From an uncultured Alphaproteobacteria bacterium (GTDB lineage: Bacteria > Pseudomonadota > Alphaproteobacteria > JAGOMX01): a DNA stretch of 64,000 nucleotides. Numbering within the stretch: position 1 is the stretch's first letter; each line of letters starts with the position of its first letter. Position numbers and translations under genes: made by a program. Under the pieces are notes generated by a model. The model did no database searches, was not told the DNA's origin, and worked only from the letters and a program-made list of their open reading frames with translations. The stretch lies in the NCBI GenBank assembly GCA_963780985.1, contig CAWAEF010000015.1, positions 6,839 through 70,838 on the forward strand, in the 5' to 3' direction. Shown piece after piece: positions 1 to 64,000 of the stretch.

Positions 1-293
1 CCTGGTTCTTGGCTCATAAGCAGAGTCAGACGCCTGCAGGATCTTATCTTCTGCCAATAATGGATGGATGGGATCGGCAAGTTGCCCCTTATGGAATATT
101 CTATCACTGGTGGGAGCATGGCAATCAACATTACGGATATTCTATATGGGCTTGGCCCGGCGACCCGTCTAAAAATACTTTGTGGGATGTCTACACAAAG
201 AATTGTGTTTTGCCAGCTGTATGGATAGATGCGGGGTGCCCCGGCTGGGAGCATCATTCAGCGTTTTCATGTTTCGTTTGTGAACTAAAATAA
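1..293 (+). CDS. C-terminal fragment of a Trp/His-rich hypothetical protein, open to the window edge
   Basis: The frame is open from nt 3 to the stop at 291-293. Track ORF 9..293 starts at an internal TTG. No family recognised. Confidence 0.35.
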   Translation, partial: WFLAHKQSQTPAGSYLLPIMDGWDRQVAPYGIFYHWWEHGNQHYGYSIWAWPGDPSKNTLWDVYTKNCVLPAVWIDAGCPGWEHHSAFSCFVCELK

Positions 294-490
294 GAATTAT
301 TGACAAGAAACCGAGGTAACTACCTCGGCGACGGGCATCCAACATGTATAGATCCGTGGGCAGAAGAACTTGAACGTATTGTTTAAAATCCTTTAAAGTC
401 GACAAGCCTAACTTTAGCCAGGGCGCCCATTTTTGGATTCTGCGAGGCTTCATGTCCTGGGATCTTTATCTGGTGGGGTTTGTGAGGGCT

Positions 491-527
491 TTCTGAAATT
501 TCGGAGTCAGACTCCGAAATTTCAGAA
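491..527. repeat. Perfect palindrome with 18-nt arms (TTCTGAAATTTCGGAGTC a GACTCCGAAATTTCAGAA)
   Basis: Read directly. The centre carries GAGTC (504-508) and GACTC (510-514). No U-tract on either strand. Confidence 0.9.
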
Positions 528-658
528 AAGTCTTGAGACCGGCTGTTAATAAGGCTTAATCAGGGTTAGTAGATGCGTCGGTGCTATATTTATACAGGTT
601 GCATTCAGTTGAGGAGGGTTGTAACAAATATGAATGAGTACAAATCTGATAACGTTTC

Positions 659-687
659 TTGACATATTTTGTGGTCATCTTTATAAC
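659..687 (+). promoter_or_regulatory. Candidate sigma70-type promoter TTGACA-N17-TATAAC
   Basis: TTGACA at 659-664, a 17-nt spacer, TATAAC at 682-687. It lies about 54 nt upstream of ATG 741. Confidence 0.4.
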
Positions 688-740
688 GCAACAGGACATG
701 CCCTCGGTAAGGGTGTGTGTTTATATACAGGAGTTTTAGC

Positions 741-1463
741 ATGAAAAAGGTATCTATGTCACTTGCTGCGTTCATAACTACTATGAGTGTTTCGGCGTAT
801 GCTTGTGATGAAAAAGTAACAAGTTCTTCAGTGCAGGGAGCTCGAGCTGATTTACCTTCTGCCAATGCTCATCCGATTGAATCGTATGATATTAATATAG
901 CCGGTTTGGATAAAAAAGTGCTTTTTGCTTCCTTATTTGATGGAGCTCATGAAGTAGGGCGCGGCATTGGTATGGGTGCGGATGCTCACAAAGAGATTAC
1001 ACCGGGCGAATGGCGCGATGTTCTTGGAGCAAATTACATAATTGAATATCTTCGTGGAAGATCAATGCATGTAAATCTTAGTGGCGAGATCTTTAACTCA
1101 TTTCTTTATGACAGAGATAACGGTCCTGGAAAGGCTCAGGCTATTATAGCAACTCTTAATTCAATGAAGCTCGATATCGTTGATCTCGATATCGCTGGTT
1201 TAGAAAAGCGAATGCTATTAAATTGTTTGTTTGCCGGAGCAAAAATGTTAAATCCTGAAACGGCAGGAGGAAATTGTCTTACATTAGAAGAGTGGGAAAA
1301 TTTCGTTGCAAAAGGGCATAAGCAAGATGTTATTCGTGGGCTGCCAATGTATGTAGACCTGAATGGGGACACTTTAAATGCATCCTTATATAACAAGGCA
1401 AATGGTAATGAAAGGGCTCAAGATATTGTAGCAACCATACGTAAGTTGTTGCGTAAAAAGTAA
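741..1463 (+). CDS. Secreted protein with two tandem copies of a ~90-aa domain of unknown function
   Basis: AGGAG at 729-733 precedes ATG 741. Signal peptide MKKVSMSLAAFITTMSVSAYA. Internal duplication (IAGLDKK..YDRDNGPGKAQAIIATL vs IAGLEKR..YNKANGNERAQDIVATI). Confidence 0.7.
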   Translation: MKKVSMSLAAFITTMSVSAYACDEKVTSSSVQGARADLPSANAHPIESYDINIAGLDKKVLFASLFDGAHEVGRGIGMGADAHKEITPGEWRDVLGANYIIEYLRGRSMHVNLSGEIFNSFLYDRDNGPGKAQAIIATLNSMKLDIVDLDIAGLEKRMLLNCLFAGAKMLNPETAGGNCLTLEEWENFVAKGHKQDVIRGLPMYVDLNGDTLNASLYNKANGNERAQDIVATIRKLLRKK

Positions 1464-1521
1464 TAGGCTCAAATCTTGTTGATGCAGGAACTAACTGAGC
1501 ATCTACTGAACGATGAAATGA

Positions 1522-3723
1522 TTATGCCTTCTGCACAAAACTCGCCAGCACAATCTTAGACCCGGCGCGGTCGAAACTGATGTAGAGTTTGTCGCCGTCG
1601 ACGTTGGTAATGGTGCCGTTGCCGAATTTTTGGTGGAAGATTCGGTCTTTAGTTTTGAAGCCGTTGGTTTTTTCTGGGGGGATGTATTCTATGGCGTTTT
1701 CGTACATGTCGTAGTCTTGGGACACATGTTGTGATTTTGTGATCTGGTGGCCTTGGTGCAGGCCTGGTTGGCGGATAAATTCTGCGTGTTCTTGTGAGAG
1801 TTCTTCCAGAAAGCGCGAGGGTGCGGATCTTTGCCATTGGCCGTGGATGCGGCGGTTGGCGGCGTAGGTGATGATGGCGCGGAGCTTTGCTCGGGTGATG
1901 CCTACGTAGGCTAGGCGTCTTTCTTCCTCGAGGCCCCTGATGCCGGATTCTTTTATGGAACGGGGATGGGGGAAGAGTCCTTCTTCCCAGCCGGCTAGGA
2001 ATACTGTGTCGAACTCGAGGCCTTTGGCGCTATGCAGTGTCATGATGCTGACAGCGTCGTGGGTTGCGTCGGTTGCGTTCTCCATGACCAGGCTTACATG
2101 CTCAAGAAACGTCTGGAGGCTGTCATATTCTTCCAAGGCTTGGACGAATTCTTTCAGGTTTTCCAGGCGGCCTGGCGCGTCGGCGGATTTGTCATTTTGC
2201 CACATCTGGGTGTAGCCGGATTCATCTAGGACAATGCGTGCTATATCCGCTGGGATTGTGTCTTTGATTTGATGATGCCAGCGTTCGATGCTGCTTAATA
2301 GGGTCTGTAGGGACCCACGTGCCTTCCCTCGAATCTCATCGGTGTTGACCAGGCGTGTGGCCGCCTCATAGAGGGAGATATTTTGGTGGCGGGAGAGCTG
2401 GTGGATGGTTTGCAGCGATGCGGTGCCAATGCCCCGTTTAGGAGTGTTAATAATTCGCTCGAAGGCCAAGCTGTTGTTGGGCTGGTAGGCTACTCGTAGG
2501 TATGCTAATGCATCCCTGATTTCAAGGCGTTCATAGAAACGGGGGCCGCCGATGACGCGATAGGGGATGGCCATGGTTAGGAAACGATCCTCAAACTCGC
2601 GGGTTTGGAAGCCTGCGCGCACCAATACGGCCATGCTGGAAAGATGATTGTCTTTCCGGTGCAGGGTTTCGATTTCATCAGCTACGACTCGAGCTTCTTC
2701 TTGGCCGTCCCAGAGGCCGCAGACGTTGACCTTTTCGCCGCCTTCGCTGCTGGTCCATAGGGTTTTGCCGAGACGATCTCGGTTATGGGAAATTAGTTCC
2801 GATGCGGCGCCCAAGATGTGGGAGGTGGAGCGATAGTTTTGTTCCAGCCTGATGACTTGTGCGCCGGGGAAATCTCTCTCAAAGCGCAAAATATTGGTCA
2901 CCTCAGCGCCGCGCCAGCCATAGATCGATTGGTCATCATCGCCGACGCAGCAAATGTTTTTCGATTTTTCCGCTAGCAATCGCAGCCACAGATACTGGGC
3001 CACGTTGGTGTCCTGATATTCATCTACCAGGATATAACGGAACTGGTCCTGGTATTGTTTCAAGACATCTTTGTGGGATGTAAACAGATCCACGGTTAGC
3101 ATCATCAGGTCGCCGAAATCCACTGCGTTAAGGGTAGTGAGGCGCTGTTGGTAAAGCTCGTATACTCTTCGCAGGGGTTTGTATACGCCCGAGACATCTG
3201 AGTCGGGTACCTTTTCAGGTTTGAGTCCCTTATCCTTCCAGCGGCTGATGGTTGCTAGGATTGAGCGGGCGGGAAATTTCTTGTCGTCCAGATCTTCCGC
3301 TTCTAATACCTGTTTTACCAGACGCAGTTGGTCGTCGGTATCGAGGATGGTAAAGTCCGGGGTCAGGTGGACGTATTCCGCATGTCGCCTTAGAATTCGC
3401 ACACATAAGGAGTGAAATGTGCCCATCCACATGCCTTCGGCAGGTGTGTCCACCAACTTGGCGACTCGCTTGCGCATTTCTTGGGAGGCTTTATTGGTAA
3501 AGGTAACCGCTAAAATCTGATTGGGCCATGCTTTGTGGCTCGCCAAAATGTGTGCGATGCGTGTGGTCAGAACCCGCGTTTTTCCAGTGCCAGCGCCCGC
3601 AAGAACCAAAACGGGCCCCTCAAGGGTCTCGACTGCTTGGCGTTGAGCAGGGTTTAGATTATCCAGATACATGGGTTCACTATGGGGCTCGTAATTGTGC
3701 GTCAAAAGTTGTTCAAAGGCCAT
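1522..3723 (-). CDS. uvrD: ATP-dependent DNA helicase UvrD/PcrA family
   Basis: 733 aa. Walker A AGAGTGKT, VDEYQDTN, QNYRS, and a typical SF1 C-terminus. Confidence 0.95.
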   Translation of the reverse strand: MAFEQLLTHNYEPHSEPMYLDNLNPAQRQAVETLEGPVLVLAGAGTGKTRVLTTRIAHILASHKAWPNQILAVTFTNKASQEMRKRVAKLVDTPAEGMWMGTFHSLCVRILRRHAEYVHLTPDFTILDTDDQLRLVKQVLEAEDLDDKKFPARSILATISRWKDKGLKPEKVPDSDVSGVYKPLRRVYELYQQRLTTLNAVDFGDLMMLTVDLFTSHKDVLKQYQDQFRYILVDEYQDTNVAQYLWLRLLAEKSKNICCVGDDDQSIYGWRGAEVTNILRFERDFPGAQVIRLEQNYRSTSHILGAASELISHNRDRLGKTLWTSSEGGEKVNVCGLWDGQEEARVVADEIETLHRKDNHLSSMAVLVRAGFQTREFEDRFLTMAIPYRVIGGPRFYERLEIRDALAYLRVAYQPNNSLAFERIINTPKRGIGTASLQTIHQLSRHQNISLYEAATRLVNTDEIRGKARGSLQTLLSSIERWHHQIKDTIPADIARIVLDESGYTQMWQNDKSADAPGRLENLKEFVQALEEYDSLQTFLEHVSLVMENATDATHDAVSIMTLHSAKGLEFDTVFLAGWEEGLFPHPRSIKESGIRGLEEERRLAYVGITRAKLRAIITYAANRRIHGQWQRSAPSRFLEELSQEHAEFIRQPGLHQGHQITKSQHVSQDYDMYENAIEYIPPEKTNGFKTKDRIFHQKFGNGTITNVDGDKLYISFDRAGSKIVLASFVQKA

Positions 3724-3766
3724 ATTTCTGTTATATTACATTATGGATGTTAAATCTCCTTTTTTC

Positions 3767-3985
3767 CAGAGCCAGAGCATGAAAATTAAAAGTGCACAAA
3801 GCTCCAGGCCTGCCTCCCCCTGCGAAAGCAGGGGGCCAGCGCAAAATGCGTCGCATAGCGACTCTGTATTTCTTCGAAGCTGCTACGCAGCGCATTTTAA
3901 GGGCTGGACCCCTGCTTTCGCAGGGGAGGCAAGCTGGGGGCTACTTGTTTAGCTGGATAGACTTCGTTCTCATGCGTAGGCTCTG
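3767..3985. repeat. Palindromic element family A, full-length copy A1
   Basis: Nested inverted repeats: CATGAAAATTAAAAGTGCAC.., CCTGCCTCCCCCTGCGAAAGCAGGGGG.., mirrored as ..CCCCTGCTTTCGCAGGGGAGGCAAGCTGG..TCATGCGTAGGC. It fills the uvrD/eamA divergent gap. Confidence 0.85.
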
Positions 3986-4024
3986 TTCTCTTTTCTCAGG
4001 TCAATCTTGTATGGGTGGTCGCAT

Positions 4025-4927
4025 ATGAACTCAGAAAGCCTCGTGAGCCAAGGATCACGTAACCAAAGTCTGCGTCTTGCGGTTTTGATGATGATGATTT
4101 CTGTTGCAACCTATGCGACCCAGGACGTTTTAGTGAAGCTTTTGCCGCCCGAGATTCCAGTAATTCAAATTTGTTTTTTCAGGGCTGTGTACGCCTTTAT
4201 ACCCATTGTTGGATTTACATTGATTGAAAACCCCAAGACCGTTTTTAAAACCGAGCAGTGGGGCTTGCACTTCTGGCGCTCGCTGTTTTCCTGCCTTGCC
4301 CTTTATTGCTTCATCGCTTCATTTCGTTTAGTGCCTCTGGCTGAGGCCTATACCTTAACCTTTTCGTGTCCTTTGTTTATGACAGCTTTATGTATTCCCA
4401 TGCTAAGAGAAAGAGTTCCTTTCTGGCGTTGGATTGCGGTTATTTCAGGGTTTGCCGGTGTGCTAGTTATGATGCGTCCAGGTTCGGGTATCCTTGAGGT
4501 GGGGGGAATGTTTGCGCTGTCGGGCGGCTTTTTCTATGCGATCTCTCTTATCTTTGTGCGGCAGTTAAGTCATCATCATCAGGATAGTAACACTCTTATT
4601 GTTGGGACTTTTACGGTCATGAGTGCGCTGCTTACCCTGCCCTTTCTTCCTTTTGTGTGGCAGCCCGTGGATGTGGATGTTCTTCCTAGGTTAGTTCTTA
4701 TTGGCGTTTTGGGGGGTACTGCCCAGTATGCGATGACCCAGGCTTTTCGTATGGCGCCGGTGTCTCAGATTGCGCCCTTCGATTATGTTTCTCTGATTTG
4801 GGCGGTTGGCTTTGGCTATTTCATTTTCCACGAGATTCCCGATTTCTACATGATAGCTGGCGCGGTATTGATTATAGGTAGTGGCCTGTTGATTTTGAAA
4901 TCTGAAAAGTTGCAAACAGCCTCATGA
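4025..4927 (+). CDS. EamA/DMT-family transporter
   Basis: About 10 predicted TM segments with the two-EamA-repeat architecture. Start taken at ATG 4025. Confidence 0.8.
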   Translation: MNSESLVSQGSRNQSLRLAVLMMMISVATYATQDVLVKLLPPEIPVIQICFFRAVYAFIPIVGFTLIENPKTVFKTEQWGLHFWRSLFSCLALYCFIASFRLVPLAEAYTLTFSCPLFMTALCIPMLRERVPFWRWIAVISGFAGVLVMMRPGSGILEVGGMFALSGGFFYAISLIFVRQLSHHHQDSNTLIVGTFTVMSALLTLPFLPFVWQPVDVDVLPRLVLIGVLGGTAQYAMTQAFRMAPVSQIAPFDYVSLIWAVGFGYFIFHEIPDFYMIAGAVLIIGSGLLILKSEKLQTAS

Positions 4928-5658
4928 CCAAGATTGATAAGTATTTGGATGGTAAGGTCCTTCTCAAACAACCGGTCAAAGGTTATCGTGCGGGTATTGA
5001 TGCTGTTTTATTAGCAGCCTCTGTTCACCCCGTCAAAAGCCAGCGGGTGTTGGATGTGGGGGCGGGTGTAGGTGCGGTGATGTTGTGCATGTCTTATCAT
5101 CATCCAGAAGCTCAGATAATAGGCCTGGAGATACAGCCAGAGATGGTGGGGCTGAATCAATTCAATATCGCTCTCAACCACAAAGAAAGTAACGTGCAAG
5201 TCTTGCAGGGCAGTATTTTTAAGCCTCCCGTGGAATTGGAGCCTAATAGTTTTGATCATGTGGTGACCAACCCGCCTTACTTTGATTTTGGGGAAAAGGC
5301 GTTAAACGAGGATAAGGCTAAATCGTTATCTCGTCATGTGGCGGGGGCTGATCTCGAGTCTTGGCTTGATGCGTCCATGCGGATGGTAAAGCCTCGGGGC
5401 TATTTGTCGTTGGTGCATCGGGCTGATCAGCTGGACGAGGTGTTGAGGATACTCAAGAAAAAAGCTGGTGGGATAAAAATATACCCCCTTTGGCCGGGTC
5501 AAGGGCAGGCGGCGAAGTTGGTTATTGTACAGGCCCGCAAAGGGGTGAAGACCGAATGTCAGCTGCTGTCAGGAATGGTTTTGCATCTGGAAGACAAGAG
5601 ATATACACCCGAGGCCGATGGGATCTTTCGGGGGCTCGGATGCGTTAGTTTAGCTTAG
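4924..5658 (+). CDS. SAM-dependent N6-adenine methyltransferase, tRNA1(Val) m6A37 (TrmN6/YfiC)-like
   Basis: VLDVGAGVGAV SAM motif and NPPYF catalytic motif. ATGA overlap with the upstream gene. Confidence 0.75.
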   Translation: MTKIDKYLDGKVLLKQPVKGYRAGIDAVLLAASVHPVKSQRVLDVGAGVGAVMLCMSYHHPEAQIIGLEIQPEMVGLNQFNIALNHKESNVQVLQGSIFKPPVELEPNSFDHVVTNPPYFDFGEKALNEDKAKSLSRHVAGADLESWLDASMRMVKPRGYLSLVHRADQLDEVLRILKKKAGGIKIYPLWPGQGQAAKLVIVQARKGVKTECQLLSGMVLHLEDKRYTPEADGIFRGLGCVSLA

Positions 5659-5670
5659 ACCCACGGGTGG

Positions 5671-6624
5671 TTAACCATAGTTACCAACCAACGCTCGTGA
5701 ATTTAAATTCAACCCTTCTTTCACTTCCAATACGCCGTTGCAATTTTTCATGTCGATGCCATTTAGGTCTAAACTTTGGATGCCCATATTCTGCAGTCTT
5801 TCGACAGATTTCCAAAGCAGAAGGTGGTTAGCATTCTTTTCCATGCCTTCGGCAGAAGTCCACGTTAGATAATAGGTTGCGGACATGCCATGGCTTAGAA
5901 CAAGTGCGCCCGCGAGGAATGGTTCAATGACCATAACTTTTGCAACGAACATGGGTTTTTGATTGTTGAACAAGAAAGAACGGATAAAGTCTGCGGATGG
6001 TCCATCAAATCCATATTCCTTCATGGATTCGGTATATTTCTCTAATATCCATTCCATGGAGACAAAGTCATCGCCAAAATAGACTCTGAGATCCCTTTTC
6101 TCAGCTGCGGCAAGTGCTTCGAGCCATTCCGGATTAATACTTTCCTTGAGATGTTCCAGGTCTTGTGTCAGATCCAAATAATTGGTTGTTTGGCCTTGTT
6201 TAAGAAGGTTAAATCCTAAATCTTTCATCATCTGGCGGTTTTTGGGAGAATCTTCTATCTCGGGTAGGATCTGGAGGGAGCAGCCTATACTTCTTTCAAA
6301 AAAGGCCTTGATAAGTCTTAAGGCCTGGGCTTTTTCTTCATCCGTCGCAGGAGATCGAGTTTCGATCCATTGAGGCCCCCGGATTATTTGAGTTTTAGTG
6401 ATGGCGCCTAAAAAACTCTTCTTCTGAAATGCTTGAACAATTCCGATAGGCTTTACGGATCGATATATAACGCCACGCCTGGGAATCATGTCTGTATGCT
6501 TATAGACGGCTTCACCATAGCCCCAGGTATGTAAGTAGCAGCTATTGGGAACCAAGGACAGTAAACCTGTCCAGCGGTCCTTGGATGTCTCATCCCAAAT
6601 AATATATATCGCTTCGTTATTCAT
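5671..6624 (-). CDS. FemAB-like / GNAT-fold aminoacyl- or acyl-transferase family protein
   Basis: 317 aa. The C-terminal half (ATYYLTWTSAEG..NHLLLWKSVERLQNMGIQSLDLNGI) resembles the FemAB/acetyltransf_6 pattern. Assigned from memory of the family. Confidence 0.5.
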   Translation of the reverse strand: MNNEAIYIIWDETSKDRWTGLLSLVPNSCYLHTWGYGEAVYKHTDMIPRRGVIYRSVKPIGIVQAFQKKSFLGAITKTQIIRGPQWIETRSPATDEEKAQALRLIKAFFERSIGCSLQILPEIEDSPKNRQMMKDLGFNLLKQGQTTNYLDLTQDLEHLKESINPEWLEALAAAEKRDLRVYFGDDFVSMEWILEKYTESMKEYGFDGPSADFIRSFLFNNQKPMFVAKVMVIEPFLAGALVLSHGMSATYYLTWTSAEGMEKNANHLLLWKSVERLQNMGIQSLDLNGIDMKNCNGVLEVKEGLNLNSRALVGNYG

Positions 6625-6708
6625 AATCCACCCTCACTCAATAATAAGTATGGACGATAAAGATTGATGAATCGTTTATGGTTAGTAATGTTTCTATTAG
6701 GAAATTTG

Positions 6709-6855
6709 TTACTGCTCTTCCGGTTTTGGATACTTCCGGGGATAGGTGTTTTCTTCATCTTTTGGTGGAAAAGGGCCGCCTCGTTTACCGCAAGCGGATA
6801 GGCCTAGGCCGCAGATGACTAAAATGAGGCAAGTGACTATAAATTTTTCTTTCAT
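6709..6855 (-). CDS. Small lipoprotein (48 aa), LptM/YifL-like; not in the ORF track
   Basis: Hand translation gives MKEKFIVTCLILVICGLGLSACGKRGGPFPPKDEENTYPRKYPKPEEQ*. Lipobox LSAC is followed by G-K-R-G-G-P. Confidence 0.55.
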   Translation of the reverse strand: MKEKFIVTCLILVICGLGLSACGKRGGPFPPKDEENTYPRKYPKPEEQ

Positions 6856-6974
6856 TTGGCGGAAATCTCTTTAAATTATTTATTAGTAACTGAGTGATAG
6901 TATGCGAAGCATAATGCAAAATGCAATTGCTAGTTTCAGTGGTAGTCAGTAAAGTGTGAATTCGTAACATAGCT

Positions 6975-7058
6975 GTAACAACTCACAGGCACGTCATCTG
7001 CGTGCGAAGGCCGATGCCCGGCTTTCGCAAGTAGCTAGCGCAATGCCTGAGTTGTTAC
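6975..7058 (+). repeat. Palindromic element family B, copy B1 (short form, variant centre)
   Basis: GTAACAACTCACAGGCACGTCATCTGCGTGCGAAGG...CTTTCGCAAGTAGCTAGCGCAATGCCTGAGTTGTTAC. It ends 21 nt before the trxB ATG. Confidence 0.9.
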
Positions 7059-7079
7059 GAACATTATGGTGGATTAAAT

Positions 7080-8027
7080 ATGACGCAAACAATCAAAGCT
7101 AAGGTACTTATTATCGGATCGGGTCCAGCAGGTTACACTGCGGCCATTTATGCGGCCAGAGCAAATCTGCAGCCGATTATTGTTCAAGGCATGGAGCCCG
7201 GTGGTCAGCTTATGACGACGACGGATGTGGAAAACTACCCTGGGTTCAGTCAGATTATCCAGGGCCCCTTCCTCATGGAAGAAATGAAGACCCAGGCGGA
7301 AAGCGTGGGCACGAAAATCCTGTTTGATATGATTACAAAAGTGGACTTTAGCAAGAAGCCTTTTACTTGTCATGGCCAGGACGGGGATATTTACGAAGCA
7401 GAAGCGGTTATTATTGCAACGGGTGCGCAAGCCATCTGGTTGGGAAATGAAAGCGAGCAGAAGTTCCGGGGCTTTGGTGTTTCCGGTTGTGCGACTTGCG
7501 ATGGATTTTTCTTCCGTGGGAAAGAAGTGATGGTCATCGGAGGCGGTGATACGGCCGGGGAAGATGCTTTATACATGACCCATTTCGCGACCAAAGTTTA
7601 CCTGGTTCATCGCCGCGATCAACTGCGGGCGGAAAAGATACTGCAAGACCGTTTGTTCGCAAACCCTAAGATTGAGATTATATGGGATTCGGTTCTGAAT
7701 GAAGTTATTGGAACAGAAAATCCCAAAGCAGTCACCGGTGTGCGTATTGAAAATGTCAAAACTAAAGAAACGCGGGAGATCGCCGTGGACGGTGTATTTA
7801 TCGCCATTGGTCACAAGCCAGCGACGGAAGTGTTTCAAGGCATTATCGATACCGATGAGGCCGGCTATATTAAATGTGCGCCAGGGTCGGTTAAGACAAA
7901 TATACCTGGTGTGTTTGCGGCTGGTGATGTGCAGGATAAAGTATACCGCCAGGCGATTACCGCGGCCGGTCAGGGCTGTATGGCAGCGCTTGATGTGGAG
8001 AAATATCTGGCAGAAGAGGGATCATGA
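7080..8027 (+). CDS. trxB: Thioredoxin-disulfide reductase
   Basis: GSGPAG FAD motif, CATCDG redox centre, GGGDTA NADPH motif. Confidence 0.95.
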   Translation: MTQTIKAKVLIIGSGPAGYTAAIYAARANLQPIIVQGMEPGGQLMTTTDVENYPGFSQIIQGPFLMEEMKTQAESVGTKILFDMITKVDFSKKPFTCHGQDGDIYEAEAVIIATGAQAIWLGNESEQKFRGFGVSGCATCDGFFFRGKEVMVIGGGDTAGEDALYMTHFATKVYLVHRRDQLRAEKILQDRLFANPKIEIIWDSVLNEVIGTENPKAVTGVRIENVKTKETREIAVDGVFIAIGHKPATEVFQGIIDTDEAGYIKCAPGSVKTNIPGVFAAGDVQDKVYRQAITAAGQGCMAALDVEKYLAEEGS

Positions 8028-9016
8028 TGACTGAAGCGTCCGTTCTATTTGAAAAGCAAGATGGTGGCGGTTGGATAACACTGAACCGTCCCCATGCTTT
8101 AAATGCCCTTAACTTAGAGATGGTTCAGGCTATCACTGAGAAATTGATTCAGTGGGAAGCGGATGATGATGTGAACTATGTGGTGATCCAGGGGAGCGGG
8201 CGTGGTTTTTGTGCGGGTGGTGATCTGCGGGCGGTTTACGAGGCCATTCAGAATGGTAATAGTGATGCTGCTGTTGAATTCTTCAAGGTTGAATATCACC
8301 TAAACTTGATGATTCACAACTATTCAAAGCCTTATATATCCTTGCTGCCTGGTATTACTATGGGTGGGGGTATGGGGCTTTCTATTCATGGTACCTATCG
8401 GGTGGTCTCGGAAAATTCGGTTATGGCTATGCCGGAAACTGCTATTGGGTTATTTCCCGATGTGGGGGCAGCCTGGTTTCTGAATCGTTGCCCAGGTAAG
8501 TCTGGCTTGTATGTGGCGCTGACTTCGGCACGGATTAATTACCTGTCGGCGCTCTATATGGGGCTTGCGACTCATTATGTGCCTTTGGCGGGTTTGGACG
8601 GATTAATAGAGGCGATTCGGGAGAGTCGTGGACAGAACTTGGCGCAAGTGCTGGAGACTCATCAGCAGAGGCCTGAGGGAAGATCTGTGATTCAGGAAGA
8701 GCAAAGTCTTATTGATGGCTATTTTAACCAGAATTCGATTGAAGAGGTATTTCAGGCACTGGCATCCAGCAATTCGATTTTTGCGGCCACTAATCTGGAG
8801 GCTTTAAAGTTGAGATCGCCTTTGAGTTTGAGGGCTGCGTTTGGTTATTTAAAGCGGGCCGAGAATATGAGTATTGAGGACGTCCTGGAGCAGGATTTGG
8901 AATTTGCACGTGCATGCATACAAGCGGATGATCTCTACGAAGGCATCCGGGCGACGCTCATTGATAAGGATCTGAAGCCAGTGTGGAAGAGCGAGGCGAT
9001 CGTTATTTCTTTGTAG
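8024..9016 (+). CDS. Enoyl-CoA hydratase/isomerase family, 3-hydroxyisobutyryl-CoA hydrolase-like
   Basis: FCAGGDLRAV and GITMGGGMGLS..MPETAIGLFPDVG motifs. Confidence 0.8.
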   Translation: MMTEASVLFEKQDGGGWITLNRPHALNALNLEMVQAITEKLIQWEADDDVNYVVIQGSGRGFCAGGDLRAVYEAIQNGNSDAAVEFFKVEYHLNLMIHNYSKPYISLLPGITMGGGMGLSIHGTYRVVSENSVMAMPETAIGLFPDVGAAWFLNRCPGKSGLYVALTSARINYLSALYMGLATHYVPLAGLDGLIEAIRESRGQNLAQVLETHQQRPEGRSVIQEEQSLIDGYFNQNSIEEVFQALASSNSIFAATNLEALKLRSPLSLRAAFGYLKRAENMSIEDVLEQDLEFARACIQADDLYEGIRATLIDKDLKPVWKSEAIVISL

Positions 9017-9050
9017 CTATTCATCGAATGGTGAAGGGATGTTACAATCT

Positions 9051-9184
9051 CCCAGCTTGCCTCCCCCGGACACGCGGTGGTCCAGCGCAAGATGTGTCGC
9101 GTAGCGACTCTGTCGTTCTATTGGGAGCTGCTACGCAGCACATTTTAAGAGCTGGCCCACCGCGTGTCCGGGGGAAGCAGCTGG
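9051..9184. repeat. Palindromic element family A, copy A2
   Basis: CCCAGCTTGCCTCCCCCGGACACGCGGTGGTCCAGCGCAAGATGTGTCGCGTAGCG ... GCTGCTACGCAGCACATTTTAAGAGCTGGCCCACCGCGTGTCCGGGGGAAGCAGCTGG. Confidence 0.85.
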
Positions 9185-9291
9185 TGATGCCATACTAACC
9201 CCTCTATCATCTTGGCTCTATGTTACATTTCTCTTTACTAATTTCGCTATGCTAGGTATTTTGAAACAACTATTTTGCAAAGGATTTGGAA

Positions 9292-9960
9292 ATGGATAAA
9301 CGTTCTGATGATCTGATCCACGAAGTTGAAGAGCAACTGAAGTGGGAGCGTATTGAAGCGATCTCAAAAGAATATGGTACTTACATTGTCGGTTTTATTG
9401 TGGCGATCATTCTCCTGGTTGGGGGATATGAATATTGGGGTCATTCCACGGTCAAGCACCAGGAAGCCTTGTCTGAAGTTTATACAGATGCCCTACAGCT
9501 CATGGGTAAAGGGCAGACAACAGAGGCCCTTGAAAAGCTCAAAACGATCAAGGATGACAGCACTGGATATAGCATGCTGGCTCGATTTGTGTCTGCATCG
9601 GTCTTGCTGGATAATCCTGAAACAAGGCCTCAGGCCATAGAACTTTATCGAGACATGGTGAAAACCGGCTCCCTTGATCGCCGTTATCGCACCCTTGCGA
9701 TTATCTATTTGGTGCAAGCTGAGCTAGATACGGCTGATCCTGCGGAATTGGGTAAGCTTCTTGAGGAAGCATCCATCGGCACCAACATGTGGCCTGATAC
9801 GACGGCTGAACTGTCTGCCCTGGTTGCCTTGCGGAAGGGCGATATCGAAGGGGCCAAGAAGACGCTGGGCGAGCTGAAAGAGGATAAACAAGCCTCCCAA
9901 GGGATTCGCTTGCGCGCAAGAGCGCTGCTTGAACAGTTGCAACAACAACCGGCAAAGTGA
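9292..9960 (+). CDS. YfgM-like membrane-anchored TPR-like protein
   Basis: One N-terminal TM segment followed by a helical-repeat body. It sits in the conserved position upstream of bamB-der. Confidence 0.6.
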   Translation: MDKRSDDLIHEVEEQLKWERIEAISKEYGTYIVGFIVAIILLVGGYEYWGHSTVKHQEALSEVYTDALQLMGKGQTTEALEKLKTIKDDSTGYSMLARFVSASVLLDNPETRPQAIELYRDMVKTGSLDRRYRTLAIIYLVQAELDTADPAELGKLLEEASIGTNMWPDTTAELSALVALRKGDIEGAKKTLGELKEDKQASQGIRLRARALLEQLQQQPAK

Positions 9961-9971
9961 AGGTCTAAAAT

Positions 9972-11300
9972 ATGAAGCGTGGTATCCTGTTACTCCTACT
10001 GCCTGCTCTGATAGGCGGCTGTTCAAAACTTGAACAGATGGGTCTTATTAAGGGTGAGAACAAAGTCATGCCTGCGGGCGAGCGAGAGTCCGTCTTGCTG
10101 ACGGAAGAGACAACTGCGCCAGCGGCTGCTAAGGACGTAGGGCCTGTGGCATTGCCAAAAGCCGAGGTTGTGAAGCAATGGCACCAGGCAGGGCAGAATG
10201 CAGCCCATGCGGTTCCTCACGTGCAACTTGCAAAGGACATCAGTCCTGTTTGGGAAGCCCAGCTGAGTGCGTCGTCGAACCGTAATCAACGTCTGCTTTG
10301 TGAGCCGATCGTTGCGGATGGGTTGGTTATGCTTTACACGCCTGATAGCTATGTGACGGCTTATGACGCCTCTACCGGTCGTCATAAATGGTCATTCCAG
10401 ATCCAACCTGAAGAGTCTGCGGAAGCAAACTTGGGCGGCGGGCTCGCTTATAATGATGGAAAACTGTTTGTAACAACGCCATTTGCTGAGCTATTTGCTA
10501 TCGAAATGAAGTCAGGCAAGCCACTTTGGTCGGCCAAGACGAACAGCCCTTTACGTAGTGCGCCGACGGTCAGTGACGGTCGTGTATATGTGGTGTCCCT
10601 AGAGAATGAGCTAACGGTTTATGATGAAAATACCGGTAAATTGTTGTGGAAACACGAAGGCGTTTCAGAGAGTTCTGGGTTGCTGGGCGGTTGTACGCCG
10701 TCGGTACATAATGGCGTAGTCATTGTGCCTTATTCCTCGGGAGAGGTATATGCCATTCAGGCGGATAACGGTTATCCCCTTTGGACCGAGACTGTATCAT
10801 CAGCTTACAGAACTGATTCTATTGCTGGTATGCCCCATATCCGGGCTAAGCCTGTTATCAAGGACGGTGTGGCCTTTGTGGTCAGTCAAGCAGGTCGTTG
10901 CGCAGCTTTTGATGTGCGTGCGGGTGAGATGATCTGGAACCGCGACTTTGGCGGAGCGGAAACGCCTGTCGTTGCGGGGGATTCTCTGTTTATGGTGACC
11001 AATGATAACTTTGTGATCTGTTTGGATAAATCAACGGGCAAGATTCGTTGGACCAAAGCTTTACACAAATGGACCGATGAGTCCCAAAATAAGGGACGGA
11101 TTGTTTGGAATGGGCCAGTGCTTGCGGGATCGAGGTTATTCTTAACGGGCTCTCATGGCACACTGTTGGCGCTCGATGCTAAAGATGGATCTAAGGCTTA
11201 TGAACATACGGTATCCGGCAGCGTGGTGATTCCTCCGATTGCGGTGGATGGTACGGTGTACGTGGTAACTGAATCTGGATCCCTGGTAGCGTTTCGTTAG
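9972..11300 (+). CDS. bamB: Outer-membrane assembly lipoprotein BamB (PQQ-like beta-propeller)
   Basis: Lipobox LIGGCS and repeated beta-propeller blades (G.l.a.D..tGk..W). Lies upstream of der. Confidence 0.85.
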   Translation: MKRGILLLLLPALIGGCSKLEQMGLIKGENKVMPAGERESVLLTEETTAPAAAKDVGPVALPKAEVVKQWHQAGQNAAHAVPHVQLAKDISPVWEAQLSASSNRNQRLLCEPIVADGLVMLYTPDSYVTAYDASTGRHKWSFQIQPEESAEANLGGGLAYNDGKLFVTTPFAELFAIEMKSGKPLWSAKTNSPLRSAPTVSDGRVYVVSLENELTVYDENTGKLLWKHEGVSESSGLLGGCTPSVHNGVVIVPYSSGEVYAIQADNGYPLWTETVSSAYRTDSIAGMPHIRAKPVIKDGVAFVVSQAGRCAAFDVRAGEMIWNRDFGGAETPVVAGDSLFMVTNDNFVICLDKSTGKIRWTKALHKWTDESQNKGRIVWNGPVLAGSRLFLTGSHGTLLALDAKDGSKAYEHTVSGSVVIPPIAVDGTVYVVTESGSLVAFR

Positions 11301-11318
11301 AAAGTAGTATTTGGACTT

Positions 11319-12665
11319 ATGAGTAAAAAAGTAGCTATCGTTGGTCGCCCGAATGTGGGTAAATCCACTTTATTTAACCGTCTGGTGGGCAAGAAGCTTG
11401 CGTTGGTGCATGACTTGCCGGGTGTTACCCGGGATCGTCGTGAGCACCCCGCTAAGCTGGGTGACTTGCGTTTTGATATCATCGATACAGCCGGTTTAGA
11501 TGAAGGCGAGGAGGATGAGCTGTCGCTTGCCATCTGGAGCCAAACCCAGCGCGTATTTGATAATTGCGATGTGATCCTTTTTGTTCTTGATGCTATTGCG
11601 GGTCTTACCCGTCTTGATGAGCACTATGCGCAGATGGTCCGCCGTATTGGCAGGCCCGTTATTTGTGTGCTGAATAAAGCTGAACGGGGTCAGATCCATA
11701 ACGTCATCGGCGAAGCATCGGCCCTGGGCTTTGGTGAGGTTGTTGCAATCTCTGCGGAGCATGGCGAAGGTTTGGCGGATCTGTATCAGGCTTTGCAGCC
11801 TTATTTATCTGAATCTGAAGAGTCGGGTGTTGATGAACCCCTGGATGCGGAGGCTCCTCTCCAGTTGGCTATCGTTGGGCGGCCTAATGTGGGCAAATCG
11901 ACCCTTATCAATAAACTCATTAACGAAGATCGTTTGCTGACAGCGGATATGCCCGGGGTGACCCGAGATTCCATATCTGTGGATTGGTCGTATAATGGCC
12001 GGAAGATGAAGTTGATCGATACGGCCGGTATCCGCCGGCGTAGCAAGGTTGACTCTCAGCTGGAAAAGCTCTCGGTTGCGGATGCTCTGCGCGCTGTTGA
12101 TTTTGCGCATGTGGTGGTTTTGGTATTGGACCACGAGACGCCGTTGGCAAAGCAAGATGCTATCATCGCCAACAAAGTTATCGAAGAGGGCCGGGTTCTT
12201 ATCATTGCCATCAATAAGTGGGATTTAATTCCGAACAAGGAAGAGTATCTTAAGGACGTGTATCACACTTTGGGGCATGTGTTGCCACAGGTGAAGGGTA
12301 TTCCTTGTATCCCCATTTCTGCGAAGCTGGGTAAGAACCTCACCAAACTTTTGGATGAAGTGTTCACTATGTACGATCTGTGGAATCAGAGGATTCCTAC
12401 GGCCAAGCTGAATCAATGGCTGGCGCAGACTATATCCTACCACCCGCCGCCGGTATCGGGGCGCAATCGTATCAAGTTTAAGTACATGACCCAGATTAAA
12501 ACCAGGCCGCCGACTTTTGTGCTGTTTGTCAGCAAGCCTACGGAGGTGCCGGATAGTTATATGCGTTATCTGCAGAATACTTTGCGCCAGGATTTTAATC
12601 TTCCTGGGGTACCTTTGCGGATACTGGTTAAGGCGCAGGATAATCCTTATGCGGATAATGATTAG
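11319..12665 (+). CDS. der: Ribosome-associated GTPase Der/EngA
   Basis: Two G domains (GRPNVGKST twice; DTAG twice; NKxD) plus a KH-like C-terminus. Confidence 0.95.
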   Translation: MSKKVAIVGRPNVGKSTLFNRLVGKKLALVHDLPGVTRDRREHPAKLGDLRFDIIDTAGLDEGEEDELSLAIWSQTQRVFDNCDVILFVLDAIAGLTRLDEHYAQMVRRIGRPVICVLNKAERGQIHNVIGEASALGFGEVVAISAEHGEGLADLYQALQPYLSESEESGVDEPLDAEAPLQLAIVGRPNVGKSTLINKLINEDRLLTADMPGVTRDSISVDWSYNGRKMKLIDTAGIRRRSKVDSQLEKLSVADALRAVDFAHVVVLVLDHETPLAKQDAIIANKVIEEGRVLIIAINKWDLIPNKEEYLKDVYHTLGHVLPQVKGIPCIPISAKLGKNLTKLLDEVFTMYDLWNQRIPTAKLNQWLAQTISYHPPPVSGRNRIKFKYMTQIKTRPPTFVLFVSKPTEVPDSYMRYLQNTLRQDFNLPGVPLRILVKAQDNPYADND

Positions 12666-12707
12666 TTTGGTTTCTCCCTCAGGGGGTAAAGTTACCGATT
12701 CCTGCTA

Positions 12708-13874
12708 CTACTGATCAACATCCATCGATTCAACAATCAACCTAAGTTCCTCTCGCTTTTCCAGTCCCAGTGGCGTTATCGCGTATGTGTTCGCCCGGCC
12801 GCGTCTTTCCATGGTTACCCAACCAAACTCTTCTAGTTTGGGAAAGTAAGCTTGGTTATAGGTTAGATCTCGAATATCATGTTCGGCTTTTTTTGCTCCC
12901 AGACGTACTAGATATTCAGGGCAGGTATGGTATTCTTCCGGCTCGTGCATTAAATCTAGCAGGTCTAGAAAGATGTGTTTTTTCCTCAGAGTACGGATAT
13001 TGACCTCTATGAGTTTGATCTGGCGTTGTTTTTTAGTGGCGTCAGGCCCATCTACGTTGCTTTGTTGGCTATTCAATTTTGGCAGAGCTTCCCGGCCTTT
13101 GGTGGTTATCGTGTAGGTCTGCGCTTCACTGTCACGTTCAATCCAACCCCGGGTTAATAGAACCTGTAAGTTCTGGCTTAAGTTTTTACTCTTGGGTCCT
13201 TTGCCCCATGTTATCCGTTTTATTTGCTCTCGCGTAAGAGGCCGGTTGCTGGCATTAATTGCTTCTAGAAGAAACGCGTATTTGTCTGTCTTCTTAAGTC
13301 CTTTTAACGGGTCAACAGTTTCATCTGAATCCTTCTCGCGGGGGCGTTTTTTTGATGGTGCGTCAAGCGCCTGCTTGTGGGGATAGAGTTGGGCTAATGC
13401 GAAAACTCCCTTGGCTCCTAAGGCGATCTTACCATCGTTGCGATTTATCCAGCCTAGCTGGGTATATTTTGTAAGAAAACGGGTAATCGACGCGCGGTTT
13501 GCTGGGGGGTTGTCTTCGGGCATGGCTAGAAGGAGGTCGTTGATTGAGCAGGAAGACTTCTTCTGGATCGTATCCAAAAAGGTAAGTAAGTGAGCAGGGA
13601 GTCTGCGGTCCACTTCACGTTGAGGATCATCCCAGTGCTGCGAACCAAAGAGTATCTTGAGAACGGATATTTCATTGTCCGTCCACGTCCGCGGTTCGGG
13701 TTGTGCTATTTGTGGATCGAGTGGGGCTTCATCCTCAAGGGAAGCAAAGTCAAGTGGGCCAAGCACTAATTCATCGAATCCATCGAGTGCATCGAATTCA
13801 AATTGTGAACATGCGCCGCTCCCGATGATGCAACAGTATGCTAATATGTGCACTAGATAGGGTTTACTCATCAT
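12708..13874 (-). CDS. Hypothetical exported protein with three tandem winged-helix-like repeats
   Basis: AAGGAG lies 5 nt upstream of ATG 13874. Hydrophobic N-terminus MMSKPYLVHILAYCCIIGSGAC. Repeats end ..LGWINRNDGKIALGAKG, ..RGWIERDSEAQTYTITTKG, ..FGWVTMERRGRANTYAITPLG. Confidence 0.65.
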   Translation of the reverse strand: MMSKPYLVHILAYCCIIGSGACSQFEFDALDGFDELVLGPLDFASLEDEAPLDPQIAQPEPRTWTDNEISVLKILFGSQHWDDPQREVDRRLPAHLLTFLDTIQKKSSCSINDLLLAMPEDNPPANRASITRFLTKYTQLGWINRNDGKIALGAKGVFALAQLYPHKQALDAPSKKRPREKDSDETVDPLKGLKKTDKYAFLLEAINASNRPLTREQIKRITWGKGPKSKNLSQNLQVLLTRGWIERDSEAQTYTITTKGREALPKLNSQQSNVDGPDATKKQRQIKLIEVNIRTLRKKHIFLDLLDLMHEPEEYHTCPEYLVRLGAKKAEHDIRDLTYNQAYFPKLEEFGWVTMERRGRANTYAITPLGLEKREELRLIVESMDVDQ

Positions 13875-14026
13875 CACTCTCCTTCGATTTCTTGCTGCTT
13901 GCCTGGTTGGGACATATGGACACAATAGTTAGTATAGAAATAAGTGTGCATTTTTTCAATATTTTATAGATCACCTTGTAGGATCTATGCATACAAACGA
14001 AGTATATGAAGGAAAGCACGTACTTC

Positions 14027-14066
14027 CAGCTAGTCTCTCCTGGATGCGCAGGGGAGGCAAGATGGG
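14027..14066. repeat. Family A minimal copy A3 (core hairpin; degenerate outer arms about 13981-14103)
   Basis: CCAGCTAGTCTCTCCTGGATGCGCAGGGGAGGCAAGATGG. The right flank GTGCGTTTTTAATTTTCATGCGTAGGCCCTG matches the outer arms of A1. Confidence 0.6.
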
Positions 14067-14172
14067 GTTTCGTGCGTTTTTAATTTTCATGCGTAGGCCC
14101 TGAAACTCTTGACCGTTAACCTTTTTTTCTTTAGAAATATAGCTAAATGTCAAAGGGGGATGCTAAAAACAA

Positions 14173-15096
14173 ATGATCGTCGTATTCGGTTCTCTTAATA
14201 TAGATATGGTTTTATCGGTTCCCGTGATTCCTCGGCCTGGGGAGACAGTTTTGTGCCCTGAGTATAAGTTGTTTCCTGGTGGAAAGGGTGCCAACCAAGC
14301 GGTTGCGGCTGTGCGTGCGGGGGGTGATGTTCATATGTATGGTCGAATCGGCGATGACGATTTCGGGAGAAGGGCTCTGGCTTCATTGCATGAGGCTGGT
14401 GTTGACTGTACGGGTGTTGTTAAGACTGAAGCATCTACCGGCTGCGCTATGATTTGTGTGGATACGTCGGGCGAGAACATGATTACGGTCGCCAGTGGCG
14501 CCAATCGTTTGGCTAAGGCAGCGGATGTGCCCGATAGTGCTTTGACGCCCAAGACAACTTTGGTGCTTCAGATGGAAGTGCCCGCAGAGGAAAACTGGGA
14601 GCTCGTTAAGCGTGCCAAAGCGAGGGGTGCGCGCGTTGTATTGAACCTTGCGCCTGCGCGTTCTGTTCCTGAGGATATTTTAAAATCGCTTGATGCCTTG
14701 GTCATGAACGAGGTGGAAGCTTCGTTGCAGGCCATGTATTTAGGTTTTGACGGGGCCTATCCAAGGGCGATCGCTCGAAAGCTTACGGATATGTTCGGTC
14801 TTACGGTTATTGTTACGCTGGGTGCTGAGGGGGCTTATGCAAGTTCTCCGAAAGGGAATTGTAATGTGGAAGCCATGAAGGTCAATGCGGTGGATACGAC
14901 GGCGGCCGGTGATGCTTTTGTGGGTGTTTTGGCTTTATCCCTGGACGGTGGGTTGGGGCTGCCGGAGTCCCTTCATCGGGCCAGTGTAGCGAGTGGCTTG
15001 GCATGTTTAAAAGAAGGTGCTCAACCGAGCCTGCCAAAAATCAAAGATATCGAAACCGCCTTGCAAGAGATCCCAGCGCCAAAGCTAGTTGCGTAG
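14173..15096 (+). CDS. rbsK: Ribokinase (PfkB family)
   Basis: GGKGANQAVAA and DTTAAGDAFVG signatures. Confidence 0.85.
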   Translation: MIVVFGSLNIDMVLSVPVIPRPGETVLCPEYKLFPGGKGANQAVAAVRAGGDVHMYGRIGDDDFGRRALASLHEAGVDCTGVVKTEASTGCAMICVDTSGENMITVASGANRLAKAADVPDSALTPKTTLVLQMEVPAEENWELVKRAKARGARVVLNLAPARSVPEDILKSLDALVMNEVEASLQAMYLGFDGAYPRAIARKLTDMFGLTVIVTLGAEGAYASSPKGNCNVEAMKVNAVDTTAAGDAFVGVLALSLDGGLGLPESLHRASVASGLACLKEGAQPSLPKIKDIETALQEIPAPKLVA

Positions 15097-15100
15097 CACG

Positions 15101-15127
15101 AAAAAACACCGGTCCGAAGGCCGGTGT
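15101..15127 (-). terminator. Rho-independent terminator (minus strand), possibly bidirectional
   Basis: ACACCGG..CCGGTGT stem. The A-run at 15101-15106 gives a U-tract on the minus strand. It lies downstream of the 15328..16257 gene and repeat D. Confidence 0.65.
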
Positions 15128-15145
15128 CTGATAGCTACTTAATGC

Positions 15146-15319
15146 GACCATTTCAAAACACTCCATTGGGCGGTGTAGAATCACCTCTCCCCTTGTGGGA
15201 GAGGTCGGCCGTAGGCCGGGTGAGGGGTATAAATATTGCTTATTGGTATCCCTCACCCCTACGCTTCGCTCCGGACCTCTCCCACAAGGGGAGAGGTGAA
15301 ATGGGGTTTTGAAATGGTC
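15146..15319. repeat. Palindromic element D (174 bp) with perfect 14-bp termini
   Basis: GACCATTTCAAAAC ... GTTTTGAAATGGTC. Inner arms TCACCTCTCCCCTTGTGGGAGAGGTC / GACCTCTCCCACAAGGGGAGAGGTGA and GGGTGAGGGGTAT / ATCCCTCACCC. Confidence 0.85.
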
Positions 15320-15327
15320 TCTTTATA

Positions 15328-16257
15328 TTATTTCTTCGCTTTCTTCCGCTCGACGACCCCAAAGTTTACTTGGTCGGTCATTACCAGGTATAGGTAGCCC
15401 ATGGAGGCCAAGCTTGGTATTGATGCGAAGAGTATAAGAAGCAATAGAAGCACGCCTCCTATCACTATGCCGACGACCGGGGGGAGGAACACGAATAGCG
15501 GCGTCAGCAATAGTCCCACAACAAAGCTAACAATCCATGCGGCTATGCCAACGACTACGGTCACGAAAAGTAGGGATAGCACCATCAGCCACCAGCTACC
15601 TTTGGTTAGGGCTCGTGACTCTCTAAGGCTAGTGCCTTTGTTTAAGGATGCCGTGACCGGGGCCATCAGCCAGCGTGGAACCAGAACAATAGTGGTGATA
15701 ATTGTGGCCAGGTACACTAGCAGCAATAATAGGCCCACAGCTCCTGGCACATGTTCGTTAATCTGTCCCCCATGTAATGCCATGCCAGATTGCAGAATGG
15801 CCGCGCCGGCGGTCAGGAAGACTAAGACTAGGAAGGGCAGGAATATCACAATCACCATCAAAAAGATTTTTATGTTTGCCCAAAGGTAGCCCATAGATCT
15901 CGATCCGAAGATAGCCGTTATGACAGCCGTGTCCGCATGTTCATCCAGGATCGCGGATCGTATCATACCTACCCTGAAGGGGAGTATCGCAAGAAAAATG
16001 AAGATACCAATCAGGATGAGCGCTAAGATCAACCCTCCAGTTATGCCTGTTCCATGAACGCCAGGAACTCCAGTCCCCTCTCCCCACGATGGTATAGAAA
16101 ATATTGCTACCGCATGATTCAGCAGTAGCAGCATTACAATAATTGCCAAGGCGACGAAGATAAATGTACTGAAGAATAGGCCCCTGATTTTGGAAAAATG
16201 ACTGAAAGGAAATGTCAGTGCATTTCCTATTACAAACCCAAATTTTTGACCCCACAT
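15328..16257 (-). CDS. Multi-pass inner-membrane protein, unknown function
   Basis: AGGAGG lies just upstream of ATG 16257. About 7 hydrophobic segments. No family recognised. Confidence 0.6.
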   Translation of the reverse strand: MWGQKFGFVIGNALTFPFSHFSKIRGLFFSTFIFVALAIIVMLLLLNHAVAIFSIPSWGEGTGVPGVHGTGITGGLILALILIGIFIFLAILPFRVGMIRSAILDEHADTAVITAIFGSRSMGYLWANIKIFLMVIVIFLPFLVLVFLTAGAAILQSGMALHGGQINEHVPGAVGLLLLLVYLATIITTIVLVPRWLMAPVTASLNKGTSLRESRALTKGSWWLMVLSLLFVTVVVGIAAWIVSFVVGLLLTPLFVFLPPVVGIVIGGVLLLLLILFASIPSLASMGYLYLVMTDQVNFGVVERKKAKK

Positions 16258-16405
16258 AGTAGACCTCCTATTTATACTTCTACTGTACTCATTATAACTA
16301 AAACATATTAATTCTTGATTTAATATGATTAAAAATGGAGCTAAAATCAAAGGTGTCTGTCTGATGCGCTTCTAATAACCAAGAAGTTCAAAGAGTGATG
16401 GTAGC

Positions 16406-16445
16406 CACCAGCTTGCCTCCCCTGCGAAAGCAGGGGGTCTTCGCT
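16406..16445. repeat. Family A half-copy A4
   Basis: CCACCAGCTTGCCTCCCCTGCGAAAGCAGGGGG matches the left arm of A1. No right arm is present. Confidence 0.5.
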
Positions 16446-16629
16446 ATCCCAACAACCTACCGGTCATTGCGCTAAATCGACCCCATAGAGGGGGTGTAGG
16501 TTACTCTGGATGACAGTGCTGTAGGCTTGTGGGCCCAAAATTAGAATTGCTGTCTTTTTCATCTTTGAATTGTCATCTGGGCTCAGCTATGGTAACCATT
16601 GAGTATGACTTTTTTGAAGGTATGATCCA

Positions 16630-25228: not shown

Positions 25229-25309
25229 TAAAATTGTTCAGTTAGGACAATTTTTGTTCTAAGCTCATGGGGCTAATTTGGGCAACACGTTTGAAAAGGG
25301 ATATATGAG

Positions 25310-26239
25310 ATGACAACCTATAAATACTGCATCATTGGCCTATTAAGCCTCTTCCTCAACATGTCGGCATTTGGCTCTTTGCCATCAGAAACTATTTTGG
25401 AGCCGCAGCAAAAAAAGGCGCAAGTTGCTGCAGTGGCTGTTCAGCCTAAGAGTCTATTTGATATAGATCTCATACATGGAAAAGGCCACAATCTAGAGAC
25501 AGTTAACACCTATTTAGCTGTGCGCAACAAGGTTAATGAGCTTTTGGAAAGCGGCGTAGACGCCAGTGACATACACGTGTGGACCGATTGGGATGGGGTG
25601 ATTAACGGACCTGGCGCTTGGGAACAGAAGCTGTTCAGTGGAGAGTATGTATGCCCCACGACAAGACGAATGCTCTTAGAACATGAAGTGGATCATCGCT
25701 TGCGAGATGAACATGTGCTGGGGACTCATGAATACTTGCGTAATCTTGGGGTTAAGATAACGGTCATCACGGCAAGACCACCGATAGTTGACACGGAATT
25801 AGGGGAATTAGCTTCCTTACCTAATCTCATGGATGTACGTCACCCCGAAGACCAGAGCAAGATACATTATGACGTCATCGCAGCTAGCATCCATACAGTT
25901 CTCTCTCAGATGCCTGACGAAGATATATTAATCAAGGCCGCGGATAAGAAACGTATTATGCAGAACAGGTCTCGTGTCAACCTTACGGGACAGCCAGGAC
26001 TTGACGAGAACTTTGTTATGGAGGTTGATGGCCATAAAATCGTATACCATGACGGGTTCAGCTTTGTGGGGCATGATAAGGGGCCTGCTCTGATTGCTCT
26101 GAAACAGAAGCTAAGGTTGCAGGCTAAGCACCATGTGATTATCGACGATAGTCCGCGAGCGCTAAAATCCTACATAAAGGTATTGGACCTTATTGAAGGC
26201 AAGGTGCATATGCTGCATTTCCCTGTGCCTGGGCAATAG
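25310..26239 (+). CDS. Secreted HAD-superfamily hydrolase-like protein
   Basis: Signal peptide MTTYKYCIIGLLSLFLNMSAFGS. HAD motif I TDWDGVI, motif II VITAR, motif IV VIIDDS. Confidence 0.5.
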   Translation: MTTYKYCIIGLLSLFLNMSAFGSLPSETILEPQQKKAQVAAVAVQPKSLFDIDLIHGKGHNLETVNTYLAVRNKVNELLESGVDASDIHVWTDWDGVINGPGAWEQKLFSGEYVCPTTRRMLLEHEVDHRLRDEHVLGTHEYLRNLGVKITVITARPPIVDTELGELASLPNLMDVRHPEDQSKIHYDVIAASIHTVLSQMPDEDILIKAADKKRIMQNRSRVNLTGQPGLDENFVMEVDGHKIVYHDGFSFVGHDKGPALIALKQKLRLQAKHHVIIDDSPRALKSYIKVLDLIEGKVHMLHFPVPGQ

Positions 26240-26380
26240 ATAATACTCCGTCATGGCAATGCCTTGGGCTTCATGAGGCATTGCCAGGCGGTCTTACTGA
26301 GAGGAATGAATTTGATAAATTAATCCTTTTTTCATAACAAGCAAGTTATCCTTTAAGTAAGGATAAAAAAAAGGTGCGTC

Positions 26381-26971
26381 TTGGATCGAATAAAATCCGT
26401 CTGTGTCTATTGCGGTTCTTCGAGCTCAGTTGATGGGGTCTATAAAGAGGCTGCTCGACATATGGGTGAAATCTTTGTCAGAAATGACGTCCGTCTTGTA
26501 TATGGTGGTGGCGATGTCGGTCTTATGGGGATTATTGCTGACAGTGTTATGAATAACGGCGGCAAGGTTACCGGTTATATTCCCCAGTATCTAAACGAAT
26601 TTGAGAAGGCTCACACCGGCATCAGCGAGTTGTTTATTGTGGATTCCATGCATGAGCGTAAGCGCTTGATGTTTGAGCGGTCTGATGCCTTTGTAATCTT
26701 ACCTGGTGGTTTTGGTACTTTGGACGAGATCTGTGAAATTATTACCTGGCGGCAGCTCCGCCTGCATTCTAAGCCCATTGTATTTGTGGATATCAATAAA
26801 TACTGGTCGGCGCTTTTTGAGACTTTCGTTGATCATATGATAGCGGAAAAATTTGTGCGTCCTGAACATAAGAAATTTTACAAGGTCATCGAGAATCTTG
26901 ATGAAGTTCTGCCTTCCCTAGTAAGTCAACTGGGCGGTGACGTCCCCGATCGAGTATCTCGCTTACTCTAA
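26381..26971 (+). CDS. LOG-family (TIGR00730) nucleotide phosphoribohydrolase
   Basis: VYGGG and PGGFGTLDE motifs. TTG start. Confidence 0.9.
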   Translation: MDRIKSVCVYCGSSSSVDGVYKEAARHMGEIFVRNDVRLVYGGGDVGLMGIIADSVMNNGGKVTGYIPQYLNEFEKAHTGISELFIVDSMHERKRLMFERSDAFVILPGGFGTLDEICEIITWRQLRLHSKPIVFVDINKYWSALFETFVDHMIAEKFVRPEHKKFYKVIENLDEVLPSLVSQLGGDVPDRVSRLL

Positions 26972-27079
26972 TGTCCACAGTCTGAATAGTAATGTCTAAA
27001 AATGCGTTTGATATACGAAAAACGTTGACGAATATCGTTTCTGGGCATAGATCTATCTCTATCGAGTAATCATAACGAA

Positions 27080-29134
27080 GTGAAGCGACCTGTGAATAGT
27101 TTAACAACCAATAGTCTTTTCCATTTGAAATCTAGCTTCGAGCCAGCGGGTGATCAGCCCACTGCTATAGCCGAACTGGTTGAGGGCCTGCAAAAAGGTG
27201 AGAAGAACCAGGTATTGTTGGGCGTGACTGGCTCTGGTAAGACTTTTACGATGGCTCATGTGATTCAACAGATGGGACGTCCCGCGCTCATTCTGGCTCC
27301 CAATAAGACTTTGGCGGCTCAGCTTTATGGAGAGATGCTGGAGTTTTTTCCTGACAATGCCGTAGAGTATTTCGTTTCCTATTACGATTATTACCAACCT
27401 GAAGCTTATGTGGCGCGTACCGATACCTATATCGAAAAAGAAGCGACCATTAATGAGCAAATCAACCGTATGCGGCACTCTGCAACCCGTTCATTGTTGG
27501 AGCGACGGGACGTGATTATCGTGGCATCGGTTTCTTGTATCTACGGTATTGGTGATGTGGAAGCCTATGGAAACATGATTATTCCCATTAAGGTGGGCGA
27601 TAGGATAGATCTGCAAAAACTATTGCCCCAGCTTGTTGAGCTGCAATATAAACGCAATGACATGGACTTTGCCCGAGGCACTTTCCGAGTACGGGGAGAT
27701 ACCCTGGAGTTGTTTCCTGCGCACTTAGAAGACCGGGCCTGGCGACTGTCTTTCTTTGGTGAGGAACTGGAGGCCATCCACGAGATTGACCCCTTGACCG
27801 GCGAGAAAGTGCGCAGCCTGGATGAGGTAAAAGTCTTTGCTAACAGCCACTATGTGACGCCCAAGCCCACTATAGAGCAGGCTATTAAGGCCATTCAGGT
27901 GGAGCTCAAGGAACGGCTGGCTGATCTTGAGAGTCAGCATTTGCTTGTGGAAGCGCAAAGGCTGCGGCAGCGGGTGACTTTTGACCTGGAGATGCTGCAG
28001 GCGACTGGCATGTGCCAGGGCATTGAGAACTATTCCCGTTATCTGACGGGCCGTCAGCCAGGGGAGGCTCCGCCGACACTGTTTGAGTATTTGCCGAAAG
28101 ATGCCCTCCTGTTTGTGGATGAGAGCCACGTGGCGGTTCCTCAGCTGGGTGCCATGTACAAGGGAGACCGGGTCCGCAAAGAAACACTAGCGGAATATGG
28201 ATTTCGCCTGCCATCCTGTAAAGACAATCGCCCGTTGAAATTTGAAGAGTGGGATGCGCTGCGGCCCCAATCTATTTTCGTATCCGCAACACCTGGGCCA
28301 TGGGAGCTCAACTTGACCCACGGCGTGTTTGCGGAACAGCTTATTCGTCCGACGGGATTGATCGATCCCGTATGTATTGTGAGACCCACCAAGCATCAAG
28401 TGGATGACTTGATATACGAATGCCAACAGGTCGCAGCCCGGGGACAACGGGTGCTGGTGACCACACTTACCAAGCGCATGGCCGAAGCCCTGACCGAATA
28501 CCTGACAGAAGCGGGATTGCGTACTCAGTACATCCATTCCGATGTGGATACCTTGGAGCGCATCGAGATTATCCGGGATCTTCGCAGGGGTATTTATGAT
28601 GTATTGGTGGGTATTAACCTCCTGCGTGAAGGCTTGGATATCCCTGAGTGTGCTTTGGTTGCTATACTTGATGCGGATAAAGAAGGTTTCTTGCGTGCCA
28701 AAACTTCTCTGATCCAAACTATAGGCCGCGCCGCTCGTAACGTGGATGGGCGAGCCATTCTTTATGGCGATAAGATGACCGATTCTATGATGGCAGCAAT
28801 CGGTGAGACAAACCGCAGGCGCGAGAAGCAACAAGCCTATAATGCCCTGCATGGCATCACGCCTGAAACTATCCGGAAGTCTATTGGGGATATTTTATCA
28901 AGTGTGTATGAGAAAGACCACACGACCTTTGAGATTGAAGGTGAGCCCCATCTGGTGGGTAAAAATCTGGAGACCTATAAAAAAGATCTGGAGAAGAGAA
29001 TGCTAGAGGCTGCTTCAAATCTAGAATTTGAGGAAGCGGCCCGTCTTCGGGATGAACTCCATCGCTTGGAAACGGCGGACCTGGGATTGACTTTTCGACG
29101 GACAACAGGGAAAACGAAGTATAAAAGGAAGTGA
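27080..29134 (+). CDS. uvrB: Excinuclease ABC subunit B
   Basis: [12 protein letters not shown], beta-hairpin region, and a C-terminal UVR motif (EEAARLRDE). Confidence 0.97.
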
Positions 29135-29258
29135 AGTTTTGTTTAATGAGAGTCACAATCTAAGTGAAGTGCAACTAAAATGCAACTAAAGCTTGCCTTG
29201 TTAGATTTTGCGTCGTAAGCTGCTTATTATAACAGCAATAAAAAACGGCGAGGTAGTC

Positions 29259-30494
29259 ATGAAAAATAACAATAACATGCTCAAAACATTTGTATATCTG
29301 GGTTCTTCTGCTTTCATTCTTCTTTCAACAGACGCGATGTCCGCGGGTTTAAATGCCCTAACGGTCGGTGCCAAACAGGGCGGTGTAGGTGGAGCCGGTA
29401 TTGCCGTTTCCTTCGATCCGACCAGTGGTAGCTCAAATCCGGCAACTATTGCTCGTCTTGATAATGAGATTTCGATTCAACCTGGTCTGGGCCATCTGCC
29501 CCAGAAATCTGATTCTACCAATGCATTTCTGACGGGTCCATTTCTCTTTCTGCGTCATACAAAGCCCATACATGGCCATACAAAAGTGACGCCGGCTCTT
29601 TTTGGCGGAGTAGTGTTAAAAGTCAATGATCAATTTACCTTTGGGATCAGCCTTAACGGCAACGTCAACCTGGTGAATTATAAGACAGCCATCAGTACAC
29701 CTGTTGCAGCTGTTGCAACCGCTCCAAGCTATGCGCATTCAGCGATTGCCTTATTAAATAATACCATAGCCTACAAATATTCCCCGACCCTCAGTTTTGG
29801 TGCCTCAGTGATCCTCGGATGGCAGACTTTCAAAGCAAATCCGACGCTTTTCCCGTCCACTGTTCTTTCAAAGGGAGCTAACGAACGGGATGAATCATGT
29901 GGTGTTGGTGGCCGAGTGGGCGTACAGTGGGATCCCCATGAGATGGTTGGTCTAGGGCTTGCTGTAACGACTCCCATAGCCTTCGGAGATCTTACCAAGT
30001 ACAGTGATTACCTTGAAAAGAATACGAAATATCCTTGGGTAATCGCCGGTGGCTCCATCTTCCATGTGAACAAGCAGACTGACGTTCTTTTTGATATTAT
30101 CGGTGAATTCTGGGGTAGCAGCTCAAACTTCCGCTACAAGCCCCTCAAGTCCGCTGGTTGGAAAAACACCGTTGAATTTAAGCTCGGTTTGCAATACAGG
30201 GTAATGGAAAACTTGCCTCTGCGTATTGGCTATAGGTATGCTCCAACCGTTGTTCCAAAAAATCAAATTTTGTTCAACTCATTCTTTTCAGCTGCAATCT
30301 TTGCTGAGCATGGGGTGACCGCTGGCTTCTCCTATAAATTTGAGAAGAGTTTCGAAGTCGATTTTGCTTTTATTCACCGCTTCAAGAAGTCCTTTACCGA
30401 TCCGGGAACAGGTACGGCTGGTTTAGCGGCTAAAAATCTAAAGTTGTCTGGTCAAGAGTATGCGTTCTTGCTTGGTCTCAACTACAAGTACTAA
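29259..30494 (+). CDS. Outer-membrane beta-barrel protein, FadL/OmpP1-like
   Basis: Signal peptide ..LLSTDAMSA, alternating beta-strand pattern, C-terminal ..GLNYKY. The family call is tentative. Confidence 0.6.
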   Translation: MKNNNNMLKTFVYLGSSAFILLSTDAMSAGLNALTVGAKQGGVGGAGIAVSFDPTSGSSNPATIARLDNEISIQPGLGHLPQKSDSTNAFLTGPFLFLRHTKPIHGHTKVTPALFGGVVLKVNDQFTFGISLNGNVNLVNYKTAISTPVAAVATAPSYAHSAIALLNNTIAYKYSPTLSFGASVILGWQTFKANPTLFPSTVLSKGANERDESCGVGGRVGVQWDPHEMVGLGLAVTTPIAFGDLTKYSDYLEKNTKYPWVIAGGSIFHVNKQTDVLFDIIGEFWGSSSNFRYKPLKSAGWKNTVEFKLGLQYRVMENLPLRIGYRYAPTVVPKNQILFNSFFSAAIFAEHGVTAGFSYKFEKSFEVDFAFIHRFKKSFTDPGTGTAGLAAKNLKLSGQEYAFLLGLNYKY

Positions 30495-30496
30495 TC

Positions 30497-30589
30497 GTAA
30501 CAACTTATCTAGCACGTCATCTACGTGCGAAAGCTTGCGCTCCGGTGCTTGACTTCCGCACGTAGTCAACGCACTACTTGAGTTGTTAA
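30497..30589 (+). repeat. Family B copy B3 (short form)
   Basis: It starts 2 nt after the OMP stop codon and is followed by a canonical terminator. Confidence 0.9.
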
Positions 30590-30602
30590 GTAAGATAAGT
30601 TT

Positions 30603-30632
30603 AAGCCGAGGAAACTGCGCCTCGGCTTTTTT
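30603..30632 (+). terminator. Rho-independent terminator
   Basis: AAGCCGAGG aaactgcg CCTCGGCTT followed by TTTT. Confidence 0.85.
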
Positions 30633-30716
30633 ACAAACTTCCATCAAATCCGCTGATTTGGGATTGACTTTCGGGCGCACATAAGCAGAGAATAGCGGAA
30701 AAACCAGGAGACGCTC

Positions 30717-31256
30717 GTGACGGTAATTCCCTATATCCACGCTTCATGTGTAGAAAAAGATGGCCGAGGTATTTTGTTGAAGGGGCATTCGGGAGCGGGG
30801 AAATCCTCCTTTGCGCTGGCTCTGATTAATCGGGGATTTACCCTTGTGGCCGATGACCAGGTTCTCGCATCTGCCAAAGATGATCGATTGCTGGCGGAGC
30901 CAGCGGATGCCCTCAAGGGTCTATTAGAGGTCCGAGGTGTCGGTCTTCTCCGAATGCGCTATTCACCGTCTTGTCAGATACAGGTCCTGATTGATCTGGT
31001 GCCAGGATTCAGGTCTGAAAGGTTGCCATCTCCAAAAACTCAATTGCTGCATGGACTTCCCATACGATCTTTTCAAATAAATCCCATGGATCCCAGAAGC
31101 ATAGAAAAAGTCCTGGTGTTGTTTCACCCGGACTTTCAAGGTTTCTATGAGTCAGAATCCGGAAATCAGATTTTAGAATCCAGAATCCAGAATCTAGAAT
31201 CCAGATCAGAATCCAGATCAGAATCCAGATTCCGTATTCTGGATTCTGGATTCTAG
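30717..31256 (+). CDS. hprK: Truncated HPr kinase/phosphorylase (C-terminal domain only, alphaproteobacterial type)
   Basis: P-loop GHSGAGKSS and LEVRGVG. The last ~36 codons are read through repeat C2. Confidence 0.8.
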   Translation: MTVIPYIHASCVEKDGRGILLKGHSGAGKSSFALALINRGFTLVADDQVLASAKDDRLLAEPADALKGLLEVRGVGLLRMRYSPSCQIQVLIDLVPGFRSERLPSPKTQLLHGLPIRSFQINPMDPRSIEKVLVLFHPDFQGFYESESGNQILESRIQNLESRSESRSESRFRILDSGF

Positions 31257-31270
31257 ACTCTGGATTCTGT
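31149..31270. repeat. Heptad-repeat hairpin family C, copy C2
   Basis: Tandem GAATCCA units face ATTCTGG units. It occupies the whole hprK/flgH convergent gap and the hprK 3-prime end. Confidence 0.9.
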
Positions 31271-32017
31271 TTAGAACGGCGATACTATATCCAGTATCTG
31301 CTGACCCCATGGGGCTTGCTGGATGTCGCTGAGCTGGCCACGGCCGCCGTAGGCAATTCTTGCCTCAGCTATTTTTTCATAAGAGATCGTGTTCTCTGCC
31401 AAAATGTCTTGTGGCCTTACTACGCCCGTGATCAGCATCTCTCTTACCTCGTTGTTCACCCGGATTTCTTGCCGTCCAACTATAACCAAATTACCATTAG
31501 GTAGAACTTGGGTGACGGTTGCAGCGAGTTTGAGGTCTAATGATTCTTCTCTTTTAATGGCACCTGTTGCTGTATAAGTTGGGTTGCTATCAAAGTTGAT
31601 AAGGTTCTTAGGATCCACCGCCTTGGGAAAGATCTTTGACAGCTTTGATTCATAGCCGAGTAAATTTGGGGCATCGATATGCTCAGTGGTTTGCCGTGTT
31701 GTGTCGGTTTCATTTTTCCAGTCGGCTTTTTCTTTAAACTTGATGAGAATAGTCAGAATGTCGCCCACATCTTGAGCGCGTTGATCCTTAAAGAATGAAC
31801 GGGCTCCTGTTCTCCACAATGAATTTTCTGCTTGCTCCTCGACCATGGGCCTTGGCATGGGCATCGTGACTTTATTGTATTCCTCACTGGACTCAGGGTT
31901 ACGTATCTGCGTTAATTGAGGCACTTGTCCCACTTGACCCAGTCTTTCTAGGCCACTACAGCCACTCAAAGCTAGGAAGGTCAGGGCTAATAAAGGTATG
32001 GATAAAATTCTGAGCAT
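31271..32017 (-). CDS. flgH: Flagellar L-ring lipoprotein FlgH
   Basis: Lipobox LSGCSG and the conserved FlgH core (GDILTILI.., ITGVVRP.DI). Confidence 0.95.
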   Translation of the reverse strand: MLRILSIPLLALTFLALSGCSGLERLGQVGQVPQLTQIRNPESSEEYNKVTMPMPRPMVEEQAENSLWRTGARSFFKDQRAQDVGDILTILIKFKEKADWKNETDTTRQTTEHIDAPNLLGYESKLSKIFPKAVDPKNLINFDSNPTYTATGAIKREESLDLKLAATVTQVLPNGNLVIVGRQEIRVNNEVREMLITGVVRPQDILAENTISYEKIAEARIAYGGRGQLSDIQQAPWGQQILDIVSPF

Positions 32018-32020
32018 CTT

Positions 32021-32977
32021 TTACTCCGTAGCCGTTACAGTGTTCATTTGGGGAATATCAACTCGCACTTTTTGGGGACCGATGACGGTCGCATGTAGGA
32101 TGCGCTGGGAATCCACATTCATCACCTTAACATAGGCATCCTTGCCACCATTTTCTAGGGCCTTACCTTTGGCGGTTATGCTTATATAAGGGGATGCTGC
32201 TACGATGCTGACCGCCTGATTACGAAGAACCAAGTTGGGGATACTGACATCATGTTTGTTCAGGGGGCGGTTGGGCATCAGATCTTGACGATTACTGGAC
32301 GCACCCACAAGACTTGTCTCATCCATTATGGTGGCCTGATTGACTTGCGAGCTCAGCACGGTCTGCCATTCGACGTCTTCCGGTTGAATCGTCTCTCCCC
32401 GATGCACAGTCCGGGTTAATACGGGAACGGAAGTGAGAGCAAGGATGCGGCCATTCACCTTCGTGCGGCTAAGCTCTTTGCTGTCATGTTGAAGTACCAC
32501 CGTTGCTGTAAATCTGGTTTGCTGGGAATTAACATCCGCATTTGTAACTAACATGTCTCCAACTTTTCCTTTAGGGAAATGCAGTTTGATGTCGCCATTG
32601 TCTAGTTTTATAGAGAATGAATCGTTCTTTAAGATTTGAACAAGGTGATCTTGAAGAGCGTGTTCCACATCCTCAACCGGTATTACTTCGCTGGCGCCAA
32701 TGACTTTTATGACCTCAAATTTGCTTTGAGGTGTATAGGGAATCCCATATTTATGGGCTACCGCAGACAGCCATTGTTGATTGAGCGTGATGGAACTTCC
32801 TGGCTGAGGTGTAAGGATTACCTTCGTTGTCGCCAACTTCTCCGGGACATCAGGAAACAAGTCCGCCAAGGTTACGTAAGAGGTCTCGATCGTGATGGCA
32901 TTGGACTGGGGTGCCGTCGCGAAAACAGTGCTGCTCATAAACGTTACGAGGAGAAGTCTAGTTAAGTATTTCATCAT
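32021..32977 (-). CDS. flgA: Flagellar P-ring assembly chaperone FlgA
   Basis: Signal peptide, C-terminal SAF-like region (AKGKALENGGKDAYVKVMN..S.R), and position between flgG and flgH. Confidence 0.8.
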   Translation of the reverse strand: MMKYLTRLLLVTFMSSTVFATAPQSNAITIETSYVTLADLFPDVPEKLATTKVILTPQPGSSITLNQQWLSAVAHKYGIPYTPQSKFEVIKVIGASEVIPVEDVEHALQDHLVQILKNDSFSIKLDNGDIKLHFPKGKVGDMLVTNADVNSQQTRFTATVVLQHDSKELSRTKVNGRILALTSVPVLTRTVHRGETIQPEDVEWQTVLSSQVNQATIMDETSLVGASSNRQDLMPNRPLNKHDVSIPNLVLRNQAVSIVAASPYISITAKGKALENGGKDAYVKVMNVDSQRILHATVIGPQKVRVDIPQMNTVTATE

Positions 32978-33772
32978 TTATCTCATCAGTGCTTGTAGGT
33001 TTTGGTCCATCTGCTCGACTGCCGTCATGGATTTCGTATTCATGGAATATGCCCGCTGAGCTTGAATAAGGGCGGTGAGCTCATTTACAGGTTTGATGTT
33101 AGAGCTCTCCAAAGTATACTGTCTAACGCTACCAAACCCTAAAGCGCCAGCTACTCCTGTTGTTGGTGCGCCTGAAGCAGCTGTTTCTTTGGATATGCCG
33201 GCGGGAATTGGTTCAAGACCTGTAGGGTTTGGAAATGTATCAATCTCGAATTGCCCCACCAAAGTAGGTGCAACCTGATTTTGAATGTTCGCATATACCT
33301 GGCCTTCAGCGTTTATGTCAATGTTAACCGTATTGACGGGTATGGTTAATGTTGGTTTTACTTCATAACCATCCATGGTCACAATTTGTCGATTCGCGTT
33401 CAGCGTAAATCTGCCGTCACGGGTATAGCCTGTATCTCCGCTTGGCAAGGTCACCGCAAAATATCCTTCTCCTTGAATCATAACATCCAGGGGGCTGTCG
33501 GTTGCTTCCGGATCGCCTTGAGCCATAACGCGTACGATACCTGCAACGCCCACACCCATACCCACGTATGTGCCGGTATTGTTGGTCGTTCCTTCAGCAG
33601 ATGTGGGCGAGCCTATGCCCTGGTAGACTTGATAGCCACGGTCTTTGGCTACGGCAATGCTAGATTTTTCTGCCGTGACGTTCATCTTGGCGATGTTGTC
33701 AGCGATCACGCGTACGTTGAGCTCCTGAAAAGCTAAACCGCTTGCTGCTGCTGTTAAGGCTCCGATTGGCAT
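32978..33772 (-). CDS. flgG: Flagellar distal rod protein FlgG
   Basis: C-terminal LESSNIKPVNELTALIQAQRAYSMNTK motif. About 264 aa. Confidence 0.9.
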   Translation of the reverse strand: MPIGALTAAASGLAFQELNVRVIADNIAKMNVTAEKSSIAVAKDRGYQVYQGIGSPTSAEGTTNNTGTYVGMGVGVAGIVRVMAQGDPEATDSPLDVMIQGEGYFAVTLPSGDTGYTRDGRFTLNANRQIVTMDGYEVKPTLTIPVNTVNIDINAEGQVYANIQNQVAPTLVGQFEIDTFPNPTGLEPIPAGISKETAASGAPTTGVAGALGFGSVRQYTLESSNIKPVNELTALIQAQRAYSMNTKSMTAVEQMDQNLQALMR

Positions 33773-33784
33773 AACAAGTTCTCC

Positions 33785-34543
33785 CTATACTTTCAATGGC
33801 TGCAGCAAGCTTTCGATTTGCTGTCCAGATTGTTCTCTATAAGTATTGATGACATGGGTATCTTGAGTATCCTGTCTTTGCAGATCAATTAATTGCGCCA
33901 TGGCTAGTACGGCGCTTACATTTGAGCCCTCAACACCACCTTGCAGAATTTGATAGTCGGTGGCAGGTGTGGGATCGGTGCTGGATTTCATCAGCGTGTC
34001 TTTTGTTTTTGTCAGGCTTTGTGAATCGGCAAATTTAAATACGCCAATTGTTGCAAGCACCTGCCCGTTTGCTGAGACGGTACCGTCCTCGGCGATCGAA
34101 ATATTATTCATTCCGGCAGGTATGACGATGGGGGCGAAGTTCGCATCGGTAACAGGGAGCCGAGAAGTGGTTTGTATAAGTTGTCTGTCTTGATTGAGCT
34201 CCAAGTGTCCATTGCGCGTAAACTGTTTTTCATTATTGGCACCTTGTACCGCAAGGTAAACATCGGGTGTTCCAATAGCGATGTCTAAAGCGTTGCCTGT
34301 GGCTTGAAACTCACCGGCGCTTACGTCTCGATGATTCTTGTTGTTTACCGCAAAGGAAAGAGCAGACATAAAATTTTTGCTCGGCTGGTATTCCGTGACG
34401 ATCGCCTTCTCCCCTTGGTAACCAACCGTAGAGACGTTGGCAATGTTGTGCGTTACAGTTTGTAGGTTGCGCCGGTTTGTCAGCATGTGTTGAGCTGCAA
34501 GTATGGCTGGGCTGTCAACAATAGGCATGTCTTTTTCCTCCAA
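33785..34543 (-). CDS. flgF: Flagellar proximal rod protein FlgF
   Basis: N-terminal HNIANVSTVGYQ and C-terminal EGSNVS..LIDLQR motifs. Confidence 0.9.
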   Translation of the reverse strand: MEEKDMPIVDSPAILAAQHMLTNRRNLQTVTHNIANVSTVGYQGEKAIVTEYQPSKNFMSALSFAVNNKNHRDVSAGEFQATGNALDIAIGTPDVYLAVQGANNEKQFTRNGHLELNQDRQLIQTTSRLPVTDANFAPIVIPAGMNNISIAEDGTVSANGQVLATIGVFKFADSQSLTKTKDTLMKSSTDPTPATDYQILQGGVEGSNVSAVLAMAQLIDLQRQDTQDTHVINTYREQSGQQIESLLQPLKV

Positions 34544-34694
34544 TGGATCTTAACCGATACATGCGAAATTGATGCCAACCTTAAAAAAACAAATGAAAAA
34601 CATAGTGATGTAAAATTTGTTCTTAATATGGCAGCGGAATTAAAAATAGATTGATAACGTGAGGCAATCAAATGCTATAATATCCCAAAAGAAT

Positions 34695-34787
34695 GTAACA
34701 ACTCAGATAGCATGTCATCTAAGTGCGAAAGCCTGCTCTCCGGTGCTCGGCTTTCACAGGTAGCTAACGAACTATCTGAGTTGTTAA
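34695..34787 (+). repeat. Family B copy B4 (short form)
   Basis: Lies in the flgF/fliL divergent region and ends 30 nt before the fliL ATG. Confidence 0.9.
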
Positions 34788-34817
34788 GAAAAAGAAGTAT
34801 GTAGATGGGGTAACTCA

Positions 34818-35402
34818 ATGGCTGAAGAAAAAAAAATCGAGCAGGCAGAGGTAGCTGAGGGCGAAGAGCCTGAAGGCAGTGAAAATGATAATGAGTCTGG
34901 AGCTGAGGGTGAGGGTGAGGGTAAACCCAAACGTAATCTCAAAAAACTGATTCTGTTTATTGCTGGGCCGCTTCTATTAATCGGTATTATCGTCGGCGCA
35001 CTTTATTTTTTTGGAGTAATTGGGGGAGCTTCACCAGAGGTTAAGCCTGAGGACAAGAAGCCCGAGGCTATACCTATTGCCGAGCAGCTCCATGATGTCT
35101 TTAGCTACAATTTGCCATCCATGCTTATTAACTTGCGCACTACAGGTCGCAGAACCAGCTTCTTAAAAGTTACTATAAGTCTGGAAGTTAAGGGCAATGA
35201 AGAAGTGAAGAAGGAGATGGAGCAGCTGAAGCCACGTATTATTGATCAGTTCCAAACTTACCTGCGTGAGCTTGAAGTGGATGATCTGCAAGGGTCTGCG
35301 GGCTTACAACGCCTGAAGGAAGAGCTGTTGGATCGAGTAAATGCGGTAACTGCGCCTATAAAAGTACAGAACGTACTTTTTAGTGAATTCTTGGTGCAAT
35401 AG
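34818..35402 (+). CDS. fliL: Flagellar basal-body-associated protein FliL
   Basis: Acidic N-terminus, a single TM, then the FliL core (..INLRT..SFLKVTISLEV..). Confidence 0.85.
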   Translation: MAEEKKIEQAEVAEGEEPEGSENDNESGAEGEGEGKPKRNLKKLILFIAGPLLLIGIIVGALYFFGVIGGASPEVKPEDKKPEAIPIAEQLHDVFSYNLPSMLINLRTTGRRTSFLKVTISLEVKGNEEVKKEMEQLKPRIIDQFQTYLRELEVDDLQGSAGLQRLKEELLDRVNAVTAPIKVQNVLFSEFLVQ

Positions 35403-35410
35403 GAGGGCTC

Positions 35411-36418
35411 ATGTCCACTGATAAAAACGCGCTGAATCAAGAGGAATTGACAACGACGGATTCCATGGCAGGGCATGTTCTTGAAAAAGAAGAGGTAGAT
35501 GACCTACTTCAAGGTGCCAATTCTGATGGCAAGGGGCTGAGAGCGCTGGTCCAGACGTCAACGGTTTCTCTTGAGCGCTTGCCCATGCTTGAGGTTATCT
35601 TTGATAGGCTGATGATATTGCTTTCGACCAGTTTGAGGGCTTTCACTTCCGATAACGTGGATTTGAAGGTAGAGGAGATCAAGTCATCTCGATTTAAGGA
35701 TTATCTGGATAATGTGAAATTACCGGCCATGTTTAATGTGATCCTGCTGAAGGAATGGGATACCATGGCTTTGCTGGTTGTTGATAATGCGATGATATAC
35801 ACAGTTGTGGACGTATTGTTGGGCGGGCGTCGCGAGGAAGTTCATGATGTACAAGGCAGATCTTACACAACCATTGAGCGAGCGCTTAATGAAGAATTTA
35901 TTCGGGTGATATTAAAGGACTTGTCCCAAGCATTCGAGCCGGTCGAAAAGGTAGAGTTCACTTTTGCACGGGCCGAAACCAATCCACGTTTTGCGATGAT
36001 CGATCGTCCGAATAATGCGGGGGTTATTGTGCGTGTCAACCTCAAGATGGATGATCGAGAAGGGAAATTTGAGTTTTTCTTCCCGCACTCATCCATTGAA
36101 CCTGTTCGTGAAAAATTGCTCCAGACTTATATTGGTGAGAAATTCGGAAATGATAAAATCTGGGAGAATCACTTGGCCAGAGAGGTATGGGGTACAACCA
36201 TCGAAGCTGAGGCACTGTTAGATCAAGTCACCGTCAAGCTATCTGACGTTCTAAAATGGAAGAAGGGCTCATCCTTGCCCTTGGAGACGTTTGAGGGGGC
36301 GAATATTGTCGTCAAATGCGGAGAAAGGTCCTTGTTTTCAGGTAAGATTGGCAACGTGCGCAAGCGGGTGGCTGTTCAAATAGAAGAAAACTTTCTAACA
36401 AAGGAAAAACAATCATGA
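35411..36418 (+). CDS. fliM: Flagellar motor switch protein FliM
   Basis: 335 aa with FliM-type middle and C-terminal SpoA-like regions. Adjacent to fliL. Confidence 0.9.
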   Translation: MSTDKNALNQEELTTTDSMAGHVLEKEEVDDLLQGANSDGKGLRALVQTSTVSLERLPMLEVIFDRLMILLSTSLRAFTSDNVDLKVEEIKSSRFKDYLDNVKLPAMFNVILLKEWDTMALLVVDNAMIYTVVDVLLGGRREEVHDVQGRSYTTIERALNEEFIRVILKDLSQAFEPVEKVEFTFARAETNPRFAMIDRPNNAGVIVRVNLKMDDREGKFEFFFPHSSIEPVREKLLQTYIGEKFGNDKIWENHLAREVWGTTIEAEALLDQVTVKLSDVLKWKKGSSLPLETFEGANIVVKCGERSLFSGKIGNVRKRVAVQIEENFLTKEKQS

Positions 36419-36888
36419 CATCATTGATCTTAGAGTTGGTGACCATAGGCTTGCTGATTGCGACCATCTGTTATGCCTATATCCTGAATCGTAGAATCCA
36501 GTTGATTCACAGTAACCGGGACGAGCTTGGGAGCCTTTTAAACGGCTTTACGCTATCTCTATCCCGAGCCGAGTCTAGTGTGGAAGCATTGCGAACCTCT
36601 GGTTTTGATGCTATAGCCACTCTGAAGGCCAGTTTGGAGGAGGCGCACGCCATTCGGGATGATCTGCAATTCCTCGTCGATAGAGGTGAAGACATTGCTA
36701 ACCAACTGGAAAATGGTATCCGCAAGAAGCGCGATAGCAATAACGTTAAACCATTTTCCCAACATCTTGGTTCGGCATTGCCTGATAACACCGTCGATAT
36801 CAAAGATTACGTTAACAATGAAGGGGACGATCAAGTTATCTCTGACATGAAGAAGAAGCTGATCGGTCGGTTGAGGACTTTGAAATAA
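36415..36888 (+). CDS. Flagellar-cluster membrane protein, unknown function
   Basis: One N-terminal TM segment. Translationally coupled (ATGA) to fliM. Confidence 0.6.
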   Translation: MTSLILELVTIGLLIATICYAYILNRRIQLIHSNRDELGSLLNGFTLSLSRAESSVEALRTSGFDAIATLKASLEEAHAIRDDLQFLVDRGEDIANQLENGIRKKRDSNNVKPFSQHLGSALPDNTVDIKDYVNNEGDDQVISDMKKKLIGRLRTLK

Positions 36889-36892
36889 CCTG

Positions 36893-37909
36893 ATGAGCAA
36901 GCGCACCTTTTCAATCCTTTCTCGATTGTTGACGCCGGCTTTCGTCAAGCTCAGATTGCTGCAGGTGTTGCTGGTTTGCGCCGTCCTCTTGGTATTTGTA
37001 AAACTCGAGAAGGTTTACAGTCTTTCTGCAAGTATTTTCGTGCATTCTGCTAAGGCGGGAGAAACGCCTGATAAAAAGCCGACTCAGCCAGCTGCGCCAG
37101 CTAAACCTGAAACTGCACCATCACCAACGCCTGCACCTGCTGCTTCTGCTGCGCCTGCCGCGCCTGCCGCGCCTGAAAAACCGGCCGCGGCTACTCCAGC
37201 AAAATCGGAATTTCCTACGGAAAAACCTAAGGAAGGTTTTAAAGCAGAAAGTTTTGATATTCTTGAGTTGAGTCCTGAGCAAGTGGAAGTGCTTAGGACG
37301 CTCTCAAAGCGACATCGGGATTTGGTGCAAAGGGAGCGTTCTATTTCTGAGAGAGAGGCCACCTTGCAGGCCATAGAACAGCGACTGGATCAAAAGACCG
37401 GCGAGCTGAAGAAAATTCAGGAATACCTGCAGCAATTGTTGGGACAAAAGACCGAGAAAGAGCAAGAAGCTCTTAAGAAGCTCGTCATTGTTTATGAAAA
37501 GATGAAGCCAGCAGAAGCAGCGACTATCCTGCAAGGGTTGGACATGGAAACCCTTCTCAATATCATGGATTCCATGAAAGATGGAAAGGTATCTGCGATT
37601 GTCGCTAAAATGGAGCCCAAGCAGGCTCGTGTGCTGACCATTGAGTTGGCCCAGCGTCGCAAAAAGCTTGAAGAAAGAATGAAGATGGAGCATGATGCCA
37701 ATGCGGCAAGTCCTGAGCTTACTCCGGCTGCAGCCCCCGCGGGGGTAGATCCTGCTCACCCGGCAGCACAGGATCCAGGAAAGCCAGTGCCATCGGCACA
37801 GCCAAATCCAGCAGCTCCCGCAGGACCTCCAGCAGGAGCTCCAGCGGCACCTCCAGCAGCAGCTCCGGCTAATGCTCAAGATTCGGCCTCGCAGCCTAAG
37901 AAGTCTTAG
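36893..37909 (+). CDS. MotE/FlbB-like flagellar protein (MgtE_N-like domain) with Pro/Ala-rich flanks
   Basis: KMKPAEAATILQGLDMETLLNIMDSMKDGKVSAIVAKMEPKQA is an MgtE-N-type motif. Located in the flagellar cluster. Confidence 0.65.
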   Translation: MSKRTFSILSRLLTPAFVKLRLLQVLLVCAVLLVFVKLEKVYSLSASIFVHSAKAGETPDKKPTQPAAPAKPETAPSPTPAPAASAAPAAPAAPEKPAAATPAKSEFPTEKPKEGFKAESFDILELSPEQVEVLRTLSKRHRDLVQRERSISEREATLQAIEQRLDQKTGELKKIQEYLQQLLGQKTEKEQEALKKLVIVYEKMKPAEAATILQGLDMETLLNIMDSMKDGKVSAIVAKMEPKQARVLTIELAQRRKKLEERMKMEHDANAASPELTPAAAPAGVDPAHPAAQDPGKPVPSAQPNPAAPAGPPAGAPAAPPAAAPANAQDSASQPKKS

Positions 37910-37952
37910 TCTTGCATATGTCTCTCTAGAGATTATTAAAAGGAATATTGAA

Positions 37953-38648
37953 ATGAAAAGATTGTTAAGTGTGTTAAGTCTTGCATCCTTTCTATTGATT
38001 ATCCCAACTGAGGCTCATGCGAACGTGGGTCTGCCAATGATCGTCGTCATTTGGCCCCTGTTTTGGGTGGCGATAATTCCTATTATTCTCATTGAGTGGT
38101 TTGTTATGAAACGGCGGCTACTGGCAATTCCTTCGAAAAAACTATTATCTGCAGCTTCCCTGTCAAACGTCTTATCTACATTATTCGGAATACCCATTGT
38201 TTGGGCTGTATTGTTTTTCCTCGAAGTTTGTTCACCGGGTGGTGGTGGTACTTACCCCGGTCTGAGTTTTCCTTTGCAAATGATTTTGAGTGTGACCGTA
38301 CAGGCTCCCTGGTTGGTCCCTTACGAAACTCAATTATATTGGATGATACCGGCAGCATTTTTGTTCTTACTGATCCCGTTCTATTTTGTCTCCGCGTGGC
38401 TAGAAAGCTGGATTACAATTATATACTTGAGGAAGAATTATGGTGAACATGTAGGTAGCGTTAAACAGGCGGTTTGGAAAGCTAATTTGTATTCATATTT
38501 GTTTTTAGGCACATTTGGGCTTTTGGCAATTAAGATAAACCTTTTGGGGGCCTATATTCCGAGTTTTGTTCCTGCATTTATTTATAAGTCTATAGCTATG
38601 TTTTCTTCTATGATGATGTCGCTGATAAGGTGGTTGATGGGTCACTGA
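37953..38648 (+). CDS. Multi-pass membrane protein, unknown function
   Basis: Signal peptide MKRLLSVLSLASFLLIIPTEAHA followed by several TM segments. Confidence 0.55.
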   Translation: MKRLLSVLSLASFLLIIPTEAHANVGLPMIVVIWPLFWVAIIPIILIEWFVMKRRLLAIPSKKLLSAASLSNVLSTLFGIPIVWAVLFFLEVCSPGGGGTYPGLSFPLQMILSVTVQAPWLVPYETQLYWMIPAAFLFLLIPFYFVSAWLESWITIIYLRKNYGEHVGSVKQAVWKANLYSYLFLGTFGLLAIKINLLGAYIPSFVPAFIYKSIAMFSSMMMSLIRWLMGH

Positions 38649-38673
38649 AGTGGCGGTTGCTTAGGTGTCTGAA

Positions 38674-39954
38674 TCACCCTACGACCTTCACCAGAGCATG
38701 CCGCTTTTTGCCGGCGGATAGTTTGATTGCTTCATCGTTGACCACATCTGAAGCTGTTATCTGTCGTTCCTCATCTTCAACGGGCTGATCATTCAGGCGT
38801 GCGCCGCCGCCACGGATTAGGCGTCTAGCCTCTCCTTTACTGGTGGCAAGACCAGTTTCCACGAGCAGATCTAGCAAAGAAACACCGGGTATTAATCTGG
38901 TGTGACTTATAGCAATAGAAGGCAGGGCCGAGAGATCGCCGCCGGCTGAATGTTCGAATAAATTCTCAGCGGTTGCGCGAGCTTCCTCGACTGCGTGGGG
39001 GCCATGGAGCAAGCATGTTACTTCATCGGCAAGGACCTTTTTCGCTTCATTTATTTCTTGATCTTTAAGGGCTTCGAGTTTTTCGATCTCGCTGATGGGA
39101 AGCTCGGTAAAGTATCTTAAGAACCGTCCCACATCGGCGTCCTGGGTGTTACGCCAGTATTGCCAGAAGTCGTAAGGGGAGAGTTTGTCTGCCCGTAACC
39201 ACACAGCCCCACCAGCGGTTTTACCCATCTTGTCGCCGGAAGACGTGGTGATGAGCGGCGTCGTCAAGCCAAAGAGGTGTTTCTGGGCGACTCTGCGTCC
39301 CAGCTCGACGCCGTTGACGATATTGCCCCATTGATCGGATCCGCCCATCTGCATTACGCAATTCATACCGACTGCTAGTTGCACAAAGTCATAGGCCTGC
39401 AGGATCATATAGTTAAACTCGAGGAATGTGAGTGGTTGCTCTCGTTCCAGGCGTAATTTAACGCTATCGAACGTCAGCATGCGATTAATGGTAAAATGTG
39501 GGCCAAAATTACGCAAGAAATCGAGATAATTGAGTTGATCCAGCCATGTCCTGTTGTCCACGAGAACTGCATCCGTGGGGCCTGTGCCAAACTGAAGATA
39601 GGTGTCGAAGATTTCCGATATGGAGACCAGGTTGTGATTGACCTGTTCATCGTTTAACATCTGGCGGGATGTATCCTTGCCAGAGGGGTCGCCTACCTTG
39701 GTTGTAGCACCACCCATGAGCACGATGGGTTTATTACCTGTTTGCTGAAAGAGCCTGAGAAGCATGATAGGCAATAGGCTGCCTACGTGCAAGCAATCGG
39801 CTGTGGCATCGAATCCGATATAGGCAGTAACGGGGCCTTTTAATAATTCCTGGTCTAGGGCTTCAAGGTCCGTGCCCTGGAATATAAACCCCCGTTGGTC
39901 TGCTTGTCGTAAAAACTCGGATTTGTAGGTTGTCATCGTTGTTCCATAATTCAT
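38674..39954 (-). CDS. tyrS: Tyrosine--tRNA ligase
   Basis: HVGSL (HIGH-class) and KMGKT (KMSKS-class) motifs, plus a C-terminal S4 domain. Confidence 0.95.
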
Positions 39955-39978
39955 CTATATAGCAAGGAATCTAACATA

Positions 39979-41865
39979 ATGTTATACTGCTCTCAAAACA
40001 AAACAGGGAATTTTTTTATGTCTTCTCATCAAAAGTCAGAGCCCGAGCATCCTTTTGCTTGTCCACCGGAAGAATTAATGAAGATGTCCCAAGAATTCTG
40101 GGCACTCAACAAGGAGATACAGGATTTCTTGGCGGCTTCATCAAAGCCTGATAGTCCAGCTTTTGCGTCTTCGCAGCAGGTTCTGAATTTCATGGGTCAT
40201 GGACAAATCTTCCTGGATGCTTATCAAGAATTGCTCGAAAGGCCTGAGCAAATCAAGGAAGCCACGGAAAAACTCATGGCTGATTCCTTTCAGTTATGGC
40301 AAAGCAGTTTGCAGAACATGGGGGCAATAAGCTCGACGCCCGTGATTTCGCCCGATGTGGGGGATAGGCGGTTCAAGGATCCTCTTTGGGGGGAAAATCC
40401 GCTGTCGTCTTATCTCATGCAGGCCTATTTGCTCTACGCCCGCTGGATAGATTCCGTGGCCGAGGACTTGGAAGGGTTGGATGATGCATCCCGGCGCAAG
40501 TTCAAGTTCTATTCAAGACAATTTGTGGACGCGGTGGCGCCTAGCAATTTTGCTTGGGCTAACCCCATGGTTGTGAAGAAAACTCTGGAAACCAATGGGG
40601 AAAACCTCATTAGTGGTATGCGGAAATTCCTGGAGGACCTGAAAAATGGCACGTCTCTGGTCAATATAGAAAATACCGACCGAGGAGCATTTAAGATCGG
40701 GAAGGATCTGGCAAGCACCCCCGGCAAAGTTGTCTTTCAGAACGAGATGATGCAACTGATTCAATATCAACCTACTACCAAAAAGGTAAAGAAGACCCCC
40801 CTGTTGGTGGTGCCGGCTTGGATTAACAAGTTCTATATTCTTGACCTTCATCCAAAAAATTCTTTTGTGAAGTGGTTGGTGGATCAGGGTAATACGGTCT
40901 TTATTATATCCTGGGTAAATCCTGGTCCCGCTCTTAAAGATACCCCTTTCGAGGATTATCTGAAAAAAGGTTCATTAGAGGCTATCCGGGTGATGCAGGA
41001 AATTACTGGGGAGGAGTCGGTTAATCTGATTGGCTTTTGTTTAGGTGGCATATCTTTGTCCATGTTGCTGGGGTACCTGCAGAAGGACGCCAAGAAGATG
41101 ATTCAATCTTTGACGCTGATGGCCGCTCCTTTGGATTTTTCTCAAGCGGGCGAGATGACCATTTTTACGGATCGAGATTATTTAAAAACAGTCGCCAGTC
41201 GTATGGACGAGCTTGGACTCCTGGACGGGCCTGCCATGGGTGCCACTTTTAATTTGCTGCGCGCTAATGATCTGATCTGGTCAGCTTTTATCAACAATTA
41301 CTTGTTGGGTAATGAACAAACTCAGTTCGATATGCTGTACTGGAATGCGGATACGACGAACCTGCCTGGCAACATGTTTAATTTCTATATCCAGGAAATG
41401 TTCGTCAAGAATGCCATTATGAATCCTTGTCAAACCCAGATGATGGGGCGTGATGTAGATATATCCAAGGCCGAAGTCCCCGTGTTTTTGTTCGGTGCTC
41501 ATGATGATCATATTGCACCCTGGAAGAGCATGTATGCGGCCATTCCTAAACTACACGGCCCTGTAAAATTTGTCTTGGGCGCTTCAGGGCATATAGCTGG
41601 CGTGGTGAATCCTCCTCAGCTCAATAAATATGGCCATTGGGAGAATGATGACTATGCCCAAGATGCGGCGCAATGGTTGAGTCAGGCCAAATATAGCAAT
41701 GACTCCTGGTGGCTGACGTGGGCTAAATGGATCAAACAATTCCCGGACACAGAAATCGATGCCAGTGCTAGAATTCCGGGTTCAGCTGGATATAAGGCTC
41801 TTGAGGATGCGCCAGGTTCGTATGTGTTAGTTACTTCAGACCAGGCCTTGCGTGGCAAGGGCTGA
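39979..41865 (+). CDS. phaC: Class I poly(R)-hydroxyalkanoate synthase
   Basis: Lipase box GFCLGG and a conserved alpha/beta-hydrolase C-terminal half. The true start may be ATG 40018 (MSSHQK). Confidence 0.9.
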   Translation: MLYCSQNKTGNFFMSSHQKSEPEHPFACPPEELMKMSQEFWALNKEIQDFLAASSKPDSPAFASSQQVLNFMGHGQIFLDAYQELLERPEQIKEATEKLMADSFQLWQSSLQNMGAISSTPVISPDVGDRRFKDPLWGENPLSSYLMQAYLLYARWIDSVAEDLEGLDDASRRKFKFYSRQFVDAVAPSNFAWANPMVVKKTLETNGENLISGMRKFLEDLKNGTSLVNIENTDRGAFKIGKDLASTPGKVVFQNEMMQLIQYQPTTKKVKKTPLLVVPAWINKFYILDLHPKNSFVKWLVDQGNTVFIISWVNPGPALKDTPFEDYLKKGSLEAIRVMQEITGEESVNLIGFCLGGISLSMLLGYLQKDAKKMIQSLTLMAAPLDFSQAGEMTIFTDRDYLKTVASRMDELGLLDGPAMGATFNLLRANDLIWSAFINNYLLGNEQTQFDMLYWNADTTNLPGNMFNFYIQEMFVKNAIMNPCQTQMMGRDVDISKAEVPVFLFGAHDDHIAPWKSMYAAIPKLHGPVKFVLGASGHIAGVVNPPQLNKYGHWENDDYAQDAAQWLSQAKYSNDSWWLTWAKWIKQFPDTEIDASARIPGSAGYKALEDAPGSYVLVTSDQALRGKG

Positions 41866-41890
41866 CAGGATATCCTGATAGTATACTAAA

Positions 41891-42021
41891 ACAGAATCCA
41901 GAATCCAGAAACCAGAAACCAGAAACCAGAGCTACTTGCTCGGAACTGTGGCGCTGGATTCCGGCTTCTGGATTCTGGATTCTGGATTCTGGCTTCTGGT
42001 TTCTGGATTCCGGATTCTGTT
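41891..42021. repeat. Heptad-repeat hairpin family C, copy C3
   Basis: CAGAATC x2 and CAGAAAC x3 face nine CTGGATT/CTGGCTT/CTGGTTT units. Lies between phaC and hisC. Confidence 0.9.
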
Positions 42022-42049
42022 TCGGTAATCGTTCTAGGGAAAGTACATC

Positions 42050-43174
42050 ATGTCTGACACCGTTCGACCACTACCGGGTATTTTGAACATCAAGCCCTAC
42101 ATTGGGGGCGAGGACATCATTCCCAAGGGTTATACCTGCAAGGTTTTGTTGTCATCCAATGAAAACCCCTTTGGTCCGAGTCTTCGGGTTTTGCAGGTTA
42201 TTAAGGATGCGGCCAAAAGGGCCCATGTTTATCCCAGTGGCTCCTCCCGCATATTAAAGGAGGCCATCGCTGAGTTCCATGGGCTGGATAAAGATCGGAT
42301 CTTGTGCACCAATGGCTCGGAAGATGGCTTGACGTTGTTAATCCGGACCTTCGCGGGGGTCGGTGATGAAGTGCTTTTCAGCGCCCATGCATTCTCTTTG
42401 TATGGAATCGTAAGTCTTGCGGTGGGAGCAACGCCAGTGGCAGCACCTGCTCGCAAATATAATATCGATGTGGACGCGCTTTTGGCTGCGGTGAGTCCAA
42501 GAACAAAAATCGTCATTTTGGACAATCCTCGCAATCCCATCGGTAGTTATATCGGTCGAGATGAAGTGCTTCGTTTGCGGCAGAATTTACCAGATCATGT
42601 GCTGTTAGTTCTAGATTCGGCTTATGCTGAATATATGACTGCTGAAGATTATACGGCCGGCATTGATTTGGTGGATCAGTTCGACAATGTGGTCATGACA
42701 CGGACATTCTCGAAATTTTATGCCCTTGCAGGGTTGCGGCTAGGTTGGATGTATGGCCCCGCTCAGATTATTGATTGGGTTAATAGGATAAGAGCACCAT
42801 TTTGTTGCAACTCAGGCGTACAGGAGGCCGGCATCGCGGCACTTGTGGATGTTGAGCACCAAGATCTGGTTCGCCATCATCAACAAACCATGCTTCCCTG
42901 GTTTATGGATAAACTAGGTACGCTGGGGTTGAATTATGTGCCGAGTGTGACCAACTTCGTACTGGTTGAGTTCGAGAGTGAGGGTCCTTTTACAGCGGAT
43001 GCCGTTTATCTGCGGTTGGCGGAAGATGGTTATATCGTCCGGCCTGTCAAGGGATATGGTTTGCCAAACCACTTAAGGATTACTTTAGGGGCCCAAAAAG
43101 ATATGGAGGCTGTGGTTTCTATCCTGGAGTCGTTTTTGGATGACTATTTGCCCAAATATGGTATAACTGCATAA
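42050..43174 (+). CDS. hisC: Histidinol-phosphate aminotransferase
   Basis: PLP-lysine motif TRTFSKFYALAGLRLGW. Confidence 0.9.
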   Translation: MSDTVRPLPGILNIKPYIGGEDIIPKGYTCKVLLSSNENPFGPSLRVLQVIKDAAKRAHVYPSGSSRILKEAIAEFHGLDKDRILCTNGSEDGLTLLIRTFAGVGDEVLFSAHAFSLYGIVSLAVGATPVAAPARKYNIDVDALLAAVSPRTKIVILDNPRNPIGSYIGRDEVLRLRQNLPDHVLLVLDSAYAEYMTAEDYTAGIDLVDQFDNVVMTRTFSKFYALAGLRLGWMYGPAQIIDWVNRIRAPFCCNSGVQEAGIAALVDVEHQDLVRHHQQTMLPWFMDKLGTLGLNYVPSVTNFVLVEFESEGPFTADAVYLRLAEDGYIVRPVKGYGLPNHLRITLGAQKDMEAVVSILESFLDDYLPKYGITA

Positions 43175-43179
43175 CTTAT

Positions 43180-43303
43180 GTAACTCTTCAGCTAGCACAC
43201 CATCTGCGTCGTCAGATCTGCGCTCCGGCGCTCACGTATGAAGAATGCGCTCCGCTCCGGTGCTCGATCTTCCTAGCATCTGGCGAACTATCTGAAGAGT
43301 TAC
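43180..43303 (+). repeat. Family B copy B5 (long form, divergent, covarying termini)
   Basis: GTAACTCTTCAG...CTGAAGAGTTAC. The core CGCTCCGG(C/T)GCTC is duplicated. Confidence 0.85.
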
Positions 43304-43449
43304 CCGTAACTACTTGGGTAGTTACTAACTTATTACTGTGGATAAAGAATGACACCTATTCAGCAGAGCTCATTGCAGCGGATTATGTTTGTTATGACAC
43401 TCATCCTATTCTTATGGCTGTGCGTTTGGTGGGCGTTATAGGGCAGGGC

Positions 43450-44259
43450 ATGAACCATATTCAGAACCGATCAAAGTCAGAGTCTTCCTCTCAGGTTGTT
43501 ATTTCCTGTCAGGATATTTGTGTGGATTACCATGAGCTACGGGCGCTGGACAATATTACGGGGCAGTTCTCTAAAGGATCCCTGACAGCTATTGTTGGTC
43601 CAAATGGTGGCGGTAAGTCTACATTCCTGAAAGTATTGGCCGGAGTTCAGAAGATGGCTTCAGGCCTGGTCGATATAGAGAATATCAAGCAGAATAGTAT
43701 TGCCTATCTCCCTCAATCGCCGGATATCGATCGCAGTTTTCCCATTACCGTTGGTGATGTGGTCGGTATGGGCTTGTGTGCCAGTGTGGGGTTTTATCGC
43801 GCATTTTCGACGGCCGATGTTGAGAAAATTAATCAGGCTTTGGCTGAGGTCGGCTTGGAAGGTTACTTAAATCGTCCCATACATTGCCTATCGGGCGGAC
43901 AATTTCAGCGGGTGCTGTTTGCTCGTATCGCTTTACAAGATGCCAGCGTTATTCTTCTGGATGAGCCGTTTGCCGCCATTGATGCGTCGACCATGGATAT
44001 TCTCACTGATGTTTTGCGCCAGTGGCAGACCATGGGTAAGACCATTATTACGGTGCTGCATGATATGGATATCGTTCGGGATTATTTTCCGGACACGGTT
44101 ATTTTGGCTCGCTCAGCCATAGCCTGGGGTGCGACCGAGGATGTTTTGACCCGCGAGAACTTAAGGCGAGCGAAGGTTTACTGCGTTTCATGGGAGGCGG
44201 CCTGTGCGCCGTTGCCACTCAAGGAACGCAAGCTAAAACCAGCCATAGCGGAGGCTTAA
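43450..44259 (+). CDS. Metal (Zn2+/Mn2+) ABC transporter ATP-binding protein
   Basis: GPNGGGKST, LSGGQFQR, LLDEP. Start taken at ATG 43450. Confidence 0.85.
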   Translation: MNHIQNRSKSESSSQVVISCQDICVDYHELRALDNITGQFSKGSLTAIVGPNGGGKSTFLKVLAGVQKMASGLVDIENIKQNSIAYLPQSPDIDRSFPITVGDVVGMGLCASVGFYRAFSTADVEKINQALAEVGLEGYLNRPIHCLSGGQFQRVLFARIALQDASVILLDEPFAAIDASTMDILTDVLRQWQTMGKTIITVLHDMDIVRDYFPDTVILARSAIAWGATEDVLTRENLRRAKVYCVSWEAACAPLPLKERKLKPAIAEA

Positions 44260-45104
44260 TGTACGAGTTCTTCATTGAGCCTTTTGCTGACTATCTATTC
44301 CTGAAACGGGCCCTGGTGGCCTGTCTTGCCTTATCGTTGGGTTGTGCGCCGGTGGGCGTTCTGGTGGTGCTGCGGCGCATGAGCTTGATGGGGGATGCCC
44401 TATCGCACTCTATTCTACCAGGCGTGGCTATCGGCTTTCTGATTTCGGGCTTGTCTTTAACAGCCATGAGCATCGGGGGATTTATTTCCGCCCTGGTTGT
44501 GGCCCTGTTAGCGGGTGTTGTTTCAAGAACGACCCTGTTGCGTGAAGATGCGAGCCTGGTTGGTTTCTATCTGATCTCTTTGGCATTCGGCTCGCTGATC
44601 GTTTCCTTAAAGGGTAGCAACGTCGATCTGATTCATATTCTTTTCGGCACAATCTTAGCCGTGGATGAGCCTGCCTTGATGCTGATTTCTATGATCACGA
44701 CGGTTACGCTTTTGGTGGGGGCTTTTATTTACCGTCCCTTGATTATGGAATGCTTTGATCCTGAATATATGAGGTCGCTGGGTGCCTGGGGTGGTTTCTA
44801 CCATGGGGCATTTATAGTACTTATCGTCCTTTGCATGGTTGCAGCATTCCAAGCGTTAGGTGCGCTGATGGCATTGGGTATGATGATGCTGCCGGCCATT
44901 TCAGCTCGATTCTGGGCACGGGACATATGGAAGATGTTCCTGGTTGCGTTCATGATTGCCATGGCTTCTGGATATATGGGCTTGTTGATGTCATTCCATT
45001 TTAAATGGTCTTCTGGTCCTTCCATCGTATTGCTGGCTGGTGTTTGTTACATCTTTTCCTTGGTGGTTGGCCGTTATGGCAGCTTAAGGCAGAGGCTGGC
45101 ATGA
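44259..45104 (+). CDS. Metal ABC transporter permease (ABC-3 family)
   Basis: TAATG overlap with the ATPase gene. About 8 TM segments, ZnuB/MntC-like. Confidence 0.85.
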   Translation: MYEFFIEPFADYLFLKRALVACLALSLGCAPVGVLVVLRRMSLMGDALSHSILPGVAIGFLISGLSLTAMSIGGFISALVVALLAGVVSRTTLLREDASLVGFYLISLAFGSLIVSLKGSNVDLIHILFGTILAVDEPALMLISMITTVTLLVGAFIYRPLIMECFDPEYMRSLGAWGGFYHGAFIVLIVLCMVAAFQALGALMALGMMMLPAISARFWARDIWKMFLVAFMIAMASGYMGLLMSFHFKWSSGPSIVLLAGVCYIFSLVVGRYGSLRQRLA

Positions 45105-45985
45105 GATATCTTTTAGCCCTAGCACTTACAGTTCTCTTGAGCTCGCCCAGTATGGCAGCTTTGAAAGTGGTCACTAGCTTCAGCATTCTTGCTGATATTG
45201 TAAAGCAGATTGGTGGAGACCACGTGGCGATTGACAATATCGTTGGCGCTAACGAGGATGCCCACGTTTTTAATCCCGCACCCCAACATAGCGTTATGTT
45301 GGCCAAGGCCGATGTGGTGGTCGTTAATGGTCTCGGCTTTGAAGGATGGATCGATAGGCTGATTAAGGCATCTGGATTCAAAGGGCTGGTGATCGTTGCG
45401 AGTGAAGGTGTTAAGCCTATAAAACTGGAAGAAAATACATCGACATTTCATCAGGGATCCCCCCAGGATCCCCATGCATGGCATAGTATCCCGCTGGTTA
45501 TGAAATACGTGGACAACATCTCAACTGCTTTGCAGAAGTCAGATCCCGAGCATGCCAAGGAATTCAAGAGGAACGCCACGTCTTATAAACAAAGGTTAAG
45601 ATTTTTGGATGAATGGGTGAAGGATGAACTAAGTCGTATTGATCCCAAAAAACGTAAGGTGATCACGGCCCATGACGCTTTCCAGTACTTTGCCCACGAA
45701 TATAAAATCGCATTTCTGGCACCCCAAGGGGTGAGCACCCAAGCAGAGGCAACCCCTGAAGCGGTTAAGGCATTGATTGACCTGATTCACAAGGAAGACA
45801 TTAAAACCATATTTGTAGAGAATATAACCAACGAGAAGCAAATGCAGATGATTCGCGAAAGCACGGGCGCCCGTATTGGTGGCACCTTGTATTCCGACGC
45901 CTTGTCGGATGTGGATGGGCCTGCGCCTGACTATGTCTCGCTGATGAAGCATAATGTATCCTTGATTATATCTTCGATGAAGTGA
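45101..45985 (+). CDS. Metal ABC transporter substrate-binding protein (cluster A-I, ZnuA/MntA/TroA-like)
   Basis: ATGA overlap with the permease gene. Signal peptide MRYLLALALTVLLSSPSMA. DPHAW motif. No long His-rich loop, so metal specificity is unresolved. Confidence 0.85.
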   Translation: MRYLLALALTVLLSSPSMAALKVVTSFSILADIVKQIGGDHVAIDNIVGANEDAHVFNPAPQHSVMLAKADVVVVNGLGFEGWIDRLIKASGFKGLVIVASEGVKPIKLEENTSTFHQGSPQDPHAWHSIPLVMKYVDNISTALQKSDPEHAKEFKRNATSYKQRLRFLDEWVKDELSRIDPKKRKVITAHDAFQYFAHEYKIAFLAPQGVSTQAEATPEAVKALIDLIHKEDIKTIFVENITNEKQMQMIRESTGARIGGTLYSDALSDVDGPAPDYVSLMKHNVSLIISSMK

Positions 45986-46055
45986 ATGATCTAAAAAGAC
46001 TTGTGTATATAAGGTAATATGTGGATATTGTAATGATGAAACACAAAGGGAAGAA

Positions 46056-46901
46056 ATGAGCAGCGAAGTCCAGATTTACACCCCGGAAAAATCCCTTAAA
46101 TTAAGGGGCATATTATCCGTTCTCAAAGAGTTCTTTGGCGACCTGGCTGATGCCTACTTTACTTCTGGCTATAGTGTCTTGAGTGCATACTATGAGATCA
46201 AATCTCGTTATGAGACATCCGTGTTGGGTCCTTTATGGATGGTCTTGAGCAACATCATTTTTATTTCTGTTATCAGCCTCATCTACAGCTCAGCTTTTGG
46301 TATCCAGCTTAGTGATTATGTGCCGTTCCTAACGGCGGGGTATTTGCTATGGATGCTGATGGTGAACATTATACAGGATGGCTCAGTCACTTTTATTTGG
46401 TATGGGCACCTGTTGAAAAATAATAAAATCAGTCCGCTGGTGATTTATAGCAGACTCTTCTCTCGTGCCGTGATTATATTTGCTCACAATATCCCGGTTA
46501 TCTTTTTAATCGTCCTCTATTACAAAGGGTTTGTTTTTAATATTCCTGAACTGCTTTTTGGGCTAACGCTATTCGTCACCTGTACGTTCTTTATGGGGCT
46601 GGCCATTTCCATTATGGCTTGTCGGTTTAGAGATATTGCTTTTGTATTGCCCTCAATCTTTCAGGTACTGATTCTCATGATGCCCATACTGTGGAAGCCT
46701 GAGATGATTACAGGGCGCAAAACTATACTGCTAGAGGTTAACGTCATCTATCAGCTGCTAGAGATCGTACGGGCTCCCATATTGGGAGTGTTTGTTCCAT
46801 TGCATTATTATATTAATTGCCTGGCGCTGTTGGTCGTATCCTTTTTGCTTTCGGCTTATTTATACGTGGGTAGCAAAAACAAACTTGTTTTGTGGTCGTA
46901 A
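46056..46901 (+). CDS. ABC-2 type exporter permease (Wzm/KpsM/TagG-like)
   Basis: 6 TM segments with the ABC-2 pattern. Paired with the downstream ATPase. Confidence 0.75.
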   Translation: MSSEVQIYTPEKSLKLRGILSVLKEFFGDLADAYFTSGYSVLSAYYEIKSRYETSVLGPLWMVLSNIIFISVISLIYSSAFGIQLSDYVPFLTAGYLLWMLMVNIIQDGSVTFIWYGHLLKNNKISPLVIYSRLFSRAVIIFAHNIPVIFLIVLYYKGFVFNIPELLFGLTLFVTCTFFMGLAISIMACRFRDIAFVLPSIFQVLILMMPILWKPEMITGRKTILLEVNVIYQLLEIVRAPILGVFVPLHYYINCLALLVVSFLLSAYLYVGSKNKLVLWS

Positions 46902-46910
46902 GGGGGGCAT

Positions 46911-47666
46911 ATGAGTTTTTACGTAAAATTAGAAGACGTGCACTTGCGATTTAAAGATATGAAAAGCACAGATCTGTCCTTGCGGCGCCTTGCCGTAGGA
47001 CAGCTGATGACTTGGTTCGGCAAAAACAAAGCGGAGCCGGCCGAAGACAAGATGCCAGAAGTCCTTAGGGGCATCAATCTTGAATTGCGAGATGGTGTCA
47101 AGCTGGGTCTTATCGGCGGAAATGGAACTGGTAAATCGACGCTGTTACGGGTTATTGCAGGAATATACCGACCTACCGCTGGCAGGGTTGAGGTTCAAGG
47201 GCGGGTGACGACCCTTCTCAATTCAGGATTTGTCCTCGATCCACAGCTCACAGGCATTGAGAATATTCGTCTTGGTTGCGCCTTGTTGAAAATACCTAAC
47301 AATCAAGTCGCAAGCAAAATTGAGGAAATTGTCGAGTTTTCAGAATTGGAAAACTCCATTCATCAACACCTGGAACATTTTTCCGATGGGATGCGCTCAC
47401 GTCTTGGATTTGCGATCGCCACGTCCGTACAGCCCGAGATTCTGTTGATAGATGAAGCGATCGGCACGGGCGACAAATTCTTTATCGAAAAGGCCACGGC
47501 CCGTATTACCCAGCTTATCGAGAACTCCTCCATCCTGGTTATGGCCAGCCATAATGAAAGCATAATGCGGCGCATATGTAACAAAGTAGCCCTCATCAGA
47601 GACGGCAAGGTCGCTGACTTGGGCGATGTGGATGAGATGCTCGGTAATTATACCGAGGCGGCTTAG
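46911..47666 (+). CDS. ABC exporter ATP-binding protein (Wzt/KpsT/TagH-like, no C-terminal extension)
   Basis: GGNGTGKST, FSDGMRSRL, LIDEA. Confidence 0.85.
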   Translation: MSFYVKLEDVHLRFKDMKSTDLSLRRLAVGQLMTWFGKNKAEPAEDKMPEVLRGINLELRDGVKLGLIGGNGTGKSTLLRVIAGIYRPTAGRVEVQGRVTTLLNSGFVLDPQLTGIENIRLGCALLKIPNNQVASKIEEIVEFSELENSIHQHLEHFSDGMRSRLGFAIATSVQPEILLIDEAIGTGDKFFIEKATARITQLIENSSILVMASHNESIMRRICNKVALIRDGKVADLGDVDEMLGNYTEAA

Positions 47667-48667
47667 GAGGCCTCCTCCAGAGTCTGTGCCCATTTGGGTG
47701 CAAGAAACTTGAAAGGTTCTGCGGGCTTAAACAGCGCAGATACTTCCCCTGCCATGATATCAGGGCCATCGAGTTTAAGACTCACTGTTTTTGCCCCGGG
47801 TTCAAAATTTAAGTTTTTAAAATCCACCCAGAAAATTGCTGGGTTAAGTACGGATTCAAAATAGTATCGTTTCTTATCGTGATCAACCACAGCTCGCCAT
47901 AGGGTTGAAGCGATGTTAGGTTTATCCGGGTCTTCCATGCCCAAGGGCACACCTATCGAACGCATCTGCGAAAATATCGCTGCGACTGCTTCTTTATCTT
48001 TATATTTAGGCGATGATTTGAGATTGTAACTGGCGCGGACAAAGCGATCAGCAGCGGTAATTGTGCCGGGGAGCATATTTCTTCCGCCAATAAGCTCCCA
48101 ATAAGTATTTAATGCGAGCTGTTGATCATAGGTAGGGGAGTTTGTCATCACCGTATATTCTGGGCTATGATGAATCACAATCTTACCGTCAATGTATTCA
48201 AATATGGCTGAGTCACCGCTGGGGTCCGATACCGAGAAATGCGCAGTACCAGCTTTTCCATTGGGAGCGAGAGCCGTGACGACGGTTAATGGATCCGATT
48301 TAAATGCATTCACAGCCTCAGCAACAGTCTTATAATTATCCAAAATATACTGAAGCAAAGCTCCCAAAGAAATCTGTGGTCTTTTGCTTTTATCTGGGTC
48401 GCCGTAATCGGATTCAGAAAGGTATAGTAAATTGGCCGCCAGGCCAGCTTCGTTCAATCCATCGCAACTGGCTAAGTTGTACATGCTGATAATGACGGAT
48501 CCATATTTGGATGACCATTTGATTGAGTCTTTACCAACGCCTCCATCACGATTCATACCTCTGGGAAACACCCACCAAACTGGCTCGATATTCATGTCGC
48601 TCCAGTCCATGCAGCGCCCTAAAAGATAAGTATTGTTACCGGTTTCGTACAGGACTCTAGTACACAT
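47663..48667 (-). CDS. Choloylglycine hydrolase-family (Ntn) linear amide C-N hydrolase
   Basis: N-terminal MCTR places the nucleophile Cys at position 2. Length and core are typical of the PVA/BSH family. Confidence 0.8.
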   Translation of the reverse strand: MCTRVLYETGNNTYLLGRCMDWSDMNIEPVWWVFPRGMNRDGGVGKDSIKWSSKYGSVIISMYNLASCDGLNEAGLAANLLYLSESDYGDPDKSKRPQISLGALLQYILDNYKTVAEAVNAFKSDPLTVVTALAPNGKAGTAHFSVSDPSGDSAIFEYIDGKIVIHHSPEYTVMTNSPTYDQQLALNTYWELIGGRNMLPGTITAADRFVRASYNLKSSPKYKDKEAVAAIFSQMRSIGVPLGMEDPDKPNIASTLWRAVVDHDKKRYYFESVLNPAIFWVDFKNLNFEPGAKTVSLKLDGPDIMAGEVSALFKPAEPFKFLAPKWAQTLEEAS

Positions 48668-48850
48668 GATTCTCTCCTTTTAAATATCGCCCTTCAAAAT
48701 GAAGTGTGCGGGTTTTAGGTAATGAATTGCCCTTTTCTACATAATGGCTTAAATGTATTAAATAATTCTTGCCTTGATGTTTCTCTTTTCATTAAATTTA
48801 CAGCTAGTTTAAATAGATAAATGATTTATGGGGTTCTTTTGCAAAACCCG

Positions 48851-48930
48851 TGGGGGTAGATATAATCTTCCGCCTCCGGCAGAGGTTATCCTGAACGGAC
48901 GACCGGAGTTATTCGCTCCGGTATATTTGC
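48851..48930 (+). promoter_or_regulatory. Structured 5-prime leader of the terC-family gene; possible Mn2+ (yybP-ykoY-like) riboswitch or attenuator
   Basis: Three segments CTCCGG (48874-79), CCGGAG (48903-08) and CTCCGG (48916-21) allow mutually exclusive hairpins. There is only loose resemblance to the yybP-ykoY conserved blocks. Confidence 0.3.
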
Positions 48931-48998
48931 ATGTGAGTCCTTCCAAACGATACCCTCTCCATGCTATTCTCTAACGAATCAACAATAAGAATGAAAAC

Positions 48999-49919
48999 GT
49001 GGCAGCACAGATTACCCCTTGGATCCTATTTAACCTCTTTGTGTTAGGCGTATTGGCGTTGGATCTGGGGTATTTTAACAAACATGCCCATGTTATCAGC
49101 CGGAAGGAAGCTGCCCTTTGGAGCTTATTCTGGATAAGTCTGGCGCTCATTTTCTGCGCTGGTATTTATGTATGGGAAGGGGAAATATTAGCCCTTGAGT
49201 TTTTGACCGGCTATGTCATCGAGAAGTCCCTAAGCGTTGATAATCTCTTTGTTATTCTGTTAATTTTCAAGATGCATAACATCGCTCGCGAGCAGCAGCA
49301 TCGAATCCTGTATTGGGGAATTTTGGGCGCTTTGGTAATGCGGGCATTGATGATTCTGGCCGGGATACAATTGATCGAGCGATTTGACTGGATGTTATAT
49401 GTGTTCGGTGCTTTCTTGATTTATGCGGGCATATCAACCCTTTTTGATCGTCTACCACCCGGGGAAGAGGCGCCAGAGAATCCTTTGCTGACCTGGATCA
49501 AGGATAAATTGCCACTAAAGGAAGATGATCGTGGCCAGCGGTTTTTTGTTAAAGAGAACGGCAAGCTATATGTGACCCATCTGTTTGTGGCACTGATCTT
49601 TATCGAATTTGCGGATTTGCTGTTTGCGGTAGATTCCATTCCGGCCATATTGGCCATCAGCCGGGATCCTTTTGTGGTGTATACGTCTAACATCTTTGCG
49701 ATCTTAGGCTTGCGGTCCTTATATTTCCTTGTGGCCGATATCATCCCCAAATTCTATTATATCCACCATGCCTTGGCGGTGATCCTTATCTTCGTGGGCA
49801 TAAAGATGCTGGCCCAAAATATCTACCATATCCCAATCGGTTTCTCCTTGCTCTTTATATTAGCCGTATTTACGATGGCGATCGTTGCGTCTGTGCTCCG
49901 TCAAAGGTTGAAGGCTTAA
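48999..49919 (+). CDS. terC: TerC/Alx-family integral membrane protein
   Basis: 306 aa with the TerC signature (EKSLSVDNLFV, ADLLFAVDSIPA). GTG start. Confidence 0.9.
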   Translation: MAAQITPWILFNLFVLGVLALDLGYFNKHAHVISRKEAALWSLFWISLALIFCAGIYVWEGEILALEFLTGYVIEKSLSVDNLFVILLIFKMHNIAREQQHRILYWGILGALVMRALMILAGIQLIERFDWMLYVFGAFLIYAGISTLFDRLPPGEEAPENPLLTWIKDKLPLKEDDRGQRFFVKENGKLYVTHLFVALIFIEFADLLFAVDSIPAILAISRDPFVVYTSNIFAILGLRSLYFLVADIIPKFYYIHHALAVILIFVGIKMLAQNIYHIPIGFSLLFILAVFTMAIVASVLRQRLKA

Positions 49920-50680
49920 CCGTAGGTAAACAGGATTTTCCCGTGCTCCTTCAGCCATCGACGGTGGTGCTTAAATTGAGGGCACAGATCCTTCACGATG
50001 GACCAGAATGCCGGGCTGTGATTCATTTCGATCAGATGTGCGACCTCGTGGGCACAAACGTATTCAGCAACTTCAAGGCCAGCAAAGACCAGTCGCCATG
50101 AATAGGCTAGGTTGCCGTCTCTTGAACAGCTTCCCCAACGACTGGATGTATCTTTAATATTGATACTGGTGACCTGCTTGCCAATTTGAGCAGCAAATTT
50201 CTGGCTGGTCTCAGTGACGTATTTGTAGATGTGTGAACGTAACCAATCCTTTGTGAGGCCGGGTACGATGATGGGGTCAAAGCCTTTTACTTCTATGACC
50301 TGATTGTCTGCGGTGACGCTGGGTGATTCTTGGTATGAATACCGTATGAGGTGAGGGACCCCCAGGATGGGGATCTGATTGCCCTGGACTAAAGGCGTGT
50401 TTTGCTCTAGATGGGAACAGACCTTGAGCAACCAGCCCCTGGATTTTTCGATGAAGGCCATGATCTCGTGGGGCATGGCGTGGGAGGGTCTGGTTAAGTA
50501 AATCATGTTTTGGGAAGGATGAAGCCTAAGAGAGAGTCTCTTGGATCGTGGATTCTCACGTACCTGAATATTGATGCTCAAATCTGAAATTTGAAGGGTG
50601 ATATCCTGTCGGTTCATTGCAGATCTTCCGATGACCATTGCCTTTTTCCTAAACTCAGGTAAAGTGAGTGTGTATTTCAA
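49916..50680 (-). CDS. YgjP-like (DUF45/M48-related) metal-dependent hydrolase
   Basis: SRWGSCS motif and HEVAHLIEMNHS (HExxH). Confidence 0.8.
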   Translation of the reverse strand: MKYTLTLPEFRKKAMVIGRSAMNRQDITLQISDLSINIQVRENPRSKRLSLRLHPSQNMIYLTRPSHAMPHEIMAFIEKSRGWLLKVCSHLEQNTPLVQGNQIPILGVPHLIRYSYQESPSVTADNQVIEVKGFDPIIVPGLTKDWLRSHIYKYVTETSQKFAAQIGKQVTSINIKDTSSRWGSCSRDGNLAYSWRLVFAGLEVAEYVCAHEVAHLIEMNHSPAFWSIVKDLCPQFKHHRRWLKEHGKILFTYG

Positions 50681-50710
50681 ACATCGACGCCAAAAAACAA
50701 TAAGAAAGGG

Positions 50711-52963
50711 TTGTTGATGCTTACCAAGCTTTTAGAGCGTTTTCGCATTGAACACAAGTTAATTCCTACCGGGGAGGGTAAGGAATTGCTGCTGTTATTG
50801 CGCAATTCATCGCACCTCAAACAGCTTTGGGGTTTGGTGCTCGCCAATATTATTGCCATTGGCCTTCTGGGTGGAATTTTGGTGCTTATGAGCAGTGAGA
50901 CTGCCTATTTAGTCCTTTCCGTCGCAATAACATTTTGCGCGGCAAGCGTGGTTACCATTTCGGGGTATACATGCTGGTACTTGGTGACCTTGAATCGACA
51001 GCTCAGTAATGTCTTAGAGGGGGCCAATGATTTTTATCAAGGCATTATGCTGACTGATAAGCGGGGATTCATCCAATACTTCAATAATAAAATGCTACAG
51101 TCTTTTGGTCATCTGGACGAGAATCAGCTAGATACATTTACAGAATCCTACATACATCCTGACAGTGTTGCCGATTTCTTGAAGCTGCGTAAGGCAGCGC
51201 GTTCTAATGAGGAAGCTACGGCAGCTATATTGGTGGGCAAGTCGTCTGTAGCGCCTGAATTATGGCATGTGAGAGTGATGCCACTGAAGTACAGTAGTGG
51301 CTTTGTCTTTTGGATTTTTGATTCGCATGCTGGCGATGTGGCCGATCAAAATGAATCAACGCTGTCCTCAGCCTACACGAATTTCCGAACCATATTTGAA
51401 CAAGCACCCATGGGGATTGTGGTTCTTGATCATGAGGGAAAAATAAAAGCAACCAATAGGTTCTTTCAGGAGGAATTATGTAAGATGCCGCTGCAACCGC
51501 AGCAGTCTTTCTTTGATCTCCTGCATCCCAATAGCCGTCAAGGGGCGATGGATAACATTGAAAGAATTATGGCTGGCGAGATGATTTCTATGCCGCTGGA
51601 GCTCCAGTTTATCGATGATAAGTCCGCACAGATTTCTGCCTTTGCCAGCAATATAGAGGATAAAGAAGTTGGGGGCGACCCTAAGCCCAAATCTAAAGGC
51701 GTGATCTTACATTTCTTCGACAGCTCCCAGCAGAAAGTCCTCGCGGTTCAACTGGCTCAGTCACAGAAAATGCAGGCGATGGGTCAGCTGGCGGGGGGCA
51801 TTGCCCATGACTTTAACAACTTGCTGACGGCAATTATTGGTTTTTGTGATCTCCTGCTGCTGCGCCATTCTCCGGGCGATCAGTCCTTCACGGATATTAT
51901 GCAAATCAAGCAAAATTCAAACCGAGCCGCCAATCTTGTCCGACAATTGTTGGCGTTTTCTAAACAACAGACTCTACAGCCACAGATGTTGAATGTGAGC
52001 GAAATATTGACGGAAGTTTCTGTGTTGCTACAGCGACTCGTGGGCGTGAATGTCGATCTCAACATTGTTCACGGACGAGACCTGGGCTTTATTAAGGTCG
52101 ATAAAGGTCAGTTCGAGCAGGTTATCATTAACCTCGTGGTCAATGCCCGGGATGCTATGGATGAAAAGGGGCTTATCACCATCAAGACTTTCAATAGTAC
52201 CTTTGCGGAAGAATTTCACATCCATCACGATGTCATACCTGTGGGCACCTATGTGGTTATGGAGGTGGAAGATACCGGCAGCGGCATTTCAAAGGAAAAT
52301 ATGACGCGTATTTTTGATCCATTCTTTTCCACGAAAGAGCTTGGTCGAGGCACGGGCCTGGGGTTGTCTACCGTCTACGGTATCGTTAAACAAACAGGCG
52401 GGTACATTATCGTAGATTCAGAAGTCCATAAAGGCACAAAGTTTAAGGTGCTATTCCCCTATTACGATCCTGCAGAGCTTCTGGCGGAAGCTGAAAAATC
52501 GAAAAAGCAGGAGTACTCAGGAGATCTGACGGGTAGTGGTTCCATCCTTCTTGTTGAGGATGAAGATGCTGTTCGACTGTTCGGCGCCAGAGCCTTGCGG
52601 GACAAAGGATACCGCGTCGTAGAAGCTCGGGATGGTCTTGAGGCTCTTAACTACCTTGAATCGATTACCGATAATCCCGAAAATAAGGTCGATCTCCTGA
52701 TTACGGACGTGGTTATGCCGGTGATGGATGGTGTTGAGCTCGTCAGGCAGGTTCATCAGATACTGCCTGATCTTTCTATAATTTATATATCTGGCTATGC
52801 GGAAGATTCTTTCCGGCAAAAGGTTGGGGAAGAGTCCAATATACATTTCTTACCAAAACCCTTTAGTTTGAAAGAATTAGCGCGTAAAGTGAAGGATGTG
52901 ATGACGGAACATGGCGGCCACAAGGGTGCCGGCGACGAGCTTCACATTAAACAACTCAGCTAG
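50711..52963 (+). CDS. cckA: Hybrid sensor histidine kinase/response regulator, CckA-like
   Basis: Two N-terminal TM segments, two PAS-like regions, H-box GGIAHDFNNLLTAI, an HATPase domain, and a C-terminal REC domain (LLVEDEDAVR..DLLITDVVMP). The symbol is tentative. Confidence 0.6.
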   Translation: MLMLTKLLERFRIEHKLIPTGEGKELLLLLRNSSHLKQLWGLVLANIIAIGLLGGILVLMSSETAYLVLSVAITFCAASVVTISGYTCWYLVTLNRQLSNVLEGANDFYQGIMLTDKRGFIQYFNNKMLQSFGHLDENQLDTFTESYIHPDSVADFLKLRKAARSNEEATAAILVGKSSVAPELWHVRVMPLKYSSGFVFWIFDSHAGDVADQNESTLSSAYTNFRTIFEQAPMGIVVLDHEGKIKATNRFFQEELCKMPLQPQQSFFDLLHPNSRQGAMDNIERIMAGEMISMPLELQFIDDKSAQISAFASNIEDKEVGGDPKPKSKGVILHFFDSSQQKVLAVQLAQSQKMQAMGQLAGGIAHDFNNLLTAIIGFCDLLLLRHSPGDQSFTDIMQIKQNSNRAANLVRQLLAFSKQQTLQPQMLNVSEILTEVSVLLQRLVGVNVDLNIVHGRDLGFIKVDKGQFEQVIINLVVNARDAMDEKGLITIKTFNSTFAEEFHIHHDVIPVGTYVVMEVEDTGSGISKENMTRIFDPFFSTKELGRGTGLGLSTVYGIVKQTGGYIIVDSEVHKGTKFKVLFPYYDPAELLAEAEKSKKQEYSGDLTGSGSILLVEDEDAVRLFGARALRDKGYRVVEARDGLEALNYLESITDNPENKVDLLITDVVMPVMDGVELVRQVHQILPDLSIIYISGYAEDSFRQKVGEESNIHFLPKPFSLKELARKVKDVMTEHGGHKGAGDELHIKQLS

Positions 52964-52995
52964 CACGTAAGTAACGCACTATCTAAGTTGTTAAG
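52948..52995 (+). repeat. Family B copy B6 (minimal 48-bp form)
   Basis: TAAACAACTCAGCTAGCACGTAAGTAACGCACTATCTAAGTTGTTAAG. It overlaps the last codons and the TAG stop of the kinase gene. Confidence 0.85.
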
Positions 52996-53031
52996 AAAAA
53001 TAAGATGTATGTTTAAAGGGAAGGATTTTTA

Positions 53032-53235
53032 ATGCACACCGTTCTAAGTATTATGCTCTATCTGGCCTTGGCGGCAACAGTGGTTACTCTCGTGATCGGG
53101 GTTACCGGTATGCTCAGAGCGCAGCGTGAAGGCGATCAAGAAAAAAGCAACAAATTGATGCGCATGAGAGTTCTCTTTCAGGCCATTGCATTAATTATAG
53201 TTGCACTCTTGTTGATTACGTCCCGTCACGGATAA
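53032..53235 (+). CDS. Twin-transmembrane-helix small protein (HIG1-domain type)
   Basis: 67 aa with two TM helices and SNKLMRMRVLFQ between them. Confidence 0.75.
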   Translation: MHTVLSIMLYLALAATVVTLVIGVTGMLRAQREGDQEKSNKLMRMRVLFQAIALIIVALLLITSRHG

Positions 53236-53296
53236 AATTTGTTGGCAAGAAGGTCTTATATTGATAAAACATCAATGAGTTATTAAAGGGAACATT

Positions 53297-53551
53297 ATGA
53301 TGGAAAACGTTTTACCTATCCAGAATCCAGCGGCCATGACTTTTGAAGTGGCCATGCGTGAGTTAGAAACAATTGTTCGTAGGCTGGAAGAAGGTAAGGT
53401 CGATCTAGAAGATGCCATCGCTCTTTATGAGAGGGGTGACATGTTGCGTGCTTTTTGCGATACTAAACTGAAAGAAGCCCAAATGCGGGTGGAAAAAATC
53501 GTTGATAATAACACTGGGGATAAAACAACAGTACCTTTCGACGCTAGATAA
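53297..53551 (+). CDS. xseB: Exodeoxyribonuclease VII small subunit
   Basis: FEVAMRELETIVRRLEEGKVDLEDAIALYERG. Confidence 0.9.
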   Translation: MMENVLPIQNPAAMTFEVAMRELETIVRRLEEGKVDLEDAIALYERGDMLRAFCDTKLKEAQMRVEKIVDNNTGDKTTVPFDAR

Positions 53552-53673
53552 CAACTCATCTAGCACGTCATCTACGTGCGAAAGTCTGCGCTCCGGTGCT
53601 CACGTACCCAAAAGTACGCTCCGCTCCGGTGCTCAACTTTCACACGTAGCTAATGCACTAGCTGAGTTGTTAA
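53549..53673 (+). repeat. Family B copy B7 (long form)
   Basis: Its first three nt are the xseB TAA stop. It ends 24 nt before the yggT ATG. Confidence 0.9.
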
Positions 53674-53697
53674 GAAAAAGAAACTGGGAGAGCTAAA

Positions 53698-53997
53698 ATG
53701 GACGTCATTTTAATACCACTATTTAACCTGATCATGACTGTACTCGTTATGTATTTCTGGATCGTAATTCTGTCGGTTGTCATGAGTTGGTTGCTTGTGT
53801 TTGGGGTCGTGAATACCGGCAATCAGTTCGTATCAACTTTGAGCGACTTTTTTTACAGGGTGACTGAGCCCGCATTAAGACCAATACGCAGGATTCTGCC
53901 CAATTTGGGGGGGCTAGACATTTCTCCCCTGGTACTGTTGTTAATCATTCATTTTTTGGAGCAGTTCCTAGAACTGCTGTTTAGGAAGCTAATATAA
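53698..53997 (+). CDS. yggT: YggT-family membrane protein
   Basis: 99 aa with two TM segments and the LRPIRRILP..GGLDISPL motif. Confidence 0.85.
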   Translation: MDVILIPLFNLIMTVLVMYFWIVILSVVMSWLLVFGVVNTGNQFVSTLSDFFYRVTEPALRPIRRILPNLGGLDISPLVLLLIIHFLEQFLELLFRKLI

Positions 53998-54017
53998 TTG
54001 GAGTTCTTTAAAACACA

Positions 54018-54914
54018 ATGGCACATTTAATAGATGGACGAGCTTGTGCGCGGCAGATCAAGCATTTGATCGCGCAGGAGCTCGCCGAGCTTAGTCAGTT
54101 TGGTAAACCAGGGTTAGCAATAGTTCAGATCGCTGATAATCCAGCGAGTAAAGTATACGTGCGCGCTAAGATTAAGCAGGCAGAAGAAGTGGGCTTGTCG
54201 GCTCACACCTTACATTTTCCTGAATCCGTGACCCAAGAGCATGTATTAGCCCTCATTGATACACTCAATGGGGATGCAAGCATTAACGGCATTATTGTGC
54301 AGTTGCCTCTACCGGCGCATTTGGATCCCTTGGTGGTTGTCAATCGCATCAGGTCTGATAAGGATGTAGATGGATTGTCTGTTATCAACGCAGGACGTCT
54401 TTCTATGGGGCTTGATGGTTTTGTGCCATGTACGCCTCTTGGCTGCTTGATATTGTTGCAGCGTCTATTCGAAAGTCTTGAGGGTAAACACGCCGCTATT
54501 ATTGGCCGATCCAATTTAGTAGGAAAACCCTTGGCCCAGTTATTGCTGAGCAAAAACTGCACAGTCTCTATTCTCCATTCTAAAACAGTTCATCCCGAGG
54601 AATTAACCAGGCAAGCAGATATCGTCATTTCGGCCGTGGGCAAGCCTCAGCTTGTTACGGGGGATTGGATAAAACCTGGTGCTGTCGTATTGGACGTAGG
54701 TATAAACCGCTTGGGTGAAAATATGTTAGTGGGTGATGTGGATTTCAATTCCGTGGGGCCCATTGCCGGCTACCTGACGCCAGTGCCCGGTGGGGTGGGG
54801 CCTATGACAGTTGCCTGCCTATTATTAAATACGGTTCTCGCCATGGCTAAGCAAAACAATCTGAAACTGAAATACCTACCTTCAAACCCAGTGGATGGTG
54901 TGCTATGTCACTAA
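54018..54914 (+). CDS. folD: Bifunctional methylenetetrahydrofolate dehydrogenase/cyclohydrolase
   Basis: SKVYVRAK, GIIVQLPLP, GRSNLVGKP, PGGVGPMT. Confidence 0.95.
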   Translation: MAHLIDGRACARQIKHLIAQELAELSQFGKPGLAIVQIADNPASKVYVRAKIKQAEEVGLSAHTLHFPESVTQEHVLALIDTLNGDASINGIIVQLPLPAHLDPLVVVNRIRSDKDVDGLSVINAGRLSMGLDGFVPCTPLGCLILLQRLFESLEGKHAAIIGRSNLVGKPLAQLLLSKNCTVSILHSKTVHPEELTRQADIVISAVGKPQLVTGDWIKPGAVVLDVGINRLGENMLVGDVDFNSVGPIAGYLTPVPGGVGPMTVACLLLNTVLAMAKQNNLKLKYLPSNPVDGVLCH

Positions 54915-55375
54915 TCACGCCTGATGAACTTAAAATCTTATGTGATAAGAGTAAGGGGCGTTTATTAGGCCTGGACGTGGGTTCTAAAAATGTTGGACTA
55001 GCACTGTCGGATAAAGGTCATATTATTGCAACGCCTTACTATGTGCTTGAGCGATTAGGTTGGAAGAAAGATTTGCCATACTTGGTTAACTTGATCCATG
55101 CGCAGGATGTTGTTGCATGTGTGGTAGGCTGGCCCATAAATATGGATGGAAGCATAGGTGAACGATGTGCTTATGTCATGGAATTTTATGAAAAGATGCA
55201 AGAGGCCATCGATATCCCTGTCCTTTTTTGGGACGAGCGTCTGTCAACCATTGCGGCCGAGCGCGTTCTTCTGGAAGCGGATATGTCCCGCAAAAGACGA
55301 AGTGAAGTGGTGGATAAGATGGCTGCCAGCTACATCTTGCAAGGAGTATTGGACAGACTACGCAAGATGAGTTAA
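54905..55375 (+). CDS. ruvX: Putative pre-16S rRNA nuclease / Holliday junction resolvase-like YqgF
   Basis: GLDVGSKNVGLALSD and DERLST motifs. Confidence 0.9.
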   Translation: MSLITPDELKILCDKSKGRLLGLDVGSKNVGLALSDKGHIIATPYYVLERLGWKKDLPYLVNLIHAQDVVACVVGWPINMDGSIGERCAYVMEFYEKMQEAIDIPVLFWDERLSTIAAERVLLEADMSRKRRSEVVDKMAASYILQGVLDRLRKMS

Positions 55376-55384
55376 ATTACCCAA

Positions 55385-55508
55385 GAACAACTCATCTAGC
55401 ACGTCATCTACGTGCGAAAGCCTGCGCTCCGGTGCTCACGTACCCAAAAGTACGCTCCGCTCCGGTGCTCGGCTTTCGCACGTAGCTAACGCACTATCTG
55501 AGTTGTTA
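55385..55508 (+). repeat. Family B copy B8 (long form)
   Basis: It starts 9 nt after the ruvX stop and ends about 27-33 nt before the trhO start. Confidence 0.9.
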
Positions 55509-55535
55509 GGAATATAATGCTTATTTGTTCGGATA

Positions 55536-56465
55536 TTGAATATGACAAACTACGTCGTCGCCGCTCTTTATAAATTTGTACACCTGCCTGATTACAAGCA
55601 GCTGCAAGAGCCTCTGCTTTCGTTGTGCCGTGAACATCAAGTAAAAGGAACGCTATTATTGGCCGAAGAAGGCATCAATGGCACCGTTGCTGGTAGCCGG
55701 GAAGGAATCGATGCGCTGGGTGCTTTCCTGCGAGAGGATGGCCGTTTCGAAGGGTTGGAATACAAAGAGTCCTTTGCTGAAAAGCAACCTTTCTTCAGGA
55801 TACGCGTCAGACTAAAAAAAGAGATTGTGACGTTGGGCGTGCCTGGAACAGATCCAGTCAAAACTGTTGGGACGTATGTAGATCCCCAGCAGTGGAACGA
55901 GCTACTCAATGACCCTGAGGTCGTTGTGATCGACACGAGAAATAAATACGAAGTAGATGTGGGCATTTTCAAGAACGCCATTAATCCTGAGACAGATTCA
56001 TTCCGTGAATTTCCAAAATTTGTAAAGACGAACCTTGATCCTGCAAAGCACAAAAAAGTTGCTATGTACTGCACGGGGGGAATTCGATGCGAGAAAGCGT
56101 CGTCCTTCATGTTAGATCAGGGTTTCGAAGAAGTGTTTCATCTTAAGGGCGGTATCCTGAAATATCTGGAGAATACACCTGAGGATGAAAATTTGTGGCA
56201 GGGAGAGTGCTTCGTCTTTGATCAGCGCGTTTCGGTTGTTGAAGGTCTAGCGCCCGGTGAGTTTGACCAGTGCCACGGGTGCCGCCATCCGATTAGTCTT
56301 CAGGAGAAAGAATCCGAAAAGTATGAATTGGGTGTTTGTTGCCCCCATTGCTATGATACAATAGATGCACGTAAGCGCCAGCGAGCAGCCAGCCGCCATA
56401 AACAGATGGTCTTGGCGAGGCAGCGTAATCAGCAACATCTCGGGGCAGAACTTAAACGTAATTGA
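55536..56465 (+). CDS. trhO: Rhodanese-domain tRNA uridine(34) hydroxylase TrhO/YceA
   Basis: [11 protein letters not shown] active-site loop and a C-terminal Cys cluster. ATG 55542 is the likelier start. Confidence 0.85.
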
Positions 56466-56477
56466 GGGATAAGAATC

Positions 56478-57149
56478 ATGTCGCTACCGATACTATATTC
56501 TTATTTAGATAGCCCCTATTGCATGCGCGCGCGCATGGCGATTGCCCGCTCAGGTGTTAGTTGTGATATGCGTGAGATAAACCCGAAATCCATGCCTCAG
56601 GCCATGATGGATTTATCGCCCAAAGGATCAGTGCCGGTTGTGCTTTTGCCAGAAGGAAAGGTCTTGGATGAAAGTATCGACATCATGCGTTGGGCCTTGG
56701 GCCGGAACGATCCTGAAGGTTGGTTGAATCATCCTGAGGATGAGGTTCACAAGCTAATCCAGATTAACGATGAGCAATTTGTCCAAGCCGTGCTGCAATA
56801 TAAATATCCCGAGCGTTATGAAGATATATCCGTCGAAAAAGCCCGTGACACGGGTTTTGAGTTTTTGAAAGACTTGGAGGTTCGAATTGCTGCCAAGGGT
56901 TTTGTCATAGGGGAAACCGCTTCCTTGGCGGACATCGCAATCTTTCCTTTTGTACGCAAGTTCGCGTTGGTTGATTGGATGTGGTTTGATGATTGTGGAT
57001 TGATCCGATTGAAAATCTGGCTCAATTATTTTATGGACAGCGAGCTGTTCAGTGTTGTGATGGAAAATTACTCCCCCTGGCAACCAGGCGATCCCGTTGA
57101 TGTATTCCCGATCTTTGATTCAAACAAAAGAACTTCTGCTTGGGCTTGA
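56478..57149 (+). CDS. Glutathione S-transferase-family protein
   Basis: Thioredoxin-like N-terminus (SPYCMRARMA, VPVV) and a helical C-terminal domain. Confidence 0.65.
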   Translation: MSLPILYSYLDSPYCMRARMAIARSGVSCDMREINPKSMPQAMMDLSPKGSVPVVLLPEGKVLDESIDIMRWALGRNDPEGWLNHPEDEVHKLIQINDEQFVQAVLQYKYPERYEDISVEKARDTGFEFLKDLEVRIAAKGFVIGETASLADIAIFPFVRKFALVDWMWFDDCGLIRLKIWLNYFMDSELFSVVMENYSPWQPGDPVDVFPIFDSNKRTSAWA

Positions 57150-57283
57150 GTGCTAACTGTCTTCTGCTAGCATTTAATTAAAATTATGTATTTTACATAT
57201 GCTGTTTGGCCTGTTAGTATATCCTTAACCTATCCGCTCTATAATTCGAGTGCGAAGTTGATTTAAACCTATGAGGAAATGAC

Positions 57284-57580
57284 ATGAAGAACGTAAGCAA
57301 ACTAGCATTATTGGCAGGTCTAGCTCTCCTGTTTTCAGGCGAAGAAGCATCTGCTTGGTGGAAGAAGGGTGATGCAGGTAAAGCTGCTGAGACCAAGAAG
57401 GAAGAAACTACAACAACAACAACTACTACAACTGCAAAGACCGCTGATGCTGCAAAGCCTGCAGACGCAGCAAAGCCTGCAGAAGCTGCTAAGCCAGCCG
57501 AAGTTGTTGTTACTCCAGCAACACCAGCTACGCCAGCAGTTCCAGCTGAACCTGCTAAGCCAGCTGAGCCTGCTAAGTAA
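57284..57580 (+). CDS. Small secreted low-complexity protein (poly-Thr, AAKPA and PATPA repeats)
   Basis: GAGGA RBS, signal peptide MKNVSKLALLAGLALLFSGEEASA, and a strong terminator downstream. Confidence 0.6.
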   Translation: MKNVSKLALLAGLALLFSGEEASAWWKKGDAGKAAETKKEETTTTTTTTTAKTADAAKPADAAKPAEAAKPAEVVVTPATPATPAVPAEPAKPAEPAK

Positions 57581-57627
57581 TAAAAATAATCTAGCTGCTT
57601 GAAATCTTCGGCAGTTAAGTTAATTAA

Positions 57628-57655
57628 AGTGGCGGGTTTTCCCGCCACTTTTTTT
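57628..57655 (+). terminator. Rho-independent terminator (probably bidirectional)
   Basis: AGTGGCGGG tttt CCCGCCACT followed by TTTTTT. Lies between convergent genes. Confidence 0.9.
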
Positions 57656-57660
57656 GCGTC

Positions 57661-59358
57661 CTAATCCATCACAAACCCTTGGCCGCGATTAGATTTTTTA
57701 TTGGGCTTAACCGCACCTTTAGGCTGCTCTTGTTTGTTACCCTTTTTGGCCTGTTTCTTGGCCTTAATCTCATCGGCTCGAGAGAGCCCCGTTTTTGGTT
57801 TCTTGCCGAGAATCATCGCATAATAATCATCGATGCTGCCATCGAATTTCGTGACTTGCTGATCAGCCACCAGCCAATAGCGGTCAACCGTGTGTTCAAG
57901 GATATAGCGATCGTGGGTAATGAGGATCACTGCGCCATTAAAATCATTGATAGCCACAATCAGACTTTCACGGCTGGCCATGTCTAAGTGGTTGGTAGGC
58001 TCGTCCAAAATCAAAATATTTGGTTTCATGGCTGAAATCACCGACAGATTTAACCTTGCCTTCTCACCACCAGATAGGCTTTTAACCTTAGTGATGGCCA
58101 TATCTTTGGTAATTCCAAAACGGCCCAGCTGGGCGCGAACGGCCTCGGGCTTGGCACCCTTCATGTGCTGTGCTAAATGATCGTAGGCTGTCAGATCGCC
58201 CTCCATGGCATCGATCTGATGCTGGTGGAAGTAGCCGACCTTTAGCTTCGGGTGATGAATCACATCCCCTGACATGGGCTGTAAATAACCGGCAAGGAGG
58301 TTGGCAAAGGTCGTCTTACCGTTACCATTCCGCCCTAAAAGCGCAATACGATCTTCCGGATCAATACGACAGCTGAGGTTTTTTAGAACGACCTTATCTC
58401 CATATCCTACAGAAGCCTTTTCCATCGTAATCATCGGCGGAGAGACATCATCGGCCGGCGGGAACGAGAGTCGTACGTTGCTCTCGTCTCTCAATACCGA
58501 TAAAGGTTCAAACTTCTCGAGCATCTTGATGCGGCTTTGTACCATGGAGGCCTTTGAAGACTTTGCCCTGAAGCGGTCAATAAAGCCTTGGATGTGCTGG
58601 CGCGCGGCTTGCTGCTTTTTAACGGCGGCTTCCTGCAGCAGCATATGTTCCTTCTGAGTTTTCTCGAAGAAATCATAGTTACCGTTATAGAGCTTTAAAG
58701 ATTTATGGCTCAGATTGTAGATTCGGTCCACCACTGAGTTCAACAAGTATCGGTCATGGCTGATAATCAACAGGCTCCGTGGATAGCTTTTCAGATAAGA
58801 CTCAAGCCACGCTGTTGCTTCCAGGTCCAAGTGGTTGGTGGGCTCGTCCAGAAGCAGCAGGTCCGGTTCACAAAACAACGCCGCGGCCAAGGCCACACGC
58901 ATACGCCACCCACCTGAGAATGAGGACAGGGGTCTGTGTTGTTCTTCTTCGGAAAAGCCTAGGCCTAGGAGGATCTTGGCTGCCCGTGTAGGTGCCTCGT
59001 AGGCATTGATGTCAATAAGCTGCTGATGGATCTCGGCCAGTCGGAATGGGTCAGCATTACATTCCAACTCGTTTAGAAGATCATGGCGCTCCTTGTGGCT
59101 CTCCAGCACAAATTCCAAAGGCGTCGCATTGGTGGCAGGCATTTCCTGGGCCACCGTGGCGATCTTAACTTCACCTTGAAGTGCCAGTTTGCCTTCATCC
59201 ACATGGATCTCGCCGCAAATTAGTTTGAAAAGGGTCGTTTTACCACTACCATTGCGCCCTACTAGGCCCATGCGGTGGTTGGATGGAATGTGGACGGACA
59301 TATTCTCAAATATGGTCCGGCCAGCGATACGGTATGTGACGTTTTGAATATCTAACAT
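57661..59358 (-). CDS. ABC-F family ATPase (two ABC domains, basic C-terminal tail)
   Basis: GRNGSGKTT and GRNGNGKTT, two LSGG signatures, no TM domain. Start taken at ATG 59358. Confidence 0.9.
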   Translation of the reverse strand: MLDIQNVTYRIAGRTIFENMSVHIPSNHRMGLVGRNGSGKTTLFKLICGEIHVDEGKLALQGEVKIATVAQEMPATNATPLEFVLESHKERHDLLNELECNADPFRLAEIHQQLIDINAYEAPTRAAKILLGLGFSEEEQHRPLSSFSGGWRMRVALAAALFCEPDLLLLDEPTNHLDLEATAWLESYLKSYPRSLLIISHDRYLLNSVVDRIYNLSHKSLKLYNGNYDFFEKTQKEHMLLQEAAVKKQQAARQHIQGFIDRFRAKSSKASMVQSRIKMLEKFEPLSVLRDESNVRLSFPPADDVSPPMITMEKASVGYGDKVVLKNLSCRIDPEDRIALLGRNGNGKTTFANLLAGYLQPMSGDVIHHPKLKVGYFHQHQIDAMEGDLTAYDHLAQHMKGAKPEAVRAQLGRFGITKDMAITKVKSLSGGEKARLNLSVISAMKPNILILDEPTNHLDMASRESLIVAINDFNGAVILITHDRYILEHTVDRYWLVADQQVTKFDGSIDDYYAMILGKKPKTGLSRADEIKAKKQAKKGNKQEQPKGAVKPNKKSNRGQGFVMD

Positions 59359-59484
59359 TGTCTTTCTCAATCATTTCAGGACGATCATGATAACACAAAT
59401 GTGCTGAATAGGTTACTGAATTTAGTTGTATATATGCGCTAATTCATCGGATAGCGAAAGATTTAGACATCTAGTTTCTGAATT

Positions 59485-59811
59485 ATGTTACACTCCGGGC
59501 ATGAATCAGTAATGGAGTTTATTCATATGGATAAGATCTTAAATCTTGATGGGCATGTGGTGATCTTTACAAAGCCACGATGTCCTTATTGTGATAGAGC
59601 TAAGATGCTCTTGAAAAAGAAGGGTGTGAGCTATCTCGAACATGACGTGGGAGATGACCCCGTACAACGGGAAGAGCTGGTGAGGATTACCAATGGCAGC
59701 AGGACAGTGCCCCAGATATTCGTAAATGGTCAATATGTGGGCGTATGTGACGATCTGTATGCTCTTGAGAGCCAGGGCAAGTTGGATCAGGTTTTAAAGA
59801 CAAAGCCATGA
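59485..59811 (+). CDS. grxC: Glutaredoxin 3
   Basis: CPYC active site and TVPQIF..G..VGG-like motif. The real start is probably ATG 59512 or 59527. Confidence 0.9.
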   Translation: MLHSGHESVMEFIHMDKILNLDGHVVIFTKPRCPYCDRAKMLLKKKGVSYLEHDVGDDPVQREELVRITNGSRTVPQIFVNGQYVGVCDDLYALESQGKLDQVLKTKP

Positions 59812-60227
59812 TCAAGTTTCTCTTGCGCTGTTACAACGGTCACGAGTTTGATTCCTGGTTTCTAGATAGTGACAGCTATGCCAAACAGCAGACCATGAAG
59901 CTGGTGGCTTGCCCCCATTGCGGAATTTGCGAAGTAGCTAAAGCCATCACAGCCCCCAATGTCATACGCTCCGCCAAGGGTGAGCACTCCCAACCGATGC
60001 TACATCCAGAGCAGCAAGCCAAGCTTATGTTGCGGGAGTGGACGTCCTTCGTGAAGAGTAATTTTGAAGATGTGGGTAAGCGCTTTTCAGATGAGGTGCG
60101 CCTCATCCATAATGGCGAGTCCGAAGCGCGCTCCATATTTGGTCAAGCCACTCTAGGCGAGGCTCTCCAACTGCATGAAGAGGGTATCGAAATTAACCTA
60201 CTGCCAGAACTACCTACTGATTCCTAA
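59808..60227 (+). CDS. DUF1178-family zinc-ribbon protein
   Basis: MIKF.LRC..GHEFDSWF N-terminus and CPHCG. ATGA overlap with grx. Confidence 0.8.
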   Translation: MIKFLLRCYNGHEFDSWFLDSDSYAKQQTMKLVACPHCGICEVAKAITAPNVIRSAKGEHSQPMLHPEQQAKLMLREWTSFVKSNFEDVGKRFSDEVRLIHNGESEARSIFGQATLGEALQLHEEGIEINLLPELPTDS

Positions 60228-60967
60228 GCAGGCTTTCTAGCCGCAAGCATATAATTTACCCCATCTCTTGAAGATTTTACCCATTGGCCCTGAAGCGGGT
60301 CGAACAATACGCCCGTATGAGCGAATACTTCCATACCGTTCTCATTCAAGGCTGAATTGAGTTCTTGGGGCGTCACGAACTTATCCCACTGATGCGTCCC
60401 CTTGGGTACCCACTTCAAGATGTGTTCTGCGGCAACGATGCCGAGAAGATAAGACTTCCAGGTCCTGTTGATCGTGCTGAGAAAGATCAATCCGCCTGGC
60501 TTGACCAGTTTTGTACAGCTCGCTATGAAAGAATTCACATCGGCCACATGCTCGACGATTTCCATGGCGAGAACGACATCATAAGTCCCTTGCTGGTCTT
60601 CAGCGGTCGAGAATTGGTAATCGATATCCAGGCCTGATTCTTCCATATGATGACGTGCCAAAGGAATGTTTTCAGCGGTGGCGTCGATGCCCTTAACCTT
60701 GGCTCCCATTCTTGCCATGGGCTCGGAAAGTAGGCCGCCGCCGCAACCGATGTCAATTACGGTGATCCCTTGCAAGGGTTTGTTCGCATTTTCCTCTGGT
60801 TTGAGGTGCTGAATAATATAATCCCGAATAAAAGCAAGGCGCAACGGATTGAGCTGATGTAAGGCTTTATAGGGGCCATTTTCATCCCACCAAGTTTGGC
60901 TAAGGGTCTTGAAATGCTCAATTTCTTTGGGATCTACCGAATTTATTGGGGCTGTGGCATGTGACAT
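60224..60967 (-). CDS. ubiG: Bifunctional 3-demethylubiquinol 3-O-methyltransferase
   Basis: VIDIGCGGGLLSEPMA SAM motif and the W.DENGP..LH..NP N-terminus. Start taken at ATG 60967. Confidence 0.9.
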   Translation of the reverse strand: MSHATAPINSVDPKEIEHFKTLSQTWWDENGPYKALHQLNPLRLAFIRDYIIQHLKPEENANKPLQGITVIDIGCGGGLLSEPMARMGAKVKGIDATAENIPLARHHMEESGLDIDYQFSTAEDQQGTYDVVLAMEIVEHVADVNSFIASCTKLVKPGGLIFLSTINRTWKSYLLGIVAAEHILKWVPKGTHQWDKFVTPQELNSALNENGMEVFAHTGVLFDPLQGQWVKSSRDGVNYMLAARKPA

Positions 60968-61096
60968 AACTGTATTTCCATCTCGTTGCTTTGTATGGAG
61001 ATTAGCAAATTGTAAGGACAAAGTATCGAGATTTTCTTGCTGGTTTCCAGAATAAAGGTTATGAATGTAGAGCAATTCAACCATGAAGATAGAGCA

Positions 61097-62326
61097 ATGG
61101 CATTAGTCGTACAAAAATTCGGTGGAACTTCACTTGCAAGTGTGGATCGGATCAAGAGTGTGGCGCAACGGGTGATTGCTGAAATGGACCAGGGCCACCA
61201 AGTGGTTGTGGTGGTTTCGGCCATGGCCGGGGTCACAAACCAACTGGTTGGTTGGGCGCATCAATGTGCCAATCATCAGTTAACCGCAACCGAATATGAT
61301 GTGGTGGTGTCCTCCGGTGAACAAGTTACAGCGGGCCTCATGGCCCTTGCTCTTAATGATCTGGGTGTGAAATCTCGATCATGGCTGTCGTGGCAGCTTC
61401 CCATTCATACGGATAGGGCCTACAAAAACGCCAATATCGTCGATATAAACACCCGTGTACTGCAAGATTCTCTTGATCGGGGCGAGGTAGCCGTTGTTGC
61501 GGGCTTCCAAGGTATCAGCCCAGACGGAAGGCTTGCTACGATAGGCCGTGGTGGTTCGGATTATACGGCGGTGGCGCTTGCTGTAGCCATGAAAGCGAGT
61601 CGCTGTGACATCTATACAGATGTGGATGGCGTGTTTACGGCCGATCCTCGGTTGATAACGAATGCTCGGAAACTGGATCATTTGTCGTACCAAGATGTAC
61701 TGGATATAGCTGGCCATGGGGCAAAAGTTCTGCAACCTCAATCCATCGAGGCCGCCCAAGGCGGCAACGTACCGATCCGGGTTCTGTCCAGTTTCAATAA
61801 CAACGAAGGCACATTGGTTAGCACTTTGAGTCAAACCAGCGAATTCATTGCGGTGACCAGTCGTCGCGATCGGGCGATGTTTTCCGTTGAACTGAACGGT
61901 GATACGGCTGTGACCAGTAAGGAAATACAAGGCGTATTGACCGAAGCCTTTGTGGAAATTGACTACAATTGCCGTTTTGAACCGGCAGGTCAGACGTTAA
62001 CGATCGTGGTGGCCCATGATGATTATGAGGATGCACAAGCGGCTCTTAACCAATATGCCCGCAACGTGAAAGCACGTGTGGGAGCCATTCATACTTTTTC
62101 TCGCGTAGGCCAGGTGGCCGTGGTAGGTCGTATGGGTTCTAAGGCGGAAGAAATTGTATGCAAGGTTCGTGAGATCCTCAATGAACGTGAGGTCGAGATA
62201 TACCAGCTGAAGGCTGATGAGAGAGCTATCAGCATTTTATTGCCAGGTGAGAACATGGAAGAGGCGGTGAAGCTTCTTCATAAAGAATTTATTTTGAAAC
62301 AGACGTTAATTAAGGATGTAGCGTAA
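61097..62326 (+). CDS. lysC: Aspartate kinase
   Basis: VQKFGGTS, VVVVSAM, and two C-terminal ACT domains. Start taken at ATG 61097. Confidence 0.95.
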   Translation: MALVVQKFGGTSLASVDRIKSVAQRVIAEMDQGHQVVVVVSAMAGVTNQLVGWAHQCANHQLTATEYDVVVSSGEQVTAGLMALALNDLGVKSRSWLSWQLPIHTDRAYKNANIVDINTRVLQDSLDRGEVAVVAGFQGISPDGRLATIGRGGSDYTAVALAVAMKASRCDIYTDVDGVFTADPRLITNARKLDHLSYQDVLDIAGHGAKVLQPQSIEAAQGGNVPIRVLSSFNNNEGTLVSTLSQTSEFIAVTSRRDRAMFSVELNGDTAVTSKEIQGVLTEAFVEIDYNCRFEPAGQTLTIVVAHDDYEDAQAALNQYARNVKARVGAIHTFSRVGQVAVVGRMGSKAEEIVCKVREILNEREVEIYQLKADERAISILLPGENMEEAVKLLHKEFILKQTLIKDVA

Positions 62327-62329
62327 ATT

Positions 62330-63355
62330 ATGAGTCATTTAAAATCGTTGATGCAGCGTGGTTGCGAATTTTTAGGTTCCGAATATGCGATTCTGGGCGG
62401 GGCAATGACGTGGGTGTCCGAGCGGAATCTGGTCTCAGCTATCTCGAATGCAGGGGGCTTCGGTGTGGTAGCTTGTGGCGCGATGCCGCCAGAGATTCTG
62501 AAAAAGGAAATTCAGGCAACCAAGGGTTTGACCTCTAAACCTTTCGGTGTGAACCTGATCACCATGCACCCCGATTTGGAGCAGCTTGCGCAAATCTGTA
62601 TCGACGAAAAAGTCGGCCACGTGGTGCTCGCGGGAGGTTTGCCTCCGGCAACTGTTATCAAAAAACTGAAGGATGCGGGCGTAAAAGTTATTTGTTTCAC
62701 ACCGACGCTGGGTCTAGCTAAAAAGTTGATCCGCAGCGGCGCTGATGCTCTTGTCATTGAAGGCATGGAAGCTGGCGGACATATTGGTCCTGTATCTACA
62801 ACCGTTCTGGCCCAAGAGATCTTGCCTAATATCCGTGAGGTGCCCGTATTCGTTGCCGGTGGTATCGGTCGAGGAGAAAGCATCGTTACCTATTTAGAAA
62901 TGGGAGCAGCCGGTTGTCAGCTGGGCACCCGTTTTGTGTGTGCCACTGAATGTATTGCCCATGCAAAATTCAAGCAGTCTTTCATCCGGGCATCCGCTCG
63001 TGAGGCGGTCTTATCACCTCAAATAGATGCACGTTTTCCTGTTATTCCTGTCAGGGCATTAGCCAATGATGGCGTTAAGAGGTTTATGGAAACACAAAAA
63101 CGTGTTATTGATGAATTTGATAAAGGACTGTTAACCCAGATTGAAGCTCAACTTGAGATTGAGCACTTTTGGGCTGGTGCGCTGCGCCGGGCAGTTATTG
63201 ACGGGGATGTCGAAGGGGGATCGGTTATGGCTGGCCAAAGTGTCGGTCTGGTAACCAGAGAGCAAAGCACGGCAGAAATTATCGCCGAGTTGTTGGAACA
63301 AGCCACTCATCTTCTACAAAATCGTCAGCAGGAGGTTCTAGCAAAGGTAGTTTAA
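62330..63355 (+). CDS. Nitronate monooxygenase / FabK-like FMN-dependent oxidoreductase
   Basis: GGAMTWVS..LVSAISNAGGFGV and EGMEAGGH motifs. Confidence 0.8.
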   Translation: MSHLKSLMQRGCEFLGSEYAILGGAMTWVSERNLVSAISNAGGFGVVACGAMPPEILKKEIQATKGLTSKPFGVNLITMHPDLEQLAQICIDEKVGHVVLAGGLPPATVIKKLKDAGVKVICFTPTLGLAKKLIRSGADALVIEGMEAGGHIGPVSTTVLAQEILPNIREVPVFVAGGIGRGESIVTYLEMGAAGCQLGTRFVCATECIAHAKFKQSFIRASAREAVLSPQIDARFPVIPVRALANDGVKRFMETQKRVIDEFDKGLLTQIEAQLEIEHFWAGALRRAVIDGDVEGGSVMAGQSVGLVTREQSTAEIIAELLEQATHLLQNRQQEVLAKVV

Positions 63356-63400
63356 TTGCCGATACATGACGCACTAAATCACACAGACCAGGGGCGACTG

Positions 63401-64000
63401 ATGCGTCGCTTGCGCGAGGTATTGGGAGGCTCTAACCTCTCGGCCCAAGAAAAACTCAATCAAATCGTGCAGATCATATCGAGCGAGTTGCACAGTGAGG
63501 TGTGCTCGATCTATATCAAAAGTTCAAGCAATGTCTTAATTCTTTTTGCCACGCATGGGTTAAATCCAATGTCAGTCCACTTCACCCGTTTGAAGGTGGG
63601 AGAGGGCGTCGTCGGAGATGTAGCCGCAAATGCGCGCCCATTGGTTCTTTCAGACATTAAATCCCATCCAAATTTTGCCTATCGACCAGAAACCGGTGAA
63701 GATGATTTTCTGGGCTTCTTGGGCGTTCCAATCTGCCGGGGCGGCCGACTGTTGGGGGTTCTTGCCTTACAGACCCGTGCTAAAAGGTATTACTCCTACG
63801 AAGAAGTGGATATCATGCAGACCATCTCGATGGTACTTGCGGAGCTCATTTCCTCTCAAGAATTACTGCCGTTGGAGGTCTTGCGAGCCGAGGAGAGTTT
63901 GTCTTGGATTCAAACTGAATTCTCGGGGTTTGGCCTAAACCAAGGCATCAGCGAAGGTATTGCTGTCTTTCATCAAATATTTCCCCATTACAGTCGTAAA
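63401..64000 (+). CDS. ptsP: PEP-protein phosphotransferase PtsP (EI-Ntr), N-terminal GAF domain; runs off the window
   Basis: Hand translation gives MRRLREVLGG..EVCSIYIK..GEGVVGDVAANARPLVLSDIKSHPNFAYRPETGEDDFLGFLGVPI.RGGRLLGVLALQ. It is absent from the ORF track because there is no stop inside the window. Confidence 0.85.
   Translation, partial: MRRLREVLGGSNLSAQEKLNQIVQIISSELHSEVCSIYIKSSSNVLILFATHGLNPMSVHFTRLKVGEGVVGDVAANARPLVLSDIKSHPNFAYRPETGEDDFLGFLGVPICRGGRLLGVLALQTRAKRYYSYEEVDIMQTISMVLAELISSQELLPLEVLRAEESLSWIQTEFSGFGLNQGISEGIAVFHQIFPHYSRK

Follow-up and report, generated by a model that had tools for sequence, protein, structure and literature searches.

REP/BIME sequences of E. coli have been proposed to serve as binding or cleavage sites for host proteins. 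Correia elements of Neisseria are bounded by terminal inverted repeats of 26 bp, duplicate a TA target site, and contain an IHF site as well as promoters that point outward; they lack polarity because they are symmetric. Rickettsia palindromic elements (RPEs), which are repeats of ~100–150 nt with an alphaproteobacterial host, are typically inserted in frame within genes. The ERIC/IRU elements of Enterobacteria, as studied in Yersinia by De Gregorio et al. (2005) and summarized in PMC2229807, are ~125-nt imperfect palindromes that are co-transcribed with flanking genes and whose effect on mRNA depends on their orientation. According to the same summary, the long hairpins of Correia/NEMIS elements are cut by RNase III (PMC2229807). 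Alphaproteobacterial REPs tagged by CGTC were described by Di Nocera et al. (2013) (PMC3733652).

The ~125-base repeat analyzed here, found in a 64,000-nt stretch (the window) of the genome of an uncultured alphaproteobacterium, is a new member among these already known REP/MITE-type bacterial repeats and no new type of system. The family probably consists of young, lineage-specific, non-autonomous mobile palindromic elements of the REP/BIME/MITE kind. Like the REP, BIME, and REPIN sequences of E. coli and Pseudomonas and the CGTC-tagged REPs, its members are intergenic, imperfect, mosaic, modular palindromes in size classes, presumably transcribed and RNA-hairpin forming, that often adjoin the upstream gene or provide its stop codon and are not flanked by a target-site duplication. 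With the CGTC-tagged REPs they also share CGTC and GTAG in the arms. REPs, however, are units of 20–40 nt, whereas the elements studied here adjoin the downstream start codon, have a one-sided tail, and are strictly polar; none of the 11 convergent junctions in the window carries a copy, and only one of 21 copies overall lies at such a junction. No RAYT gene was seen alongside the family. Likeness to ERIC appears apt in concept: length, apparent co-transcription, and size variants created by internal deletions or insertions are shared. ERIC elements nevertheless occur in both orientations, lack a purine tail, and belong to a different host class, and no sequence similarity to ERIC was found, nor did any E. 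coli genome match the element. Correia/NEMIS elements resemble the family in having two size classes set by an internal segment and in lying near genes and being transcribed. They differ in their duplication, which is missing at the one precise empty site available here, and in their promoters, none being consistently predicted for our element. The original prediction had drawn parallels to REP/BIME and Correia, which are apt in concept, and to RPEs, which fit poorly: one reading frame is open across the entire element, yet no copy is inserted in frame inside a gene, the coding part being limited to 16 nt of copy 6. Integron attC sites were also considered and rejected, as the core sites (RYYYAAC / GTTRRRY) are absent and the flanking genes are syntenic core genes.

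By profile HMM and covariance model, the window contains exactly eight copies, each on the + strand, and neither strand yields a ninth, including with the --max setting of the profile HMM. This bears out the eight positions and the common strand first reported, and Pfam upheld the names given to the neighboring genes. Sense scores exceeded antisense scores about twofold, which allows orientation to be scored, as had been stated. The motif AACAACTC occurred 15 times against 2.0 expected, a count reached in 0 of 100 shuffles. Other metagenomic contigs of the same species yielded at least 12 further non-redundant copies; these loci were retrieved with a 24-nt left-arm pattern and therefore sample a single subfamily.

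Copy 1 (6975..7075), a short form with an 84-nt hairpin and a diverged tail (CGAACATTATGGTGGATT), lies in the trxB 5' leader and ends 4 nt upstream of the start codon. Copy 2 (18237..18369), a long form with a short tail whose boundaries were read from filled versus empty alleles, follows the dnaX stop codon and precedes the ybaB ribosome-binding site. Copy 3 (30497..30601), a 93-nt short form with a short tail that is also carried by strain L144, occupies the 3' UTR of a FadL/Toluene_X outer-membrane protein gene, directly followed by the intrinsic terminator of that gene (30606–30635). In the flgG/fliL divergent region, copy 4 (34695..34801; short form, short tail) has its hairpin core (to 34787) 30 nt and its tail end 16 nt upstream of the fliL start codon. 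Copy 5 (43180..43325), flanked by genes for an aminotransferase and an ABC ATPase, is a long form of subtype B, also present in L121 and L132; its termini, GTAACTCTTCAG/CTGAAGAGTTAC, are compensated, and positions 43306–43325 form a second small hairpin (GTAACTAC..GTAGTTAC). Copy 6 (52948..53015) is a 48-nt internal-deletion derivative with a long tail, the deletion spanning between two GCACGT repeats; the hybrid histidine kinase gene runs 16 nt into it and ends at the element's TAG, with HIG1 downstream. The first TAA of copy 7 (53549..53686; long form, short tail) ends xseB, and yggT begins 11 nt past the tail. Copy 8 (55385..55520), a long form with a diverged tail, lies between ruvX and trhO.

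Three parts make up the mosaic element: an apex module, family-specific arms, and a 3' tail that is purine-rich and one-sided. The size classes of 48, 84–93, and 124–126 nt held, as did the 32/33-nt insert of the long form that duplicates CGCTCCGGTGCTC. The long-form apex module, delimited in copy 8 (TGCGCTCCGGTGCTCACGTACCCAAAAGTACGCTCCGCTCCGGTGCTCGG; 55423..55472, + strand), is also found in copies 2, 5, and 7, and the short form is missing 32–33 nt of it between direct repeats. The arms close a 90–125-nt hairpin and contain CGTC and GTAG tetranucleotides, and a GTAAC/GTTAC motif occurs four times in subtype B. The termini proved to be less uniform than claimed: copies 3 and 6 deviate by one terminal mismatch each, and the termini of copy 5 (GTAACTCTTC...GAAGAGTTAC) are different, compensate each other, and do not fit the motif put forward for the family. 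For the 13-nt blocks described as non-pairing, partial pairing (3+3 bp) is predicted. The purine tract, taken at first for flanking sequence, is instead a conserved 3' tail of up to ~30 nt (GAAAAAGAAGGTRAATGTTTACAA). It is present on the 3' side only, as GAAAAAGAAG, extended in some copies by GTRAATGTTTACAA, and it is part of the element because it is missing from the empty allele and kept at a convergent junction without a downstream gene.

The apex module is 80–94% identical to the 50-nt center of unannotated intergenic palindromes of ~110 nt in rhizobia and sphingomonads, on replicons of Phyllobacterium, Sphingobium, Ensifer, Agrobacterium, Rhizobium, Bosea, and Novosphingobium; a wider list of these unnamed low-copy palindromes adds Shinella and Aminobacter. 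Like our element, they have a GCTCCGGTGCTC direct repeat and an ACGTAC..GTACG tip and are intergenic, frequently within ABC-transporter or etf operons. Unlike it, they have other outer arms and no purine tail. They number one to four per replicon and are non-polar (four co-oriented versus three anti-oriented, and five at convergent junctions), and polarity thus goes with the derived arms and tail. The apex module was probably inherited from a palindrome family widespread across Alphaproteobacteria. Identity of these palindromes with RIME1/2 is improbable, as no S. meliloti replicon gave a match.

Comparison of filled and empty sites demonstrates that the element is recent mobile DNA. Three conspecific assemblies (L139, L140, and L141; 96–98.5% identical to the window) lack copy 2 and have 11 nt (AGGACTAATCG) in place of 133 nt. 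In a sister species that is syntenic with the window (Der 87% and FolD 78% identical), four junctions are empty: the trxB leader, where ~11 nt (GATAAAGGCAA, in L135) was replaced by copy 1; kinase–HIG1, with a spacer of 15 nt in place of copy 6; xseB–yggT, with 21 nt in place of copy 7 and an xseB longer by one codon; and ruvX–trhO, with 36 nt in place of copy 8. A search of ~84 kb of loci from relatives, ~50 kb of it non-redundant, turned up no copy. Given the three conspecific assemblies without copy 2 and the four empty junctions, the view that a neutral MITE is less likely could not be maintained. The insertion nonetheless does not match a classical MITE, as 11 nt were replaced and no target-site duplication was found at the sole precise empty site (copy 2). 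No transposase or autonomous partner was seen in ~220 kb.

The orientation bias is supported: all 10 copies located between same-strand genes are co-oriented with those genes (two-sided binomial p 0.002), a small sample made up of window copies 2, 3, 5, 6, 7, and 8 and of L119b, L120, L127, and L128. The position bias also stands, by way of short spacers; four of the eight window copies lie in spacers of ≤50 nt, which make up 3.7% of intergenic DNA (P ~1e-4). The spacing first described was likewise confirmed: six elements begin 3, 2, 5, or 9 nt after the preceding stop codon or overlap it (two copies), and for six the following start codon comes 21, 21, 30, 36, 24, and 27 nt later. No copy lies in a minus-strand gene block, as had been noted, but this alone is not significant because the window has eight −/− against 31 +/+ junctions.

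The original prediction saw in these biases an RNA-level role. In the corresponding reading the element is domesticated: the hairpin would have been recruited as a 3'-exonuclease barrier, an RNase III/E processing site, or an attenuator that sets how strongly neighboring cistrons are expressed relative to one another, with selection keeping polarity and position. Strict sense orientation and intercistronic placement are what such a domesticated element would show, and its fold agrees. Each copy except the 48-nt one (−11.7 kcal/mol, z −2.5) forms a single long hairpin of −40 to −64 kcal/mol (z −5 to −10), 94% of alignment cells are paired, and 10 pairs have changed on both sides, compared with 3.2 ± 1.4 in shuffles (0/500). 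The compensatory changes are real, but a DNA hairpin needed for mobility would yield them equally. Co-transcribed Yersinia ERIC with their orientation-dependent action and the RNase III-cut NEMIS RNA offer precedents (both as summarized in PMC2229807), and in Thalassospira, sense-strand matches between small-RNA reads and the apex module occur at more than one locus (PMC6413936). Sense-strand G.U pairs, however, are not in excess over A.C (12 versus 24 cells; ~10 versus 11 independent events), giving no support to selection on a sense RNA fold. As every examined junction is empty in the sister species and copy 2 is polymorphic among conspecifics, the genes work without the element. The near-identity of the copies indicates a recent burst and not long-term conservation, and the flanking genes are functionally unrelated. 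We thus regard domestication as an RNA element as unlikely.

Polarity might instead be set by replication, through single-stranded DNA movement by an HUH/RAYT- or IS200/IS605-like enzyme that recognizes one hairpin strand and inserts it into the lagging-strand template, in which case gene co-orientation would reflect the leading-strand gene bias. All window copies are on the G-rich (leading) strand, which holds 65% of coding bases, as is the element in five of six other loci with readable GC3 skew. The lack of target-site duplication is predicted by HUH transposition, the asymmetric bulges of the imperfect palindrome are features read by such enzymes, and the CGTC and GTAG tetranucleotides of the arms point the same way (PMC3733652). 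With 65–72% of genes on the leading strand, however, co-orientation of 10 of 10 copies has p ~0.01–0.04, the tight placement beside ribosome-binding sites is left unexplained, and a non-systematic look revealed no Y1/HUH transposase gene. Transcription and replication direction can be separated at a single locus, L128, where 11 genes that point the same way as the element have a GC3 skew of −0.166, corresponding to the lagging orientation. Since the window's + and − genes have skews of +0.183 and −0.179, respectively, orientation at L128 tracks transcription and not the replication strand, and we consider replication-set polarity quite improbable. It is very hard to credit, finally, that the palindromes act at the DNA level, as binding or cleavage sites for host proteins (gyrase, IHF, some other nucleoid protein, or a recombinase) or as recombination sites. 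Such a role would accommodate the internal mismatches of the apex module kept across orders of Alphaproteobacteria, the fourfold GTAAC/GTTAC of subtype B, and wobble pairs without strand asymmetry; DNA binding does not predict strict transcription-relative orientation or ribosome-binding-site adjacency, and the copies are recent and missing from close relatives.

For the preferred reading, a family of young mobile elements, the asymmetric tail is the likely source of polarity. Copies would land in, or survive only in, the gap from stop codon to ribosome-binding site or a 5' leader, in sense orientation. In an inverted copy, the hairpin would directly abut the ribosome-binding site and a C/U-rich, anti-Shine-Dalgarno-like stretch would lie upstream, so that such a copy would be purged; alternatively, the tail may help guide insertion beside purine-rich Shine-Dalgarno regions. 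The insertions arose no earlier than the divergence of 98%-identical strains, and because young insertions allow little time for purging, a mechanistic orientation bias is favored over pure selection.

Copies lie inside dnaX-ybaB(-recR), between nuoF and nuoG, and at other tight junctions, and their co-transcription with flanking genes seems nearly unavoidable. A role in termination is unlikely: the hairpin is followed by an A/G-rich tail and no U-tract, no terminator-like site was called at any element, and genes further downstream in essential operons still have to be expressed. Orientation and position bias thus survive from the earlier interpretation, while termination and the doubt about a MITE do not. 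Transcribed within the mRNA, the element would form a very stable stem-loop, and the A/G-rich spacer after it would be unstructured and keep the ribosome-binding site downstream single-stranded. Any effect on mRNA is probably a by-product of insertion and no demonstrated adaptation, the hairpin possibly protecting the 3' end of the upstream cistron or serving as a substrate for a double-strand RNase; such an effect of a polar, co-transcribed element is plausible but unproven. Thermodynamic modeling predicts that the tail keeps the ribosome-binding site open. In silico, the mean unpaired probability of −14..+3 was 0.47 for the natural sequence, 0.29 with the element inverted, and 0.43 with it deleted. 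Accessibility was higher in the natural than in the inverted arrangement in eight of nine cases, copy 8 showing the opposite, and inverting the hairpin alone, with the tail left in place, gave a mean of 0.44.

The palindromic repeats between genes of the window constitute a real, young, and polar mobile element that is REP/MITE-like. Searches of the full window on both strands, with a profile HMM and with a covariance model of the element (R1), returned exactly eight copies and no further ones. All eight lie on the + strand at the predicted positions (6975-7058, 18238-18363, 30497-30589, 34695-34787, 43180-43303, 52948-52995, 53549-53673, and 55385-55508; hereafter copies 1 to 8). The size classes, the 32/33-nt insert, the distances from stop codon to element and from element to start codon, and the gene identities likewise agreed with the original prediction. 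Sense scores were about twice the antisense scores, so the orientation of the copies can be scored, as had been proposed. The block AACAACTC occurred 15 times in the window vs 2.0 expected. Full copies each fold into a single long hairpin (-40 to -64 kcal/mol; z -5 to -10), and the 48-nt copy 6 folds weakly (z -2.5).

Aligned copies have three layers: apex, arms, and tail. The apex reads TGCGCTCCGGTGCTC-ACGTACCCAAAAGTACG-CTCCGCTCCGGTGCTC. Short forms have lost 32-33 nt between the direct repeats of the apex, and copy 6 lacks all sequence between both GCACGT repeats; the short forms thus seem to derive from the long form by deletion. The left arm reads AACAACTCATCTAGCACGTCATCTACGTGCGAAAGCC and can by itself form a local hairpin (GCACG-TCATCTA-CGTGC); the right arm complements it imperfectly. 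The tail is confined to the 3' side and is either short (AAGAAAAAGAAG) or long (extending GTRAATGTTTACAA). The purine tract that had been described as following the copies is this conserved tail and belongs to the element rather than to its flank. Like a MITE, the element has terminal inverted repeats, which are the outer end of a palindrome spanning the whole element. They are GTAACAACTC / GAGTTGTTAC in subtype A and GTAACTCTTCAG / CTGAAGAGTTAC in subtype B. The termini had been thought common to all copies; copy 5 is an exception, as its termini differ and compensate each other. Copy 5 belongs to subtype B together with the copies at conspecific loci L121 and L132, and in all three the termini are different yet mutually complementary. 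Subtype B also has an extra small hairpin, GTAACTRCC..GGYAGTTAC, at 43306-43325 in the window and 3' of the L121 and L132 copies. This small hairpin has compensated changes between copies, and the GTAAC/GTTAC motif occurs four times per subtype B element.

Pairing was scored in a 19-sequence alignment against the MFE structure of copy 8, the RNAalifold consensus being poor on the gapped alignment. Pairing was found in 94% of cells, and pairs had changed on both sides 10 times vs 3.2 +/- 1.4 in shuffles (0/500), indicating that the palindrome is actively maintained. One locus, L122 33-258 (the same as conspecific locus L126), holds a tandem composite, in which a full long copy is followed after 5 nt by a copy without the left terminus. 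The right arm of this second copy exactly complements the left-arm block (GTAGATGACG), which erases the usual asymmetry.

Further copies were sought in metagenomes and genome collections. The source contig of the window measures 97,125 bp, and protein neighbors place the host as an uncultured alphaproteobacterium: the best named matches to its Der protein are annotated "MAG: Alphaproteobacteria bacterium" (81% identity), and the Der proteins of cultured Emcibacter, of other cultured genera, and of a "Candidatus Paracaedibacter" MAG are ~53-55% identical. A 24-nt pattern scan of JGI metagenomes found 14 loci, all in Ga0182030/31. Three of these overlap the window at 98-99% identity and the others come from elsewhere in the same genome or in genomes very close to it; together the loci added 12 non-redundant copies. 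From the flanks of these loci and the window, we roughly estimate tens of copies per genome. A 17-nt pattern scan of genome collections gave chance matches only, in high-GC genomes (L002-L118). An open-frame translation of the element had no match, such as spurious ORFs over other copies, among 5.8 billion proteins, and two viral-contig scans and a phage BLAST search had no element match. Contig L123 (Ga0182031_1237424) was considered as a ~93% identical relative that keeps copy 8 and was rejected, as its differences are almost all 1-nt indels, dozens of them relative to the window and some inside trhO. L123 is thus a conspecific contig with many assembly errors, uninformative on conservation.

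Evidence for mobility came from filled and empty alleles of the same junctions. Looking up YbaB identified three further assemblies (ENA ERZ27248494, JGI 3300014838, and Logan SRR6960546) that are 96-98.5% identical to the window. In all three, the dnaX-ybaB gap is 28 nt and copy 2 is absent (loci L139, L140, and L141). In the filled allele, window 18237-18369 (133 nt) stands in place of 11 nt (AGGACTAATCG). The comparison disclosed no direct repeat, and in this the element departs from a MITE with its target-site duplication. A TA or TAA target-duplication model, prompted by the TA beside ACAACTC...GAGTTGT and by stop codons that the element supplies, failed to reproduce the junctions of this empty site. 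The ENA strain ERZ27248494 has copies 3, 4, 6, 7, and 8. A fully syntenic sister species (Logan SRR22387871; Der 87% and FolD 78% identical) was empty at four of four examined junctions: the trxB leader (copy 1) and the kinase-HIG1, xseB-yggT, and ruvX-trhO spacers (copies 6, 7, and 8), the last three measuring 15, 21, and 36 nt, respectively. Presence/absence polymorphism, the mark of MITE mobility, was thus found for copy 2 among strains and at four junctions against the sister species. A search of ~84 kb of loci from relatives including GCA_041738135.1, amounting to ~50 kb once redundancy is removed, found zero copies. Taken together, the copy 2 polymorphism, the empty sister-species sites, and the lack of copies in these relatives identify the family as a recent expansion specific to the host species. 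A search for an autonomous IS with the same termini found no second terminus pair at IS-like spacing in the window and ~150 kb of loci. In a relative, on the JGI 3300075153 contig carrying P0124, the ruvX-trhO gap is 120 nt vs 36 nt in sister-species locus L147, and this junction may hold some other insert.

Sorted by type, junctions in the window number 11 convergent, 11 divergent, 31 +/+, and 8 -/-, of which 0, 2, 6, and 0, respectively, are occupied; overall, 1 of 21 copies lies at a convergent junction. With the element removed, four of the eight window copies occupy unidirectional spacers of <=50 nt, which make up 3.7% of intergenic DNA (binomial P = 1e-4). The majority of copies sit right beside the start codon of the downstream gene, and the host Shine-Dalgarno sequence usually remains intact directly 3' of the tail. 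In at least four cases (copies 6 and 7 and conspecific loci L119b and L128), the upstream gene ends at a stop codon that the element supplies. Junctions hosting copies include nuoF-nuoG, dnaX-ybaB-recR, RNase H-rbfA, and xseB-yggT. Just upstream of copy 1, a small ORF is called on the - strand at 6785-6970 (61 codons as called); this ORF and a promoter-like block at ~6895-6935 are both conserved in sister-species locus L135, and the ORF is probably a real small gene.

Polarity was assessed at same-strand junctions, since at divergent and convergent junctions any orientation is co-oriented with one neighbor. Copies pointed with the genes in 10 of 10 cases (two-sided p = 0.002), so the orientation bias proposed for the window extends beyond it. 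The direction of replication is the principal confounder of this result. In the window, GC3 skew, taken on each gene's own coding strand, is +0.183 for + genes and -0.179 for - genes and is clearly replication-driven, and the element is on the G-rich strand in most loci. At L128, GC3 skew is -0.166 over 11 genes co-oriented with the element, so the element at this one locus follows transcription and not the replication strand.

We examined the cause of this polarity by folding nine natural junctions and variants in silico and calculating the unpaired probability of the downstream -14..+3 region. The predicted mean was 0.47 for natural junctions, 0.43 with the element deleted, and 0.29 with the whole element inverted, the inversion lowering the value in eight of nine cases. 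When the hairpin alone was inverted and the tail was kept between hairpin and ribosome-binding site, the predicted value was 0.44, which suggests that the tail acts as an insulating spacer for the downstream ribosome-binding site. In an inverted element, the C/U-rich complement of the tail, or the base of the hairpin, would pair with the Shine-Dalgarno region. Such predicted pairing offers a selective reason for the polarity, and a mechanistic reason would be compatible too. Under a mechanistic reading that we regard as improbable, insertion itself, instead of later selection, would be orientation-specific and guided by signals to the stop-codon/Shine-Dalgarno gaps of transcribed operons, with about one helical turn replaced and no duplication. 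The purine tail might then recognize Shine-Dalgarno-like DNA by pairing, or a transcription-coupled or RNA-mediated step might be involved, and the element would arrive with a stop codon and a leader of its own. If true, the element would be an "intercistronic spacer cassette" that is mobile, and its transposition chemistry would be undescribed for bacterial MITEs or REPs.

The RNA-level role put forward in the original prediction was supported in part: the intercistronic sense placement stands, and the balance of non-Watson-Crick pairs gave no signal for it. An intrinsic terminator has a GC-rich hairpin followed directly by a U-tract, and no element has this arrangement. The element is not a terminator: A/G-rich sequence follows the hairpin, no terminator-like site was called at any copy, and essential operons need their downstream genes expressed. 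A separate canonical terminator lies 3' of copy 3 at 30606-30635. An outward promoter in the tail was also rejected, as the TATAAT after copy 8 lacks a suitably spaced -35 and scans gave no consistent site. Selection on a sense RNA fold should give an excess of G.U over A.C pairs; on the sense strand we counted 12 G.U vs 24 A.C cells (~10 vs 11 independent events), and thus no such signal. The compensatory changes could fit a DNA hairpin needed for mobility equally well. The RNA hairpin may plausibly serve in regulation.

The family was also compared with known elements. No window match reached Rfam gathering thresholds; the one weak hit, EFASI, scored 22.7 bits where the gathering score is 51.2 (E = 0.18) and was noise. 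ERIC and REP are present in E. coli, and BLAST against 5,426 genomes of this species had no match to the element, which thus has no sequence similarity to ERIC; Correia and RPE elements differ from it in their described features. Integron attC sites have an R''/R' core (RYYYAAC ... GTTRRRY) that the element termini do not fit, and they follow mobile cassette ORFs, whereas the element is flanked by core genes syntenic with those of element-free relatives. RAYT-mobilized REP/REPIN sequences carry a GTAG or CGTC tag in imperfect palindromes of 20-40 nt, which frequently pair up as inverted doublets to make a larger hairpin; the left arm of the element has CGTC followed by AT and the right arm has GTAG. 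Di Nocera et al. (PMC3733652) describe REPs, including CGTC-tagged ones in Alphaproteobacteria, as lying mainly between convergent and unidirectional ORFs, near the upstream 3' end and at variable distance from downstream ORFs, sometimes supplying stop codons. This preference for convergent junctions and unidirectional 3' ends is not that of the element family. According to PMC2229807, ERIC elements are co-transcribed with orientation-dependent effects and NEMIS RNA is cut by RNase III. The element is like REP, ERIC, and NEMIS in concept but differs from them in its strict polarity, its one-sided tail, its placement beside the downstream ribosome-binding site, and its lack of a target-site duplication.

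A BLAST search of plasmids and chromids with copy 8 gave matches to the apex only (80-94% identity), all in Alphaproteobacteria. These are unannotated intergenic palindromes of Phyllobacterium, Sphingobium, Ensifer, Agrobacterium, Rhizobium, Bosea, and Novosphingobium. With the Phyllobacterium element as query, ~110-nt relatives were found in 30 records, at one to four per replicon; examples among the plasmid and chromid records are L149 1460-1590 (Phyllobacterium) and L150 1470-1600 (Sphingobium). This ~110-nt palindrome family is low-copy and ~80% identical between Hyphomicrobiales and Sphingomonadales. Reads matching the apex module at more than one locus in a Thalassospira small-RNA study (PMC6413936) are weak evidence that apex-type hairpins are transcribed. 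Among 13 annotated contexts of the relatives, seven were unidirectional (four co-oriented and three anti-oriented), five convergent, and one divergent; since both orientations occur, polarity is a property of the derived family and not of the apex. Absence of S. meliloti matches disfavors identity of the apex module with RIME, and the Phyllobacterium and Sphingobium relatives have no Rfam match. The common apex module is a sign of a palindrome family, as yet without a name, whose conservation spans orders of Alphaproteobacteria.

Bacteria commonly carry small palindromic repeats, yet their movement, and whether their positions reflect function or tolerance, are usually unsettled. The element family offers a clean natural experiment on both questions, with filled and empty alleles of one operon junction in one population, a sister species empty at every examined site, and an asymmetric tail that eases orientation scoring. 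Should the strict polarity and the bias toward stop-codon/ribosome-binding-site gaps extend over the whole genome, the family would illustrate how operons, even essential ones, can be invaded by a selfish element and stay unbroken. It could also bring to light a mode of insertion in which gene-expression signals are read.

The region contains other repeats. A second, unrelated palindromic family consists of near-perfect ~150-nt hairpins (~-100 kcal/mol) with CCCCTGCGAAAGCAGGGG / CCCCGCGAAGGCGGGG units. It occurs in the window at 3790-3960 and 9035-9205, with a fragment at 16412-16444, and elsewhere at L124 210-376, L128 8159-8314, and L128 10183-10351; compensated changes distinguish the two window copies from each other. 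Palindromic arrays of 7-nt units, (CCAGAAA)n then (TTTCTGG)n, lie at 18702-18892, 31139-31272, and 41885-42033, one of them in the ybaB-recR gap, a short way 3' of copy 2. Short in-frame coding repeats are present in two different genes, at 37809-37880 and 57432-57585, with 9- and 12-nt periods and Ala-, Pro-, and Lys-rich products.
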